Of a DNA stretch of 44,861 nt, positions 1-44,861 are shown piece after piece. How positions within the stretch are numbered: the stretch's first letter is position 1; each line of letters begins with the position of its first letter. The stretch comes from Micropepsaceae bacterium (GTDB lineage: Bacteria; Pseudomonadota; Alphaproteobacteria; Micropepsales; Micropepsaceae): positions 1 through 44,861 of the forward strand of contig DATARE010000591.1 of the NCBI GenBank assembly GCA_036264295.1, in the 5' to 3' direction. The translations under genes were made by a program, and so were the position numbers. Below the pieces are notes generated by a model that searched no databases, was not told the DNA's origin, and saw only the letters and a program-made list of their open reading frames with translations.

Positions 1-555
1 ATAACGTCGCAGATAGGCAACGGTATCGGTGTTCTCGCCGAAATAGCCGCAATAGGGCATGAAGATCGTGTTTGCCCGAACCCCAAGCGATTGATGACGG
101 GTGAGATGTTTGCTGACAACCGACAAGGAACCGTCGGTCAATCCATGACTGGCGTTGGTGAATGCGATGACATTCGTCCTGTTCTTGAAAGGACGCGCCA
201 GGCGCAATGCCAATTCGGCAGCTGTGCCGGCCGCCGGATCGGTAAACAGAATCCGGTAATCCAAACCGCGCGGCGCCAGCACCCTTTTGACAAATTCTTC
301 GACGAAATTCCGTTTGGCGACACTGGTCTTGTCACTGCTTTGAACGATGCGGTCTTCGGATAGGTAGCGAACCAATGCGTCGCGGACGCCGGAATTGTTG
401 TGGCCGAAACTCAACGTGCCGCTGCTGGAGTAAAAATCTATATAGCGTGCACCGCTTTCATCAAACAGTTCCGACCCGATCGCCTTGTCAAACGCGATGC
501 GCGAATTGCGGACATAGTTCTGCGAAACCGATTCGTAGCGTTCGAGAATATTCAC
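1..555 (-). CDS. Class-III PLP aminotransferase, diaminobutyrate--2-oxoglutarate transaminase-like (EctB/PvdH family); N-terminal 185 codons only, gene runs off the left edge
   Basis: Absent from the ORF track because it is edge-truncated. My own minus-strand translation from GTG 555..553 gives (M)NILERYESVSQNYVRNSRIAFDKAIGSELFDESGARYIDFYSSSGTLSFGHNNSGVRDALVRYLSEDRIVQSSDKTSVAKRNFVEEFVKRVLAPRGLDYRILFTDPAAGTAAELALRLARPFKNRTNVIAFTNASHGLTDGSLSVV..., open to position 1. An in-frame TAA lies 12 codons upstream of the GTG. The sequence is collinear with the N-terminus of EctB-type DABA transaminases as I remember them (ILER.ES.VR.Y, YIDF, GHN, PRGLDY, LAR, FTN.FHG). Confidence 0.75.
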   Translation of the reverse strand, partial: MNILERYESVSQNYVRNSRIAFDKAIGSELFDESGARYIDFYSSSGTLSFGHNNSGVRDALVRYLSEDRIVQSSDKTSVAKRNFVEEFVKRVLAPRGLDYRILFTDPAAGTAAELALRLARPFKNRTNVIAFTNASHGLTDGSLSVVSKHLTRHQSLGVRANTIFMPYCGYFGENTDTVAYLRRY

Positions 556-729
556 GAAGAGACACTCGGACCAAGATTTACGACAGCGAGATTACGCATA
601 CGCAGTTTGAGTGCCGTCTCAGAGCCAAGCTTATGACCGGCATGTAACAATGAGACCGGCTCGTGCAATTTCAATGACGGTTTCGTGTAATAACGATGAC
701 GGATCGGCCAGAAGGATTCCGTCTCGAAA

Positions 730-1758
730 TCAGAACGCCTCGAAAATCGCTTGGTGCGATTGTGCCGGTTCGCTCCGGTGGAAACCGATGGCCTGGGCAA
801 GAAGCTGGCGGCGCCAACCAAGTTGGCTTTTGTGGTCCCGATAATCGCGCGTGCGCCATTCGAAATCGTCGCGCCACACAACATTTGGGTTGAGATACCG
901 CAATATGCCCATTTTATACACGGAAGCCGCCGGGTTCGGCCGCTCATGCGCAGGATCGCTGCGGTTTGCCAGCAGGATGATGTTCCGTGCCTTGCAGGCG
1001 GCAATGGCGCGCTCTATGGCAGCGTTATAACGGCTGAGGTGCGGGCGCAAATCCTTGTCGGCATAGGTGGTTTCGCCAAAATCGGCCATTGGGCGAAGCT
1101 GCAAAGTGGAAATTCCAAAGCGTCCGTAAATTTCGAGAAATTCGTCAAGCTCTTCCAGATTGGCCGGACAGATCGTGTAATTGAGCCGCAGTCTGGGTGC
1201 CCCGGTCCCGATCTTGCGATTGATGCCGGCGATCATGGCGAGGCTTGCGAGCAGGCGTTCGTAAGCGGCGCCTGGCATGAGCGACTCATAAGTCTCCTTG
1301 CGCACGCCATGTGTGGAAACCGTGATTTCGTCCAGGCCCGCGCAGGCCATGCGTTCATAGGCCGTCTCGCTGAGAATTTGCCCATTCGTGGTGAAACCCA
1401 CAAAGGGCACGCGGTGACGCTTGGCCAATTCGATCAGCCACGGATAGTCGCGGAACATGGTCGGTTCCATGGCGCAGCCGAAATGAACCTGCAGCGCGTC
1501 GCGGAAGAACATCACCGCAAGCCGTTCGATGTCCGATTTGGTAAACTGCCCCTTCATATGGGCTTTGCGCCAGGCCGCATCGGAGAAGAAGCACATTCCA
1601 CAGCGCAGATTGCAGGCGTTAACCGCGTCCAATCGCACGATCAAATGCCGAATGCGGAACAAATCGGCCAAAAGAATCGCTGCGAATTTGAGACGTGGAT
1701 TCTTGACCGCATGATTCAACCGATGCAGCAGCTCGGACGTTGGCTTGAAGCGATTCAA
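730..1758 (-). CDS. Radical SAM enzyme (function unknown, in polysaccharide locus)
   Basis: ORF 730..1935 (-). Canonical CxxxCxxC cluster motif in LIVRLDAVNACNLRCGMCFFSD, followed by a radical-SAM barrel-like body (GFTTNGQIL, EITVSTHG). The first ~60 codons of the track ORF overlap the GT4 gene and look non-coding. TTG 1758..1756 overlaps the GT4 TGA 1757..1755 (TTGA) and is used as a provisional start. Confidence 0.7.
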   Translation of the reverse strand: MNRFKPTSELLHRLNHAVKNPRLKFAAILLADLFRIRHLIVRLDAVNACNLRCGMCFFSDAAWRKAHMKGQFTKSDIERLAVMFFRDALQVHFGCAMEPTMFRDYPWLIELAKRHRVPFVGFTTNGQILSETAYERMACAGLDEITVSTHGVRKETYESLMPGAAYERLLASLAMIAGINRKIGTGAPRLRLNYTICPANLEELDEFLEIYGRFGISTLQLRPMADFGETTYADKDLRPHLSRYNAAIERAIAACKARNIILLANRSDPAHERPNPAASVYKMGILRYLNPNVVWRDDFEWRTRDYRDHKSQLGWRRQLLAQAIGFHRSEPAQSHQAIFEAF

Positions 1759-3050
1759 GGTTGCGCACTTTCTCCGACACTGCCGGCCTGAGTTCCCGTG
1801 CGGAAGCCACGAAGCGGGGCCGAGCCCGCCCGCTCCCGCCGCGCGAGCAATCGAAAATAGGAGCCCTCGATGGAATCGACCATGCGTGGAACGGAGAAGT
1901 ATTCGGCACGCGCCCGAGAGGCTTCGCCCATCCAACGGCGAAGCTCATCATCGGTGGCGAGAGTGCGGATCGCGTCAGCCATTTCCGCCCTCGCGCCCTG
2001 GGGCACAACAAACCCGTTGACCCCGGAAATTACGCTTTCCTGCGATCCCCCGACTGGGGTGGCAACAATCGGCAGCCCGGCGTAGAGCGCCTCGATCAGC
2101 ACATAGGCGAAGCCTTCATACACCGATGGCAACACGAAAAGATCCATCGCCGGCATGTAGCTGGTGGCATTCACGGCGCCCGGCCAGATGGCGCGCTGCG
2201 CCAATCCTGCACGTTCCAATTGCGCTTCCAAAAGAGCGCGCTTCGGTCCTTCGCCGATCATCAGCAGCGTGAGCCGAGGCACCGCCTGCAGCAATGGAAG
2301 CACCGAGGCAATGAGATGCTGCGGTGCCTTTTGATCCTCCATCCGGCCCGCAAAGCCGACGACGATTTGATCCGGCGCTATCCCCAGCTTCGCCCGCGTG
2401 GCCTCGCGTGAAGGCGCGGCGGCCGGAGAACCGCCATTGGCGATCAGCGCCAACCGTTTTCGATGAATCTGCAAGTCCAGCGCATGTTCGAGCTCGCCGC
2501 GCGAGGTGCAAATAATGCAGTCCGTCAGGCGCGCCAGCAGCCATTCGATAGCGCGAAAGGCCAACCGTTTCTCCCGGCCTGGCACCGGAGACAGAGTGAC
2601 AAAGGCATGGGGCGAATAGAGAATTTTGTGCGTGCCGGAAAACCTTAGCAGTCTGGCGTAACCACCGCCATTGGAGCTGTGGCCATGGACAATGTCGAAG
2701 GGGCCATTTTTACGAACGTAACCTTTGATGGCGGCAAAAGCCGCGATATCCGCGAACCCGATATTCCGCGGCATGGGCACAGGTTCGCAATGGATGTTCG
2801 CAAGCCCCGTCAGGTGCGCCAAAAAGCGCGGCTCGAACCGGCTTGGCGAATAGATCAGATGGATCTTATGGCCGCGGCACGCCAATTCCGACGCCGCATC
2901 CACGATATGGCGCCCTACGCCCGCGTGGAGCGTCTCCGTGATGAAGCAGATCCTCAGCGGAGACGGGGAGCGCCGCGCATCCATGCACATGGACGGGTTT
3001 TCGTCCCGATCCGAAAGATCGGCGCGCGCCGCAACGGATATGTCGAGCAT
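1755..3050 (-). CDS. Glycosyltransferase, GT-B fold, family 4 (GT1-type)
   Basis: ORF 1755..3125 (-). N-terminal RICFITETLHAGVGRHIVD and C-terminal EGFAYVLIEALYAGLPIVATPVGG are typical GT4 signatures. ATG candidates at 3050, 2990 and 2984, so the start is uncertain. Confidence 0.85.
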   Translation of the reverse strand: MLDISVAARADLSDRDENPSMCMDARRSPSPLRICFITETLHAGVGRHIVDAASELACRGHKIHLIYSPSRFEPRFLAHLTGLANIHCEPVPMPRNIGFADIAAFAAIKGYVRKNGPFDIVHGHSSNGGGYARLLRFSGTHKILYSPHAFVTLSPVPGREKRLAFRAIEWLLARLTDCIICTSRGELEHALDLQIHRKRLALIANGGSPAAAPSREATRAKLGIAPDQIVVGFAGRMEDQKAPQHLIASVLPLLQAVPRLTLLMIGEGPKRALLEAQLERAGLAQRAIWPGAVNATSYMPAMDLFVLPSVYEGFAYVLIEALYAGLPIVATPVGGSQESVISGVNGFVVPQGARAEMADAIRTLATDDELRRWMGEASRARAEYFSVPRMVDSIEGSYFRLLARRERAGSAPLRGFRTGTQAGSVGESAQP

Positions 3051-3146
3051 GTCGCCCCGCCAATGCTCGAACGCAAGCCACGCGGCAAGGGCCACGGCTT
3101 TCGTCCGGCAGTTTCTTGCCTTCAACTGGGCAAGCTAACCGGCGTA

Positions 3147-3178
3147 TGTGACAACCATCGGACAGCCGTAATGTCACA
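3147..3178. promoter_or_regulatory. Inverted repeat TGTGACA-N18-TGTCACA between the hydrolase stop and the GT4 start
   Basis: Perfect 7-bp arms at 3147..3153 and 3172..3178. No T-tract follows on the minus strand, so it may be an operator or an RNA stem rather than a terminator. Function unknown. Confidence 0.25.
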
Positions 3179-3204
3179 GGCGATCTCACCGGCCGGCGAC
3201 AAAT

Positions 3205-4209
3205 TCATCGCACGAAGGCAGATATGTACTGGCCACCGAACGCGGTCAGGTTGCCTGCCTCATCGAACAGGCCTGCATGGAGGGCAGCCTTGTCATAGAG
3301 CATTTCGAACCAGATGAAGCCCGCAACCGCCGGATCTTGCGACACGACGCGATCATTGAAGACTTTCATATAGTTGGAACGGGGATGGGCGGTTGACCAG
3401 AGATAGGCGGCCTTTGCCCCCCATTCCGTCGCGATCAGAGGATTGGTGATCTGGTCGGCACGGATATTGCGAACGCTGTCGCTCCAAACCACCCAGTCGG
3501 TTTGACGCGGAAAGATCTTCTTCCCGGAAAGATAAGGATGGACATCGAGCCAGATGGTGGGATCGCCCTTTCCCGTACATCCATAAACGTCGAACATGTC
3601 GATAAACCATCGGTCGACGTCCGCGCCCACCGTGGCCCCGATGGCAATGGGGATATTGGCGTCAACCTTGCGTATTTCGCCGATGACGGCATTCGCGAGC
3701 AGGCAGTAGGCGCGCAATTTGTCCGCTTCCGTCTTGTACCCGCCGCTCCAGGTTCCGTTCATCTCGTTCCAGAGCGAAACGCCGCCGAGCGCGGGCACCT
3801 GTTTCACGACGCCCACCGCGTAAGCTGCAAATTCCGCCCGCAATTCCGGCGTGTCCGGAAAGGCGTGCCCGCCATCATTCGCCAATTGGCCGCATTTGAT
3901 GTTGTTGAAGGCAAGGGTGACGAAATTCCGGCCTCCCGCAGCCGCAACATTGCTGTAGAGCGTCTGCATGGCCGGGGGGATGGCGATGGGCAGTGCCGGG
4001 TCGCTGCGAAGATCGCATTTCGGGTCCACTTTGCGCCAGCCCAGCACATCACGAACGAAATCGCCGGGCTTGAGCACGGTTTGCAACTGGGTGACGCTCG
4101 GAATCCGTTTTCCATTGCTCACTTGCACCGCGACGCCTGCGGTTTGCGCGCAAACGCTCGAGCCAAGGAACACGATAGCCGCCGTTAACAGGCAGAATCG
4201 AATTGCCAT
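3205..4209 (-). CDS. Secreted glycoside hydrolase, clan GH-A (beta/alpha)8 type; family not assignable by eye
   Basis: 334-aa ORF with Sec signal peptide MAIRFCLLTAAIVFLGSSVCAQTAG. It has the clan GH-A catalytic pair pattern: NE in VSLWNEMNG (acid/base) and E in PLIATEWG (nucleophile). Confidence 0.6.
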   Translation of the reverse strand: MAIRFCLLTAAIVFLGSSVCAQTAGVAVQVSNGKRIPSVTQLQTVLKPGDFVRDVLGWRKVDPKCDLRSDPALPIAIPPAMQTLYSNVAAAGGRNFVTLAFNNIKCGQLANDGGHAFPDTPELRAEFAAYAVGVVKQVPALGGVSLWNEMNGTWSGGYKTEADKLRAYCLLANAVIGEIRKVDANIPIAIGATVGADVDRWFIDMFDVYGCTGKGDPTIWLDVHPYLSGKKIFPRQTDWVVWSDSVRNIRADQITNPLIATEWGAKAAYLWSTAHPRSNYMKVFNDRVVSQDPAVAGFIWFEMLYDKAALHAGLFDEAGNLTAFGGQYISAFVR

Positions 4210-4230
4210 CGAATCGCTTTCGAATCGGCC

Positions 4231-4256
4231 TCACCTCCCCGGCCGAGGGGGAGGTG
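4231..4256 (-). terminator. GC-rich hairpin (10-bp perfect stem, 6-nt loop) downstream of the HAF-repeat gene
   Basis: tcacctcccc-ggccga-ggggaggtga, located 22 nt after the stop at 4279 on the minus strand. No U-tract follows, so it could be a weak terminator or a processing/stability element. An 8-bp direct repeat tcgaatcg (4209..4216 and 4220..4227) abuts the hydrolase ATG. Confidence 0.35.
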
Positions 4257-4278
4257 AAGCCAAGAATTCTAGCTGAAT

Positions 4279-5730
4279 TTACGGATTGTAGGCGGGCTTG
4301 GAGGCAATGAACGCAGCTTGCGCTGCGGTTTTGTTCATGGCGATCAGTGAAATCTCGTGCTGGTCATCAATGGATGTCGCGGTGCCGAAGATATAGGCCT
4401 TTACCGCAGAATTCGTCACGTCGTTGTTGGCGTGAATCGACGCATTCAGATTGATGTATGTGGGTGTGGTTGCGGCGCCGTTGATATAAAACGCCGTGCC
4501 TTGGACGCCGTAGGGTGTGCTGTTGTTCGGAATGCAGGATCCGACCATTTCACCCAAACCGTTCGGCCGATTCACCCGGCAAGAATAGGCTGGCAGGCCG
4601 CCCGTGAGCGTCATCGTGCCGAAATCATGCACGGTGCCGTCGTAAATGAAGGGATGAATTTCGGCGAGGCCCGCAGGCGCACCGGGCAGCTTGACGAGCT
4701 CGAGATTGCCCACGACGCGGCCATCATCCAGCACCCGCAGCGGAACGACATCGGCGCCCGGAGCCTCGAAAAATGTGAGGACCATCGTGTTCGTGTTGTA
4801 GGTGAATCCAATGTCGACGCTTTTCATCGCGCCGCCGATGCTGCGCTTGACCGTCGCCGATCCCGCGACAATGCCGGTGTTGCTGACGGCGAAAGCGCGG
4901 CTCTTGATGACGGTGCTGGGGAAAGCGCCGGTAATGTCAGTCCACGCCGCGGCGTCTGTTGTTGCAAATACCGCGTGCACCTTGCCGGCTGCATCGTCGG
5001 ACATGCCCACGGTGTAAAGGCCGTTCCGGCTCACGGCCAGAGCCTGACTGGTGGGACCGCCCAATGTGCCCAGGAACGAACGTGTGAGCACCTTATAGGT
5101 CTGCCCAGCGGCATCGAGCTTCATAACGAGGCCCTGATTTCTGCCCGTGTTCGGATTGACGCTCCAGCCCACCGCGAAAGCGCCATTCGTCGCGTCGGCT
5201 GCCACGTCGGCGACCGAGCCCGTGGTGTTGAAATCCGCGTCCGTGAAGTTTGCGGTGACGGTGGCATCGTTTACCCAACCGGCGGTTGCCGCTCCCGCGC
5301 CGAAGGTTGTCTGTCCAAACGCAAGACCCACGCCGGTGGTGCCGAAATCGGTGGCGGCACAGTGGCTCGGCGAGGCTGCAACGGGACATGGCGCGTACGC
5401 AATCCCGCCCACGTTGAAAATCGAGCCGTTTCCAGCGGCGCCGGCCCCTGCCGTCTTCAACTTCACCGCCGTTGTCGCGGTGAAACTGCCGCTTGGATCC
5501 TGCACAAAGCGGCGCAAGCTCGGCGCCGTCGCGCCAGCCTGGTCTTGATAGACCACCCAGCCATTATCGACGTCGACATTGAACTTGCCGTTTACGATCT
5601 TGACGATCGAATTGACCGGCGACGCTGCCACAGCCGCCACCGAGCAAACAACTCCCGCACCCAATGCTGCAATCGAACCGGCTACCACGCCATAGGTCAG
5701 GCGGGCATCTGCAAAGACTTTCAACGGCAT
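4279..5730 (-). CDS. Extracellular HAF-family repeat protein (putative)
   Basis: 483-aa ORF with an N-terminal hydrophobic signal/anchor (GVVAGSIAALGAGVVCSVAAVAA). FLGTLGGPTSQALAVSRNGLYTVGMSDDAAGKVHAVF matches the HAF repeat pattern (GTLGG..S.A..n..G.vvG......hAF), and weaker copies follow (e.g. ...GLGEMVGSC...GTAFY). No PEP-CTERM tail at the C-terminus. Confidence 0.55.
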   Translation of the reverse strand: MPLKVFADARLTYGVVAGSIAALGAGVVCSVAAVAASPVNSIVKIVNGKFNVDVDNGWVVYQDQAGATAPSLRRFVQDPSGSFTATTAVKLKTAGAGAAGNGSIFNVGGIAYAPCPVAASPSHCAATDFGTTGVGLAFGQTTFGAGAATAGWVNDATVTANFTDADFNTTGSVADVAADATNGAFAVGWSVNPNTGRNQGLVMKLDAAGQTYKVLTRSFLGTLGGPTSQALAVSRNGLYTVGMSDDAAGKVHAVFATTDAAAWTDITGAFPSTVIKSRAFAVSNTGIVAGSATVKRSIGGAMKSVDIGFTYNTNTMVLTFFEAPGADVVPLRVLDDGRVVGNLELVKLPGAPAGLAEIHPFIYDGTVHDFGTMTLTGGLPAYSCRVNRPNGLGEMVGSCIPNNSTPYGVQGTAFYINGAATTPTYINLNASIHANNDVTNSAVKAYIFGTATSIDDQHEISLIAMNKTAAQAAFIASKPAYNP

Positions 5731-5963
5731 GTGAACCCCCGATTAGGATCTGGAAAACAGATCGTTAATCGTTATTACCGTGCAGTTGTTACGGTCGTGC
5801 GTCAGACCCATGACACGCCTGGAAAATTTCCACGACAAAACGCACTGACATTCGACCGCGGCGCGCATCGATGCGGGGCGTCGTCGTTTCGCCGAACTGT
5901 CATATTGGCGTAGTAACAGATGGGTGGAAGTGCGCTCGAAAGCGCGGGCGCAAGGACACCGGC

Positions 5964-8237
5964 ATGACGCATCCGATTGATACTTTGCACGTTCTTCCGC
6001 TGGAGGGGCGGCCGGCGAATTTTGAAAGCGATGGGGTATCCGTCGGACAGATTTTCAGCGTCCTCACCCGCCGCTGGATCGTGCTGACGACGACGATCCT
6101 GGGCATCACCATGTTGGGCCTCGTCATCGTGAAGACGCTGACGCCAACCTACACGTCAACGGCGATCATCGTGCTCTCGGCCCGCCAGGACAGTGTTGTC
6201 GACATGCAGGAGCCCTATATGCACGCGGCGGCGTCGGATGCGCTCACCCGTAGCGAGAGCGACGCGCTGCAGTCGCGCACGCTGGCCGACCGCGTCATCG
6301 ACCGCGAAAACCTCACAAGCGATCCGGAATTCAACCTGTTCATCCGGCGGCCCGCGAACAATCTTCTCACCCGGTCGGGCATAACGAAATATCTGCCGAA
6401 AGCGATGCAGGTGCGGCTGGGCTTCGTGCCGCGGGATCCGGGTGCCCTGACCAAAGAGCAGATCAAATACAACGTCGCAACCCAGGTGCTCGGCGCCTAT
6501 GCGGTTGCCGCCGATCCGAAGACCTACACGGTCAAGGTGAGTTTCACCTCGGTCGATCCTGCGAAAGCAAGCCGCATCGCCAACCGGTTCACGGCGGAAT
6601 ATATGGCCAGCCAGGTCGATGAACATGTCGCGGCATCGGATCGCGCCGCCATCTGGCTGAACCCGCGCCTTGCGGAGCTCAGCAAGAAAGTCGAACAGGC
6701 CGACCGCGCGGTAGAGGCCTTCCGGCAATCGCATCACATCGTCAATCTGCCGGGCGTATCGGGAGACCAAAGCGACGGCAGCAACACATTGGCCTTGCAG
6801 GAAATTCAGAACCTCGCCCAAGGCCTTTCGGCGGCACGGAATACGCGGGCGCAGCTCGAGGCGGCGCAACAGGAAGTGGCGCAACTGCGCGATGATCCGG
6901 AGCGTGCGCTTTCGGCGCCCGCGGTTGCTGCCGCCCCCGTGGTGGAGAATTTGCGCATACAGGAGCTAACGGCAGCGGCCCAACTCGCCGCGCTGAAAGG
7001 CACCTATGGCGAGCGCCATCCGCTGGTGATTTCCGCCACCAACGCTCTGCAGGAATTGCGCGCGCGGCTGACCGATGAAGCCGGACGGGCTTTGAAGCAG
7101 CTCGACGTGCAGATGCGCGCGGCGCAAGCCAATGAATCGCAGCTTCAGACGCGCATGAGCGAACTCACCAATATTCGTTCCGCCGAAACGCAGGTTCTGC
7201 CCCAGCTGCGTCAGCTCGAATCCGCGCAAACCGCGGCGAAGACGGTTTATGACACCTTTGTGCAGGGTCTGCTTCGCGCGACCGCGCAAGACGGCGTTCC
7301 CACCCCCAAGGGCCGAATCATTCAGCACGCCGATGTGGTGGACTGGCCGACCTTTCCGAACGTTCCGATTGCGATGGCGGTAATCCTGGTTGCAGCCATG
7401 ATGATCGGCGTCGGCACGGCCTATGCTCTGGAGGCTTCGGACAAATCCTTCCGCAGCGCCGACGAAATCGAAAGCAGCCTGCAGCTTCCGGTTCTGGGAC
7501 TGACGCTCGCTGCGCCCCGCAGCATGGGCCGCAAGCGCGGGCGCGTATCGCACAATGTCGTATCGGAGCCGGTTTCGGCCATGTCGGAAACTGTCCGGCA
7601 GGTCCGGACCGCCATCAGCTTCTCGCGCAACGACCGCCAGCCAAAGGTAATCATGGTCACCTCCGCGGTGCCAGCAGAAGGGAAGACGACGTTCGCATTG
7701 ATGATGGGACGCCAGAGCGCGCTCGCGGGCAACCGAGTCATCGTCGTCGAGGCGGAAATGCGCCGGCCGACATTCGACAAAGAAGTCGACCCGCTGCCGG
7801 CCAAGGGCTTGGGCCATTATCTGCTGAACCGCGCCACAGTGGACGAAATCATCGGAATCGATTCAACCAGCGGCGTCCATTTCATCGCCGCGCGTGAACG
7901 GAGTGCTTTGTCAGGCGAGCTGCTAGGCTCGGCGAGGATGGCGGCATTGTTGCGCGAGCTCGCCACCCGTTACGATTTCATCGTCCTGGACACCCCGCCT
8001 GCCACGATTGTAGCGGACGCGCTGCAATTGGGCGGCCTGATTGACGCCGCCGTGCTGGTCGTCAAATGGAATTCGACCCCGCGCTATCTGGCACGCGATG
8101 CCGCCAAGAAGCTGCGCGGGGCGAATGTACCTCTGGTGGGTGCGGTGATGACGCAGGTGGACGCGCGGCGATACAAATTCTACGGCCAGGGCGCCCTGCC
8201 CTATGAATACGCCAAGGCCTATTACAATCAGGTCTGA
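5964..8237 (+). CDS. Polysaccharide co-polymerase / tyrosine autokinase (PCP-2a, ExoP/Wzc/GumC-like)
   Basis: ORF 5871..8237. ATG 5964 has an AAGGA 7 nt upstream. The protein has an N-terminal TM (WIVLTTTILGITMLGLVIV), a Wzz-like periplasmic region with long coiled coil, and a second TM (IAMAVILVAAMMIGVG). The C-terminal P-loop kinase carries Walker A SAVPAEGKTT, a Walker A'-like VVEAEMRRP, Walker B FIVLDTPP and the Tyr-rich tail YKFYGQGALPYEYAKAYYNQV. Confidence 0.9.
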   Translation: MTHPIDTLHVLPLEGRPANFESDGVSVGQIFSVLTRRWIVLTTTILGITMLGLVIVKTLTPTYTSTAIIVLSARQDSVVDMQEPYMHAAASDALTRSESDALQSRTLADRVIDRENLTSDPEFNLFIRRPANNLLTRSGITKYLPKAMQVRLGFVPRDPGALTKEQIKYNVATQVLGAYAVAADPKTYTVKVSFTSVDPAKASRIANRFTAEYMASQVDEHVAASDRAAIWLNPRLAELSKKVEQADRAVEAFRQSHHIVNLPGVSGDQSDGSNTLALQEIQNLAQGLSAARNTRAQLEAAQQEVAQLRDDPERALSAPAVAAAPVVENLRIQELTAAAQLAALKGTYGERHPLVISATNALQELRARLTDEAGRALKQLDVQMRAAQANESQLQTRMSELTNIRSAETQVLPQLRQLESAQTAAKTVYDTFVQGLLRATAQDGVPTPKGRIIQHADVVDWPTFPNVPIAMAVILVAAMMIGVGTAYALEASDKSFRSADEIESSLQLPVLGLTLAAPRSMGRKRGRVSHNVVSEPVSAMSETVRQVRTAISFSRNDRQPKVIMVTSAVPAEGKTTFALMMGRQSALAGNRVIVVEAEMRRPTFDKEVDPLPAKGLGHYLLNRATVDEIIGIDSTSGVHFIAARERSALSGELLGSARMAALLRELATRYDFIVLDTPPATIVADALQLGGLIDAAVLVVKWNSTPRYLARDAAKKLRGANVPLVGAVMTQVDARRYKFYGQGALPYEYAKAYYNQV

Positions 8238-9706
8238 CCGTTCTCTCGGCTGATCATGCTGACGCGCGCAAGGGCGAGACTCGGCACGGGCTTTCTGCGG
8301 TAATCGGCATCCCACATCGGCTGCGCTGCGCCTGCACGATAGAGCGCAGCCTGAAGCGCGAGCAGGCCGCCCAGCTGAACCCAGAGATTCAGCATGCTGA
8401 GATTGGGATTGGAGAAGACATGAATCACGAGAAGGCCCGCTACCCCCCATTGGAAGGGCGACAAAACCCGGGATAGCGCTCCCGCATGGTAGCGCACGCG
8501 TGCAGCCACCGGACGGATGCGGAACAGCGTGATCAGAAAGCTGCAGAACAGGATCGAACCGGCAAGCCCCGTATTGGACAAAAGCGTCAAGGAAAGACTG
8601 TTCGCCTTGTGGCTGCCGAGTCCGACGCCAATGCCATAAGTTTCGACAAAGATCTTGATCGCCAACATGTCGGCGAAAGCGCGCTGCTGGAAGGACGTAC
8701 TCTCCGCCTTGTTGAAGACGACATTGTCCAGCATGAGGGAAATGGCCGGCCAATTTTCGCCCACATAGATGCTGCCCACGAGAGTTCCGGCCCCGATAAG
8801 AGCAACTGCCCCGAGCTGCGCAGCCGACAGTCTTCGCGGCAGGATGTGGACCTTGCCCCGCATGATGTCGAATACAGCGACACAGCCAAAAATGAACAGG
8901 CCGACAAACGCCGTGGTGGACGTGGAAACCAGCATGCAGAAGATGCTTGCCGCGATCATCAGGCCGGAAAGCGCGGTCGGACTAGCGCGATAGCGCAGCC
9001 ACGCGAACAACAGATAGCCGGTGAAACTGTAGCCCAGGGTCGAGGGCTCATCGAATGGCCCATTGATGCGGAACAGGCCGATCATGGTCTGGCTGTCGGC
9101 ACGGTTGTTGCCGGCATTGGAATAAAAGAAATCGGACGGAAACGGCAGACCGGCATACAGCGAGACGAATTGCCAGACACAGACGCCAGCCGCGAAGAGA
9201 AGACCACAGACGATCGCCCGGTCCCATTCCTTGGCAAGCGCCTCGAAACCCCGGCGGGCACCCTGATGCGCCAGGCTATAGATCAGGACGAGATTGATCA
9301 GCAGATAAGCGATCTGAGTGTAATTGTTGCGCGCCAGATGAAAAGGTTGCACCGCGCCGGTTTTGAATCCCGCGGTCCCGGGAAGCGTATCCACGCCCTG
9401 GAAAAAGGCCAGCGCCAGGAACAGCACGAGAAATGTCGCGGCGACGAAATAGAAAAGCGGCCGCATCGTCGCCAAAACAAAACCGTTCAGTGTGTAGCCA
9501 TTCACCATGACGGAAAGAAACGTCCGCGCAATCACCAGCAACGCGAGGAAATAGCCGGGTTCCAGGCCGAAACTGCCGGCGTTCACGACTGCGGCCGGCG
9601 ACATCATGGCGAAAACCAGCATCCCGATGAGGCAAAACCGCCACGGAAGAAAGATGAGGATCAGCCCCAGGGGGATCAAAATGACGCCGGTAATCGGCAC
9701 ACTCAT
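8228..9706 (-). CDS. Polytopic Wzy_C / O-antigen-ligase-like membrane protein (polysaccharide polymerase, ligase or O-oligosaccharyltransferase family)
   Basis: 492 aa with ~10-12 predicted TM segments. The C-terminal motif GIGVGLGSHKANSLSLTLLSNTGLAGS resembles the Wzy_C signature (G.G.G...aHNs.l..l.e.G..G). Its 3' end overlaps the exoP-like gene tail-to-tail (8228..8237). Confidence 0.6.
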   Translation of the reverse strand: MSVPITGVILIPLGLILIFLPWRFCLIGMLVFAMMSPAAVVNAGSFGLEPGYFLALLVIARTFLSVMVNGYTLNGFVLATMRPLFYFVAATFLVLFLALAFFQGVDTLPGTAGFKTGAVQPFHLARNNYTQIAYLLINLVLIYSLAHQGARRGFEALAKEWDRAIVCGLLFAAGVCVWQFVSLYAGLPFPSDFFYSNAGNNRADSQTMIGLFRINGPFDEPSTLGYSFTGYLLFAWLRYRASPTALSGLMIAASIFCMLVSTSTTAFVGLFIFGCVAVFDIMRGKVHILPRRLSAAQLGAVALIGAGTLVGSIYVGENWPAISLMLDNVVFNKAESTSFQQRAFADMLAIKIFVETYGIGVGLGSHKANSLSLTLLSNTGLAGSILFCSFLITLFRIRPVAARVRYHAGALSRVLSPFQWGVAGLLVIHVFSNPNLSMLNLWVQLGGLLALQAALYRAGAAQPMWDADYRRKPVPSLALARVSMISRENGQT

Positions 9707-9719
9707 CGGCGGTCTCCGG

Positions 9720-10601
9720 TCACCAGAGAAGCGGGTCCGCAGTCATCGCATTCAGCCGTTCATTATGAGGACGGTAGAAATTCCGAAGCATCACGCGAGC
9801 ATCGGAATCGCTGCCGTCATAGCGGCCCACATTCTGCGGCTCCCAATCGATTCCGTCTTCGGGCGCCAACCCCAGAAACGCAAAGACGCGCTTCATCACA
9901 CCGGCGGGATCGGCGAACATGGTCTCGCTTTGGAGCACAAGCAGGTTCTGCGGTGAGAATTCCTTTTGCCAGCGCGCCACCGCCTCGTGATAGATGCCGC
10001 GCCTGACATAGATCGGCCGCGGCGTCGGCCCGGCGGGTTCGGGGCCGCTGCCGGCTTCAAACGCGAGTTCCGCCTCGCAGCGCTCCCGATCCATCTTCAT
10101 CGCCTCATCGAGAGTCCGCGTCTCGCGTCCCATGCGGCGCGCATGCCAATAGGCTGAGATTGCGCGGTCGACCGGATTGCGCAACAGCACGATGAATTTG
10201 CGGGTTTCGATATCGCTGGAGATGCGCTTGGGCACGTCGGCATCGAAAATATAGGTGGCCGTCGCCTCGAAGGTGTAATGGGGCCGCCCATGGCGGTCAT
10301 TCCGCCGCTCGATACTGGATCGCGCGGGAAAATTGCAGCCATACCAATCGAGCCCGCGATGATAGTGGCGGTCGAAATAATAGAGTTCCTTGAAGATCGG
10401 CCGCACAATCTGTGGATGCTGTTTCAGATAGGCGAACATGGAGCTGGTGCCGGATTTCTGCGCCCCGATCAGGATGAATCCCGGCATGGCCCGCGGCACG
10501 CGAGCGATGCGCCGGGCTTGGAACTGAGCACGGCGGCCGTGGACCGAAATGAAATCCCTCAAGGCGGACATGTGTTTTCCAGTTGCAAAGGATTGCCTCA
10601 T
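9720..10601 (-). CDS. PAPS-dependent sulfotransferase
   Basis: ORF 9720..10634 (-). 5'-PSB loop in FILIGAQKSGTSSMFAYL and 3'-PB motif in LLRNPVDRAISAYWH. ATG 10601..10599 overlaps the TpsA TGA 10600..10598 (ATGA). An alternative ATG lies at 10571. Confidence 0.85.
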   Translation of the reverse strand: MRQSFATGKHMSALRDFISVHGRRAQFQARRIARVPRAMPGFILIGAQKSGTSSMFAYLKQHPQIVRPIFKELYYFDRHYHRGLDWYGCNFPARSSIERRNDRHGRPHYTFEATATYIFDADVPKRISSDIETRKFIVLLRNPVDRAISAYWHARRMGRETRTLDEAMKMDRERCEAELAFEAGSGPEPAGPTPRPIYVRRGIYHEAVARWQKEFSPQNLLVLQSETMFADPAGVMKRVFAFLGLAPEDGIDWEPQNVGRYDGSDSDARVMLRNFYRPHNERLNAMTADPLLW

Positions 10602-13600
10602 TGGCCGCAGCGCACGCCCGCTTCGGGATCGCAATTGCCGAAGCCAAGCACTTCGACCGTAATCAGAGACGGCGCCGCCATCGGTGCTGCCGGTGCGTTG
10701 CGGTTCGATGCCGCCGCGACCGCGTCCGCCGCGGCTTGCGCCGCCTGCCCGCCGACCGAGCTGGTGCTTTCCAGTCCCGCGATGTCGACGGCCGCCGTTG
10801 GCACACCCGTCACCGTACCCACGGCTGCGATATTCGCAGCATTCAGAATGTGCAACGCGGCAATGCTAAGGTCACCGGATGAACGCAACCCCGCATCGCC
10901 GGCGTTCACCGTGCCGCGCGGCGCGATCAGGAAGGTGGACGCCGAAGGCGCATCCGGGGTCGATTGAATCGTGCCGATACCGGCGCCGGAAACCAGCCCG
11001 TTCAGATTGATGGTTTGCAGATCCTGCGGGTTGAACTGCACGGCCAGGGGTTTGAAATCCACTGTGGTCTTGGCGCCGCGCCCCGCATCGAGATCGCCGT
11101 TCGACGACCACAAAAGAACATCGCCACCCTGCACCGTCAGGATTCGGCTCTGATTGACCAGCACGCTGCCATCGGTGAACGCGCTGATCGCACCATTGTC
11201 GAGGCTAAGAATACCGACGGAACTGTTGGTGAGCTTCGTGTCGACTTCCACGGCTGTGGTGCCAACATCGATGCCGCCACCGGGCCCGATCAGCGAAACG
11301 GCGCCGCCGACAGTGACCTCGCTCGCCGTCCCCTCTGCGTTCTGGATGATTCCGGTCGCGCTCTGCAGAGTTTTGATCGTGCCATGAATCAGATCAAGAT
11401 TGCCCGTGGCCACCCGTTGCGCGGGCCCGGCGCCATTTGCGCCATTGTTCGTGTAACCCAGTGTCGAGGAAAACAGCGTATCGATCACCGCGTATCCAAT
11501 CTGATATTGCGCGGAACAACATCCGGCCGTATCGCCGGGCACGCGCAATTCGCTGAAGAACACACGATCGACAAAGGCGTGCTGAATGCCCTGCGAAAGC
11601 GTTTGGAAGGTCGCCCACGCTTGCGTGGTCGATTCGCGCGGGAAGCCGAGCGTCTGGAGGAAATCCACCAACGCCGGCAGATAGCTGCGCGCCGAACTCG
11701 CGGTATCCGGATTAATATAGGTGTCGATGACAGCCTGGTAGTTGGCTCCGTTCCCAACTCCGAAATCCGCGATAATATCCGCACCTTGCCGCGGCAACAG
11801 GAAATCGTTGGGGTCCCTTGCGAATTGCTCGCTGCCTGGGCCCAGGCTGGGGTTCTGGGCATCCAGCATCAGCCGGTTGCCGACCACCACATTGTTGCCG
11901 AAGGTGATGATACCGGTGCCCGTCGCGTTCGGGTTGTTGCTGATCGAATCCAGAATGTCGCCAGCGGGCGTGATGAAGGGACCGAGATTGCGGCCTGCCT
12001 CGATGTCGAAGAATCCCGGCCCCGCCAGGCTGAGCCCGCCGGCATTTCCGCCACTGCGGCCATAAAGCCCGGCGGCGAAAGCCGATTTCTGCCACGCGCC
12101 GGTGTAGAAAAGATCCCGCCCAGCGATGATTTGCGTCACGTCCGTCGCCGCAAGGTTCTGGCCGAAAAACGGCACGTCGATGATATCGCGGGCCGAGCGC
12201 ATAATGGCGGGCGTGTTGATTTCGAAGGCCAGCGGCGCCGCTTTGGCATCGATGGGCGATGCACCGGCGACGCCCGCTCCCGACACAATGTCCCCCGTCG
12301 CGGCATAGATCAGATCGGGCACCGGATCGTCCTGATGCAGCAGGATCGCGCCCAAATCCGGCACTGTGGCACCCTGAGGGAAAAATCCCGCGAGAGGCTG
12401 CACCGGGTCGAAGGTCTGTTCGACCAGCGAAGGGCCCGTGCTGATGGCTTCGGATGGGAACGACGTGCCGCCGCCCGCATGCGCATAAACCCGTACCGAG
12501 TCACCGGCGAGCAGGGTCAGCGTGCCCCGATCGGACGGCGCCAGCCTCAACGAATCGGCAACGCGCACATCCCCCAGCAATGCAATTGCCTCGAAATTCG
12601 CCGGATAGGCGCTCACGCCCAAATAGCCTTGCGGCACGCCGCCATTGTTTTCGAGGAAGACGATATTGTCGACGAGCGCATCGGCGTTGTAGAGCGAATT
12701 GGTTACGACCGTACCGGAGACGGACTCGAGAGTGACTTTGCTCGACGGGCCATAGCTTGAAACGAAAACGCCCGCCGACGGATCGAAGCTCGTATCGCCA
12801 ACGTTCTGCAGCGAGGTGCCGCTCACAACGCCTGCGATGTTGAGGGAACCGCGCGCGACTACCGCAATCGTACCCGTATCGACCGCGAGCACGGTCGAAA
12901 CATCGTTCGTGCTGCCGATGGTGGGGCCGGAAAGATCGGACGTGGCCCAATTTGCCTTGACCGAATTTCCGACCAGAATTTTTCCCGTCCCGCTGCCTTC
13001 GTAATAGGCGCCACTCAACAGATCGTGCCCGGCGATCACCGTCAAATCGCCACTTGCCTGCGCATGGAGCACGGGCAGCGTGATGGTGCCGTCCTCGCCA
13101 ATCAGGCCGCCGCTCACCCTGCCGATAGTGGGCAAGGATACGGACAATTGGCTGATGTCACGGCCGGCTTTGATCGTGGCGTTGCCACCCACGCTCATGA
13201 GGCCTTGATCGAAGCTGCCGAAATTGATCCACCACGCAGTCTGCGACGGAGTGAAGATATTTCCGCCCGTCGACACGTAAGCGGAAAGCGGCGAAAAGGC
13301 GCCGAATTCCGTGTCCGTCAGCGGCGTGCTCTGAACGAGCAGCCACGGCATGAAATATTGCTGATTGGGCACACGCCCGCTGCCGGCGTTTATTGCCGAC
13401 GCGACGGTGGGATGCTCATAGCCAAGAATATCCTGTTGCACCGTGACCGTCAGATCGCCTCCGTCCACCGGAAATGCGGCTGCGGTGAGCACGCCATACG
13501 GATTGCACAGATAGGTCGAGCCCGGATCGCAGGTCAGCACAAGCGGTGCAAGGAAACCATCGGGGTTGGTTGCAACGGGGATTTTTATCGTGTTTCCGGG

Positions 13601-16600
13601 GTTGATCGGATCGGGAATCGTCTCAACCTTGAAACCGGGATCTGCCAATGGCGCGCTGTTGCGGCCGGCCGAATAGATCACTCCCGGAGCAATCGTATCG
13701 GCGAGGATGAGGTCGCGCGCCGCTGCCACATTGATCGACCCGGTTCCGGTGCGGACCATGGTCGGAATTTCGATATGCGTTCCGACAAGGTCGCTATTGA
13801 TATTCGCCAGCGTAAGGTCGGTGTGTCCGTTCAAGACAACGTTTCCATGCCCGGCCAATGCTGTGCCATTGCCGTCTGCGAATATCGCAAGCGGACGCAA
13901 GCCGACCGGGTTTGCGCTGGTCAGATCCGCCCCGGCCGCAATGTTGTACGACCATGATTCAATCGGCGTGTTCCCGGCCAAAAGCGGAAAAAGATCGGCC
14001 CCGGCGATGGGCGCGGGATCAAAGCCGCTGCGGACCGGGCTTATCAGATTGGCAGCCGCATCATAGGGCGCCACCGGTGGCGGTCCGAACGGGCTGTGCA
14101 GATAGTTCGCTCCGGCAATGACGTAACCGCCGACATTGCTGACTGTTGGATCGGGGAAACCAGTGCCACCCGCCCAGTCGTTCATGGCCTTCAGATAGGG
14201 CGAATTCAGCCGGTCGGCGGTCTGGAAAAATCCGTCCGTGATCGAGGCGTTGATGTTGATGTCGCGTGAGGCACGCAAGGTCAACGTGCCGGGCTCGCCC
14301 GTGGGCGTGCCCCCGACACGATAGGCAAGGCTGGTGATTTGGCTGATGCCGGCGATGAAATCGAGCGCACCCGTATAGGCCGCGTAGGCGGGAAGCAGAT
14401 TTCCGTTCTGATCGGTCACGACCGTTCCAGCGGGCGCAATCACCTGACCCTTCTTGATGAAGTCCGTGGCATTCACCAGGAATCCAGCCTTGCCGGCGCC
14501 CAAATTCCAGTTACTGGCAACGGTGATATCGCCATTGTTGATGCTGAAATTGTCGTTATCCAGCTCAATGCCCGGCTGATAATGAACGATGCCAGGGCTG
14601 ATCGACGAGAAATTCCCCTGATTGGCGAGGGAAAAGCTCTGGACGAAATTTACCAGCTTCGTCTGATAGAATTGGGTATGCGCCGCATTGGTGGCGCCGT
14701 TCGGCAGAGCCTTCCCATTCGCATCGAACGCGCCGGCGGGATCGATGATGCCGTCAAAAATGCCATTGGTGCCCGCCGGGGTGAAGGTGCGGTACGCCTC
14801 GACAGTAACGTCTCGCGCGCCGGTTATGGAACCGGCAATGGGATCGATCGCGACAATGCTGTTGGCGGAATTGTAGATGTCGCTTCCGCCGATGATGGGT
14901 GCGCGCAACCTCACCGTGCCGCCAAGTCCGCCACCGCCGGAAACATTGATGACGGCGCCGGACTGGATTTGCAGTCCGGCGTGGCCGTCCGCGCCAACCG
15001 TGCCGGTCGTGCCAATGGTGAAGCTGCCGCCAGCAAGATTTGAATTCGGATCCTGATAGTCGAACGCCGTGGCGTTCAGCTGCCCGCCATTCGCCAAGAC
15101 GACGGACCGGCCATACAAAGATATGGAGCCGCCCTTGTCGCCCGCCACCAGACCGGACGCATTGATGATCCTGTCGATGGTGAGTGTGCCATTGTCGGCA
15201 ACAAGCTGCACGTTCCGCGCCGTGAGATCGGATGCGAGCGTCAGATCGCCTTGCCGGATATGGACATCGACCGTGTCGCTGAAAATGGAAGGCGTGAAGA
15301 GCGCGCGTGTGCCGATGCTCTGCGCATCGATGGTGAGGCTGCCGCCGCTGTCGGAAATGTTTGTCCCGGCAATGATCGCCATATCGAACGCAGCGCCATT
15401 GTTGGATGAGAGCACGCCATTCGGTGTGGCCAGCGTGATGTGCCCGGCATTGCCCAACGCCGTTTCGGGGGAGGAGACATCGATTCTGGCAGCAGAATTG
15501 ACGTCTATCCCTCCGGCATCGGCGAGCAACTGCACTGTTCCGCCCCCGGCAAATCGGGTTTGATCGAAGAACGTTTCAACGAAGCCTGCCGCCAGGATTT
15601 TGGCATCGGCCGTCAAGCGGATGTCACCGGTGGTGGCTTCCAAAATCACGCCGCCCGCTATGGCTTGGATCAAGGCCGAGTCGGAAATCGATCCGGCGGT
15701 CAACGAAAAATTGCCACCGATTTCCGCGGTTGCAGTCGGGGTTTGGACGCCGGCTGTGTTTTCGAAAACAACCGCTCCCGTCGTCGTGATGTTTTCTTGC
15801 GACGTGCTGCCGACCACGAAGAGCGGCGTGTCGAATGTGAGATCGGCCGTACCGGCGGCAATCGAGCCCTCGCCGCGCGTTACGATCTGGCCGGTGCCGT
15901 CGAACGTTGCAGACGCAAAACCGCCCAGAGCCTTGTCGCCACCGCCGAGCACCAGGGTCTTGGCGTTGAGCGTCAGATTGCCGCCCGCGGCTGCGAGATT
16001 TTTGGCCGGCGCCGCCCCGGAATTGATCAGATCGATTTCGCCCACTGCAATGGTGACGATGTTCCCATTGGGCGCCGAGAGCGCACTGCCGTCGAGAATG
16101 AGATCGCTGCCCGGCTTGGCGAGATTGATATTCGTGTCCGCGTAGAAACCAATCGCGCCCGTGCTGCGCAATGTCAAAGTCTGAGCCTGTTCCAATTGGC
16201 CCAGCACCGCGTTGGAAATTTCAAATCCGCTGCTCCCAGGCGCGGATCCAAAATTGATGAACTGACTTGCAACAGAAATGTTCGTGGCGCCCAGGTTTGC
16301 GGTGTCGGCGATCTGGATTCGGCCGGTTGTATCCAGAACCAGCGACGCGCCGCCTTGAACCGACGCGCCCGCCAGCATGTTGATGAGGCCGGTATTTTCT
16401 TGCGTATTCTCGCGCTTGACCAAGAACGGCTTGCTGGCGGAAAGCGCAAGCAGCGCACCCGAGCCGTCGACATTGTGAACCGCATCGCCGAGGGTGAGGC
16501 TCGACGTGTTCCGAATGGCCATGGTGTCCGCGGTGGCAATCGCGCTGTTGGCATCCAGCCGCAGACCGCGGCCGGTATTGGGATCGCCATTCTGCGGATG

Positions 16601-19600
16601 AGTCCGCGTGACCAGGATAAGTTCCGGTGCCTGAAGCACCGAATTCGCGTCATTGCTGATTTCGACACTGTCCGAAATCGCTTGAACCGTGGAATCGGCG
16701 CTATCGCTGAGCCGCACACCGCCGAGCAAGAGGCTGCCAGCACCGAAACCGGTGAGCTGAGTCGCGTCCACGCCGGTATAGCCGTTGCGCGCGGTCTTGC
16801 CGGGCGACAAGATCTGAAGGTCTTGCGCCGCGATGTCGAGCTCGGCGCCCCGGCCTTTAACATCCGGCGAGAGCAGCAGATTGCCGTCCAGATGCAATCC
16901 GCTGAGCGCATCCACCGCAAGATGCCCCGCATCGATTGGAAGCAGCGGGGGCACCGCAGAAGCCTGCGCTTGCGCGGCGAAATAGCTGTTGCCGGAGGTC
17001 TGATCGATTTCGCTGTATTGCCGCCACACCGTGCCCGACTGAACGTCGAATGCCACCGTGCGGGCGTTGCGTGTGCCGTTGAGCTGGTTTTCCAAATAGC
17101 CGGCGACCTGGAGCGTGCCGTCGGGCAACACATTGTTCTGGCTCGCGCGCGCATCCTGGGTGTTGGGCACGATTTTGACCAGATACGCCCCCGGCAAAGT
17201 CGCGTAATGGGCCGGAAGAAGCGTGTAATCGCCTTCCGGCAAACCAGCGCCAGCAGACAAATGCACGCTCGCACCGGCGACGGGGACCTGATCGCCGTGG
17301 ATAAAAAGAAAATCGAAATCGAGCGGCACGGCCGCCGGATCGTAGCCCGGTATGATCGCGAACACGCCGGGCTGGGACAGCACATCCGTGGTGCCGCCGG
17401 TGCCCGGCACGAATTCTATCGCCTGAATATCGCCGCCGCCGCGCAGATCCACGGTGGCGCCACCTGCAATCGTGATCGCCTTCCCGCTGATGGCAATATC
17501 CTTGGTGGGCGCCGCCGACAGGGGCAGCCCCGTCGATGAATTGTAGGTCCAATCCTGACCATTGGCCGTCTCGCCATAAGGAATGGCGACGCTGCGGCCG
17601 TTCAACGATACGGAGGTAACACCACCCGCCCCGAGGATCGTCGATTGCGTTACGACGAAGCTATCTCTGGTCGGATCGTTCGGGCTGAGATCGATATCGG
17701 ATTGCGCGCCCAAACGGATGATACCCAATGGCGCCAGCACCGTCCCTGTTTGCACGATGTTGGCCGCTGAAACCGTCAATTGACCGCCGGCCGACAGCGG
17801 CAAATCGGGAGCGGCGCCGTTGGACAGGAAGGCGATCGTCGCATTCGCGCCCGTCGATTTGAGCGTAAAGTCGACACCCGAAGCCGGATAGATTTGCGCA
17901 GCCTGGAGGGTCAGATCGCCTGCCGTTATCAACTCGCCGATGGGCGTGCCGAGCGTGGTCGCAATGTTCAAGGCGGCGGCATTGGCGAGCGGCTCGCTGA
18001 GCCGGATGTCGCCCGTGCTGACGAAATAGCTCGCCGCAACGCCGGACAGCGCGATCAATCCTTGATTGCCGTTGTTGCCGGCGTCGATGTCGATCGCTTT
18101 CGCGTTGACTTCCAGCAGCCCTTTGCCGGGCGCAGGCATGACCGTGCCGGCCCCGAGCAGCGCGATATAATTGGCACTGAGGCAGACATTGATGCTGAAT
18201 TGACAGCCCGTTTGCGCCGCAGACGTACCCGGATTGACCAGGCTGATGACAGATGCATCGATGCTCAGGCTCTTGAGACCGGCGATATCGACATTGCCAT
18301 TGAACACAACATTTCCGGGCACGAACACGCCGCCCGATATGTCCTCGCCCTTTGTCGGTCCTGCCGCCAGCGTCAGATTGGCGATTCCTGATCCGGCGAG
18401 CCGGTCCGCTTGGAAGAAGGCGTGACCAATCAGGGAGGTGGGGAGCACATCCATCGCCCGCAGCCCGGCCGGGGCGACATTGCCGCCCTGAACAACGGTC
18501 AGCGTTTTGTTCAGAGGCAGTCGAACCGTCAGACTGCCGCCAGCACCGGAACTGGCACCCGGATTGGCGGCGAAACTGCCGTCATAAAGAATGGTTGGCG
18601 CCGAGAAATCGATAGAACCTGCATCGCTCCATACCGGCGTGGGTAAGAATTGCGGTCCCGTGATGCTCGGCGGCAGCGGCATGTCAAAGACATCTGACGC
18701 GCCGGACACATTGATTTGGGCACCGGAGAGACCCACAAACGCCGAGGCGCCATTGTCGATAAGGCTCACCTCCACAGTGCCGCCGGGAAGCACTTTGCCG
18801 GTTCGAACGGGTGCTTGGCGCTGATCGACCAGAGCTGTGCCCTGGACATTCAAAACGCTGTCGCCGCCGAGATAGATTTCGGCGTTCGCGCCTCCGTTCA
18901 GCGCAATGCTGCCGCCGGGCGCAGTGACCGAACCCAGAATCTCGGCAACACCGGTTTGGGCCGCTATCTGGCCGACATTGGTGTTGACCGCCTGACTCGG
19001 CGCGCGCCCCGCCACCGTGAGGCTGATGGCAGCACCAGGATCGGCGATGATCGCAGCACCCTGCTCGACGAGGAGCGTGACTTTCGGCGGCAAGGCCGGA
19101 CCGTTGAGAACAAAGGGATAGGCCACGCCGGGCAGCGTGGCGGTCAATTCCAAATTGACCGGCGCCCGCAGAAAATCCAGCTGGAAGCCGAGCGTTGCGA
19201 CATCGGCCAATTTCGTGCCGCTCGGCAGCGACAGCAATGCCGGGTCGGCAAGGAAATTCTGCTGCTTCAGCGTGACGGTCGTGTTCTGCGCAATCGTGAT
19301 GCCGCCGGCCACCGAGCGAAGATCGTAGGTGCCGAAGGCATTTCCGTCGAAAAAGCTGGCCGGCAAATAAAGCGCGCCCGATGCGGGATCCGGCGCGCCG
19401 CCAATCTGAAGCGTGGGAACCTGGATGGTCAGAACCCCACCCTGATCGAAACCATAGGCGCTGATCGTGCTATTGAAAGCAGCTGCGATTCCGGATGCGT
19501 TGCCATCGGACCCCGTGAAAACCACAGTCGCGGAAGGCGCCGCAATTGTCGGCGGCGATGTGGCTTGCGATTCCACGTGCCAGCCGCCGACATAGGTCTC

Positions 19601-22600
19601 AAGCGTGATATTGCCGCCTTTGCCAACCGGGCGGCGGCCGGCTGCGTTCAGCTGCAAATTGCCATTAATGCCGACCCGCCCGCCGCTGCTGACATCGAAT
19701 TGGCTGCCGGCCGTCACCACAATGTTGCCGGTCAAATCTGTAAAGCACGTCACGCCGCAAGACACGCTCGCGGTGTTGGTCTTGAGGGCAACGGTGCCGC
19801 CATCGACATAGGCGCTGCCTAGGACCTGCTCCGGAGGCGCATTCGCGTCGTTCACCCAAAGGCCGCTGGCATCGAGGATGGCGCCCTGACCGATCCGGAT
19901 CGTGCTTGTCAGCGTGCCGTCGGGGATATTGGGACTGGCGATACTGAGTGCCGTCGCCGTGGCCGTGATCGCACCGGATTGGGCTGTGAGATGGCCCTCG
20001 ATATCAACCGTTCCACCGGTGAGATTGATCGCGCCGCCGGGCGTCACGCTCAAATCCGCATCGGCGGCCACGGTCACCGTCCCGGGAGCACTGACGGACA
20101 CGCTGCGGAAGCCCGCATCGCTCAGCGCACTCGCCGAGAGCAAAATATTGTTCAGACGATCATTGCCCGAAACCCTCGGAAGCGGAGTGCCAAGCGCAAA
20201 ATCGCTTGGCAGCGGGACAACCTCGTTCTGGATCACGACATTGGCAAAGCCGTTGATTGCCAACGCCCCCGCATTCGGCATGGTCGTGGGATCGGTCGCG
20301 ATCGCCGAAATGGTATTGGCCGTACTGCCAGAGGCGCGGCTCCCGAGCGCGGTCTGCCGCTGACCCGCAATCGCGCCGGCAACGAATCTGCCGTCAAGAC
20401 CATAGCTCTGCGCATTCAGCACAATGGCGCCGGCGTCATAGCCCTCGACATAACCCGGGTCGCTCTGGCTGTTGGTCAACAGCGCCGAAGCGAATGTTTG
20501 CGTTGTGTTTGATCCCCAATGGGGATGCGCAAGCGTCGTGATACCGGCCACGCCGATATAGGTTTCCAATGGACTCGCATTGGCGATGTTGACGATGTGG
20601 CCGTCGGCAGTGAGCAGATTGCTCGTCGCGATCACACCATCCTGATATTGAACATAACCGCCCGATACATTGATGGTGGAGCCTTGACGCTGGATGATCG
20701 CGCCGCCCGCGCCGGGCGTCGCGGTCAGGTTTACCGTGCCGCCCACCGTCAACAACTGATCGATGCCATGCTGCACATTGGCAATCATGCCGGCCACATC
20801 GGCCAGCGGCGTACCATCGCGAATATCGAAGGTCAGACTTTGTCCGCGCAACGCCCCATTGCGCTGCAGCGGCTGGTCGGCGAATTCGTTGCCGAAAGGT
20901 TTGAACGTGATGAGATTGTCGGACATCGGCAGGATCACACCACCCAGTCCCGAAACGTCAATGGTGCTGCCGGGCGCCAGATAAATCAGCGGTGTGGGCG
21001 ATTCCTGCGCGACAATCGTCGCGGCCGCCGTGTCGGGATAGATCTCCAGATTGGGTGTGCGCAATCCCGTCACCTGAACGCCCCCGTGGGGCGCACTGGC
21101 CCCCGGGGCTTCGATCAGCGAACCGGGTTCGAGATCGACCACATTGCCCCGCATCTCGATAGAGCCGGGGGTGAAACTTGCAATCGCGCTCAGCGGCGCG
21201 GTTTCACCGTTCTCGTCCGGCAAGATTTGTGTGCTGCTGCCGCTCGCCAAGGTGAGTTTCAGGCGCGCATCGAGAAAGATCTCACCGTCACGCGTGATGC
21301 TGGTATTGGTCTGAATGACTCCCGCCTGAGTCACGACATCGCCATTGACGATGACGACGCCACGGTCGGATTGGATCACGCCATTGTTCGTTATTCGTCC
21401 GCCGCTGTTGGGCCCCGTGCCTGGGCCGGTGATTTCCGCGCTTTCGACGCCATCGATGCGCCACGGCACCCCGACGCCGCCAGGCAGCAGCGCGGTTGCG
21501 GTGGTGTTGAGTCCGACTGCGCGAAAAGTGGGCGAGGTCGTCAACTGGCCGGACTCGAAGCTTCCCTTGCCATCGTCCAAATAGGCATTCGGCGTCAGCT
21601 GTATGGCCTGTGCCGCCACCATGAGCACCTCGCCGGCCGGCGCGATGATTGTGCCGTCGTTCTCGACATTGGGCGCAAACAGATAGACAAACCCGCCGGC
21701 ATCGGGCGAAACCGAACGCGGCGCCAGATTCGCGGTGATGACCGCCCCGGGTTCTATGACAACATCGCCCTCCGGCGCGGTATCGGCCGCGCGGTACGAA
21801 AAGCTGAGATGGCTGTTGGCGGTATTGGATGCGTTGGTAATACCGACATTCAGAAAGAAATTGTTGCGCTCCGCCACCGTCATGGTGGGATCGCCTACGT
21901 CGAGAGTGGATGCGATCAGCGAATGCACATTGATTTGCGCATTCGGTCCGAAAATGATCCCGTTGGGATTGATGACGTAGACGCTGCCCGGCGCCTTTAT
22001 GGCCCCCAAAATATAGGACGGCGACAGGCGCGTACCGTCGGCGGCCGAACCGGCTACAATGCGGTTCAGCACTGTCCAGGTCGCATTGTCCTGTTGATCG
22101 AACACCAGCGTTTCGCCGTTGTTGAGATCGAAGCTTTTCCAGGTGAGCAGCGCATTGGGCGCGGTTTGCTGCACGGTCGCGGTGGAATTGCCGCTGTTCT
22201 TCTGGAGCGGATTCGCATTGATCCAAAGCGAAGGATCGCTGTCGTCGGCCGGTTTCAGGCCCGACAGAGCGGTGCCGTCCCAGGTGCTGCCTTTGAGAAG
22301 ATCGGCCTGCTTCAAGGCCTCGAGGCGGCCGGCAAGTGTCGTGACATGGCCGGTGACCGGATCCTTGACCGTAAGCTGGTTGGCGGCCCGCGCGCTGGCC
22401 TGGGAGGTATTCAGGTCCTTCAGCGCCTTTGCGGCATTTGCGAGGTTGGCTGCGGACAGCGCGACCTGCGGCTGAACGGCGGGATTGTCGAGGGGGCTTG
22501 CGGCGGAAGTGCCGCTGCGCGCGCGCAGACTCGCCTTTTGCCCTAAGCCGGCAGGGGAAAGTTGGGAAACGACATCGGCGCGGGCAGCGGAATTGGTGGC

Positions 22601-22678
22601 CAGCGCCATCAGGCCCACTCCAGCCCAGAGCGCGCGTCGATAGCTGCTCCGCCTTGGCGGCCTACGCACAAACGACAT
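10598..22678 (-). CDS. Giant filamentous-haemagglutinin-family exoprotein (TpsA of a two-partner secretion system), ~4,026 aa from ATG 22678 (4,040 from GTG 22720)
   Basis: Uninterrupted 12.1-kb ORF. Signal peptide MSFVRRPPRRSSYRRALWAGVGLMALATNSAARA. TPS (haemagglutination activity) domain at about nt 21881..22168: LLTWKSFDLNNGETLVFDQQ...WTVLNRIVAG...ILGAIKAPGSVYVINPNGIIFGPNAQINVHSLIAST. The body is a long Gly/Ala/Thr/Asn-rich beta-helix-like stretch. The C-terminal module (about 10601..11150) contains GDLDAGRGAKT (resembling the LDA-containing DUF3739-type end of this family) and ends ITVEVLGFGNCDPEAGVRCGQ. Confidence 0.9.
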   Translation of the reverse strand: MSFVRRPPRRSSYRRALWAGVGLMALATNSAARADVVSQLSPAGLGQKASLRARSGTSAASPLDNPAVQPQVALSAANLANAAKALKDLNTSQASARAANQLTVKDPVTGHVTTLAGRLEALKQADLLKGSTWDGTALSGLKPADDSDPSLWINANPLQKNSGNSTATVQQTAPNALLTWKSFDLNNGETLVFDQQDNATWTVLNRIVAGSAADGTRLSPSYILGAIKAPGSVYVINPNGIIFGPNAQINVHSLIASTLDVGDPTMTVAERNNFFLNVGITNASNTANSHLSFSYRAADTAPEGDVVIEPGAVITANLAPRSVSPDAGGFVYLFAPNVENDGTIIAPAGEVLMVAAQAIQLTPNAYLDDGKGSFESGQLTTSPTFRAVGLNTTATALLPGGVGVPWRIDGVESAEITGPGTGPNSGGRITNNGVIQSDRGVVIVNGDVVTQAGVIQTNTSITRDGEIFLDARLKLTLASGSSTQILPDENGETAPLSAIASFTPGSIEMRGNVVDLEPGSLIEAPGASAPHGGVQVTGLRTPNLEIYPDTAAATIVAQESPTPLIYLAPGSTIDVSGLGGVILPMSDNLITFKPFGNEFADQPLQRNGALRGQSLTFDIRDGTPLADVAGMIANVQHGIDQLLTVGGTVNLTATPGAGGAIIQRQGSTINVSGGYVQYQDGVIATSNLLTADGHIVNIANASPLETYIGVAGITTLAHPHWGSNTTQTFASALLTNSQSDPGYVEGYDAGAIVLNAQSYGLDGRFVAGAIAGQRQTALGSRASGSTANTISAIATDPTTMPNAGALAINGFANVVIQNEVVPLPSDFALGTPLPRVSGNDRLNNILLSASALSDAGFRSVSVSAPGTVTVAADADLSVTPGGAINLTGGTVDIEGHLTAQSGAITATATALSIASPNIPDGTLTSTIRIGQGAILDASGLWVNDANAPPEQVLGSAYVDGGTVALKTNTASVSCGVTCFTDLTGNIVVTAGSQFDVSSGGRVGINGNLQLNAAGRRPVGKGGNITLETYVGGWHVESQATSPPTIAAPSATVVFTGSDGNASGIAAAFNSTISAYGFDQGGVLTIQVPTLQIGGAPDPASGALYLPASFFDGNAFGTYDLRSVAGGITIAQNTTVTLKQQNFLADPALLSLPSGTKLADVATLGFQLDFLRAPVNLELTATLPGVAYPFVLNGPALPPKVTLLVEQGAAIIADPGAAISLTVAGRAPSQAVNTNVGQIAAQTGVAEILGSVTAPGGSIALNGGANAEIYLGGDSVLNVQGTALVDQRQAPVRTGKVLPGGTVEVSLIDNGASAFVGLSGAQINVSGASDVFDMPLPPSITGPQFLPTPVWSDAGSIDFSAPTILYDGSFAANPGASSGAGGSLTVRLPLNKTLTVVQGGNVAPAGLRAMDVLPTSLIGHAFFQADRLAGSGIANLTLAAGPTKGEDISGGVFVPGNVVFNGNVDIAGLKSLSIDASVISLVNPGTSAAQTGCQFSINVCLSANYIALLGAGTVMPAPGKGLLEVNAKAIDIDAGNNGNQGLIALSGVAASYFVSTGDIRLSEPLANAAALNIATTLGTPIGELITAGDLTLQAAQIYPASGVDFTLKSTGANATIAFLSNGAAPDLPLSAGGQLTVSAANIVQTGTVLAPLGIIRLGAQSDIDLSPNDPTRDSFVVTQSTILGAGGVTSVSLNGRSVAIPYGETANGQDWTYNSSTGLPLSAAPTKDIAISGKAITIAGGATVDLRGGGDIQAIEFVPGTGGTTDVLSQPGVFAIIPGYDPAAVPLDFDFLFIHGDQVPVAGASVHLSAGAGLPEGDYTLLPAHYATLPGAYLVKIVPNTQDARASQNNVLPDGTLQVAGYLENQLNGTRNARTVAFDVQSGTVWRQYSEIDQTSGNSYFAAQAQASAVPPLLPIDAGHLAVDALSGLHLDGNLLLSPDVKGRGAELDIAAQDLQILSPGKTARNGYTGVDATQLTGFGAGSLLLGGVRLSDSADSTVQAISDSVEISNDANSVLQAPELILVTRTHPQNGDPNTGRGLRLDANSAIATADTMAIRNTSSLTLGDAVHNVDGSGALLALSASKPFLVKRENTQENTGLINMLAGASVQGGASLVLDTTGRIQIADTANLGATNISVASQFINFGSAPGSSGFEISNAVLGQLEQAQTLTLRSTGAIGFYADTNINLAKPGSDLILDGSALSAPNGNIVTIAVGEIDLINSGAAPAKNLAAAGGNLTLNAKTLVLGGGDKALGGFASATFDGTGQIVTRGEGSIAAGTADLTFDTPLFVVGSTSQENITTTGAVVFENTAGVQTPTATAEIGGNFSLTAGSISDSALIQAIAGGVILEATTGDIRLTADAKILAAGFVETFFDQTRFAGGGTVQLLADAGGIDVNSAARIDVSSPETALGNAGHITLATPNGVLSSNNGAAFDMAIIAGTNISDSGGSLTIDAQSIGTRALFTPSIFSDTVDVHIRQGDLTLASDLTARNVQLVADNGTLTIDRIINASGLVAGDKGGSISLYGRSVVLANGGQLNATAFDYQDPNSNLAGGSFTIGTTGTVGADGHAGLQIQSGAVINVSGGGGLGGTVRLRAPIIGGSDIYNSANSIVAIDPIAGSITGARDVTVEAYRTFTPAGTNGIFDGIIDPAGAFDANGKALPNGATNAAHTQFYQTKLVNFVQSFSLANQGNFSSISPGIVHYQPGIELDNDNFSINNGDITVASNWNLGAGKAGFLVNATDFIKKGQVIAPAGTVVTDQNGNLLPAYAAYTGALDFIAGISQITSLAYRVGGTPTGEPGTLTLRASRDININASITDGFFQTADRLNSPYLKAMNDWAGGTGFPDPTVSNVGGYVIAGANYLHSPFGPPPVAPYDAAANLISPVRSGFDPAPIAGADLFPLLAGNTPIESWSYNIAAGADLTSANPVGLRPLAIFADGNGTALAGHGNVVLNGHTDLTLANINSDLVGTHIEIPTMVRTGTGSINVAAARDLILADTIAPGVIYSAGRNSAPLADPGFKVETIPDPINPGNTIKIPVATNPDGFLAPLVLTCDPGSTYLCNPYGVLTAAAFPVDGGDLTVTVQQDILGYEHPTVASAINAGSGRVPNQQYFMPWLLVQSTPLTDTEFGAFSPLSAYVSTGGNIFTPSQTAWWINFGSFDQGLMSVGGNATIKAGRDISQLSVSLPTIGRVSGGLIGEDGTITLPVLHAQASGDLTVIAGHDLLSGAYYEGSGTGKILVGNSVKANWATSDLSGPTIGSTNDVSTVLAVDTGTIAVVARGSLNIAGVVSGTSLQNVGDTSFDPSAGVFVSSYGPSSKVTLESVSGTVVTNSLYNADALVDNIVFLENNGGVPQGYLGVSAYPANFEAIALLGDVRVADSLRLAPSDRGTLTLLAGDSVRVYAHAGGGTSFPSEAISTGPSLVEQTFDPVQPLAGFFPQGATVPDLGAILLHQDDPVPDLIYAATGDIVSGAGVAGASPIDAKAAPLAFEINTPAIMRSARDIIDVPFFGQNLAATDVTQIIAGRDLFYTGAWQKSAFAAGLYGRSGGNAGGLSLAGPGFFDIEAGRNLGPFITPAGDILDSISNNPNATGTGIITFGNNVVVGNRLMLDAQNPSLGPGSEQFARDPNDFLLPRQGADIIADFGVGNGANYQAVIDTYINPDTASSARSYLPALVDFLQTLGFPRESTTQAWATFQTLSQGIQHAFVDRVFFSELRVPGDTAGCCSAQYQIGYAVIDTLFSSTLGYTNNGANGAGPAQRVATGNLDLIHGTIKTLQSATGIIQNAEGTASEVTVGGAVSLIGPGGGIDVGTTAVEVDTKLTNSSVGILSLDNGAISAFTDGSVLVNQSRILTVQGGDVLLWSSNGDLDAGRGAKTTVDFKPLAVQFNPQDLQTINLNGLVSGAGIGTIQSTPDAPSASTFLIAPRGTVNAGDAGLRSSGDLSIAALHILNAANIAAVGTVTGVPTAAVDIAGLESTSSVGGQAAQAAADAVAAASNRNAPAAPMAAPSLITVEVLGFGNCDPEAGVRCGQ

Positions 22679-22745
22679 TGCTTGCACCCGATACGGCAAA
22701 CCGTGCTTCAGCACGAGCACGACATGCGAAATTGTTTTTTTGAGA

Positions 22746-22777
22746 AATATTCGAAAGCTACGTCACTTTTGTTACAG
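22746..22777 (-). promoter_or_regulatory. Candidate Pho-box-like promoter of the TpsA gene
   Basis: The minus strand reads CTGTAAC-AAAA-GTGACGT (7-4-7 layout as in CTGTCAT-N4-CTGTCAT), then 8 nt, then AATATT (-10-like), then an A-rich stretch. It sits 68-99 nt upstream of ATG 22678. The match to the consensus is partial (5/7 and 4/7). Confidence 0.3.
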
Positions 22778-22851
22778 GCACTCGCACCGCGCACCGCGAT
22801 TAACGAAGCATCTTGGGGACAAGAGCGGGATTAACCGCCTTCTCGCCTCCA

Positions 22852-22904
22852 CAAAAAAATCGCCGTATGCACGACCGATCCAGAAGGATGGTCGTGCACA
22901 CGGC
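22852..22904 (-). terminator. Rho-independent terminator downstream of the DING-family gene
   Basis: The minus strand reads gccgtgtgcacgacc-atccttctggatc-ggtcgtgcatacggc (15-bp stem with one G-U; the loop can extend the stem by 4 bp), followed by gaTTTTTTTgt. It starts 15 nt after the stop codon at 22920..22922. Confidence 0.8.
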
Positions 22905-22919
22905 GAGGCACGTGCGAGA

Positions 22920-24608
22920 TTAGGAGGCTGACGGGCCGGAGGCGCAGGCCGGAACGCCCGTCACGCTATTGCCAACATAGCTGATCTCGGTCGGCTTGTT
23001 GGTCGTAAGCAGTTTCTTGACCCCGCTGATGAAGCCGCCGGGGACCTGCGCGAAGCCATGGGCCAGTGTCAGGTTCTTCACGACGCTGCTGTTTTCGGTC
23101 GTCGAGCCGAAATACCAACGCCACATCCCAAGTGCACCAGCCGTAGCGCTCGCCATCGCGTTGCGGTCAGCCTGGGTGGCATAGCAACGATAGACAAAAT
23201 GGAAGCTGAAGCCGCCGAAGGGATAGGCGCCCGCGCCCGAGGGAGACGGGTTCGTGATGCCCCAATTGAGCGGATTGTCGGCGCAGATGCCGTCCGTCGC
23301 CACGACGTGCGGTGCGGTACCCGTGCTATTGCCCGCAACACAGCTGGCTTTGCTGAACGACGGCGCTTTGATTGCGACCGCCACATTGGTGGTGCCCAAG
23401 GTGTCGCCATAGGTCTTGGTCATGATGGTCTTGGTCGTGGTGGGCGTCGGCGCCACGAATTTCTTCGTTCCGGCTATGAGGCTGGCGAGTGTCTGCACGT
23501 TCGCCGTGGCCGCAATAGGATTGCCGTGCGAATCATTTCCCGTGAGAATGGGCTGGGCGAAGTTCGGCGAGAGATAACCGATCGCGCCGGGTGTGCCGTC
23601 GATCGCCAATTCCACGCCTTCCGAGCCGTTGCCCCCGACGAAATGAGCCGCCGCCGGGATATGTCCGTGATTGACGACGTTCAGAAAGAACTTCTGATTG
23701 GCGCCGTTCGGGCTGGTGCCACTGCCGCCTGCCGCGCCCTGATCGGTGATCCACTGAGTCGGAATGGCGGTGCCGGTGAGCGCGCATTGGGTGATCAATG
23801 CGTTGCTGAAGATGAAGGACGTGCCGCTGCCATCCGACCGGTACACAACCGTGATCTGGCCGGTTCCGAGCTTGGTGCCCTTATTGTCGGCGGTGATGGC
23901 GGGATCGCTCCAATCGGTGATCTGACCGGTGAAGATACCGCAGACGGTTTTGGTCGAAAGGTCGACAAAGCTCGTACCGCCCGCACCCTTTAAGCCCTTC
24001 GGCGTCCAGCCTGCGCTCAACGGGGTGAAGGGAAGCGCGATCGGCGTGACAAGGGTCGGGAACTGAAGAGCGCCGTAAGCCGACGCGCTGGCGGCGGCGA
24101 CGTCGGAAGGAACGAAGCTGTAGTCGCTCGCGCCGTAATGGATCAGCGGATATTCGTTCGTGTTGGCTGCCGGAGCATAAGACGCGCCGATGAGGTTGGT
24201 GCCGTAAAAGGCGCTGCCGCTGGCGTTGAAATCGCCGGAATAGGGGAGCGGCTGCGGGTCCATAACTTTGCCCGCAAAGGATTTGTCCTGGGTGTCATAG
24301 GCGCTCGTACCGCCGCCGCTGCCCGAACCGGCATACAGCAATTCGACGTTGGTATTATACGGCGCGGTGAAGCCTGTGGAGCCATTGCAGGCCGCAGGCA
24401 AAGCGCCGAGGAAGTGCGGAGCCGCCGTGGAGTTGCTGCCATAGCAGCTGAAGACCTGACGATAGTAGAGTTCGGCGAGCGTGCTGCCGCCGCCATAGAT
24501 GGGCGTTGTGGCCGCGCGCGCCGGTGCAGATTCCATCGCGAGCAGACAGCTGGTGAGGGCAAGTGCCGACACCATACCGCCGACCGGTAGAAGACGAGAT
24601 TTGGACAT
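22920..24608 (-). CDS. Secreted DING-family / PstS-like phosphate-binding protein (extended, 562 aa)
   Basis: The ATG has RBS AAGGGGA 7 nt upstream. Signal peptide ...LLAMESAPARA. The mature N-terminus ATTPIYGGGSTLAELYY parallels the DINGGGATLPQ.LY that names DING proteins. VDLSTKTVCGIFTGQITDW, ITVVYRSDGSGTSFIFSNALITQC (the RSDGSGTT phosphate-binding loop of the PstS fold), YPFGGFSFHFVYRCY and a C-terminal Cys are all collinear with DING proteins as I recall them. The protein is about 150 aa longer than classical ~40-kDa DINGs. Confidence 0.8.
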   Translation of the reverse strand: MSKSRLLPVGGMVSALALTSCLLAMESAPARAATTPIYGGGSTLAELYYRQVFSCYGSNSTAAPHFLGALPAACNGSTGFTAPYNTNVELLYAGSGSGGGTSAYDTQDKSFAGKVMDPQPLPYSGDFNASGSAFYGTNLIGASYAPAANTNEYPLIHYGASDYSFVPSDVAAASASAYGALQFPTLVTPIALPFTPLSAGWTPKGLKGAGGTSFVDLSTKTVCGIFTGQITDWSDPAITADNKGTKLGTGQITVVYRSDGSGTSFIFSNALITQCALTGTAIPTQWITDQGAAGGSGTSPNGANQKFFLNVVNHGHIPAAAHFVGGNGSEGVELAIDGTPGAIGYLSPNFAQPILTGNDSHGNPIAATANVQTLASLIAGTKKFVAPTPTTTKTIMTKTYGDTLGTTNVAVAIKAPSFSKASCVAGNSTGTAPHVVATDGICADNPLNWGITNPSPSGAGAYPFGGFSFHFVYRCYATQADRNAMASATAGALGMWRWYFGSTTENSSVVKNLTLAHGFAQVPGGFISGVKKLLTTNKPTEISYVGNSVTGVPACASGPSAS

Positions 24609-25132
24609 GTCTATTTCCCCTTAATGGTTGATTCGAATACGGAAGCGAATTGCTCAAACACCACCGCCCAATTCATGCCGGGCACATCTGTCCAAGCGCT
24701 CGACGAGTTCTTCTCGGCGACGTCTCGATCATTGCTGCTCTTCCAACCACGCAATCGACATCCTGCTCGCACAACGAGAGTTGTGCGGATGCTTCTTCAA
24801 AACCGTCTTGAACGCCCCGCCGCCGGAAGAATGGTGGCAAATCATTGCAGCGCCTGAGAGCGAAACAACGATTGGCGCGGACTGTAGGAACCGTCGATGT
24901 TACTTTCGTGACGGATTTATTTTCGTGCGATGAAATCCATTGTCATGAATCTTCAGGATTCACGCGCATTCGTTCCATGCAGAGAACAAGCGGGGCAATC
25001 GACAAACACATTCTCGCCGAGCGGTTGAAAATGCCGTATTCACCGCGCTATACGAAGCTACGGTTTTCAGGCGAGAGGGATCAATTGCGCTGCGAGATTC
25101 AGACGTCCCCGGAGTCGGCTCCCTTTTCTCAT

Positions 25133-25585
25133 TTGCAGACCGCGAATGCGGCGTCGGCGTGGCCTCGCTCTCAAAAAGAACGCGGCTTCACTCTGATCGA
25201 ATTGCTGGTTGTGCTCGCGATTCTCGGTCTTCTCATCGGCTTCGTTGCGCCGGCGATGATTCGCCAACTCGGTTCGGCGAAGCACAAAGTCGCTGAGCAA
25301 TCGATCGAGCGGCTCGCCGGCATTCTCGACCTCTACCGGCTCGATGTCGGAAATTACCCGACGACCGAACAAGGTCTTGTCGGTTTAAGCGCCGCACCGT
25401 CCGGCGTTGCCGGCTGGGACGGCCCCTACATCAAAGACCCGAATGGGATCAAAGACCCCTGGGGCCGCGTGTTCGAATATCGCAGCCCGAGTCAGCGTAC
25501 CGGGCATGCTTTCGACATTGTTTCGCTTGGTGCCGATGGACGGCCCGGCGGTGACGGCGAGGACGCCGATCTCATCAATCGGTAG
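25133..25585 (+). CDS. gspG: Type II secretion major pseudopilin GspG
   Basis: ORF 24845..25585. Prepilin motif KERGFTLIELLVVLAILGLLIGFVAP, then the GspG body ...YRLDVGNYPTTEQGL..L......GWDGPYIK...DPWGR.FEYRSP......FDIVSLGADGRPGGDGEDADLIN. The in-frame TTG at 25133 gives a normal 18-aa leader and a 150-aa protein. ATGs at 24977 and 25031 would give implausibly long leaders. Confidence 0.9.
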   Translation: MQTANAASAWPRSQKERGFTLIELLVVLAILGLLIGFVAPAMIRQLGSAKHKVAEQSIERLAGILDLYRLDVGNYPTTEQGLVGLSAAPSGVAGWDGPYIKDPNGIKDPWGRVFEYRSPSQRTGHAFDIVSLGADGRPGGDGEDADLINR

Positions 25586-26570
25586 CGGCCAAATCGCCGC
25601 GCTGCCAATCGAGCACCGCGTAGCCTTTCGGATTGTCGGAATCGAGACGCACCACGGCGTGGCGCACGAATGTCCCACCCGCGGTGCTCACCGCAGTGAT
25701 GTCGATACCAATTATGGACTGCGGTGATTTCATGGCGCCGGGCATGGTGGGGTCGATTGCTTGTGCCGCCCCGGGCGCGGGCTGAGGCGATGGCGGCGGC
25801 GCGTCGGGATTTTGCGATAGATTCGGATTGGCCGGAGCCGCATCGGCGCCGCTCGTCACGGGCTGCGACGGATCGGGCGGGCCCGCCGCATCCTCGGGCG
25901 TCTGCCTGGCCGCGAGCAGCAGCGCCTGTTGGATAACGGGCGGCGCATTCTTGGGATCTGGCGCCTCATCATCGGTATAGATGGTGAGGTAGGGACGCAC
26001 CGCAGCGAAGGTTTCCGGCGTCATGCCCAACACCAAATTCAGCTCGTCGAGCGATTCGATGGGCGCATTGGGCGGGCCATAGCTCAATCCGGCTTGCTGA
26101 TATTGCTCAAGCTTCGCGCCGAACGGTCGTGGCATCATGTCGTCGCTGACCCAATCGGCGACGGCTGCGCCTAGCCTTCTGGCGCGCATGCGCTCGACAC
26201 CCGCGGCCTCGAACAAGGCAGACAACAGCGCGTCGGAAGCGTGGTTGGGGTTGATCTTGGAATTTTCATCGGACAGGCGAATCTCCATCTCGCCCGTCGT
26301 CAGCTGCAAGCGATGCGGCTCACCGTCGAGCCCCCAGCGATTGGACTCGACGGGATCGGTAAGATTGAACACCGCCTGCGCAATGCCGGCATCCGCAAGC
26401 GCTTCGGCGGTCGCGGCAACACGGGTGTTGCGCGCGATGGCCGTCTCGGTGCGGGCATTCACCATCAAATAGGTGCCGATGGCGGCGATCAGCACCAAGA
26501 ACCACAGCACGACAATCAGAGCGAAGCCGCGCGAGCGGGCCTGGCTGGTGCCGCCGCCGCGGACCTTCAC
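25575..26570 (-). CDS. gspK: Type II secretion minor pseudopilin GspK
   Basis: 331 aa. N-terminus SRGFALIVVLWFLVLIAAIGTYLMVNARTETAIARNTRVAATAEALADAGI is typical of GspK (no Phe+1 methylation site, a large globular insert). The GTG start overlaps the gspD TGA (GTGA at 26567..26570). Confidence 0.8.
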   Translation of the reverse strand: MKVRGGGTSQARSRGFALIVVLWFLVLIAAIGTYLMVNARTETAIARNTRVAATAEALADAGIAQAVFNLTDPVESNRWGLDGEPHRLQLTTGEMEIRLSDENSKINPNHASDALLSALFEAAGVERMRARRLGAAVADWVSDDMMPRPFGAKLEQYQQAGLSYGPPNAPIESLDELNLVLGMTPETFAAVRPYLTIYTDDEAPDPKNAPPVIQQALLLAARQTPEDAAGPPDPSQPVTSGADAAPANPNLSQNPDAPPPSPQPAPGAAQAIDPTMPGAMKSPQSIIGIDITAVSTAGGTFVRHAVVRLDSDNPKGYAVLDWQRGDLAATD

Positions 26571-28768
26571 GGCACGAGGCGTGACGGCGAAAGCTTGCGC
26601 CGCAGCTCTTCGGTCAGCGCGCGAGCGTCCTGGAGATTATAGACCACGCGCGGCGTCAACAGGATCAGCAATTCCGTGCGGTCGGAATTCTTTGTGCGGC
26701 TGGAGAAGAGATTGCCGAACAGCGGAATTTCCTGCAGCAAGGGAATGCCGGAATTGCCTCGCGTTTTCTTGTCGCTGATCAAGCCCGCCAGACTGATGGT
26801 TTCTCCGTCTTGGGCGAGCACCCGGGTCTTGATCTTGCGCTGCTGAAAGGTCGGCGAGTTGATGGTTGACGATGTCGTCTGCACCACATCGCTCACTTCC
26901 TGTTCCAGGTCGAGCGTCACCAACCCGCCGGAATTGATGCGCGGTGTGACCGTAAGGATGACGCCGGTCGGCTGATACTGGACGTTGTTGACGACAGGTG
27001 CGCCCGCCGTGATCACCGACTCCGCACTCTGCGTTATCGTCGGGACCAGATCCCCAACCTGGAAACTCGCCTGCTGTTTGTCCAGAACCAGCAGACTCGG
27101 TGCCGAGATAACCTGAACGTCGGTGATGTTCTTCAGCGCCTGTAACGCAAATTGCATGCTGCCCACCGTATGGGCGATGGCGAAACCGGGAAAATTCGGT
27201 GCCAGCGTTCCCGGAAACAGCTGCGAATTCGTGACCGTATTGGTGGTTGGCGTCTGCGAGGCACTGACCGCATTGCTGAGGGTGATCTGGCCCTCATGAT
27301 TGGCAAGATAGAACTGCGTGCCATATTGCAGATCGTTGTTGAGCGTCACTTCGGCGATGGTCGCTTCGATAAGTACCTGCATTGGCAGAATATCGAGCTT
27401 GCGGATCGCCGCTTCGATGGTGGCGTATTCGGATTCCGTCGCGACGATGAGAAGAGCGCTGTTGGTGCGGTCGGCAATGATCTGCGGCCCGCGCGCATTG
27501 GCGCCCGTCGTGTCGGCGCCAGGCGGCATATCCGGCATATTCATGGGTTGCATTTGTCCAGGCCCCATGCCGCCAAGACCGAGGCCTGCCGGTTGCGTCG
27601 GCGCCTGATTGTTGGCGGGCGTGGGCTGCGTCGTGGCCAGGCCTCCCATCACCTGCGCGCCGCGTGAGGTCGGCGGCAAATTGCCCGGCGCAATTTCGGC
27701 TTCCGTTCCGCCGGAGGGCGGATTGACCGCCCGTTGCAGGATGGGTTGGATGTCCGTCGCCTGAACGTTCTTGAGATAATAGACGTGAATGGTGCGGCCG
27801 GCGGTTTCTTTGGCCGAGTCGAGCTGCGCGACGAGTTGGCTGACGCGGTCGAGATAGGCCGATTGCTGTGCAATGACCATGACGGCATTCGCTTGCTCCA
27901 CCGGCACGATCTTGATGGCGCCCGTGAGGGCGCTGTCATTGTCCAGTTGGAGGGCGGCTTGGAGATCTGCGGCAAACTTGGCCGGATCGCCCGATTTCGC
28001 GGGAAACAGGGCGTAGGATTGGGCCGCGAGATAATCGACATCGAAAACCCGGATCAGATCGATGACATTCTGCCGGGCGAGTGCGGTGCCCGTCACCACG
28101 ATGGCGTTGCGGGTCGGATCGGCCAGAACTTTCGCGCCATCGCCGACATAGCTTTCCAACATGGCCGCCAATTGCCGCGCGGAGGCGAACTTCAAAGCGA
28201 TCACCTGGGAACCGGCGCCCGCGCTGACATTTCCGACGACCGGTGCGACGCCAGTGTCGTCGCCTAAAGCGGAAATGCGGAAGATGCCGTTCTGATAACT
28301 CATCTGACCGCCGGCCTGGTTGAGCAGATTCTGCAACGTGGGCAGCAGCGCTTCACGCTTCAGCGGGCGCGGCGTCTGAATGGTCACCATGCCCATGAAC
28401 CCGGGATCGATGGTGTAATTCACCTTCAGAATGTCGCCCAGGATCAGCCGGATGATCTCGCGCACATCGCTGTCGATATAGTTGAGCGAGACGTCGCCGC
28501 TTTCCGCGGGCGGCGGCTGCGGAAGCACCCGTCCGAGAATATTATCGTCTCCCTGTTGACGAACGATGGGACCGCTGGCCGTCGGTGCCGGCGTAACACG
28601 GCCATTGACGCGCGGATCGTTCTGGTCCTGCACCGCGCCGGGGACAAGCTGGATGGTGGGCGCCTGCGCGGCATAAAGCGGCGTGACGCCGGATTCCAGC
28701 ATCATGGCAAGACCAAGCGGCATGCAAACGAGCGTCTGATAAAACCGGCGCGTCGAAAAATTCATCAT
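26567..28768 (-). CDS. gspD: Type II secretion outer-membrane secretin GspD
   Basis: 733 aa with a signal peptide, N0-N3-like repeats, a Gly/Pro/Met-rich linker, and the secretin C-domain with NSGIPLLQEIPLFGNLFSSRTKNSDRTELLILLTPRVV. Confidence 0.95.
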   Translation of the reverse strand: MMNFSTRRFYQTLVCMPLGLAMMLESGVTPLYAAQAPTIQLVPGAVQDQNDPRVNGRVTPAPTASGPIVRQQGDDNILGRVLPQPPPAESGDVSLNYIDSDVREIIRLILGDILKVNYTIDPGFMGMVTIQTPRPLKREALLPTLQNLLNQAGGQMSYQNGIFRISALGDDTGVAPVVGNVSAGAGSQVIALKFASARQLAAMLESYVGDGAKVLADPTRNAIVVTGTALARQNVIDLIRVFDVDYLAAQSYALFPAKSGDPAKFAADLQAALQLDNDSALTGAIKIVPVEQANAVMVIAQQSAYLDRVSQLVAQLDSAKETAGRTIHVYYLKNVQATDIQPILQRAVNPPSGGTEAEIAPGNLPPTSRGAQVMGGLATTQPTPANNQAPTQPAGLGLGGMGPGQMQPMNMPDMPPGADTTGANARGPQIIADRTNSALLIVATESEYATIEAAIRKLDILPMQVLIEATIAEVTLNNDLQYGTQFYLANHEGQITLSNAVSASQTPTTNTVTNSQLFPGTLAPNFPGFAIAHTVGSMQFALQALKNITDVQVISAPSLLVLDKQQASFQVGDLVPTITQSAESVITAGAPVVNNVQYQPTGVILTVTPRINSGGLVTLDLEQEVSDVVQTTSSTINSPTFQQRKIKTRVLAQDGETISLAGLISDKKTRGNSGIPLLQEIPLFGNLFSSRTKNSDRTELLILLTPRVVYNLQDARALTEELRRKLSPSRLVP

Positions 28769-28775
28769 GTATGGC

Positions 28776-29414
28776 CTATCGGCCCGTGCGCGGATTGGGT
28801 TGCACGGGTGGTTTCTGTGTCAATGCGGCGCCCGGCCGTTGCGGCGCGGCGGCAGGATTGCCTGCGCCTGCGCCGGCTGCAGGTTTGGGTTTCTTTTGGC
28901 CCGGCTTCCTGTTCATCGCCTGCACTTGCGGCCTCACGGCAATGCCATTGGCCGGTTTGACGACCTGCTCGCCGCCAAGCTCGCTCTTCAGCAGCACCTG
29001 ATCGGCCCGAATGGATGCCACCGTCCAGCCGCCAATATCCTGCCCCTCTTTCACGGCGATGGGTTTGCCGCCGTCCTGTTCGAACAGCGCTTCGCGCATC
29101 TCGGGCCGGATGCTGACGCCTTCCAGGCGGCCGGGCATTTTGGGCGGCTCTTTCGGCGCTTCGGCGACATCGTCTGTCTTCATGTCGGGGGGCTGGCGCG
29201 ACGGGCTGAACAAAGGATGTGCAAGAATTTCCGAGACCATCGAATCGAAATCCGGCGCGGGCGTTTTCTGCGCCAGCGCCGTGGGCCTGATGCGGACGGG
29301 CTCGTTGGACGCAGCTGCGTCGCCGGGTTCCTGCGCCAGGAAAACGACCAGCATGACCATCGCCACACCGAAAGCCACGCCAATGGCAATCGGACGCAAC
29401 AAGCGGGAGATCAT
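28776..29414 (-). CDS. T2SS inner-membrane component, GspC-like (PilP-fold HR domain; could be annotated GspN)
   Basis: ORF 28776..29561. ATG 29414 is preceded by AGGAGA 7 nt upstream, directly after the gspM TAG. It has one TM (IAIGVAFGVAMVMLVVFLA), HPLFSPSRQP, and a beta-rich segment RLEGVSI...ALFEQDGGKPIAVKEGQDIGGWTVASIRADQVLLKS that resembles the GspC HR / PilP fold. The tail is Pro/Lys/Ala-rich and there is no PDZ. Confidence 0.55.
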   Translation of the reverse strand: MISRLLRPIAIGVAFGVAMVMLVVFLAQEPGDAAASNEPVRIRPTALAQKTPAPDFDSMVSEILAHPLFSPSRQPPDMKTDDVAEAPKEPPKMPGRLEGVSIRPEMREALFEQDGGKPIAVKEGQDIGGWTVASIRADQVLLKSELGGEQVVKPANGIAVRPQVQAMNRKPGQKKPKPAAGAGAGNPAAAPQRPGAALTQKPPVQPNPRTGR

Positions 29415-29427
29415 GAGCGCATCTCCT

Positions 29428-29991
29428 CTATTTCGCGCGATAGCCGAATACATCGAGGGCGACAGCGATGCTGGGATTTTCCTCCCCGCTGTCGGAATCG
29501 CCCGCGACATGCAGATCCAGATTGCCCGCCGAAAGAACCGGGCGCGCCGCTTCGATACCAAGGAGCACTGTCGTCAGCAGTTCAAGATCGCCGGAGAACG
29601 CAATGCGGACCCCGACACGCCGGAAGGCGCCGTCGGGTTCCGGAGGCAGCGTCGTCGCGCTGGTGATTTTGGTGCCGTTCTCCTCGACCATGTCCTTCAA
29701 GCTGGATTGCAGCGCGGCGGCGGCCACGGCATCGCTCGCACCCGCCAACAGCAGGGCCGGCCCCTTCGGCTTGTTGCCGTTCTGCTTTGCCAAGGCACGC
29801 AGCCGCGGCAGATCGTTGACGGCCTTCTGATCGCGCCGGACCAGCTCCCGGCGCTGCTCCAGCCTTTCGGCATTGCTGTCGTAGAGTGCAACGACGGGCG
29901 ACAAAATCGCGAAATAGATCACAGCGATGGCCAGCACGAGGATGGCGAGGGCTGTTGCCTTTCCGGCATTTCCTTCCGGCAATGAGGTCAT
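29428..29991 (-). CDS. gspM: Type II secretion protein GspM
   Basis: 187 aa, single N-terminal TM (ATALAILVLAIAVIYFAILSP), periplasmic ferredoxin-like-sized domain. Assigned by its position after gspL, with an ATGA overlap (29988..29991). Confidence 0.6.
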   Translation of the reverse strand: MTSLPEGNAGKATALAILVLAIAVIYFAILSPVVALYDSNAERLEQRRELVRRDQKAVNDLPRLRALAKQNGNKPKGPALLLAGASDAVAAAALQSSLKDMVEENGTKITSATTLPPEPDGAFRRVGVRIAFSGDLELLTTVLLGIEAARPVLSAGNLDLHVAGDSDSGEENPSIAVALDVFGYRAK

Positions 29992-31031
29992 GGCGCCACC
30001 GCTTGCGTCAGCGACACCGAAATCGTGAAGCGTTCGAGATTGCCGTCGTCGCTTCCGACCACGGGCGAGTCGAAGCTCGGCTCACGAAATACCGGCGAAT
30101 GCGCGAACAGTCCGACGAGCTGCGCCGCGGATGGCGACAATCCGCTGATGGTCAACCGATTGCCCCGCAGCGTAAGCGCAGTCAGATAGCTGTCTTCGGG
30201 AAGCGACCGCGTCACGGCTGCAAGCATCGCCAGACCACCGCCGCGCCGGTCATTCGTCTTGAAGAATTCGGCGGTGCGCACAAGCTGATCGGCGGATTGG
30301 CGCAGCGCCGTCGCTTCGTCGGCTTGCGCCTGAAGCGATGCGATCGTCGCGTCGGCCGAGGCAATCTCCCATTCCTGATAGGCGAATGGTGCAACCGCCG
30401 CGATCAGCGCAAACGCGCCCGCCGCCGCGGCGCGTTGAACAAACGGCCATTCGCGTCTGCCGGAAACGCTCGGCGTTTCGCGGGTGAGGGGGACAAGACC
30501 ATGGCCGTGGGCGCCCGAATCCACTTCGACCGCAGCGGGATCGAAGCCCGCCCGGCGCGCCGCTTCGATCACGGAATCGACGCAACGGCGCGGTACCAGA
30601 AGCAGCTCAACCTCAAGCCGCCCGTGCATCGAATCCTGCCGCCGGATGGCGTAGCTCCAGTAAACCTCATCGCGCGCGAATGGCGTCTCGCGGTCAATCT
30701 CGTAGCCCAGCAGATTTTTGAGATCGCGACGCGCCAGGGCCGGAAAAGACAGGCTCTTTCTCAGAACGGAGTCGGGTGGAAGCCGCAGCACTACCAGGGA
30801 AGGAACCGATTTTTCCTCGCGCAGCGCCTGGGCGAGGTCGCGCATGCCCACTTCATCGGCGCTCCCCTGGCCAATCGAGGTCGTGATTCCGCCCGCACGC
30901 ATCAGCAGCGTTGCAGTATCGGTACCGATATCCAGAATAGCCGCGTCAGGCTGACGGCGAGTGCCACGCGTAACGATGTCCGGAAGAAGTCCGGCAAGCT
31001 GACCAAACCACCAGCTGAGAAAAACCCGCAT
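29988..31031 (-). CDS. gspL: Type II secretion protein GspL (PilM-like cytoplasmic domain + TM + PilN-like periplasmic domain)
   Basis: 347 aa. N-terminus MRVFLSWWFGQLAGLLPD, a central TM (AAAAGAFALIAAVAPFAY), and a periplasmic C-domain. Assigned by architecture and operon position. Confidence 0.65.
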   Translation of the reverse strand: MRVFLSWWFGQLAGLLPDIVTRGTRRQPDAAILDIGTDTATLLMRAGGITTSIGQGSADEVGMRDLAQALREEKSVPSLVVLRLPPDSVLRKSLSFPALARRDLKNLLGYEIDRETPFARDEVYWSYAIRRQDSMHGRLEVELLLVPRRCVDSVIEAARRAGFDPAAVEVDSGAHGHGLVPLTRETPSVSGRREWPFVQRAAAAGAFALIAAVAPFAYQEWEIASADATIASLQAQADEATALRQSADQLVRTAEFFKTNDRRGGGLAMLAAVTRSLPEDSYLTALTLRGNRLTISGLSPSAAQLVGLFAHSPVFREPSFDSPVVGSDDGNLERFTISVSLTQAVAP

Positions 31032-31114
31032 AAGCGCTTGCGATCATTTAGAGACGCATTGTGACAACAATATCATTCGGGCCTCTGTAGCGCCAATATA
31101 TGACAGTTCGGCGA

Positions 31115-31696
31115 TCACTTTGTGACAGCCGGAACAAGCTCGATCATTGGCGCGACGAGCAACGGAACCCAGGTTCGGCCATCGTTGAAAACCACGGCGA
31201 CGCGAATGAGTTCGGGCGTCTTCGATTTGTCGGCTGTCACGGGCTGCCACCCTGCCGTCCCCATATAGTAAGAAAGATTCAAGCCAGCCACATCCTTGGC
31301 GAGCTCCGTTCCGCCGCCCGCCGCATCCTTGCTGGGTCCTTTGAAATGGGGACGCCAGCCAAGCTGCAGCCTGTCTCCCGTCCAATGAAGCTCGACATCG
31401 TAAAGACCACCGCGCGCCAGCGCCTGGGGAAGCGCGCTGACAAACCGTAGGGACGTGCTGTCTCCTTCGAACGCCGTTCCCGCGGCGAGGAGATTGCGCA
31501 ATTGGTTCTGCACCGCATCGAGGTCGCCCTGGCGGCTGCTCTGGCGCTCCTGCACCTGCCAAGCCTGTCCGGCGAAACGCACGCCATTGGTAAGTGCCGC
31601 CAAGATCAGCCCAAGGATGGCGATCACGACAAGCAGCTCCAGCAGCGTGAAGCCGCCAATGCGATTCATCCGGCTCTGCTGCTCAGCCATTGCCAT
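31115..31696 (-). CDS. gspJ: Type II secretion minor pseudopilin GspJ
   Basis: Prepilin motif NRIGGFTLLELLVVIAILGLILAAL and ~190 aa, which is GspJ-sized. The start may be ATG 31696 or 31669. Confidence 0.7.
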   Translation of the reverse strand: MAMAEQQSRMNRIGGFTLLELLVVIAILGLILAALTNGVRFAGQAWQVQERQSSRQGDLDAVQNQLRNLLAAGTAFEGDSTSLRFVSALPQALARGGLYDVELHWTGDRLQLGWRPHFKGPSKDAAGGGTELAKDVAGLNLSYYMGTAGWQPVTADKSKTPELIRVAVVFNDGRTWVPLLVAPMIELVPAVTK

Positions 31697-32099
31697 CGGG
31701 AATCGGGCCGAGCCGCTGGGATTGCAGAGAAACGCTCCGGTTGGAGACGCCGCTGCGCCAGGTCAGGACCACATCGACGGTGTAGAGGCCCAAGGGCTTT
31801 TGCATATCCGGCTGGGCTGTCTGGGCATGCAGCACCGGACTGGAAATCCGCACCTGCCAGGAATATCCCGCCCCATCGTCTCCGGATTGGATGCCGGGCC
31901 GCAACGGCGTCAGCGTGCCGATGGCGGCCAGATGGGATTGGGCACGCCGCGTCGCCTCAATATATTGGTCGGCCAAGGCGGCATTCCTCAGCCCCGTACC
32001 GGTGGCAGCCATCAACGCGCCAAGCCCCAACGCAGCAATGGCAAGCGCTACGATCACCTCGATCAGTGTGAAGCCGCTATCCGCGCGGTTTTTCGACAA
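31683..32099 (-). CDS. gspI: Type II secretion minor pseudopilin GspI
   Basis: 138 aa with MSKNRADSGFTLIEVIVALAIAALGLGAL. Size and order (H-I-J) fit GspI. Confidence 0.75.
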   Translation of the reverse strand: MSKNRADSGFTLIEVIVALAIAALGLGALMAATGTGLRNAALADQYIEATRRAQSHLAAIGTLTPLRPGIQSGDDGAGYSWQVRISSPVLHAQTAQPDMQKPLGLYTVDVVLTWRSGVSNRSVSLQSQRLGPIPDGNG

Positions 32100-32538
32100 T
32101 GGACACCCGCCCTGACAACCAGTCGATTCCCACCCACCAGACGCGATTTCCCCCCGTGACCGTCACGCGGCCGCCGCTGCTGCTGCCATCGGGATTGAAA
32201 CGGATTCGACCGACGGCGCCCGAAACAAGCTCGTCCTCGCTGGTGAGCAGCGCGAGGCTGAGATCGTTCGGAAGAATCTGTGCGGGACCAGCGCCGACGC
32301 GATAGAGGCGGCGGGGAAGATCGACCGTCATTTCGACGCTGCGGTTTCCCACCAGCGCTTGGGATCGCGCCGCGCGCATGGCTCCCGAAATGGCTTCCGC
32401 CGCAGCGCGTGCATGGGTGGCGGGCGAAATCGGCGTGCCATTGACGGTGACGAGAACCATCATCAGGCCCATGATCGCGATGACCACGATCATCTCGATC
32501 AAGGTGAAGCCCGCGGCGGGATCAGAGCGCGAGGTCAT
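32077..32538 (-). CDS. gspH: Type II secretion minor pseudopilin GspH
   Basis: 153 aa with DPAAGFTLIEMIVVIAIMGLMMVLV. First pseudopilin after gspF. Confidence 0.75.
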   Translation of the reverse strand: MTSRSDPAAGFTLIEMIVVIAIMGLMMVLVTVNGTPISPATHARAAAEAISGAMRAARSQALVGNRSVEMTVDLPRRLYRVGAGPAQILPNDLSLALLTSEDELVSGAVGRIRFNPDGSSSGGRVTVTGGNRVWWVGIDWLSGRVSIVEKPRG

Positions 32539-33745
32539 TGAGGCTCAACATCGCCACCAGCAGCGATCCCACGATTCCTGCCACAACGAGCCCCATCACG
32601 ATGGTGATGATGGGCACCAACAGAGCCACGATGCGGTTGATCGTGTGGTGCACCTGTTCATCATGGATATCGGCGGCGCGCAACGCCATGTCCGCGAGCT
32701 TGCCGGTTTCTTCCCCCAGCCGAACGAGATGGATCGTCTGAACCGGAAAAAACTCGCCCACCGCAAGGGCGGTGCCCAGACGCGCGCCGGCCTTGACGTC
32801 GGAGGTGGCGCGCTCAACCAGCTTTGCCGCGGTAAGGTTTCCCAGCACGTCATGCGCGATGGCCAGCGCCGGCACCAATCCGACTCCGTTGCGCAGCAGC
32901 GTCCCAAGCGTGCGGGTGAGCCTTGCCGCCTGCACCCGCCGGATCAGCGGCCCCACGATAGGGATATGCAGAATCGCGCGCTCGGCGGCCATGCGCGCCG
33001 AGGGCTCACGCAACGCGCGAATGGCAACCAAGCCGATACCAAGAAAAGCGATGAGAATCAGCAATCCGTCGTCGCGCACAAAATCGCCGGCGCCGATGAG
33101 CACGCGCGTGGCCGTGGGCAATTGCGCGCCGGCCTGCGCGAAAATGGGCGTGAACTGCGGCAGGACATAGGTGAGGAGCAGCACAATAGTGCCCAACGCC
33201 GCCGTTATCAGAAGCGCAGGGTATACGAGCGCGGATTGCACGGATGCGGCCAGACGGCTCTCGCGCTCCAGAAGGTCGGCAAGATGGGCGAGGCTCTCCG
33301 CCAGCTTGCCGCCCGCCTCACCGGCACGCACCAGACTGACATAGAGACGTGAAAACACCTTTGGATGTTCGGCAAGGCTGACCGCCAAGGATTTTCCACC
33401 GCGCACTGAATCGCGCAGCGCCTGCAAAATGCGCGTGGCGCGTTTGCTGTCGCTGGTTTCTACCAGAAAGCGCAACGCGTGATCGATGTCCTGGCCGGCT
33501 TCCAGCATCACCGACAATTCACGGGTGAAGTGCGCGATCACCGTCTTTGGCAAACCGCGATAGAATTCGAGATCGGCGTTGAGGAATTCGGCGAAGCGGC
33601 CGCCCGTCCCGACTTCATCGGTGCGCAGCAGGAGATAGCTTTGGCGGTGGAGGCGATCTGCCACCGCCGCCGCATTCGCCGCCTCGATGACGCCGTTCAG
33701 GCGCTTGCCCGCCGTATCGACCGCGCTGTAACGAAACTTCGGCAC
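32522..33745 (-). CDS. gspF: Type II secretion inner-membrane platform protein GspF
   Basis: 407 aa with the duplicated T2SSF domain architecture and three TM segments. N-terminus MPKFRYSAVDTAGKRLNGVIEA is typical of GspF/PilC. Confidence 0.95.
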   Translation of the reverse strand: MPKFRYSAVDTAGKRLNGVIEAANAAAVADRLHRQSYLLLRTDEVGTGGRFAEFLNADLEFYRGLPKTVIAHFTRELSVMLEAGQDIDHALRFLVETSDSKRATRILQALRDSVRGGKSLAVSLAEHPKVFSRLYVSLVRAGEAGGKLAESLAHLADLLERESRLAASVQSALVYPALLITAALGTIVLLLTYVLPQFTPIFAQAGAQLPTATRVLIGAGDFVRDDGLLILIAFLGIGLVAIRALREPSARMAAERAILHIPIVGPLIRRVQAARLTRTLGTLLRNGVGLVPALAIAHDVLGNLTAAKLVERATSDVKAGARLGTALAVGEFFPVQTIHLVRLGEETGKLADMALRAADIHDEQVHHTINRIVALLVPIITIVMGLVVAGIVGSLLVAMLSLNDLAL

Positions 33746-33748
33746 GTT

Positions 33749-35485
33749 CTACCCTTCGAGACGGATGCTTCGCAGAATCTCGCTCAGCGAGGTGGTTCCC
33801 GCGATCACCTGACGCAAACCGTTTTCGTACATGCTCCGCATGCCCGACGCGCAGGCGGCATTGTGAATTTCGGCGTGACCGGCGCGGCCAAGAATTAGCC
33901 GATGCGTGGTCTCGTCGGGCGCCAAAAGCTCGGCAATCGCCAAGCGGCCCGTGTAGCCGGTGTTGCGGCAGGACAGACAGCCACCAGGCTCATACAGCAC
34001 AAGCGGTCCAGCCCCGCAAAAGCGTTCGAGATCGAACCGCGCAATCAGTTCCGGGCTTGCCGGCACCGCGCGTTTGCAATCCCGGCAAAGACGGCGCACC
34101 AGCCGCTGCGCCATGATGCCGTTCAGCGTTGCGGTCAGAAGGTAATCTTCCAATCCCATATCGCGCAGCCGCGCAATCGTGGCCGCCGCGCTGTTGGTGT
34201 GCAGCGTCGACAGCACCAAATGGCCGGTGAGCGCGGCTTGCACAGCGATTTGCGCCGTTTCGAGATCGCGGATTTCGCCGATCATAATGATGTCTGGATC
34301 ATGGCGCAGGATCGTGCGCAACAGGCTCGCGAAATTGAGGCCGATTTGCGGTTTCACCTGAATCTGGGTGATGCCCGGAAGCTGATATTCGATGGGGTCT
34401 TCCACCGTGATGATATTGCGGTCGCAGGAATTGAGGTGAAGCAGTCCGGTATAAAGCGTCGTGGTCTTGCCGCTGCCCGTCGGGCCGGTGACCAGGATGA
34501 TGCCATTGGGCAATTCCAGCAGCCGGCAAAAATGCTTGCGCACCTCCTCGTCCATGCCCAATTGCACGAAATCCAGATTGACCGCCGAACGGTCCAGGAT
34601 ACGCAAGACCACGCTTTCGCCATGGAGCGAAGGTATCGTCGAGACGCGCAGATCGATTTCGTGCCCGCGCACCACCAGCTTGATGCGGCCGTCCTGGGGC
34701 AGACGCCGCTCGGCGATATCGAGCATGGCCATGATTTTGATGCGGGACACGACCGCCGCCTGCAGCCGGCGCGGCGGCGATTCCATTTCGTGCAGGACGC
34801 CGTCATAGCGGTAGCGCACGCGCAAGCGATCCTCGAACGGATCGATGTGGATATCTGAGGCGCGGGTTTCGACGGCATGCGAAATCAATTGATTGACGAG
34901 GCGGATCAGCGGCGCGTCGTTCGCCAGGTCCTTTAGACGCTCGGCATCGTCGTCGTTCGCTGCACCTGCCGCGGACACCAATTCATCCATTTCCGCATAG
35001 CCGGGCGATTCTTCCTCGCGGTACAAACGGTCGAGCGCGGCCTCCAGATCGATAGGAAATGCGACACGGATTTCGACATGCCGCGCGGCGGCGATCCCTA
35101 TCGCCGACACCGCGAAACTGTCCAGCGGATCGGCCATCGCCACGGTGATGGTGCGATCATCGACAGCAATCGGAATGGCCCGCGATTTGCGCAGGAATTT
35201 AAGACGCAGACGGTCCGGCAGCAGCGCCGTCTTCGGATAATCGGATGCGGCTGCGATTTTAAGCCCCAGAAGCTTGGCTGTTGCCTCCGCGAGCAACCTT
35301 TCGCTGATCAACCCAAGCTGCGTGAGGACAATATCCAGGCGCGTGCCGCTTTCGTCCGCCAAACGCTGGCCGCGTTCGAGGCTTTTCCCGTCCAACTGGC
35401 CTTCGGCGGTCAGCAGTTGACCGAGCGCCGCGGTGAAGCCGTCCGGCGACCACAAACCCTGCAGGGGACTTACTGTGGCCAGCAT
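33749..35485 (-). CDS. gspE: Type II secretion ATPase GspE
   Basis: 578 aa with Walker A VTGPTGSGKTTTLY, Asp box and Walker B (IIMIGEIRD), His box (GHLVLSTLHTN), the tetracysteine motif (CRDC...CLSC), and an N-terminal T2SSE_N-like domain. Confidence 0.95.
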   Translation of the reverse strand: MLATVSPLQGLWSPDGFTAALGQLLTAEGQLDGKSLERGQRLADESGTRLDIVLTQLGLISERLLAEATAKLLGLKIAAASDYPKTALLPDRLRLKFLRKSRAIPIAVDDRTITVAMADPLDSFAVSAIGIAAARHVEIRVAFPIDLEAALDRLYREEESPGYAEMDELVSAAGAANDDDAERLKDLANDAPLIRLVNQLISHAVETRASDIHIDPFEDRLRVRYRYDGVLHEMESPPRRLQAAVVSRIKIMAMLDIAERRLPQDGRIKLVVRGHEIDLRVSTIPSLHGESVVLRILDRSAVNLDFVQLGMDEEVRKHFCRLLELPNGIILVTGPTGSGKTTTLYTGLLHLNSCDRNIITVEDPIEYQLPGITQIQVKPQIGLNFASLLRTILRHDPDIIMIGEIRDLETAQIAVQAALTGHLVLSTLHTNSAAATIARLRDMGLEDYLLTATLNGIMAQRLVRRLCRDCKRAVPASPELIARFDLERFCGAGPLVLYEPGGCLSCRNTGYTGRLAIAELLAPDETTHRLILGRAGHAEIHNAACASGMRSMYENGLRQVIAGTTSLSEILRSIRLEG

Positions 35486-35516
35486 GGAATTGCCTCGATC
35501 TGTTGCGCGGTATCCG

Positions 35517-36482
35517 TCATGGTGCGCTTTCGAACATTTTCCGCAAGTCCGCTTCGTTGACTGCGACCGGATTCTTCTCGAGCAGCTTGGTCACATAGCC
35601 CTGTTGGCTGTCCTTGGATTTTCGCTGGCGCAGCATGACGGCAAGCGACTCTTTCACCTCGGCTAGCGGCCGCGGCGCTGCCGGTTTGGTGGCGACGAGG
35701 CGCACAATGTGCCAACCCGCGGCCGTTCGAATGGGGTCGCTGATCTCGCCCACAGCCATGCCCACGATTTCCTTGCGGATTTCCGGAGCAATCTGCTCAC
35801 TTGCTGCCCAGCCCAGATCGCCGCCTTGAGCTGCGCTGGATTTGTGCTCGGAGCGGGCCCGCGCGACATCCTCGAATTTGACATTCACGGCCTTTGCTTG
35901 GCGAGCCAGATCGTCGGCCTTTTTCTTTGCGGCTTCTTCTGTCTTCTTGTTTGCTCCTTTCGGAGAGGCGAAAAAGATCTGCGCCAAGCGAAACTGGCGC
36001 GGCGCCATGAAATTGTCGCGGTTCAGATCATAGGCGGTTTGGATATCGGCCGCCGACGGATAGTCCTTGGGAAGCGTCGAAACGGACGCAAGATAAGAAT
36101 TCACGATCACATCGTCGCGCGCGCGCTCGATCTGTCGCGCCACATCGGGGCGAAGCTGCCAATTCTTGGCGCGCGCCTCATTCAGCACGGCAATGCGTGC
36201 GAGCTCAAGACCGATCAGCTTGTTCATCGTTTGCGGATCAGCTATCGCCTTCTTGCGCAATTCCGGATCCAGCAGGCGAACGAAATTGGCCAAATCGGCG
36301 GCATGGAATTCGGTGCTGCCAAGACGCGCGATGACTGTAGGATCGCTATCGGCGGCCCTTGCCTGCGAAGCCCCAAAGCAGCAGGAGCATATGAATGCGC
36401 CAAGCAGACAGAGAATCGCCAGCTTGGCCGGATAAAACCATGGATCGGAGTGCCTTGCTTCCATGAGGCATTCCTTCATCAT
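35517..36482 (-). CDS. Periplasmic parvulin-type peptidyl-prolyl isomerase (PpiC/SurA-like)
   Basis: 321 aa with a signal peptide/anchor (LAILCLLGAFICSCCFGASQARA) and a SurA-N-like helical region. The PpiC domain reads SSAAQGGDLGWAASEQIAPEIRKEIVGMAVGEISDPIRTAAGWHIVRL. Confidence 0.85.
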   Translation of the reverse strand: MMKECLMEARHSDPWFYPAKLAILCLLGAFICSCCFGASQARAADSDPTVIARLGSTEFHAADLANFVRLLDPELRKKAIADPQTMNKLIGLELARIAVLNEARAKNWQLRPDVARQIERARDDVIVNSYLASVSTLPKDYPSAADIQTAYDLNRDNFMAPRQFRLAQIFFASPKGANKKTEEAAKKKADDLARQAKAVNVKFEDVARARSEHKSSAAQGGDLGWAASEQIAPEIRKEIVGMAVGEISDPIRTAAGWHIVRLVATKPAAPRPLAEVKESLAVMLRQRKSKDSQQGYVTKLLEKNPVAVNEADLRKMFESAP

Positions 36483-37192
36483 CCCGCCGGACGCGCAATC
36501 ATGTTGGCACGCAATTTGTCTTCGTAGTCCTGCATCAGGTTTTCGATCTCGACACGCTTCAGCTTCGTGAAAGGTTCTTTGGCGCCAAGGGCTCCAAACA
36601 CATCCTGCCGGCCGTAGACGTCGATGAGGTCCTTGCCGAATTTGTACAGCTCCGTGTTCTTGGCTTCACAGGCCGTAGCGCGGGTGCGCGTCTGCACCAG
36701 CAACTCGTCGAGCTTCTTGGCATCGTCGTCGCGCATGCGTGCCGCCGCAGCGGCCTCGTTATAGGAGGTTTGCCATTTCGCCAGATTGTCGCGATAGGCG
36801 GCTTCCATCGAAGCGAGCCCTTGTTTTTGCGCTTCGAGCTGAGCGGCGCTTTGTCTGGCGGCCGTCTGCAAAGCATCCTGGCCTGCCTTGAGCTGCTGAC
36901 GGAGCGCGTCGCGCTCTTTCTCCGCTGCGGCGAGTTGCTGTGTCAACGCCATGCGATCCCGTTCGGCTTCCGATTGTTTGGCGGTCAGCATCGCATTCTG
37001 GTCTTGCAGATCGCGAAGCTGCACGGTGGCGGACCGAAACGCGGCACGCAGCCGGGCCGCGCCATCGTCGCCTTCAGGCGCGGCAGCCGCCAATCCGCAA
37101 ATGCCGCACACCGCAATCGTCCCGGCCGCAAAAGCGCGGCGCCATTCAAAATTGCGCATGGACATCCACCCATAGCGTTTCGACATCGTCAC
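36479..37192 (-). CDS. Secreted coiled-coil protein of unknown function
   Basis: 237 aa. The GTG start overlaps the tonB TGA (GTGA) and the stop overlaps the PPIase ATG (ATGA). Signal peptide (AAGTIAVCGICGLAAAAP), then ~130 aa of heptad-like Q/A/E/L/R-rich sequence (LRDLQDQNAMLTAKQSEAERDRMALTQQLAAAEKERDALRQQLKAGQDALQ...) and a short globular end. Coding status is supported by the coupling and by sequence composition. Confidence 0.5.
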   Translation of the reverse strand: MTMSKRYGWMSMRNFEWRRAFAAGTIAVCGICGLAAAAPEGDDGAARLRAAFRSATVQLRDLQDQNAMLTAKQSEAERDRMALTQQLAAAEKERDALRQQLKAGQDALQTAARQSAAQLEAQKQGLASMEAAYRDNLAKWQTSYNEAAAAARMRDDDAKKLDELLVQTRTRATACEAKNTELYKFGKDLIDVYGRQDVFGALGAKEPFTKLKRVEIENLMQDYEDKLRANMIARPAG

Positions 37193-37893
37193 CCCACACC
37201 CGGCAAGGCGCCGACGCGCACGATCACGGGCTGCGGCATTTCCTTGGGCGGCGATTCCGGCAGCGGCGGCATGGTGCCGATGGCTTGTTCGATCAGCGTG
37301 TCAATCTGCGTATCGCCGGTCGTGCGCAGCACCTGAACTTTGTCCACCTTGCCAATCGAGGACAGCCACACGCGGATTGTGGCGCGGAACTTGTTGGAGT
37401 TCAGTTTTTCGTCGTCGCGCAAGCGCTTGCTGATCTGATCCTGCATCAGCGAAGCGTAATGGCCAAAGCCATTGCCGCCGGTCCCGCCTCCGCCTCCGCC
37501 AATCGTCTGACCGAGCTGCAGCGCCTGGCCCCCCGGCTTGGCGCCAAGGCCGAAGGCATCGCTCCCGGCGCTGCCCTGCGCGTCCAGCGCAAGCGGGGCA
37601 TCGGGCGGCGGTGCGTCGTCTTTGGGTTTGTCATCCGGCGTGGGTGGCGGCTCGATCTTCTGCTCCACCATTTTGGGCGGCGGTGGCGGCGGTTCTTCCT
37701 TGGGCGGCGGCGGTGGCGGCGGCGGGACCAGCTTCAACGCCATCACTTCGGCGACACGCTTTTTCGGACCGGCATCGCCATTGACCACGCGATAAACGCC
37801 ATAGCTCGCGGCGAGGAAGACGAGCACAACCGCGCTTGCGACCATATAGCGGCGCCATTTTTCGCCGCTTTTGGATTCCGGCTCCAGCATCAT
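37189..37893 (-). CDS. tonB: TonB-family energy transducer
   Basis: 234 aa with an N-terminal TM (YMVASAVVLVFLAASYGVY), the Pro-rich spacer PPPPPPPPKEEPPPPPPKMVEQKIEPPPTPDDKPKDDAPPPDAP, and a TonB_C-like end (RATIRVWLSSIGKVDKVQVLRTTGDTQIDTLIEQAI). Confidence 0.8.
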   Translation of the reverse strand: MMLEPESKSGEKWRRYMVASAVVLVFLAASYGVYRVVNGDAGPKKRVAEVMALKLVPPPPPPPPKEEPPPPPPKMVEQKIEPPPTPDDKPKDDAPPPDAPLALDAQGSAGSDAFGLGAKPGGQALQLGQTIGGGGGGTGGNGFGHYASLMQDQISKRLRDDEKLNSNKFRATIRVWLSSIGKVDKVQVLRTTGDTQIDTLIEQAIGTMPPLPESPPKEMPQPVIVRVGALPGVG

Positions 37894-38294
37894 TTCACGA
37901 GTCTCTGCGTCACGAGTCCCAACTGCGTGATGTCGTGCCTGCCCATCATCGCCAGCACGTCGATGACCACCTTATATTGCACGTCGCCGTCGCCCTTGAT
38001 GACATAAGGCGTTTCCGGATCGACCGATTTCTGCTGCACCAGCCGCTGCTCCAGCTCGTCCATCGTGACGGGATAGGTATCGAGAAAAATTTTCCCGTCA
38101 TTGGTGATGGTGATGGCCTTGGTTTTCGGCTTGGCGAGACTGGGTGTGTCGCTCGCCTTGGGCAGATTGACCTTGATGCCCTGAACCGAGGCCGTCGTCA
38201 TGATGATAAAGATAACAAGCAGCACATAGGCCAGATCGAGCATCGGCGTGACGTTGATGTCGTCATAGGCTTTGGCGTCGGCTTGGGCTTTCAT
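37890..38294 (-). CDS. exbD: ExbD/TolR biopolymer transport protein
   Basis: ORF 37890..38351. ATG 38294 lies 4 nt after the exbB stop. INVTPMLDLAYVLLVIFIIMTT and the periplasmic domain are typical of ExbD. Confidence 0.9.
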   Translation of the reverse strand: MKAQADAKAYDDINVTPMLDLAYVLLVIFIIMTTASVQGIKVNLPKASDTPSLAKPKTKAITITNDGKIFLDTYPVTMDELEQRLVQQKSVDPETPYVIKGDGDVQYKVVIDVLAMMGRHDITQLGLVTQRLVK

Positions 38295-38298
38295 GGCG

Positions 38299-40128
38299 TC
38301 ATTCCGCCGCCAAGCGCGGCGCCTCAGCCTCCGGCGAATAGACCTCGGCAAGGCGCGTGACGAATTCGTCGATAAAGGCGTGCAGTTCGGTGGTCACGTC
38401 TTTGATGCGCGTGATCAAATAATTGTAGCCGAACAGCGCCGGAATCGCGACTGCAAGACCGGCAACGGTGGCCACAAGCGCCGCTGCAATTCCCGGCGCG
38501 ATGGCGTTGATGTTCACGTCTCCGCTCGCAGCAATCGCGGCAAAGGTAATCATCACGCCCACAACGGTGCCGAGCAGACCCAGAAACGGTCCGCCCGAGA
38601 TCGCAATCGTCAGCAGCACCATCATCGAGTTCAGGCGTTGCCCTTCATAGGCGGCAATCCGATCGAGATTGGCGCGAATGGTGGCAATGGCTTGCGGCGT
38701 CAGCACCTTTGGCCCATGGGGGGCCGTTCCGAAACGCCGCTGGAGCTCGGCCTGCCCCGCATCGCAAATGCGATACAGCACAGAATTGCCGATCCCGCGG
38801 GTTTTGCTGTTGGCAAGCTCGGCCGCCAGCCGCATCGGATCGCCGCCGGCCCGCGTGAAGATTTCGAGGAACCGCGAATTGGCACCCGCCACCTTGGCGA
38901 TGTAACGGGCCTTGCTCACCATCACGATGACGCTGATGGCCGCCATCACCATCAGAATGCCAATCACGACCCAGCCATCGATCGTCACCGAGCGCAGGAT
39001 CACGCCAAAATAACCGCCGCTCCAGCCGGCGTTTTCTTCATCCTGGCCATAGGCGATCATGGGGCCGTTTTCGGCCTGGCTCGCATAGGCAGCGGAAATG
39101 AACGAGGCGCTGCGGGCGGTCTTGGCCAGCTCAAGTTCGTCAAGATCGCCGGCAAATCCATTGCCAACGGCCGTTGCGGCGCGAGCTGCCTGTCCCGCGG
39201 GGGCGGGCGCAGGCATCACGTTGTCGCCGCCGACCGAACCCGCCCCGGCCAGAGCAGGCAAACTCGCTGCAATCGTGGCGGCCTGCTTGCCATCGACATA
39301 CAACGTCAACCGGTCCGATACCGAAACCGCGATCTGGTGCCAGGTTGCCGGCGAAATCGGCGCAGCTGCCGCAGCCCGTGCAGTATTCGCGCCGTTGACG
39401 ACGCTTGCATAGGGCGTGCCCTGGTCGATTCCGATGACGAGCGCATTCGCGCCGTCGCGTTTGGCGAACAGAACCGATTGCGTCTGAACCGCATCGGGCT
39501 TCACCCATGCCGACCAGGTGAAGCCGCCGCCCGGCGCGATGGCCAGCGATGGCGATGCCGGCAAGGCCAGTGGATTGGTGCCGTCGAAATGGATGCCACG
39601 GCCGATGATCGACGTGTCGACCGACTTCACGGGTGCCTGTGCCGCGTTGTTGTAAGCCGTCTGATCGCGCGGCGCCGCATTGGGCTCGCCGAAATGATAG
39701 ACCAGCGTCGTATCGTTGTCGTAGGTGCCGCGCGGATCGGCCCCAGCCGGCGCTTTGGTGTTGCCGTAATAGAGATAGATTTCTGTCGTGCCGCCCGCTT
39801 TGACGGCAGGCACATCCACCCAGACCAGCGCGATGCCGAGCAAACCGTCATAGGTATCGATGTGGAATTTCAGCGGCGTCTTGTCGTCGCCGGCGACAAA
39901 GCGAAGGTCGCTGCCATCGTCCTTGGCATCGCTGAACTTGAAATTGCCGTCATGCAGCCGAACCAGAACAGGCGCCCGCGCCAGATCTTCGGCAATACCG
40001 CCGCCCTGCGGTCCGCCATTCAGCGTGATCTTCTTGCGATAAGACCAATCATCGCTCCACCAGGCTTTGGCGCTGTGCGGAACCAGAAGCGCGGCCAAGA
40101 CAAGCAGGCAAAGCATTCGTCTGAACAT
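38299..40128 (-). CDS. exbB: DUF2341 + LamG (concanavalin-like) periplasmic module fused to a MotA/TolQ/ExbB proton channel
   Basis: ORF 38299..40179. ATG 40128 has GAGG 6 nt upstream. Signal peptide MFRRMLCLLVLAALLVPHSAKA. DUF2341 pattern WWSDDWSYRKKITLN...APVLVRLH...GSDLRFV...ALVWVDVP...IYLYYGN. LamG-like block FTWSAWVKPD...WHQIAVSV..RLTLYVDGK. The C-terminal ~230 aa carry 3 TM and the ExbB signature (GPFLGLLGTVVGVMITF...IAPGIAAALVATVAGLAVAIPAL). Confidence 0.85.
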   Translation of the reverse strand: MFRRMLCLLVLAALLVPHSAKAWWSDDWSYRKKITLNGGPQGGGIAEDLARAPVLVRLHDGNFKFSDAKDDGSDLRFVAGDDKTPLKFHIDTYDGLLGIALVWVDVPAVKAGGTTEIYLYYGNTKAPAGADPRGTYDNDTTLVYHFGEPNAAPRDQTAYNNAAQAPVKSVDTSIIGRGIHFDGTNPLALPASPSLAIAPGGGFTWSAWVKPDAVQTQSVLFAKRDGANALVIGIDQGTPYASVVNGANTARAAAAAPISPATWHQIAVSVSDRLTLYVDGKQAATIAASLPALAGAGSVGGDNVMPAPAPAGQAARAATAVGNGFAGDLDELELAKTARSASFISAAYASQAENGPMIAYGQDEENAGWSGGYFGVILRSVTIDGWVVIGILMVMAAISVIVMVSKARYIAKVAGANSRFLEIFTRAGGDPMRLAAELANSKTRGIGNSVLYRICDAGQAELQRRFGTAPHGPKVLTPQAIATIRANLDRIAAYEGQRLNSMMVLLTIAISGGPFLGLLGTVVGVMITFAAIAASGDVNINAIAPGIAAALVATVAGLAVAIPALFGYNYLITRIKDVTTELHAFIDEFVTRLAEVYSPEAEAPRLAAE

Positions 40129-40163
40129 GGGTAGCCTCAGCTGTGATCCGGCCGTCGTCATCG

Positions 40164-41900
40164 CTAAAACCCCGACCAAAGGCGAAAATGGACACGCGTT
40201 TCACTCATCCGGGTCACGGCTCCATCAACCATAGCCACGGCCACATCGGCGGCGCCGTTGAGGCTGTCGAAGGCGCTGAACCGTGCACCTATGCCCGCGC
40301 TGGCCAGCGAGAACGAACGCTTCTCGCTGGGCAGCGGCTGATGAATCCAGAGCGCACCGCCATCCACGAAAGTGAGGAAATGCAAATCGGTCACGGCGGA
40401 CGACACCGCCTTTCCGAACGAGGGCGTGCGGAATTCAATGGTTCCCATGGTGCCGTAATCGCCAAGCCGCTCGGCTTCCAGGTAACCGCGTACGCTGTTG
40501 GCGCCGCCGGCGCTCAATTGCTCGCTGCTGAGCAAGGGATCGTTCGTCATCTGTGCCTGAATGCGCCCGAAGATGCTGTAGCCATTGCCCATCGGTTGCT
40601 GCCGGCTGACATCGAACTTGGCGTAGACATATTGCCGAAGGGCGCCGAACCGTTGGGTATCGAGTTTTTCGCTGTCGCTTCCTGCAGGCAGCGCGAAATT
40701 GAGTGAACCGCCCGCTTTGGTAATGAGATCGCCGTCCTGCCATGTCGCCGAATAGGCGAGCGATGCGGGATAATACAGAACCGTCGAATTTGCCGGCGTG
40801 CCCGAAGTGATCACGTTCTGGGTGAGATTCTTGCGGTCGATGCCGACCGTGAACGAGTGATAGAAATTCTCACTGGCGGGCAGATTCACGATGCCGCGCA
40901 GGCCGAAGATCGTACCCCGGCCCACCACATCGGTGCCGGCAAGCGCTGCCACATCGCTGTCGGATTTCACGCCATAGGCGAGCACGCTCAGCGGCGTGCC
41001 TTCCACCGGCCACAGATAGTTCGCGGAATAGACCTGCGCGTCCGACGTCTTCTGAGGCGCCACCTGATAGGACAGGCTGAGACTGTGGCCTTCCTGCCAG
41101 AGGTTGTCGTAGCTGACCGTGCCGGCAACGCGCAAAGGCTCGGTTTTTTGATTGTACTGATTGTTGATTTCGATATTGCCGTGCACCGGCAGCTTGTCTT
41201 CGACTTCGAGATCGACATCCACGGTGCCCGGCGCCTGGCCTGCCTTCAGGCGCGGCGTCACCTTCAGATCGGGCTGGCGGTTGAGCGCGACAATGTCGTT
41301 TTGCACCGCAGTGCTGTTGGTCACGGTGCCTTCGGCAAGGGAAGGCGCGGTTTCCCGGATGCCGGTCAGCGAGTGGAATTTGGATCCGACCACGCGCAAG
41401 CGCCCGACAGGATTTTCCACCACCTGCAGATGGATGACGGTGCTTTCGACACCCTGTTCGGGAATGAGCACCTGAACCGTCTGAAAGCCGCGCATCTGAT
41501 AGGTTTTTTCGAGCGCCTCGCGGGCCATATCGACATCGGTGGCATTTCTCTGCTCGCCGAGAAACGGATAAACCGCTTCTTCAATGGCGGGCGTATCCAG
41601 CACGGTGTTGCCGTCCACGACATATTCGAAGATGTCGAAGCGCTGCGCCGCCTGATTGGGATTCGCGTCATTCTGGGCAGCAGGCTGGGCGGCAGGCGCG
41701 ACCATTCCCGCCTGCCCCGAAGCGGCAGATGCATTCTGCGCCATCGCCGAAGGCGCGCCGGCACAAAGCCCCGCGCCCAGCGCGATCATGAGCCGCTGCA
41801 CAATTGCCGATGCGTAAGACAAAACCCCTCCACCCCGGAAAGGCCAAACAGGCTGTTCCGGTGCGTCTACCTTTTGCGTATTCAATTCGGGAAGGCTCAC
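40164..41900 (-). CDS. TpsB outer-membrane transporter (ShlB/FhaC/HecB family, Omp85 superfamily)
   Basis: 578-aa ORF from GTG 41900. A more likely start is GTG 41825 or 41801, which gives the signal peptide (M)QRLMIALGAGLCAGAPSAMA. POTRA region FDIFEYVVDGNTVL...VYPFLGE...DVDMAREALEKTYQMRGFQTVQVLIPEQ...VIHLQVVENPVGRLRV, and a 16-strand-type barrel with GGANSVRGY and a terminal aromatic (LWSGF). Confidence 0.9.
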   Translation of the reverse strand: MSLPELNTQKVDAPEQPVWPFRGGGVLSYASAIVQRLMIALGAGLCAGAPSAMAQNASAASGQAGMVAPAAQPAAQNDANPNQAAQRFDIFEYVVDGNTVLDTPAIEEAVYPFLGEQRNATDVDMAREALEKTYQMRGFQTVQVLIPEQGVESTVIHLQVVENPVGRLRVVGSKFHSLTGIRETAPSLAEGTVTNSTAVQNDIVALNRQPDLKVTPRLKAGQAPGTVDVDLEVEDKLPVHGNIEINNQYNQKTEPLRVAGTVSYDNLWQEGHSLSLSYQVAPQKTSDAQVYSANYLWPVEGTPLSVLAYGVKSDSDVAALAGTDVVGRGTIFGLRGIVNLPASENFYHSFTVGIDRKNLTQNVITSGTPANSTVLYYPASLAYSATWQDGDLITKAGGSLNFALPAGSDSEKLDTQRFGALRQYVYAKFDVSRQQPMGNGYSIFGRIQAQMTNDPLLSSEQLSAGGANSVRGYLEAERLGDYGTMGTIEFRTPSFGKAVSSAVTDLHFLTFVDGGALWIHQPLPSEKRSFSLASAGIGARFSAFDSLNGAADVAVAMVDGAVTRMSETRVHFRLWSGF

Positions 41901-41901
41901 C

Positions 41902-41923
41902 GATGGACCGCGCGCCGTCCATC
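41902..41923. repeat. Near-perfect 22-bp palindrome in the tpsB upstream region
   Basis: gatggaccgcgcgccgtccatc equals its reverse complement at 20 of 22 positions (7-bp perfect arms GATGGAC/GTCCATC). It lies between a Pho-box-like repeat (41932..41949) and the probable tpsB start. It could be an operator or a 5'-UTR stem-loop. Confidence 0.4.
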
Positions 41924-41999
41924 CCGGTTCTATTTACATTCTGTTACACTTATATGTCGCCGCACCGCATCCAGCGATTCCGTCCACCGGAAAATCAAC

Positions 42000-42356
42000 T
42001 CAGCGCGACGGCGGGCCACCGACGGGATTGACGAAAGTACGGGCCGGCGGACGCTGCGGTACCGGAGATACGCCATAGGCATTGCCCATATGCTCCCGGG
42101 CGGCGGCATCGTTGAACGTGCCCACCTGGTTGGATGACGAGTGCGCGTCAATAGGTGCGGCGATTTGCGGCGTGCTGCGCTCGTGCTCGACCCGGCGCTG
42201 CATCTCGTCATTGAGACAATTGAGATAGGCCGTGCGGTCATTGCCGATCTGCACGTCCACGCAAGGTCGTTTGTCATTGGAAGCCGGCGCATCGGCACCT
42301 TGCGCCTGCGCCGCAATCAAGAGGGTTGCAACTATCGCAAAGGGTGCAAAACGCAT
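42000..42356 (-). CDS. Small secreted protein, unknown function (118 aa)
   Basis: ORF 42000..42368. ATG 42356 lies 4 nt after the gspO stop. Clean Sec signal MRFAPFAIVATLLIAAQAQGA. The mature part has one Cys pair (KRPCVDVQIGNDRTAYLNCLN) and a Pro-rich tail. No family recognised. Confidence 0.45.
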   Translation of the reverse strand: MRFAPFAIVATLLIAAQAQGADAPASNDKRPCVDVQIGNDRTAYLNCLNDEMQRRVEHERSTPQIAAPIDAHSSSNQVGTFNDAAAREHMGNAYGVSPVPQRPPARTFVNPVGGPPSR

Positions 42357-42360
42357 CGCA

Positions 42361-43113
42361 TCACCCAATTGTCAGCGGCCCATAGAGCCACACGATCCAC
42401 GTGCTAAGACAAAGGAAAGTCCCAAATGGCACGCGGTTCGTTAAAGACAGTGTACCACCGCGCGTTCGCTCGACCAAAGCAAAGGCAAGACCGGCCAGGG
42501 CGCCGATCAGGATCACGCTGGGCAGGCCATTCCATGACAGCCAGGCGCCGCTCGCTGCCAGAAGCTTGGCGTCGCCCAGCCCCATGCCCTCGCGCCGGCG
42601 CCAGTGCCAATAGACATAGCGAAGTGCCACGACAAAGCCGTAGGCCAGGACGGCACCAATCACATTGGGCAACAGCGCCGGTGGATTGAGAATCCACGCC
42701 ACCAACAGCCCTGCCGGAACGAGCGGCAATGTCAGGAAATCCGGAAGCAGGAAATATTTGAGATCGGTTGTGGCGAGCGCCAGAAGCGCCCAACCGAAAC
42801 CGCAGCTCACCCACAGAAGCCCGTCCGAAAACAAGGAGGCGGACCACAGCGCGATGCCAAGAGCGCCCAGTTCAATCAGCGGATAGAAGGCACCGATGGG
42901 TTGCGTGCAAAAGCGGCAGCGTCCACGCAGAAGCACCCAACTCATGACGGGTACGAGGTCGCCTGCGGCAATGCGTGTTCCGCAGCAGGCGCAAACCGAA
43001 CGGCCGAACACGATGGCGCGCGGGGATTCGACCCGGGTCACGATCACGCCGAGAAAGCTGCCGATGAAAGGGGCCAAAAGAACCGGCCAAATCCAGGAGC
43101 CGAGCCCGATCAA
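42361..43113 (-). CDS. gspO: Prepilin peptidase / N-methyltransferase (A24 family, GspO/PilD)
   Basis: ORF 42361..43443, but the first ~110 codons are Arg-rich and overlap the GT4 gene. TTG 43113..43111 overlaps the GT4 TGA (TTGA) and yields (M)IGLGSWIWPVLLAPFIGSFLGVIVTR. It has the Zn-finger DiS-P-DiS motif CACCG...CRFC and the catalytic Asp motif GMGLGDAKLLAASGAWL. Confidence 0.85.
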   Translation of the reverse strand: MIGLGSWIWPVLLAPFIGSFLGVIVTRVESPRAIVFGRSVCACCGTRIAAGDLVPVMSWVLLRGRCRFCTQPIGAFYPLIELGALGIALWSASLFSDGLLWVSCGFGWALLALATTDLKYFLLPDFLTLPLVPAGLLVAWILNPPALLPNVIGAVLAYGFVVALRYVYWHWRRREGMGLGDAKLLAASGAWLSWNGLPSVILIGALAGLAFALVERTRGGTLSLTNRVPFGTFLCLSTWIVWLYGPLTIG

Positions 43114-44330
43114 TTCCGTTCCGCTCCCTGCCCCGCGGCCGGCTGCAATGTCGCGCCACGCCGAAGACGCTGATTGCGGCGGGCGGCATGAACATCCCTC
43201 GCGCCGTCCAACGCCCGGGCCAGCCGTGCCGCATTGGCCGAAAGGCTGTATTCGGTTTCGAAAATGACACGAGCGACCGCCGAATCTTGCGCAGCTTTCG
43301 CGGGATTGTCGAGCACGTCGTGAACCGCGGCGCGAAAGGCGCGCGCGGTGTCGGCAACATGAAACGTGCCGCCATGAACGATGCCTTCGCAGCCTTTTGA
43401 CGTGCTCACGACCGGCGTACGAGTCGCCATGGCCTCCACGCATTTGAGCCGGGTGCCACCGCCCTGCCAGAGCGGTACGATCGCACAGCGCGATCCCCCC
43501 ATCTCGCTCAACAAATCGTCACGCGCCCCCAACCCGGTAATTCCCGGCACGTCGGAAAATTCCGCAACCGCGCGATCCGACAATTTGCCCGCGACGCAGA
43601 GAGCCGTGCGCGCGTTCAGGCTTTCATCCCAGACATGGCGCACGAACCAGCGCAAGCCTTCGACATTCTGAAAATTTCCGAAGCTGCCGGTCATGATGAT
43701 GCGGTTTTCGCACGCCCTATCTCGATACACGTCCGGGATATCGACGAAATTCGGCACCATGTGCAAACGGCCAGCATCGAGGAATCGCGCATAGGCGCGG
43801 CGGTCTTCCTCCGAGACGCAGAGCACCGCATCGGCAGAACCGAAAAACAGCCTCTCATGCATCAATTCCAACCCGTGGCGCAGATGAATGGCAGCCCTGG
43901 CTGAGAGCGAGTCCTTCTTCACCTGGGCGGTGAGAGCCGATTCCAAATTGTGGGTACCCAAGATGATCGGAACATCCAGTTCTCGCAAGGCCGCGATCTG
44001 TGCACCCATAAAGCCGTAATCCAGCACGATGGCGCTGAACGGTTCGGCCCGATGCAATGCTTTCACCTGTTCGACGAATTTTCCATGCTTGCGAAAATAA
44101 ACGCTCGCAGATTGCCGCAGACGCGGCCACGCGAATGGGATGGGACGGAAGCGGACATCCTCGCGATTCTGCGCGGCCATATCCACATTTTCGTGATTTC
44201 CGACGATCGCTTCAATCTTAAAACCGAGCGCGCGAAAACCGGCGATCAGGTTCAAGGCGCGAATACGTTCCCCGGAATGCGGCGGAAACGGGCTGATATA
44301 GCTGGCATAAAGGATCGTTCCCGCGAACAC
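43110..44330 (-). CDS. Glycosyltransferase, GT-B fold, family 4
   Basis: 406 aa. N-terminus ILYASYISPFPPHSGERIRALNLI and a C-terminal nucleotide-sugar binding half (PLWQGGGTRLKCVEAMATRTPVVSTSKGCEGI). Confidence 0.8.
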   Translation of the reverse strand: MFAGTILYASYISPFPPHSGERIRALNLIAGFRALGFKIEAIVGNHENVDMAAQNREDVRFRPIPFAWPRLRQSASVYFRKHGKFVEQVKALHRAEPFSAIVLDYGFMGAQIAALRELDVPIILGTHNLESALTAQVKKDSLSARAAIHLRHGLELMHERLFFGSADAVLCVSEEDRRAYARFLDAGRLHMVPNFVDIPDVYRDRACENRIIMTGSFGNFQNVEGLRWFVRHVWDESLNARTALCVAGKLSDRAVAEFSDVPGITGLGARDDLLSEMGGSRCAIVPLWQGGGTRLKCVEAMATRTPVVSTSKGCEGIVHGGTFHVADTARAFRAAVHDVLDNPAKAAQDSAVARVIFETEYSLSANAARLARALDGARDVHAARRNQRLRRGATLQPAAGQGAERN

Positions 44331-44335
44331 GGGCG

Positions 44336-44830
44336 CTACGCCGCGGCCGCTTGGGCGCGCGCGGGCTTTTCATCTGGCGGATTCATGGTGCGTGAAACGA
44401 AGGGTAGCGCGATCAGCACCGCAAGCACGACCCCCGCCATGTTCGCCAGGACATCGGTCAGACTGCCATGTCGCCCAGGAATGAAATTTTGCGCCATTTC
44501 AAGCGCCGAGAGGAGCACCCCGAAACCCAGCGAGGCGCGGAGAAATGTTTCCATCAGGGGATGCGAGCTCCTCGACCGGCGAAACAGGACCGGTCCGAAC
44601 GCCATGGCAAAGCCAAGCGCCGCGGCAAAACACAGAGCCGGCTGATAGGAATCCGCCCCCACCTTGTCAGCACCGAACCAGGCACCCGGAACGAGAAATT
44701 GCACGATCAACAACATCAGGCCCAGACAGGCCCAGACGCGCGCCCAGTTTTTGGATAGCGGCCGTAACAGCCGCTTCAGCCATGACGCAAATTCCAAAAT
44801 CGGATTCAGCAGCGGAAACAGGCCGGCCAA
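44336..44830 (-). CDS. VanZ-like family membrane protein
   Basis: 164 aa with 4 TM. VanZ signature in ALEMAQNFIPGRHGSLTDVLANMAGVVLAVLI (E..Q.f.pgR..s..Dvl.N..G). Confidence 0.6.
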   Translation of the reverse strand: MAGLFPLLNPILEFASWLKRLLRPLSKNWARVWACLGLMLLIVQFLVPGAWFGADKVGADSYQPALCFAAALGFAMAFGPVLFRRSRSSHPLMETFLRASLGFGVLLSALEMAQNFIPGRHGSLTDVLANMAGVVLAVLIALPFVSRTMNPPDEKPARAQAAAA

Positions 44831-44861
44831 AATGCGGCGGGCGGGATCGGGTGAAAGCCCG

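Follow-up and report, generated by a model that had tools for sequence, protein, structure and literature searches.

In Bordetella pertussis, the periplasmic parvulin Par27 binds unfolded FHA, and in the Agl-Glt gliding system of Myxococcus, a TolQR-like motor and the TonB-like GltG/J act on outer-membrane barrels controlling a surface adhesin. Two-partner secretion (TPS) is regarded as needing no external energy, and it has been reconstituted in liposomes (PMC5422565, a review in which Par27-FHA binding was not found). The closest described relative of the locus analysed here is the PUMA3/VreI-PhoB island of Pseudomonas aeruginosa, made up of hxc (a type II secretion system, T2SS), lapA, pdtA/pdtB, exbB2-exbD2-tonB4, PA0696-0698 and the PpiC-type PA0699, and belonging to the PhoB/VreI regulon (PMC7035377, PMC2729926), a parts list and regulon that a sequence-only reading of our locus had named correctly. 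Hxc exports LapA, and PdtA is secreted with PdtB as its partner in the outer membrane (work cited in PMC7035377); the phdA-pdtB-exbB2D2-tonB4-PA0696-0701 segment is a single transcript (PMC4971064). The TonB system of this island is described as uncharacterised (PMC7035377), in agreement with the same reading, which held its role not to have been worked out, and transposon mutants in tonB4 and PA0696 were unchanged in zebrafish virulence, the readout being virulence and not secretion (PMC2729926).

The window, by which we mean the whole 44,861-nt stretch of DNA analysed, comes from a soil alphaproteobacterium and carries an island of ~34 kb (10598-44830) that combines a T2SS, a PstS-like exoprotein, a giant TPS pair and a Ton-like motor. 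We suggest that it represents an alphaproteobacterial (Micropepsaceae-like) member of the hxc-lapA-pdtA-pdtB-exbB2D2-tonB4-PA0696-0699 island type, and that it comprises two functional units, co-transcribed or co-regulated, neither of which would require the other; for this explanation as a whole we estimate a probability of about 0.6.

Layout of the island

As in P. aeruginosa, the island encodes a giant TpsA, directly behind the TpsB gene come those for ExbB, ExbD and TonB and then for a signal-peptide protein and a PPIase of PpiC type, and a T2SS with an exoprotein of the PstS/DING superfamily is found next to them (Table 1). The P. aeruginosa transcript from pdtB to PA0701 has an operon-like array as its counterpart. 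The TpsB, the ExbD and the extended ExbB (hereafter ExbB*) of the window are 39-48% identical to those of a locus on a Klebsiella plasmid whose genes are ordered as in Pseudomonas. Unlike the P. aeruginosa island, the window possesses no phdA and neither the Porin_5 (PA0696 type) nor the YbjN (PA0698 type) gene; the absence of YbjN and of the near-universal Porin_5, along with a T2SS embedded in the operon, defines this variant. No vreAIR-type, ECF or FecR genes are present in its available sequence, its T2SS sits between the PPIase gene and those for the cargo and TpsA as part of a single co-directional array, the head carries additional genes for GT4, VanZ and a prepilin peptidase, and the PstS-like protein is of a long form.

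Table 1. Positions of the island features in the window and the matches on which their assignment rests
Feature	Position	Strand	Basis
VanZ-like membrane protein	44336..44830	-	Pfam VanZ 2.8e-7
GT4-family glycosyltransferase	43110..44330	-	Pfam Glyco_trans_1_4 + Glyco_transf_4
Prepilin peptidase GspO/PilD, 250 aa from TTG start	42361..43113	-	Pfam A24_N_bact + Peptidase_A24
Small secreted protein, 122 aa, signal peptide + two conserved Cys	42000..42368	-	frame kept in L003
TpsB outer-membrane transporter (type Vb)	40164..41900	-	Pfam POTRA_2 + ShlB
ExbB*, ExbB/TolQ-type proton channel + ~400-aa periplasmic extension	38299..40161	-	Pfam DUF2341 + Laminin_G_3 + MotA_ExbB
ExbD/TolR-type motor subunit	37890..38294	-	Pfam ExbD 1.5e-27
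TonB-like energy transducer	37189..37893	-	Pfam TonB_2, 32.5 bits
Secreted or anchored coiled-coil protein	36479..37192 (probable start 37165, 228 aa)	-	homologues in related loci
Periplasmic parvulin-type PPIase (SurA/PpiD-like)	35517..36482	-	Pfam Rotamase 5.7e-24
T2SS genes gspE-gspK	25575..35485	-	Pfam
gspE	33749-35485	-	Pfam family match
gspF	32522-33745	-	Pfam family match
gspH	32077-32538	-	Pfam family match
gspI	31683-32099	-	Pfam N_methyl only
gspJ	31115-31696	-	Pfam N_methyl only
gspL	29988-31031	-	Pfam PilN/PilM-like
gspM	29428-29991	-	Pfam T2SSM_b
gspC-like	28776-29414	-	NCBIfam GspC_delta 30 bits vs cut-off 150 (weak)
gspD	26567-28768	-	Pfam family match
gspK	25575-26570	-	Pfam family match
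gspG, major pseudopilin	25134..25585	+	Pfam T2SSG 1e-32 + N_methyl
19-nt motif TCCGTCACGAAAGTAACAT	24897..24915	-	in 525-bp gspG/PstS-like divergent region
PstS-superfamily secreted protein, 562 aa (long form)	22920..24608	-	Pfam PBP_like_2
Intrinsic terminator between PstS-like gene and tpsA	22862..22910	-	15-bp stem then TTTTTTT
TpsA, 4040 aa, N-terminal TPS domain (NPNGI motif) + C-terminal DUF3739	10598..22720	-	Pfam TPS 4e-20, DUF3739 1.6e-32

The arrangement at 25575-44830 is operon-like: all 20 CDS are on the minus strand, with a widest gap of ~100 nt, and no convincing intergenic terminator was found between them. From 44830 down, the order is VanZ, GT4, GspO, small secreted protein, TpsB, DUF2341-LamG-ExbB, ExbD, TonB-like, coiled-coil, parvulin and GspEFHIJLM-C-D-K, followed past gspK by gspG on the plus strand, the exoprotein gene, a terminator and the TpsA gene. 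The sequence-only reading had given this gene content and order, now borne out by Pfam, along with gaps of less than ~180 nt and a strong terminator after the exoprotein gene, both of which hold. Five of its six 4-nt overlaps were verified, exbD/tonB and coiled-coil/PPIase (ATGA in both, the start overlapping the upstream stop), gspL/gspM, gspD/gspK and GT4/gspO (TTGA, with the TTG start at 43113). The sixth, GTGA between tonB and the coiled-coil gene, is doubtful, because gene callers and the closest relative, L003, place the coiled-coil start ~9 codons later than first called. With realistic starts, the spacers are 2 nt for TpsB/ExbB* and 4 nt for ExbB*/ExbD.

The VanZ-like and GT4 genes that open the block are lineage-specific additions, shared among the related loci with L003 only. 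The TTG start of gspO is identical in L003, and an equivalent gene position is seen in L087. The small secreted protein (cluster 11, 45 of 83 loci) matched no Pfam family and is a conserved accessory of the module. A 128-aa ORF at 41930-42316 was also considered for this protein and rejected as an Arg-rich wrong frame.

A conserved core and a facultative T2SS

The conserved core can be written as TpsB-ExbB*-ExbD-TonB-(Porin_5)-coiled-coil-(parvulin)-(small protein), accompanied by a TpsA of the DUF3739 type, and it is found in at least 590 species genomes (those with a confirmed ExbB* relative) of Alpha-, Beta- and Gammaproteobacteria, Verrucomicrobiota and Anaeromyxobacter. In the 82 loci whose neighbourhoods were inspected, ExbD is present in 82, TpsB in 78, TonB in 71-75, the coiled-coil protein and Porin_5 in 74 each, the PPIase in 49-50 and the small secreted protein in 45. 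TpsB adjoins ExbB* in 78 of the 82, and the two genes abut, since the median distance from the TpsB stop to the mature ExbB* N-terminus is only 125 nt (69 loci). The C-terminal region of TpsA is 29-67% identical to those of the partner TpsAs of other loci, and among 72,556 plasmids scanned, ExbB* is on 12, a DUF3739-type TpsA C-terminus on 16, and both on 11. The invariant partnership is that of TpsB/TpsA with the ExbB*-ExbD-TonB-coiled-coil set.

T2SS and PstS-like genes are found beside the module in Micropepsaceae-like relatives, Rhodospirillales, Aliidongia, Bradyrhizobium, Methylosinus, Cupriavidus, Burkholderia, Ralstonia and Aquabacterium, and, from the literature, in Pseudomonas (PMC2729926). 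Such recurrence is already known: in P. fluorescens and B. vietnamiensis, TPS, ExbBD and PA0696 genes were reported together with T2SS genes resembling hxc (Llamas et al., 2009; PMC2729926). The search for co-occurrence proposed in the sequence-only reading found the combination across many lineages, and chance neighbourhood is excluded, as it recurs far beyond the genome of the window and Pseudomonas. The other part of that claim, a single multi-envelope machine in which T2SS, TPS, motor, coiled-coil protein and parvulin would all be needed for export of TpsA and the PstS-like protein, is not supported in that form, and we consider it rather improbable. T2SS genes do adjoin the module in many independent lineages, in the window, L003 and L087 they directly follow the parvulin gene in the same tight co-directional array, and DUF2341, a domain of ExbB*, is reported from pilus-associated PilY-type adhesins and from archaeal T4P loci (PMC4858521). 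However, complete modules with no T2SS within +-20 kb are present in Klebsiella (pKqq_SB98_1), on two Variovorax replicons and on a Cupriavidus campinensis replicon, and where a T2SS is present, it differs between loci in side, orientation and distance as well as in the order of its own genes; in a 4.72-Mb relative it lies beyond an inverted tpsA, ~20 kb from ExbB*. In the window itself, gspG is transcribed separately. The T2SS with its PstS-like gene is best described, from these comparisons, as a facultative partner that accompanies the core repeatedly but not always.

The motor and the TPS pair

In the two-unit explanation, unit 1 would be a TPS system for the giant TpsA, carried across the outer membrane by TpsB, with the parvulin possibly holding the 4040-aa chain export-competent, a chaperone role that fits with its gene sharing an operon with the TPS genes, as a comparison with Bordetella FHA/FhaC and Par27 also suggests. 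As in that classical system, TpsA has a TPS domain with NPNGI and TpsB combines POTRA_2 and ShlB, but TpsA ends in DUF3739, and TpsB has no conserved segment ahead of POTRA1, hence neither a TonB-box candidate nor the helix segment of FhaC. Classical TPS, moreover, is regarded as energy-independent, whereas this module couples its TpsB gene, in hundreds of species, to a set of genes for a PMF motor. Of the readings considered, a motor dedicated to the TPS unit has the best support.

The motor resembles those of the Ton and Tol systems, and its motor residues are intact: the GLLGTV motif and TM3 Thr of the MotA_ExbB channel are invariant, and the transmembrane Asp of ExbD is retained (in MLDLAYV). 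The TonB-like protein runs from an N-terminal TM helix through a Pro-rich spacer to a C-terminal TonB_2 domain. ExbB* scores higher with TolQ than with ExbB models, all below curated cut-offs. Unlike Ton and Tol motors, it bears the periplasmic DUF2341 and LamG extension, of which the LamG part is confident in the AF2 model, with the laminin LG4-5 tandem as the top Foldseek match, and the module has no TonB-dependent transporter (no Plug/receptor gene was found as a module member in the inspected loci) and no Pal/TolB partner. The coiled-coil protein, with no Pfam family matched, is modelled by AF2 as a single helix of ~155 residues (~23 nm, pLDDT >90); its homologues are positioned after Porin_5, and their frequency indicates a conserved core component. 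We propose that ExbB*, with its tandem LG-like periplasmic domain, ExbD and the TonB-like protein, based in the inner membrane, act on the TPS at its outer-membrane side, assisted by the periplasm-spanning coiled-coil protein and the small secreted protein, and that the motor gates, pulls, anchors or releases TpsA. Its target may be the Porin_5 barrel in most genomes; for the window, the motor may act on TpsB or TpsA itself, or on a porin whose gene lies outside the island. The logic may match that of Agl-Glt, where a motor of the Tol/Ton kind and TonB-like transducers go together with non-TBDT outer-membrane barrels and a large adhesin at the surface, but homology is seen only for the motor families and no Glt-specific components are present; the GltJ match to the TonB-like protein is weak (E 0.004) and covers TM-proximal N-terminal residues 11-100, into the Pro-rich spacer.

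Counting against a motor for TPS are the energy-independence ascribed to TPS, the unchanged zebrafish virulence of the P. aeruginosa tonB4 and PA0696 mutants, the lack in the window of Porin_5, in other genomes the likeliest TonB target, the missing TonB-box segment of TpsB, and an anchor in the TonB-like protein without the His of the canonical SHLS motif. An unlikely alternative, in our estimate, is that the motor has no part in TpsA export and is merely co-regulated with the TPS, powering instead nutrient uptake through Porin_5 (of a phosphorus source, for example) or surface signaling by a VreA-type STN protein. Porin_5 indeed follows TonB in 74 of the 82 loci, ~25-35 loci have VreA-like, ECF and FecR genes ahead of TpsB, a Methylomagnum plasmid has an ExbB* gene flanked by phosphatase genes with no adjacent TpsB, a linked Cupriavidus T2SS cluster contains a secreted-nuclease gene, and the P. 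aeruginosa locus is part of the phosphate-starvation regulon (PMC7035377, PMC4971064). Against this, the window and L003 maintain ExbB*-ExbD-TonB-coiled-coil yet have lost Porin_5 (L078 likewise has none), and VreA, ECF and FecR genes were not seen in the available sequence of either; ExbB* is abutted almost everywhere by TpsB, not by Porin_5, and Porin_5 is, from Pfam lists, no Plug-containing TonB-dependent transporter. A motor acting on the T2SS pseudopilus, with the DUF2341-LamG part binding pseudopilins and PMF aiding the T2SS, would agree with the occurrence of DUF2341 at pili and with the position of the T2SS immediately downstream of the motor genes in the window, but the majority of ExbB* loci lack a T2SS gene within 10 kb while nearly all have TpsB, and the complete plasmid-borne modules do without a T2SS; we hold this to be very improbable.

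The T2SS, its likely cargo and the gspG region

Unit 2 of the proposed pair would be a complete T2SS, whose sub-order is repeated in L083, L084, L087 and L045. The adjacent PstS-like protein is its probable cargo, by the precedent of LapA secretion through Hxc in P. aeruginosa. The two units may travel together because both serve one physiological programme, which in Pseudomonas is phosphate starvation; no Pho box of the E. coli type was found. The designation of the exoprotein in the sequence-only reading as DING/PstS-family is right as to the PstS superfamily and over-specific as to DING, PDB structures of PstS (5e-15) and DING (1e-10) matching about equally a protein far longer than either. 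Some 33 close homologues were found. In L083 and L084, the gene adjoins gspG, upstream of TpsA. Against a role as cargo, PstS-like genes also adjoin modules without a T2SS within 10 kb (L001, L029, L042, L059), and one homologue is in an unrelated context (L085).

Being on the plus strand and convergent with gspK (11-nt 3' overlap), gspG falls outside the long operon, and its inverted position is repeated in L045, L083 and L084. In the region from which gspG and the PstS-like gene diverge, the conserved motif TCCGTCACGAAAGTAACAT is a candidate site for a regulator. The window contains a single copy, versus 0.01 expected, and comparison with L083 and L084 shows invariant core positions between diverging flanks.

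Gene content and junctions

The ORF listing and the Pfam scans (table below) agree with the gene list drawn up in the sequence-only reading. Components typical of type Vb secretion are present: the TpsA has a TPS domain, with an NPNGI motif that can be read in its translation, and the TpsB combines POTRA domains with an Omp85/ShlB barrel. The T2SS core set (GspC-M plus GspO) is also present, with family matches for E, F, G, H, K, L, M, D and O, with GspI and GspJ recognized by the N_methyl motif alone, and with a weak match for GspC. GC content is even over the whole window (0.56-0.63). The small secreted protein is conserved in L003, the contig of the closest relative, and it possesses a signal peptide and two invariant cysteines, and has no Pfam family; a 128-aa ORF (41930-42316) was rejected as its coding frame, being an Arg-rich, wrong-frame translation that overlaps the conserved one.

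Of the six 4-nt overlaps previously claimed, five are seen (GT4/gspO, exbD/tonB, coiled-coil/PPIase, gspL/gspM and gspD/gspK), but the sixth, tonB/coiled-coil, is doubtful, because gene calls for the coiled-coil protein elsewhere give a form that lacks 9 of these codons. With realistic start codons, the gap between the genes for TpsB and ExbB* (the ExbB-type channel extended by DUF2341 and LamG) is 2 nt, and the gap between those for ExbB* and ExbD is 4 nt, followed by the exbD/tonB overlap. No convincing intergenic terminator was found inside the operon-like block, and the strong terminator reported beyond the gene for the PstS-like protein is indeed there. At the far end of the block, the 3' ends of gspG and gspK are convergent and overlap by 11 nt (25575-25585); in L083, one of the relatives, a spacing of 27 nt separates this pair. 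Polysaccharide-type genes occupy the region left of tpsA (1-9700), where several long ORFs have no family.

Features of the window, with positions in nt
Feature	Position	Strand	Basis
VanZ-like, GT4 glycosyltransferase, prepilin peptidase (A24)	head of 44830-25575 block	-	ORF listing and Pfam
Small secreted protein (122-aa ORF, 42000-42368), then TpsB (POTRA_2 + ShlB)	within 44830-25575	-	TpsB: Pfam
ExbB* (N-terminal DUF2341 + Laminin_G_3), ExbD, TonB_2-domain protein (37189-37893)	within 44830-25575	-	Pfam
Coiled-coil protein (no family), then parvulin (Rotamase, 5.7e-24)	within 44830-25575	-	Pfam
GspE, F, H, I, J, L (PilN/PilM-like), M (T2SSM_b), GspC-like (weak), GspD, GspK	to 25575	-	Pfam
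gspG	about 25134-25585	+	Pfam
gspG/PstS-like divergent region (525 bp)	24608-25134
19-nt motif TCCGTCACGAAAGTAACAT	24897-24915
PstS-like protein (562-aa secreted PBP_like_2 protein)	22920-24608	-	Pfam
Terminator (15-bp stem, T7)	between PstS-like gene and tpsA		
TpsA, 4040 aa (TPS domain, 4e-20; C-terminal DUF3739, 1.6e-32)	beyond terminator		Pfam
Sulfotransferase ORF (overlaps tpsA stop by 37 nt at longest start)	9720-10634	as tpsA
Wzz/AAA	5871-8237
GT4	1755-3125
Radical SAM	730-1935

Spread of the ExbB* module and the Pseudomonas aeruginosa island

The best match of ExbB* (83% identity) is found in a Micropepsaceae MAG, on L003, where the gene order from VanZ to GspI is identical to that of the window. 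Scanning one genome per GTDB species with an ExbB* alignment confirmed at least 590 loci. The best 80 of these at least 590 are spread over Alphaproteobacteria (Bradyrhizobium, Methylocella, Methylosinus, Rhizomicrobium, Hyphomicrobium, Magnetospirillum), Betaproteobacteria (Burkholderia, Paraburkholderia, Trinickia), Gammaproteobacteria (Dyella, Rhodanobacter, Steroidobacter, Solimonas), Verrucomicrobiota and one Anaeromyxobacter MAG. Neighborhoods reaching 10 kb to either side were counted at 82 loci, by tblastn with the window proteins and all-against-all ORF clustering. ExbD is present in 82/82, TpsB in 78, the TonB-like protein in 71-75, the coiled-coil protein and a Porin_5 barrel of about 600 aa in 74 each, the parvulin in 49-50, the small secreted protein in 45, a YbjN protein in 36, an ECF sigma factor in 35, a FecR-type anti-sigma factor in 34 and a VreA-like STN protein in 25, the usual order being [VreA-ECF-FecR]-TpsB-ExbB*-ExbD-TonB-Porin_5-coiled-coil-[PPIase]-[YbjN]-...-TpsA. 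The median distance from the TpsB stop to the mature ExbB* N-terminus is 125 nt (n=69 loci), which fits only the ExbB* signal peptide, and thus the two genes abut. The DUF3739 C-terminal region is common to the partner TpsAs, and among 72,556 plasmids ExbB* is found on 12 and a DUF3739-type TpsA C-terminus on 16, both being present on 11. Chance neighborhood is ruled out by these locus counts along with the plasmid co-occurrence, as the sequence-only reading had argued. Neither the window nor the conserved module contains a recognizable gene for a Plug/TonB-dependent receptor.

One example of a complete module is presented by a conjugative IncFIB plasmid, pKqq_SB98_1 of Klebsiella quasipneumoniae (L088; NZ_CP084804.1, 112703-154472), and the system is therefore mobile among enterobacteria. 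This module encodes two giant FHA-family proteins, VreA-like, ECF and FecR proteins, TpsB, ExbB*, ExbD, TonB, the porin, the coiled-coil protein, YbjN, PPIase and LysR, and it adjoins IS26 and arsenic-resistance genes. Another plasmid, of Methylomagnum ishizawai (L091, 11602-22293), carries an ExbB*-ExbD-TonB set with no adjacent TpsB, two alkaline phosphatase genes (one PhoX) within 10 kb, and an FHA-family gene about 17 kb away.

The recurrence of these parts, implied earlier to be new, had already been noted by Llamas et al. (2009; PMC2729926), who described vreAIR homologues with TPS, ExbBD and PA0696 homologues in P. fluorescens, P. entomophila, B. vietnamiensis, R. palustris and Janthinobacterium, and, in P. 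fluorescens and B. vietnamiensis, Hxc-like T2SS genes in the vicinity. The P. aeruginosa locus includes the hxc T2SS and LapA, PdtA, PhdA and PdtB, ExbB2, ExbD2 and TonB4, PA0696 (a putative porin), PA0697, PA0698 (YbjN family), PA0699 (a PpiC PPIase) and PA0701 (LysR; PMC7035377). The promoter PphdA drives phdA-pdtB-exbB2D2-tonB4-PA0696-0701 as a single unit, pdtA has a promoter of its own, and both are dependent on PhoB and sigma-VreI (PMC4971064). Mutants in tonB4 and PA0696 were not reduced in zebrafish virulence (PMC2729926).

Like this island, the window possesses a giant TpsA of the PdtA type, with an N-terminal TPS domain, a TpsB gene directly followed by exbB, exbD and a tonB-like gene in a predicted single transcription unit, and a PpiC-type PPIase resembling PA0699. 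Its coiled-coil protein clusters with the gene at the PA0697 position in 74 loci, and shares 26% identity with its counterpart in the Pseudomonas-like Klebsiella plasmid locus. Unlike the P. aeruginosa island, the window has neither a PA0696-type porin nor a PA0698-type YbjN protein. Adjacent to these genes are a complete T2SS and a gene for a secreted protein of the PBP_like_2 family, candidate counterparts of Hxc and LapA. The link to P. aeruginosa rests on published gene descriptions and on the Klebsiella plasmid locus. The window is a variant member of a known yet unexplained island type.

The motor genes and the energetics of two-partner secretion

The best reading is of a composite of two units, an invariant TPS unit and a facultative T2SS unit, and it was the window that led to this split into core and partner. 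The former combines TpsA and TpsB with the parvulin, the small secreted protein, ExbB*, ExbD and the TonB-like and coiled-coil proteins, and its most likely function is the PMF-assisted export or handling of a giant DUF3739-type exoprotein. The data establish which genes are there, that they are conserved, and that they are adjacent and co-occur; the motor would act on the TPS pathway, and the parvulin would probably chaperone TpsA.

From its sequence, the motor looks functional, because the transmembrane Asp of ExbD is kept and the GLLGTV motif and the TM3 Thr of ExbB* are invariant (alignment A1). The TolQ model gives ExbB* a higher score than the ExbB models do, but every curated cut-off is missed, including the NCBIfam equivalog cut-offs for exbB and tolQ. 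Its periplasmic part is predicted to consist of jelly-roll domains, with the LamG part alone confidently modeled by AF2 (the model from a 12-sequence alignment is weak, pLDDT 63). The best Foldseek matches are laminin LG4-5 tandems, and the matches as a whole, generic LG, pentraxin and toxin-binding jelly-rolls, offer no specific clue to a ligand. The TonB-like protein combines a TonB_2 domain with a Pro-rich spacer; its sequence contains eight consecutive prolines and also a Gly-rich stretch. There is no His in its membrane anchor helix, in contrast to the SHLS motif that canonical TonB and TolA have. In the coiled-coil protein, an N-terminal signal/anchor helix is accompanied by a single helix of about 155 residues, predicted with pLDDT above 90; its length would be about 23 nm, enough to span the periplasm. 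Comparison of its family profile with PDB and Pfam produced coiled-coil noise only, and a published remark on PA0697 as "colicin-like" was not reproduced. As to a TonB box on TpsB, no conserved segment was found between the signal peptide and POTRA1.

One alternative is that the motor serves only the porin or VreA. Porin_5 lies between the TonB-like and the coiled-coil genes in 74/82 loci, and Porin_5 proteins outside the window share a conserved N-terminal periplasmic segment (the VRVPYIPE region). In both the window and L003, however, the gene is cleanly missing: no Porin_5 homologue is present in the window, where the TonB and coiled-coil genes (36479-37893) overlap or are at most about 23 nt apart. 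No member of the YbjN cluster (cluster 13, 36 loci) was found in the window either, nor were ECF, FecR or STN genes found in the window, whose sequence stops 31 nt past VanZ, or near the module in two relatives, L086 and the metagenomic L087. As the motor is retained in the window in spite of the loss of Porin_5 and with no visible signaling genes, service to the porin or VreA only is argued against, even if a porin could be encoded elsewhere in the genome. The notion that the T2SS substitutes for Porin_5 was rejected: L087 retains Porin_5 with an embedded T2SS laid out identically to that of the window, so that the loss in the window is lineage-specific, and L052 also has both.

The role of the TPS-linked motor had been described as not worked out, and the literature agrees: the TonB system of the P. 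aeruginosa island was still called uncharacterized in 2020 (PMC7035377), and no published test of the motor's role in secretion was found. A review of TPS states that type V translocation has no energy source, and lists PdtA under unknown function (PMC5422565), and a 2025 survey of MotAB relatives counts DUF2341 as one of the N-terminal additions to ExbB-like proteins that lack an explanation (PMC12505986). In contrast to this teaching of energy-free type V secretion, the gene for one class of TpsB is found directly against Ton/Tol-like proton-motor genes in at least 590 species, in several phyla, an association that was already apparent for P. aeruginosa in 2009. The window, as a natural variant with the motor but with no porin or visible signaling genes, narrows the possible targets of the motor. 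A broader proposal, to which we would tentatively assign a probability of about 0.3, is that the TPS subclass with DUF3739-ended TpsA is energy-dependent, employing a dedicated 5:2-type PMF motor and a coiled-coil strut in the export, anchoring or release of TpsA, with the motor able to act without the porin, as in the Micropepsaceae variant. The DUF2341-LamG-ExbB protein, ExbD and the TonB-like protein would make up this motor, and the periplasm-spanning strut would couple inner-membrane energy. Should the motor power or control the handling of TpsA, the accepted view of how type Vb secretion is energized would have to be revised, and the DUF2341-ExbB proteins would gain a function; more generally, the question is raised of whether some TPS systems are motor-driven.

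The T2SS unit and its probable cargo

The co-occurrence anticipated in the sequence-only reading holds for the TPS, ExbBD and TonB set, which recurs across lineages, but the T2SS is facultative. Within ±10 kb, T2SS core genes are found in seven other loci (L003, L005, L008, L025, L045, L047, L052), a count that is too low, because these genes lie farther out in a 4.72-Mb relative, in Methylosinus and in Burkholderia. In the 4.72-Mb relative, a block of GspE...K, gspG, PstS-like and TpsA genes is found past an inverted tpsA, and in Methylosinus (pMSC49a) the T2SS and a long PstS-like gene follow beyond tpsA, which measures 12 kb in both and so places the T2SS outside the flanks. In Burkholderia, gspF and gspG are 11-13 kb from ExbB*, and with a PstS-like gene included the distances from ExbB* are 11-16 kb. 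Among ten plasmid or chromid loci with the TPS-linked module, inspected over ±20 kb or more, T2SS genes are nearby in six (Methylosinus, Cupriavidus USMAA2-4, B. stagnalis, B. arboris, Ralstonia and Aquabacterium) and were not found within that distance in four (Klebsiella, two Variovorax and C. campinensis). Lineages also differ in where the T2SS lies, in its orientation and in its internal gene order. A single fused machine, as first proposed, is made unlikely by this absence near four of ten modules and by the variable layout elsewhere.

In the clade of the window, the array incorporates the T2SS along with the PstS-like protein, and the two would form a machine and its cargo analogous to Hxc and LapA, the PstS-like protein being the probable substrate by this analogy. 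The label "DING", previously attached to this protein, is not upheld: it is 562 aa long versus about 40 kDa for the DING class, its PDB matches to PstS and DING are of roughly equal quality, with PstS scoring better (5e-15) than DING or HPBP (about 1e-10), and no source uses the name for any of its homologues. Its mature N-terminus, read by eye, is IYGGGSTL, which we take to resemble DINGGGATL of DING proteins; when the N-terminal piece was compared with PDB for the DING motif, no match was found. The protein has about 33 close homologues and falls within a small clade of PstS-like proteins of the long form. The genes for these relatives adjoin gspG and tpsA in some loci, and T2SS genes in Burkholderia, Ralstonia and Methylosinus; others are found beside modules with no T2SS in view, and one homologue stands alone in an unrelated context.

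The genes for GspG and the PstS-like protein are transcribed divergently, and the region between them contains TCCGTCACGAAAGTAACAT, whose core positions are kept in two relatives with protein identity there of just 37-46%. This motif may be a candidate regulator site, distinct from the E. coli-type Pho box. A search for E. coli-type Pho boxes revealed none, the four matches with 3 mismatches (2.4 expected) all lying outside intergenic regions.

A different candidate cargo is encoded on a plasmid of Cupriavidus sp. USMAA2-4 (L094, 8350-10455), in which a gene for a 701-aa DNA/RNA non-specific endonuclease, also compatible with nutrient or phosphorus scavenging, is located inside the T2SS cluster, and this cluster adjoins the PPIase-TpsB-ExbB* module.

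Follow-up and report, generated by a model that had tools for sequence, protein, structure and literature searches.

The tpsB-exbB-exbD-tonB array of a Micropepsaceae bacterium as a probable counterpart of the Pseudomonas aeruginosa pdtB-exbB2-exbD2-tonB4 operon

Introduction

FhaB/FhaC of Bordetella is the prototype TPS system: fhaB and fhaC are adjacent, no motor genes accompany them, and Par27 is a parvulin chaperone that acts on FHA. The genes tpsA and tpsB are usually adjacent and type V secretion has no known energy source (PMC5422565), as a sequence-only reading of the DNA described here had correctly stated. The only well-understood TPS system that is tied both genetically and functionally to TonB-dependent energy is HxuA/HxuB/HxuC of Haemophilus influenzae, in which the TpsA binds a ligand and supplies it to a TonB-dependent importer (PMC5422565, PMC4873976), a plug-type receptor that relies on the general TonB system.

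In P. aeruginosa, the PUMA3/Pho locus comprises the hxc T2SS (PA0677-87), lapA/lapB (PA0688-89), pdtA (PA0690), phdA and pdtB (PA0692) (PMC2729926, PMC4971064, PMC7035377), followed by exbB2-exbD2-tonB4 (PA0693-95), the PA0696 porin, PA0697, PA0698 (YbjN) and PA0699 (PPIase). The genes phdA-pdtB-exbB2D2-tonB4-PA0696-0701 are co-transcribed from PphdA (PMC4971064), and Pi limitation induces both RNA and protein of the locus (PMC7035377, PMC9769906). A 2009 paper noted that tpsB, exbBD and PA0696 are associated in several genera (PMC2729926), and the TonB system of the P. aeruginosa locus was still "uncharacterized" in 2020. The hxc-psp-Pflu2428 locus of P. fluorescens SBW25 encodes an eleven-gene Hxc T2SS, the PstS-like DING protein that it secretes and a 4083-aa haemagglutinin-domain protein; the paper describing it (PMC2225411) does not discuss tpsB-motor genes.

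Here we compare these systems with a 44.9-kb stretch of DNA from a Micropepsaceae bacterium (hereafter, the window). Its tpsB-exbB-exbD-tonB array is very probably the alphaproteobacterial (Micropepsaceae-like) counterpart of the P. aeruginosa pdtB-exbB2-exbD2-tonB4(-PA0696-PA0699) operon. The arrangement is already known, as it matches the co-transcribed pdtB-exbB2-exbD2-tonB4 genes (PMC4971064).

The tpsB-motor operon

The genes for TpsB, the ExbB fusion, ExbD, the TonB-like protein and TpsA all lie on the minus strand of the window. The features of the motor operon and its tail are:

40164..41900 (maximal ORF), minus strand: TpsB, a type Vb Omp85 transporter with POTRA_2 and ShlB domains
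38299..40128, minus strand: ExbB/TolQ-type proton-channel subunit with an N-terminal periplasmic DUF2341 and LamG lectin-like domain (Pfam)
37890..38294, minus strand: ExbD/TolR-type subunit (Pfam ExbD 1.5e-27), starting 4 nt past the exbB stop
37189..37893, minus strand: TonB/TolA-like periplasm-spanning protein with an N-terminal TM helix, a poly-Pro spacer and a C-terminal TonB_2 domain
36479..37192, minus strand: secreted coiled-coil protein occupying the place that PA0697 has in P. aeruginosa (position conserved in 49 of 62 loci)
35517..36482, minus strand: periplasmic PPIase/chaperone of the parvulin type, in the place of PA0699 (Rotamase, Rotamase_2, Rotamase_3)

The TpsB ORF matches Pfam POTRA_2 (3.2e-13) and ShlB (3e-19), and its true start is likely 41822 (TTG, 4 nt past GGAGG) or 41789 (ATG). 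The AF2 model (pLDDT 81) consists of about 39 disordered N-terminal residues, two POTRA domains and a beta-barrel, and its closest PDB matches are CdiB (6wim) and FhaC (4ql0). The FhaC-like architecture extends to an invariant RGY motif (R430, G431, Y432) at the position of the loop-L6 VRGY/F motif of TpsB/Omp85 proteins, whereas the N-terminal plug helix H1 of FhaC is neither predicted nor conserved. The TonB box or plug that the sequence-only reading had suggested for the TpsB N-terminus is likewise absent. The tpsB stop (TAG, 40166-40164) lies 35 nt from the ATG of the ExbB fusion (40128), which has GAGG 6 nt 5' of it, bearing out the close, RBS-backed junction described in that reading.

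The ExbB fusion has a signal peptide followed by DUF2341 (2.1e-17), Laminin_G_3 (1.5e-16) and MotA_ExbB (1.9e-25) domains in Pfam. Its AF2 model (pLDDT 80) shows a signal-peptide helix, an all-beta domain (residues 30-365) and then three long helices, and Foldseek matches TolQ/ExbB chains (target-normalised TM 0.73-0.81) and LamG/LNS domains. Alignment of ExbD with E. coli ExbD (6tyi) shows that the transmembrane Asp corresponding to D25 is conserved, leaving the motor signature intact. The TonB-like gene overlaps the ExbD stop by 4 nt; its product scores 32.5 bits against TonB_2 (cutoff 22), and equivalent ORFs occur in nearly all related loci. With high confidence, we regard the island's motor as a dedicated, proton-driven one whose ExbB subunit bears a periplasmic lectin-like DUF2341-LamG domain. 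Tol-Pal is such a motor serving something other than import. It supplies the nearest NCBIfam names for the window motor, with TolQ at 124.5 bits (ExbB, 69.3 bits) for the fusion and TolR at 91.8 bits for the ExbD-like subunit, all well under the equivalog cutoffs; TolQ chains are also among the best structural matches, and the TonB-like protein weakly matches TolA_C in Pfam. However, TolQ lacks the ~340-residue periplasmic lectin-like domain, and no TolB, Pal or YbgC accompanies the window motor. The coiled-coil protein matches no Pfam family, and the PPIase is weakly similar to SurA/PpiD/PrsA.

Conservation of the tpsB-exbB linkage

We compared 75 related loci from three phyla, each with 2 kb or more of sequence upstream. 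Directly upstream of the ExbB fusion lies tpsB, on the same strand, in 57 of the 75, and the 3' end of tpsA in 12; a TPS gene is present in 73. Across 59 loci, the stop of tpsB and the start of exbB are separated by a median of 18 nt. Linkage of the two genes was found in Alpha-, Beta- and Gammaproteobacteria, in Verrucomicrobiota and in one Nitrospirota MAG, with protein identities among loci across classes of 35-68%. The linkage is therefore not an isolated oddity or a product of chance, and its retention in relatives over three phyla supports the functional coupling of the TPS pair with an ExbB-ExbD-TonB module that had been suggested from the window itself. We give very little credence to the view that tpsB and the exbB fusion became neighbours by chance or recent local rearrangement next to a classical, energy-independent TpsB-TpsA pair. 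Two genes do suffice for classical TPS systems (PMC5422565), and tpsA lies behind a strong terminator with a promoter region of its own, but the short gap is kept across three phyla, the ExbB-fusion family almost never occurs without a nearby TPS gene, the P. aeruginosa genes are co-transcribed (PMC4971064), and the divergence between classes argues against a single mobile element that spread recently.

The P. paraeruginosa locus (L021) reads TpsA-C / TpsB / ExbB / ExbD / TonB / Porin_5 / cc / YbjN / PPIase, in agreement with the published PA0690-PA0699 order (PMC7035377). Identities between window and L021 are 41% for TpsB, 43% for ExbB over its full length, 51% for ExbD, 31% for the coiled-coil protein and 29% for the PPIase. 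Window and P. aeruginosa share tpsB, the DUF2341-ExbB fusion, ExbD and the TonB-like gene, followed by the PA0697-like coiled-coil and PpiC-type PPIase genes, as well as a giant TpsA with a DUF3739 C-terminus and, within the island, a dedicated T2SS with a PstS/DING-like exoprotein. In R. palustris BisB18 and other genomes, the order is tpsB / DUF2341-ExbB / ExbD / TonB-like / (porin) / coiled-coil / (PPIase) / (PstS-like) / tpsA(DUF3739), and a Cupriavidus plasmid has the same gene order adjoining a full T2SS. Conservation and collinearity with the P. aeruginosa locus thus identify the window as a Micropepsaceae-like member of a known cluster, in all likelihood a widely conserved island made up of a giant PdtA-type TpsA (TPS + DUF3739), TpsB, a Tol/Ton-like motor, a coiled-coil protein and a parvulin. 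Two features of the window are variant: its T2SS separates the tpsB-motor block from tpsA, and it has lost the PA0696-type porin. Here tpsA is a separate downstream unit, whereas it lies upstream of tpsB in Pseudomonas. The 44.9 kb also hold no YbjN, phdA or vreAIR genes.

A further conceivable role for the motor would be to energise PUMA3-type (VreA-VreI-VreR) surface signalling that would control the tpsA, T2SS and phosphatase genes while moving no protein or nutrient. The P. aeruginosa locus is the regulon of the ECF sigma factor VreI, and VreA combines a TonB-box-like segment with a C-domain resembling that of TolA/TonB (PMC2729926). In 12 of the 75 loci, an ECF sigma gene also lies no more than 10 kb from the motor, and in R. 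palustris one lies directly upstream of tpsB. We nevertheless judge this role very improbable: neither a tblastn search of the window with the R. palustris ECF sigma nor the ORFs scanned there yielded an ECF sigma gene, most of the 75 loci have none within 10 kb, the tight coupling is to tpsB and not to regulators, and signalling leaves the large periplasmic lectin-like domain of ExbB unexplained.

The T2SS block and the distant tpsA

Downstream of the PPIase gene, the window contains:

25575..35485, minus strand: T2SS block with GspE (MshEN domain), F, H, two more pseudopilins, L-like, M, C-like, D (secretin) and K (Pfam, NCBIfam)
24845..25585, plus (opposite) strand: major pseudopilin GspG (T2SSG 1e-32, N_methyl)
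22920..24608, minus strand: DING/LapA-like secreted phosphate-binding-protein homologue, 562 aa (PBP_like_2; weak PstS matches)
22852..22906, minus strand: intrinsic terminator 3' of the DING-like gene and upstream of tpsA (21-bp stem and U-run)
10598..22678/22720, minus strand: giant, adhesin-like TpsA of PdtA type, about 4026-4040 aa (Pfam TPS 4e-20, C-terminal DUF3739 1.6e-32)
10637..10669, minus strand: TpsA C-terminal strand-like motif SLITVEVLGFG, found once in the protein and followed by a C-x7-C pair

The tpsA gene is the only TPS-domain gene of the window, and no further TPS or ShlB gene was found among the other large ORFs. Its start (22678/22720) is indeed 17.4 kb from the tpsB stop, and the terminator noted ahead of it is real (dG -42.2 kcal/mol, z = -8.7 vs shuffles). 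This distance is no anomaly of pairing. In L003, L004 and L005, the same tpsB-motor operon lies a few kb from a tpsA of the same type with no T2SS block between them, and TpsA orthologues (TPS + DUF3739) adjoin the tpsB-motor block in these loci and in L001. The gap exists because the T2SS block sits between the two genes in this lineage. The idea that TpsB serves additional cargo found no support of any kind. Overall, the sequence-only interpretation is borne out in part.

The 17.4-kb interval, which that interpretation had left out, is one tightly packed same-strand array in the order coiled-coil, PPIase, GspE, F, H, I, J, L, M, C, D, K, before a divergent GspG / DING-like pair. GspD reaches 435 bits (cutoff 351), and a T2SS is inserted 3' of the PPIase gene in L006, L007 and L041 as well. 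The real start of GspG is probably near 25150; L005 has this gene too, with the orientation seen in the window, beside its PstS-like gene. The DING/LapA-like protein is a probable T2SS substrate. Its PDB sequence matches are PstS, DING and a "putative alkaline phosphatase", and its mature N-terminus, ATTPIYGGGSTLAELYY, resembles DINGGGATL and the VTGGG of LapA (PMC2225411). The genes of the window follow the same three-part logic as the SBW25 locus, with a T2SS, a DING-like protein (GGG[AS]TL N-terminus) and a TpsA of ~4030 aa, although the window's DING-like protein is ~180 aa longer than the DING of SBW25.

Role of the motor

The explanation that we favour as a whole, a counterpart of the Pseudomonas operon in which the motor is a TPS accessory, has a probability of roughly 40%. 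Its mechanistic part, that the motor is a trans-envelope accessory of the TPS system and not a general nutrient-uptake TonB system, is tentative and, in our estimate, well short of even odds. We infer the physical contacts and the direction of energy use as follows. The motor would be made together with TpsB through translational coupling of tpsB and exbB, and proton flow through ExbB5-ExbD2 would exert force on the TonB-like protein. The latter would engage strand-like, "TonB-box-like" segments of partners from the same cluster. The best candidate here is the conserved ...TVEVLGFG... segment at the TpsA C-terminus, on the assumption that this end exits the periplasm last; most relatives would offer a second candidate in their porin of the PA0696 type, namely its conserved N-terminal extension. 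The motor could thereby control a late step in which the giant exoprotein is held, anchored or released at TpsB, while the parvulin would keep the 4000-residue TpsA chain secretion-competent. A parvulin in the operon fits the Par27-FHA precedent. The window, like the Fha system, pairs a TpsA with an N-terminal TPS domain, a giant beta-helical exoprotein, with a parvulin-type chaperone.

An action on the TPS side, and not on the porin alone, is suggested by the window and its closest relatives (L007, L041), in which the porin is lost while tpsB, motor, coiled-coil, PPIase and tpsA are all retained. The conserved ExbD Asp, the TolQ/ExbB-like fold of ExbB and the TpsA motif, present at or near the extreme C-terminus in 34 of the 34 TpsA C-termini visible among the fetched loci, point the same way. 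The motif's resemblance to a TonB box is one of sequence, and it could equally be a POTRA- or barrel-docking strand. Against a motor acting on the TPS system, type V secretion is commonly considered to run without energy input (PMC5422565), the TpsB N-terminus has no conserved TonB box, plug or H1 helix, and P. aeruginosa transposon mutants in tonB4 (PA0695), PA0696, tpsA and tpsB were unchanged in zebrafish virulence (PMC2729926), a result that has no bearing on secretion.

The porin, near-universal and with a conserved N-terminal extension, would suit uptake or a gated channel just as well. The motor might then energise HxuABC-like uptake for which the PA0696-type porin is the route across the outer membrane, with its N-terminal extension as a TonB-gated plug and phosphorus compounds or the loaded DING/LapA-like protein as cargo; the TPS fibre and T2SS would only supply extracellular capture or hydrolysis factors, and the window's porin would be encoded elsewhere or its function lost. 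Import is the canonical role of TonB systems, and the Hxu proteins show that a TPS pair can feed a TonB-dependent receptor (PMC5422565, PMC4873976). Of 62 other loci, 61 have the porin directly 3' of the TonB-like gene, among them L006, which is 80% identical to the window, and the porin's ~120-aa N-terminal periplasmic extension carries a G.VRV.YVP strand motif. A phosphate context recurs, with a DING/LapA-like gene beside tpsA in the window and relatives, PhoX, alkaline phosphatases and phoU in the Methylomagnum locus, a nuclease in the Cupriavidus T2SS block, Pi-limitation induction in P. aeruginosa (PMC7035377, PMC9769906) and the proposal of Psp/DING as an extracellular phosphate scavenger (PMC2225411). 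We still consider uptake fairly unlikely. In 69 of the 75 loci, exbB is coupled to one of the TPS genes, tpsB or tpsA, instead of the porin gene. The window, L007 and L041 keep an intact tpsB-coupled motor without porin, and the window has no Pho box above chance. A porin gene may lie elsewhere in the genome, outside the 44.9 kb visible. No plug-type TonB-dependent receptor was found among the window's other large ORFs; unlike Hxu, the window has its own motor genes coupled to tpsB, and its TpsA is four times larger.

Genes ahead of tpsB

In another difference from P. aeruginosa, two genes stand ahead of tpsB in the window:

42361..43443 (maximal ORF), minus strand: prepilin peptidase, GspO-type (Pfam A24_N_bact 6e-22, Peptidase_A24 5.4e-20)
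42000..42356, minus strand: small secreted ORF of 118 aa between gspO and tpsB, read from the sequence

The real start of the prepilin peptidase is probably near 43110, and gspO keeps its position upstream of tpsB in L005, L007 and L041. The 118-aa ORF has no match in Pfam or NCBIfam, and homologues with 45-58% identity occupy the same position in L005, L006 and L007.

The tpsB-motor junction and the motor proteins

The sequence-only reading had coupled tpsB to an ExbB-ExbD-TonB module, and this placement was borne out in every detail: 35 nt past the tpsB stop, on the same strand, the ExbB fusion begins at an RBS-backed ATG (40128, minus strand) with GAGG 6 nt before it. The features at the junction are:

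40164-41900, minus strand: TpsB ORF, with Pfam POTRA_2 and ShlB domains
40166-40164, minus strand: tpsB stop codon TAG, read from the sequence
38299-40128, minus strand: ExbB fusion, 609 aa from the ATG at 40128, with a signal peptide, DUF2341, Laminin_G_3 and a C-terminal MotA/ExbB domain

exbD starts 4 nt past the exbB stop, and the gene for a TonB-like protein shares its first 4 nt with the end of exbD. With the TonB-like protein, which has a transmembrane anchor, a Pro-rich spacer and a C-terminal domain (residues ~145-234), the canonical TonB-ExbB-ExbD subunit set is complete in the window; we refer to the three proteins together as the motor. By model and structure comparison, the periplasmic part of the fusion is an all-beta domain of ~340 residues of the LamG/LNS type, and the three long helices after it superpose on TolQ/ExbB. 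By family score the fusion and ExbD are nearer to TolQ/TolR than to ExbB/ExbD, and because every NCBIfam equivalog score falls below its cutoff, we regard the motor as a distinct subfamily. The transmembrane Asp is conserved in the window ExbD, and on this sequence ground the motor looks functional. Searches of PDB sequences with the TonB-like protein and with the coiled-coil protein encoded downstream returned nothing significant. A Sphingobium gene named “exbB2” in the literature was considered as a counterpart and rejected, as it is tolQ and unrelated. Outside this family, giant proteins of 4700-7900 aa (P0241, P0242, P0243, P0245 and P0259 among them) contain as many as 21 copies of the DUF2341-LamG unit, which is therefore a mobile binding module and not specific to the motor.

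Conservation of the linkage

The ExbB fusion family is large (1032 representative clusters at E <= 1e-30). The fusions most similar to that of the window, with identities reaching 84%, come from MAGs of Micropepsaceae and Rhizomicrobium, followed by Bradyrhizobium and Rhodopseudomonas. Six alphaproteobacterial contexts share the gene order tpsB / fusion / ExbD / TonB-like / Porin_5 / coiled-coil / PPIase / (GspG) / PstS-like / tpsA (TPS + DUF3739). The closest related loci, L006 and L007, carry the same T2SS block 3' of the PPIase gene as the window, and in L005 just gspO and gspG are left around the block. Searching plasmids brought in Burkholderia, Cupriavidus, Ralstonia, Variovorax, Methylomagnum and Klebsiella; in Cupriavidus a full T2SS adjoins the block.

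A genome scan limited to one genome per species returned 80 loci, including many from Pseudomonas, Stenotrophomonas, Burkholderiales, Bradyrhizobium, sphingomonads, Methylococcales and Verrucomicrobiota, and one from a Nitrospirota MAG. Upstream gene content was counted in the 75 loci whose upstream sequence spans 2 kb or more: tpsB lies directly upstream of the fusion on the same strand in 57, the 3' end of tpsA takes this place in 12, and a TPS gene occurs somewhere in the locus in 73. The gap from the tpsB stop to the exbB start has a median of 18 nt (59 loci). The tpsB-exbB linkage is thus clearly conserved in relatives, and these data exclude a chance adjacency in which tpsB and the motor have no functional link. 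For downstream content we used the 62 loci in which 6 kb or more follow the fusion. ExbD is present in all 62, the coiled-coil protein in 49 and a TonB-like gene detectable by BLAST in 47; most loci in which BLAST missed the latter still have an ORF with a transmembrane helix, a poly-Pro stretch and a conserved C-terminus. A dedicated motor is conserved together with TpsB in at least three phyla.

The Pseudomonas counterpart

The gene order in P. aeruginosa is pdtA-phdA-pdtB-exbB2-exbD2-tonB4-PA0696-PA0697-PA0698-PA0699 (PMC7035377), and it is matched by the P. paraeruginosa ATCC 9027 locus (L021) that we used for comparison, in the order TpsA-C / TpsB / fusion / ExbD / TonB / Porin_5 / coiled-coil / YbjN / PPIase. 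As in this cluster, the window tpsB is followed on the same strand by DUF2341-LamG-type exbB, exbD and tonB homologues. The window also encodes a PdtA-type TpsA (a giant TPS exoprotein with a C-terminal DUF3739), and a homologous C-terminal region is encoded directly upstream of the L021 tpsB. Between the two loci, identity is 41% for TpsB, 43% for full-length ExbB and 51% for ExbD; the coiled-coil protein (PA0697-like, 31%) and the PpiC-type PPIase (PA0699, 29%) are encoded at matching relative positions. In contrast to the P. aeruginosa cluster, the window has neither the PA0696-type porin nor YbjN (PA0698), for which a tblastn search of the window found no counterpart. The window island has a complete T2SS and a DING-like gene; the Pseudomonas hxc genes needed to tell Hxc from Xcp orthology fall outside the fetched flanks.

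In P. aeruginosa, the phdA-pdtB-motor genes are transcribed as one unit from PphdA (PMC4971064). The locus belongs to the VreI and PhoB regulons, is induced by Pi limitation (PMC7035377, PMC9769906), and adjoins the genes for the Hxc T2SS and for LapA and LapB, which this system secretes. Appendages rich in PstS/DING have been described at low Pi (PMC2242829). The order in P. fluorescens is hxc, psp (DING) and then a 4083-aa haemagglutinin (PMC2225411). We conclude that the window island very probably belongs to the PdtAB/ExbB2D2-TonB4 plus Hxc/DING type, here in an alphaproteobacterium. What the window adds is that the T2SS and DING-like genes travel with the motor-TPS block in Alphaproteobacteria too.

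PUMA3 clusters of several genera were associated with TPS, exbBD and PA0696 homologues by Llamas et al. (2009; PMC2729926). The P. aeruginosa TonB system was still called uncharacterized in 2020 (PMC7035377), and the main TPS review is silent on a TonB link (PMC5422565). Our literature search found nothing after 2020 on the mechanism of this TonB system, and the 2009 P. aeruginosa paper was the one relevant match for DUF3739 or for tpsB with exbB. The tpsB-motor finding is real and biologically meaningful, and it rediscovers a described, unexplained gene association. The system occurs in a tractable pathogen, P. aeruginosa, where it is induced by Pi starvation and has been functionally unexplained since 2009.

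Two plasmids carry versions of the gene set. The clinical K. pneumoniae IncFIB/IncHI1B plasmid NZ_CP065459.1 (L008, 2100-12400) holds a decaying copy of the whole block, with tpsB and the PPIase gene frameshifted and the motor, porin, YbjN and LysR genes intact, in the order of PA0693-PA0701. In a Methylomagnum ishizawai plasmid (L009/L010) the set is scattered: the PstS-like gene, tpsB and tpsA lie together, and the motor is 17 kb away. Interspersed are genes for PhoX, another alkaline phosphatase, phoU and a putative porin, and the phosphate genes amid this set reinforce the phosphate link.

The T2SS-containing array from tpsB to tpsA

A gene for a secreted coiled-coil protein and then one for a parvulin PPIase lie 3' of the TonB-like gene; neighbouring genes here overlap or are mostly <=35 nt apart. 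The PPIase gene is followed by a complete T2SS, comprising GspE (MshEN), F, H, two further pseudopilins, an L-like protein, M, a C-like protein, D and K; gspG is on the strand opposite to the rest of the block. Upstream of tpsB are gspO, for a prepilin peptidase, and the gene of a small secreted protein that is conserved. tpsB is therefore part of an array that includes the T2SS and has tpsA at its far end. Features of the array are:

42000-42356, minus strand: small secreted protein, 118 aa, no family assignment, kept between gspO and tpsB in the related loci L005, L006, L007 and L041
33749-35485, minus strand: GspE with N-terminal MshEN, scoring 623.8 against the GspE equivalog cutoff of 630, just under it
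22920-24608, minus strand: PstS/DING-like protein, 562 aa, mature N-terminus ATTPIYGGGSTLAELYY
22852-22906, minus strand: intrinsic terminator before tpsA, dG -42.2 kcal/mol, z -8.7
10598-22678/22720, minus strand: TpsA, ~4026-4040 aa, TPS domain (4e-20) and C-terminal DUF3739

MshEN-type domains are known as c-di-GMP receptors in MSHA pilus ATPases. The mature N-terminus of the PstS-like protein resembles the DINGGGATL signature of DING proteins and the VTGGG of LapA (PMC2225411); the protein is ~180 aa longer than PstS or DING. A Pho-box scan of the window (CTGTCAT-N4-CTGTCAT, <=3 mismatches) found 4 sites where 2.4 would be expected by chance, and no site lay at a promoter; a sigma-70 promoter scan of 22-42 kb gave 9 sites against 5.3 expected, none of them convincing upstream of tpsB or tpsA.

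TpsA proved to be the sole TPS-domain gene of the window, its start lying 17.4 kb from the tpsB stop behind the strong terminator expected there. The same TpsB and TpsA types are paired in related loci. Pfam and NCBIfam scans of opposite-strand and flanking ORFs revealed no further TPS or TonB-dependent receptor gene, and the window's large ORFs contain no Plug/TonB_dep_Rec domain. Unlike a canonical TonB-ExbB-ExbD uptake system, the window therefore offers no outer-membrane partner with a plug and TonB box; such a partner may be encoded beyond it. A tblastn search of the window for an ECF sigma gene found none. A signalling model for the motor seems highly improbable.

TpsB and the C-terminal strand of TpsA

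The AF2 model of TpsB (pLDDT 81) has two POTRA domains and a beta-barrel; family members have two periplasmic POTRA domains ahead of a 16-stranded barrel. Its best Foldseek matches are CdiB (6wim) and FhaC (4ql0). R430, G431 and Y432 are invariant in an alignment of 41 homologues, in the context SVRGYLE; they probably correspond to the loop-L6 VRGY/F motif of the family. The signal peptide and POTRA1 are separated by ~25-35 non-conserved Ala/Pro/Gln-rich residues in the same alignment, a linker that is helix-free in the model with pLDDT < 50. Neither the alignment nor the model shows an H1-like plug helix in the TpsB N-terminus. Helix H1 plugs the barrel in the FhaC and CdiB structures, but it is no universal defining feature of TpsB proteins, so class membership stands despite its absence. 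The same evidence disposes of the TonB box or plug that the sequence-only reading had proposed in the TpsB N-terminus, where the linker is short, disordered and non-conserved.

A candidate contact lies at the C-terminus of TpsA:

10637-10669, minus strand: TpsA C-terminal motif SLITVEVLGFG, followed by C-x7-C, found by sequence comparison

We compared TpsA C-termini from the window and from L001, L004, L008-L010 and L014-L091. In the 34 PdtA-type TpsA proteins whose C-termini are visible in the fetched loci, the motif [ST]V[EQD]V[LIV]G[FYL]G sits at the extreme end or close to it, and in 6 of them it ends the protein outright; TVEVLGFG occurs once in the 4026-aa window TpsA, and the strand of P. 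aeruginosa PdtA is of the VQVLGFG type. It resembles a TonB box, which makes it a lead, and this conserved strand could be a handle for the motor.

Porin loss and possible roles of the motor

Of 62 other loci, 61 have the PA0696-type porin (Porin_5), the 80%-identical relative L006 among them. Four tblastn queries found no Porin_5 in the window, where the tonB-like gene runs straight into the coiled-coil gene with a 4-nt overlap (37189-37192) and the porin is cleanly missing; the loss is equally clean in two Micropepsaceae MAG loci, L007 and L041. Cluster porins (L012-L091, e.g. L021 13173-14783) have a conserved periplasmic N-terminal extension of ~120 aa before the barrel, made up of a helix (nLI..LV..GvL....A..Li.qAe.eA) and a G.VRV.YVP..V..qIRd strand segment. 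The TonB-like protein may dock at this extension.

The motor might serve import through the porin. What speaks for uptake is the presence of the porin in nearly all loci, together with the phosphate context and the precedent of Hxu, and if true it would be a new phosphate-scavenging pathway joining T2SS, TPS and a Ton-like importer. HxuABC differs in the TonB-dependent receptor gene of its tps operon, which is absent from the window and replaced in relatives by Porin_5. We rank uptake second, not far behind a TPS-accessory role. The window lineage has retained the motor without the porin, which favours a motor that is a TPS accessory, as do the coupling of exbB to tpsB and the presence of the parvulin and the TpsA C-terminal motif. 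To this reading we assign a probability of roughly 0.3-0.35. In this role the motor would work on TpsA/TpsB from the periplasm and control holding, anchoring or release. Its TonB-like arm would grip the C-terminal ...TVEVLGFG strand of PdtA-type TpsA and, where the porin is present, the N-terminal extension of the latter as well.

Type V secretion is defined as operating without an inner-membrane energy source (PMC5422565). With its genes tied to tpsB throughout dozens of genera, this motor offers the most suitable natural system for testing whether the energy-free rule has an exception, and the window adds that the motor stays with the TPS genes even after porin loss. It is conceivable, although unlikely, that a subclass of type Vb secretion is energised, with a tpsB-co-translated Tol/Ton-like motor using the PMF to govern, via the TpsA ...TVEVLGFG strand, whether a surface fibre of ~4000 residues is anchored, released or retracted. 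In such a subclass, type V secretion would for the first time draw energy from the inner membrane; the importance would be high only if this energy coupling were demonstrated. The value of the finding lies in the breadth of the linkage, the porin-less, T2SS-interleaved variant and the TpsA C-terminal strand as a testable handle.

Flanking genes

A sulfotransferase gene (9720-10634, minus strand) lies directly 3' of tpsA and overlaps its stop, and sulfotransferase genes also occur near the cluster in two related loci (L007 and L058). The island flanks hold genes for GT4 glycosyltransferases, a Wzc-like chain-length/tyrosine-kinase protein and a radical SAM protein (1755-3125, 43110-44330, 5871-8237). 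These neighbours may serve to modify TpsA or a co-produced exopolysaccharide.
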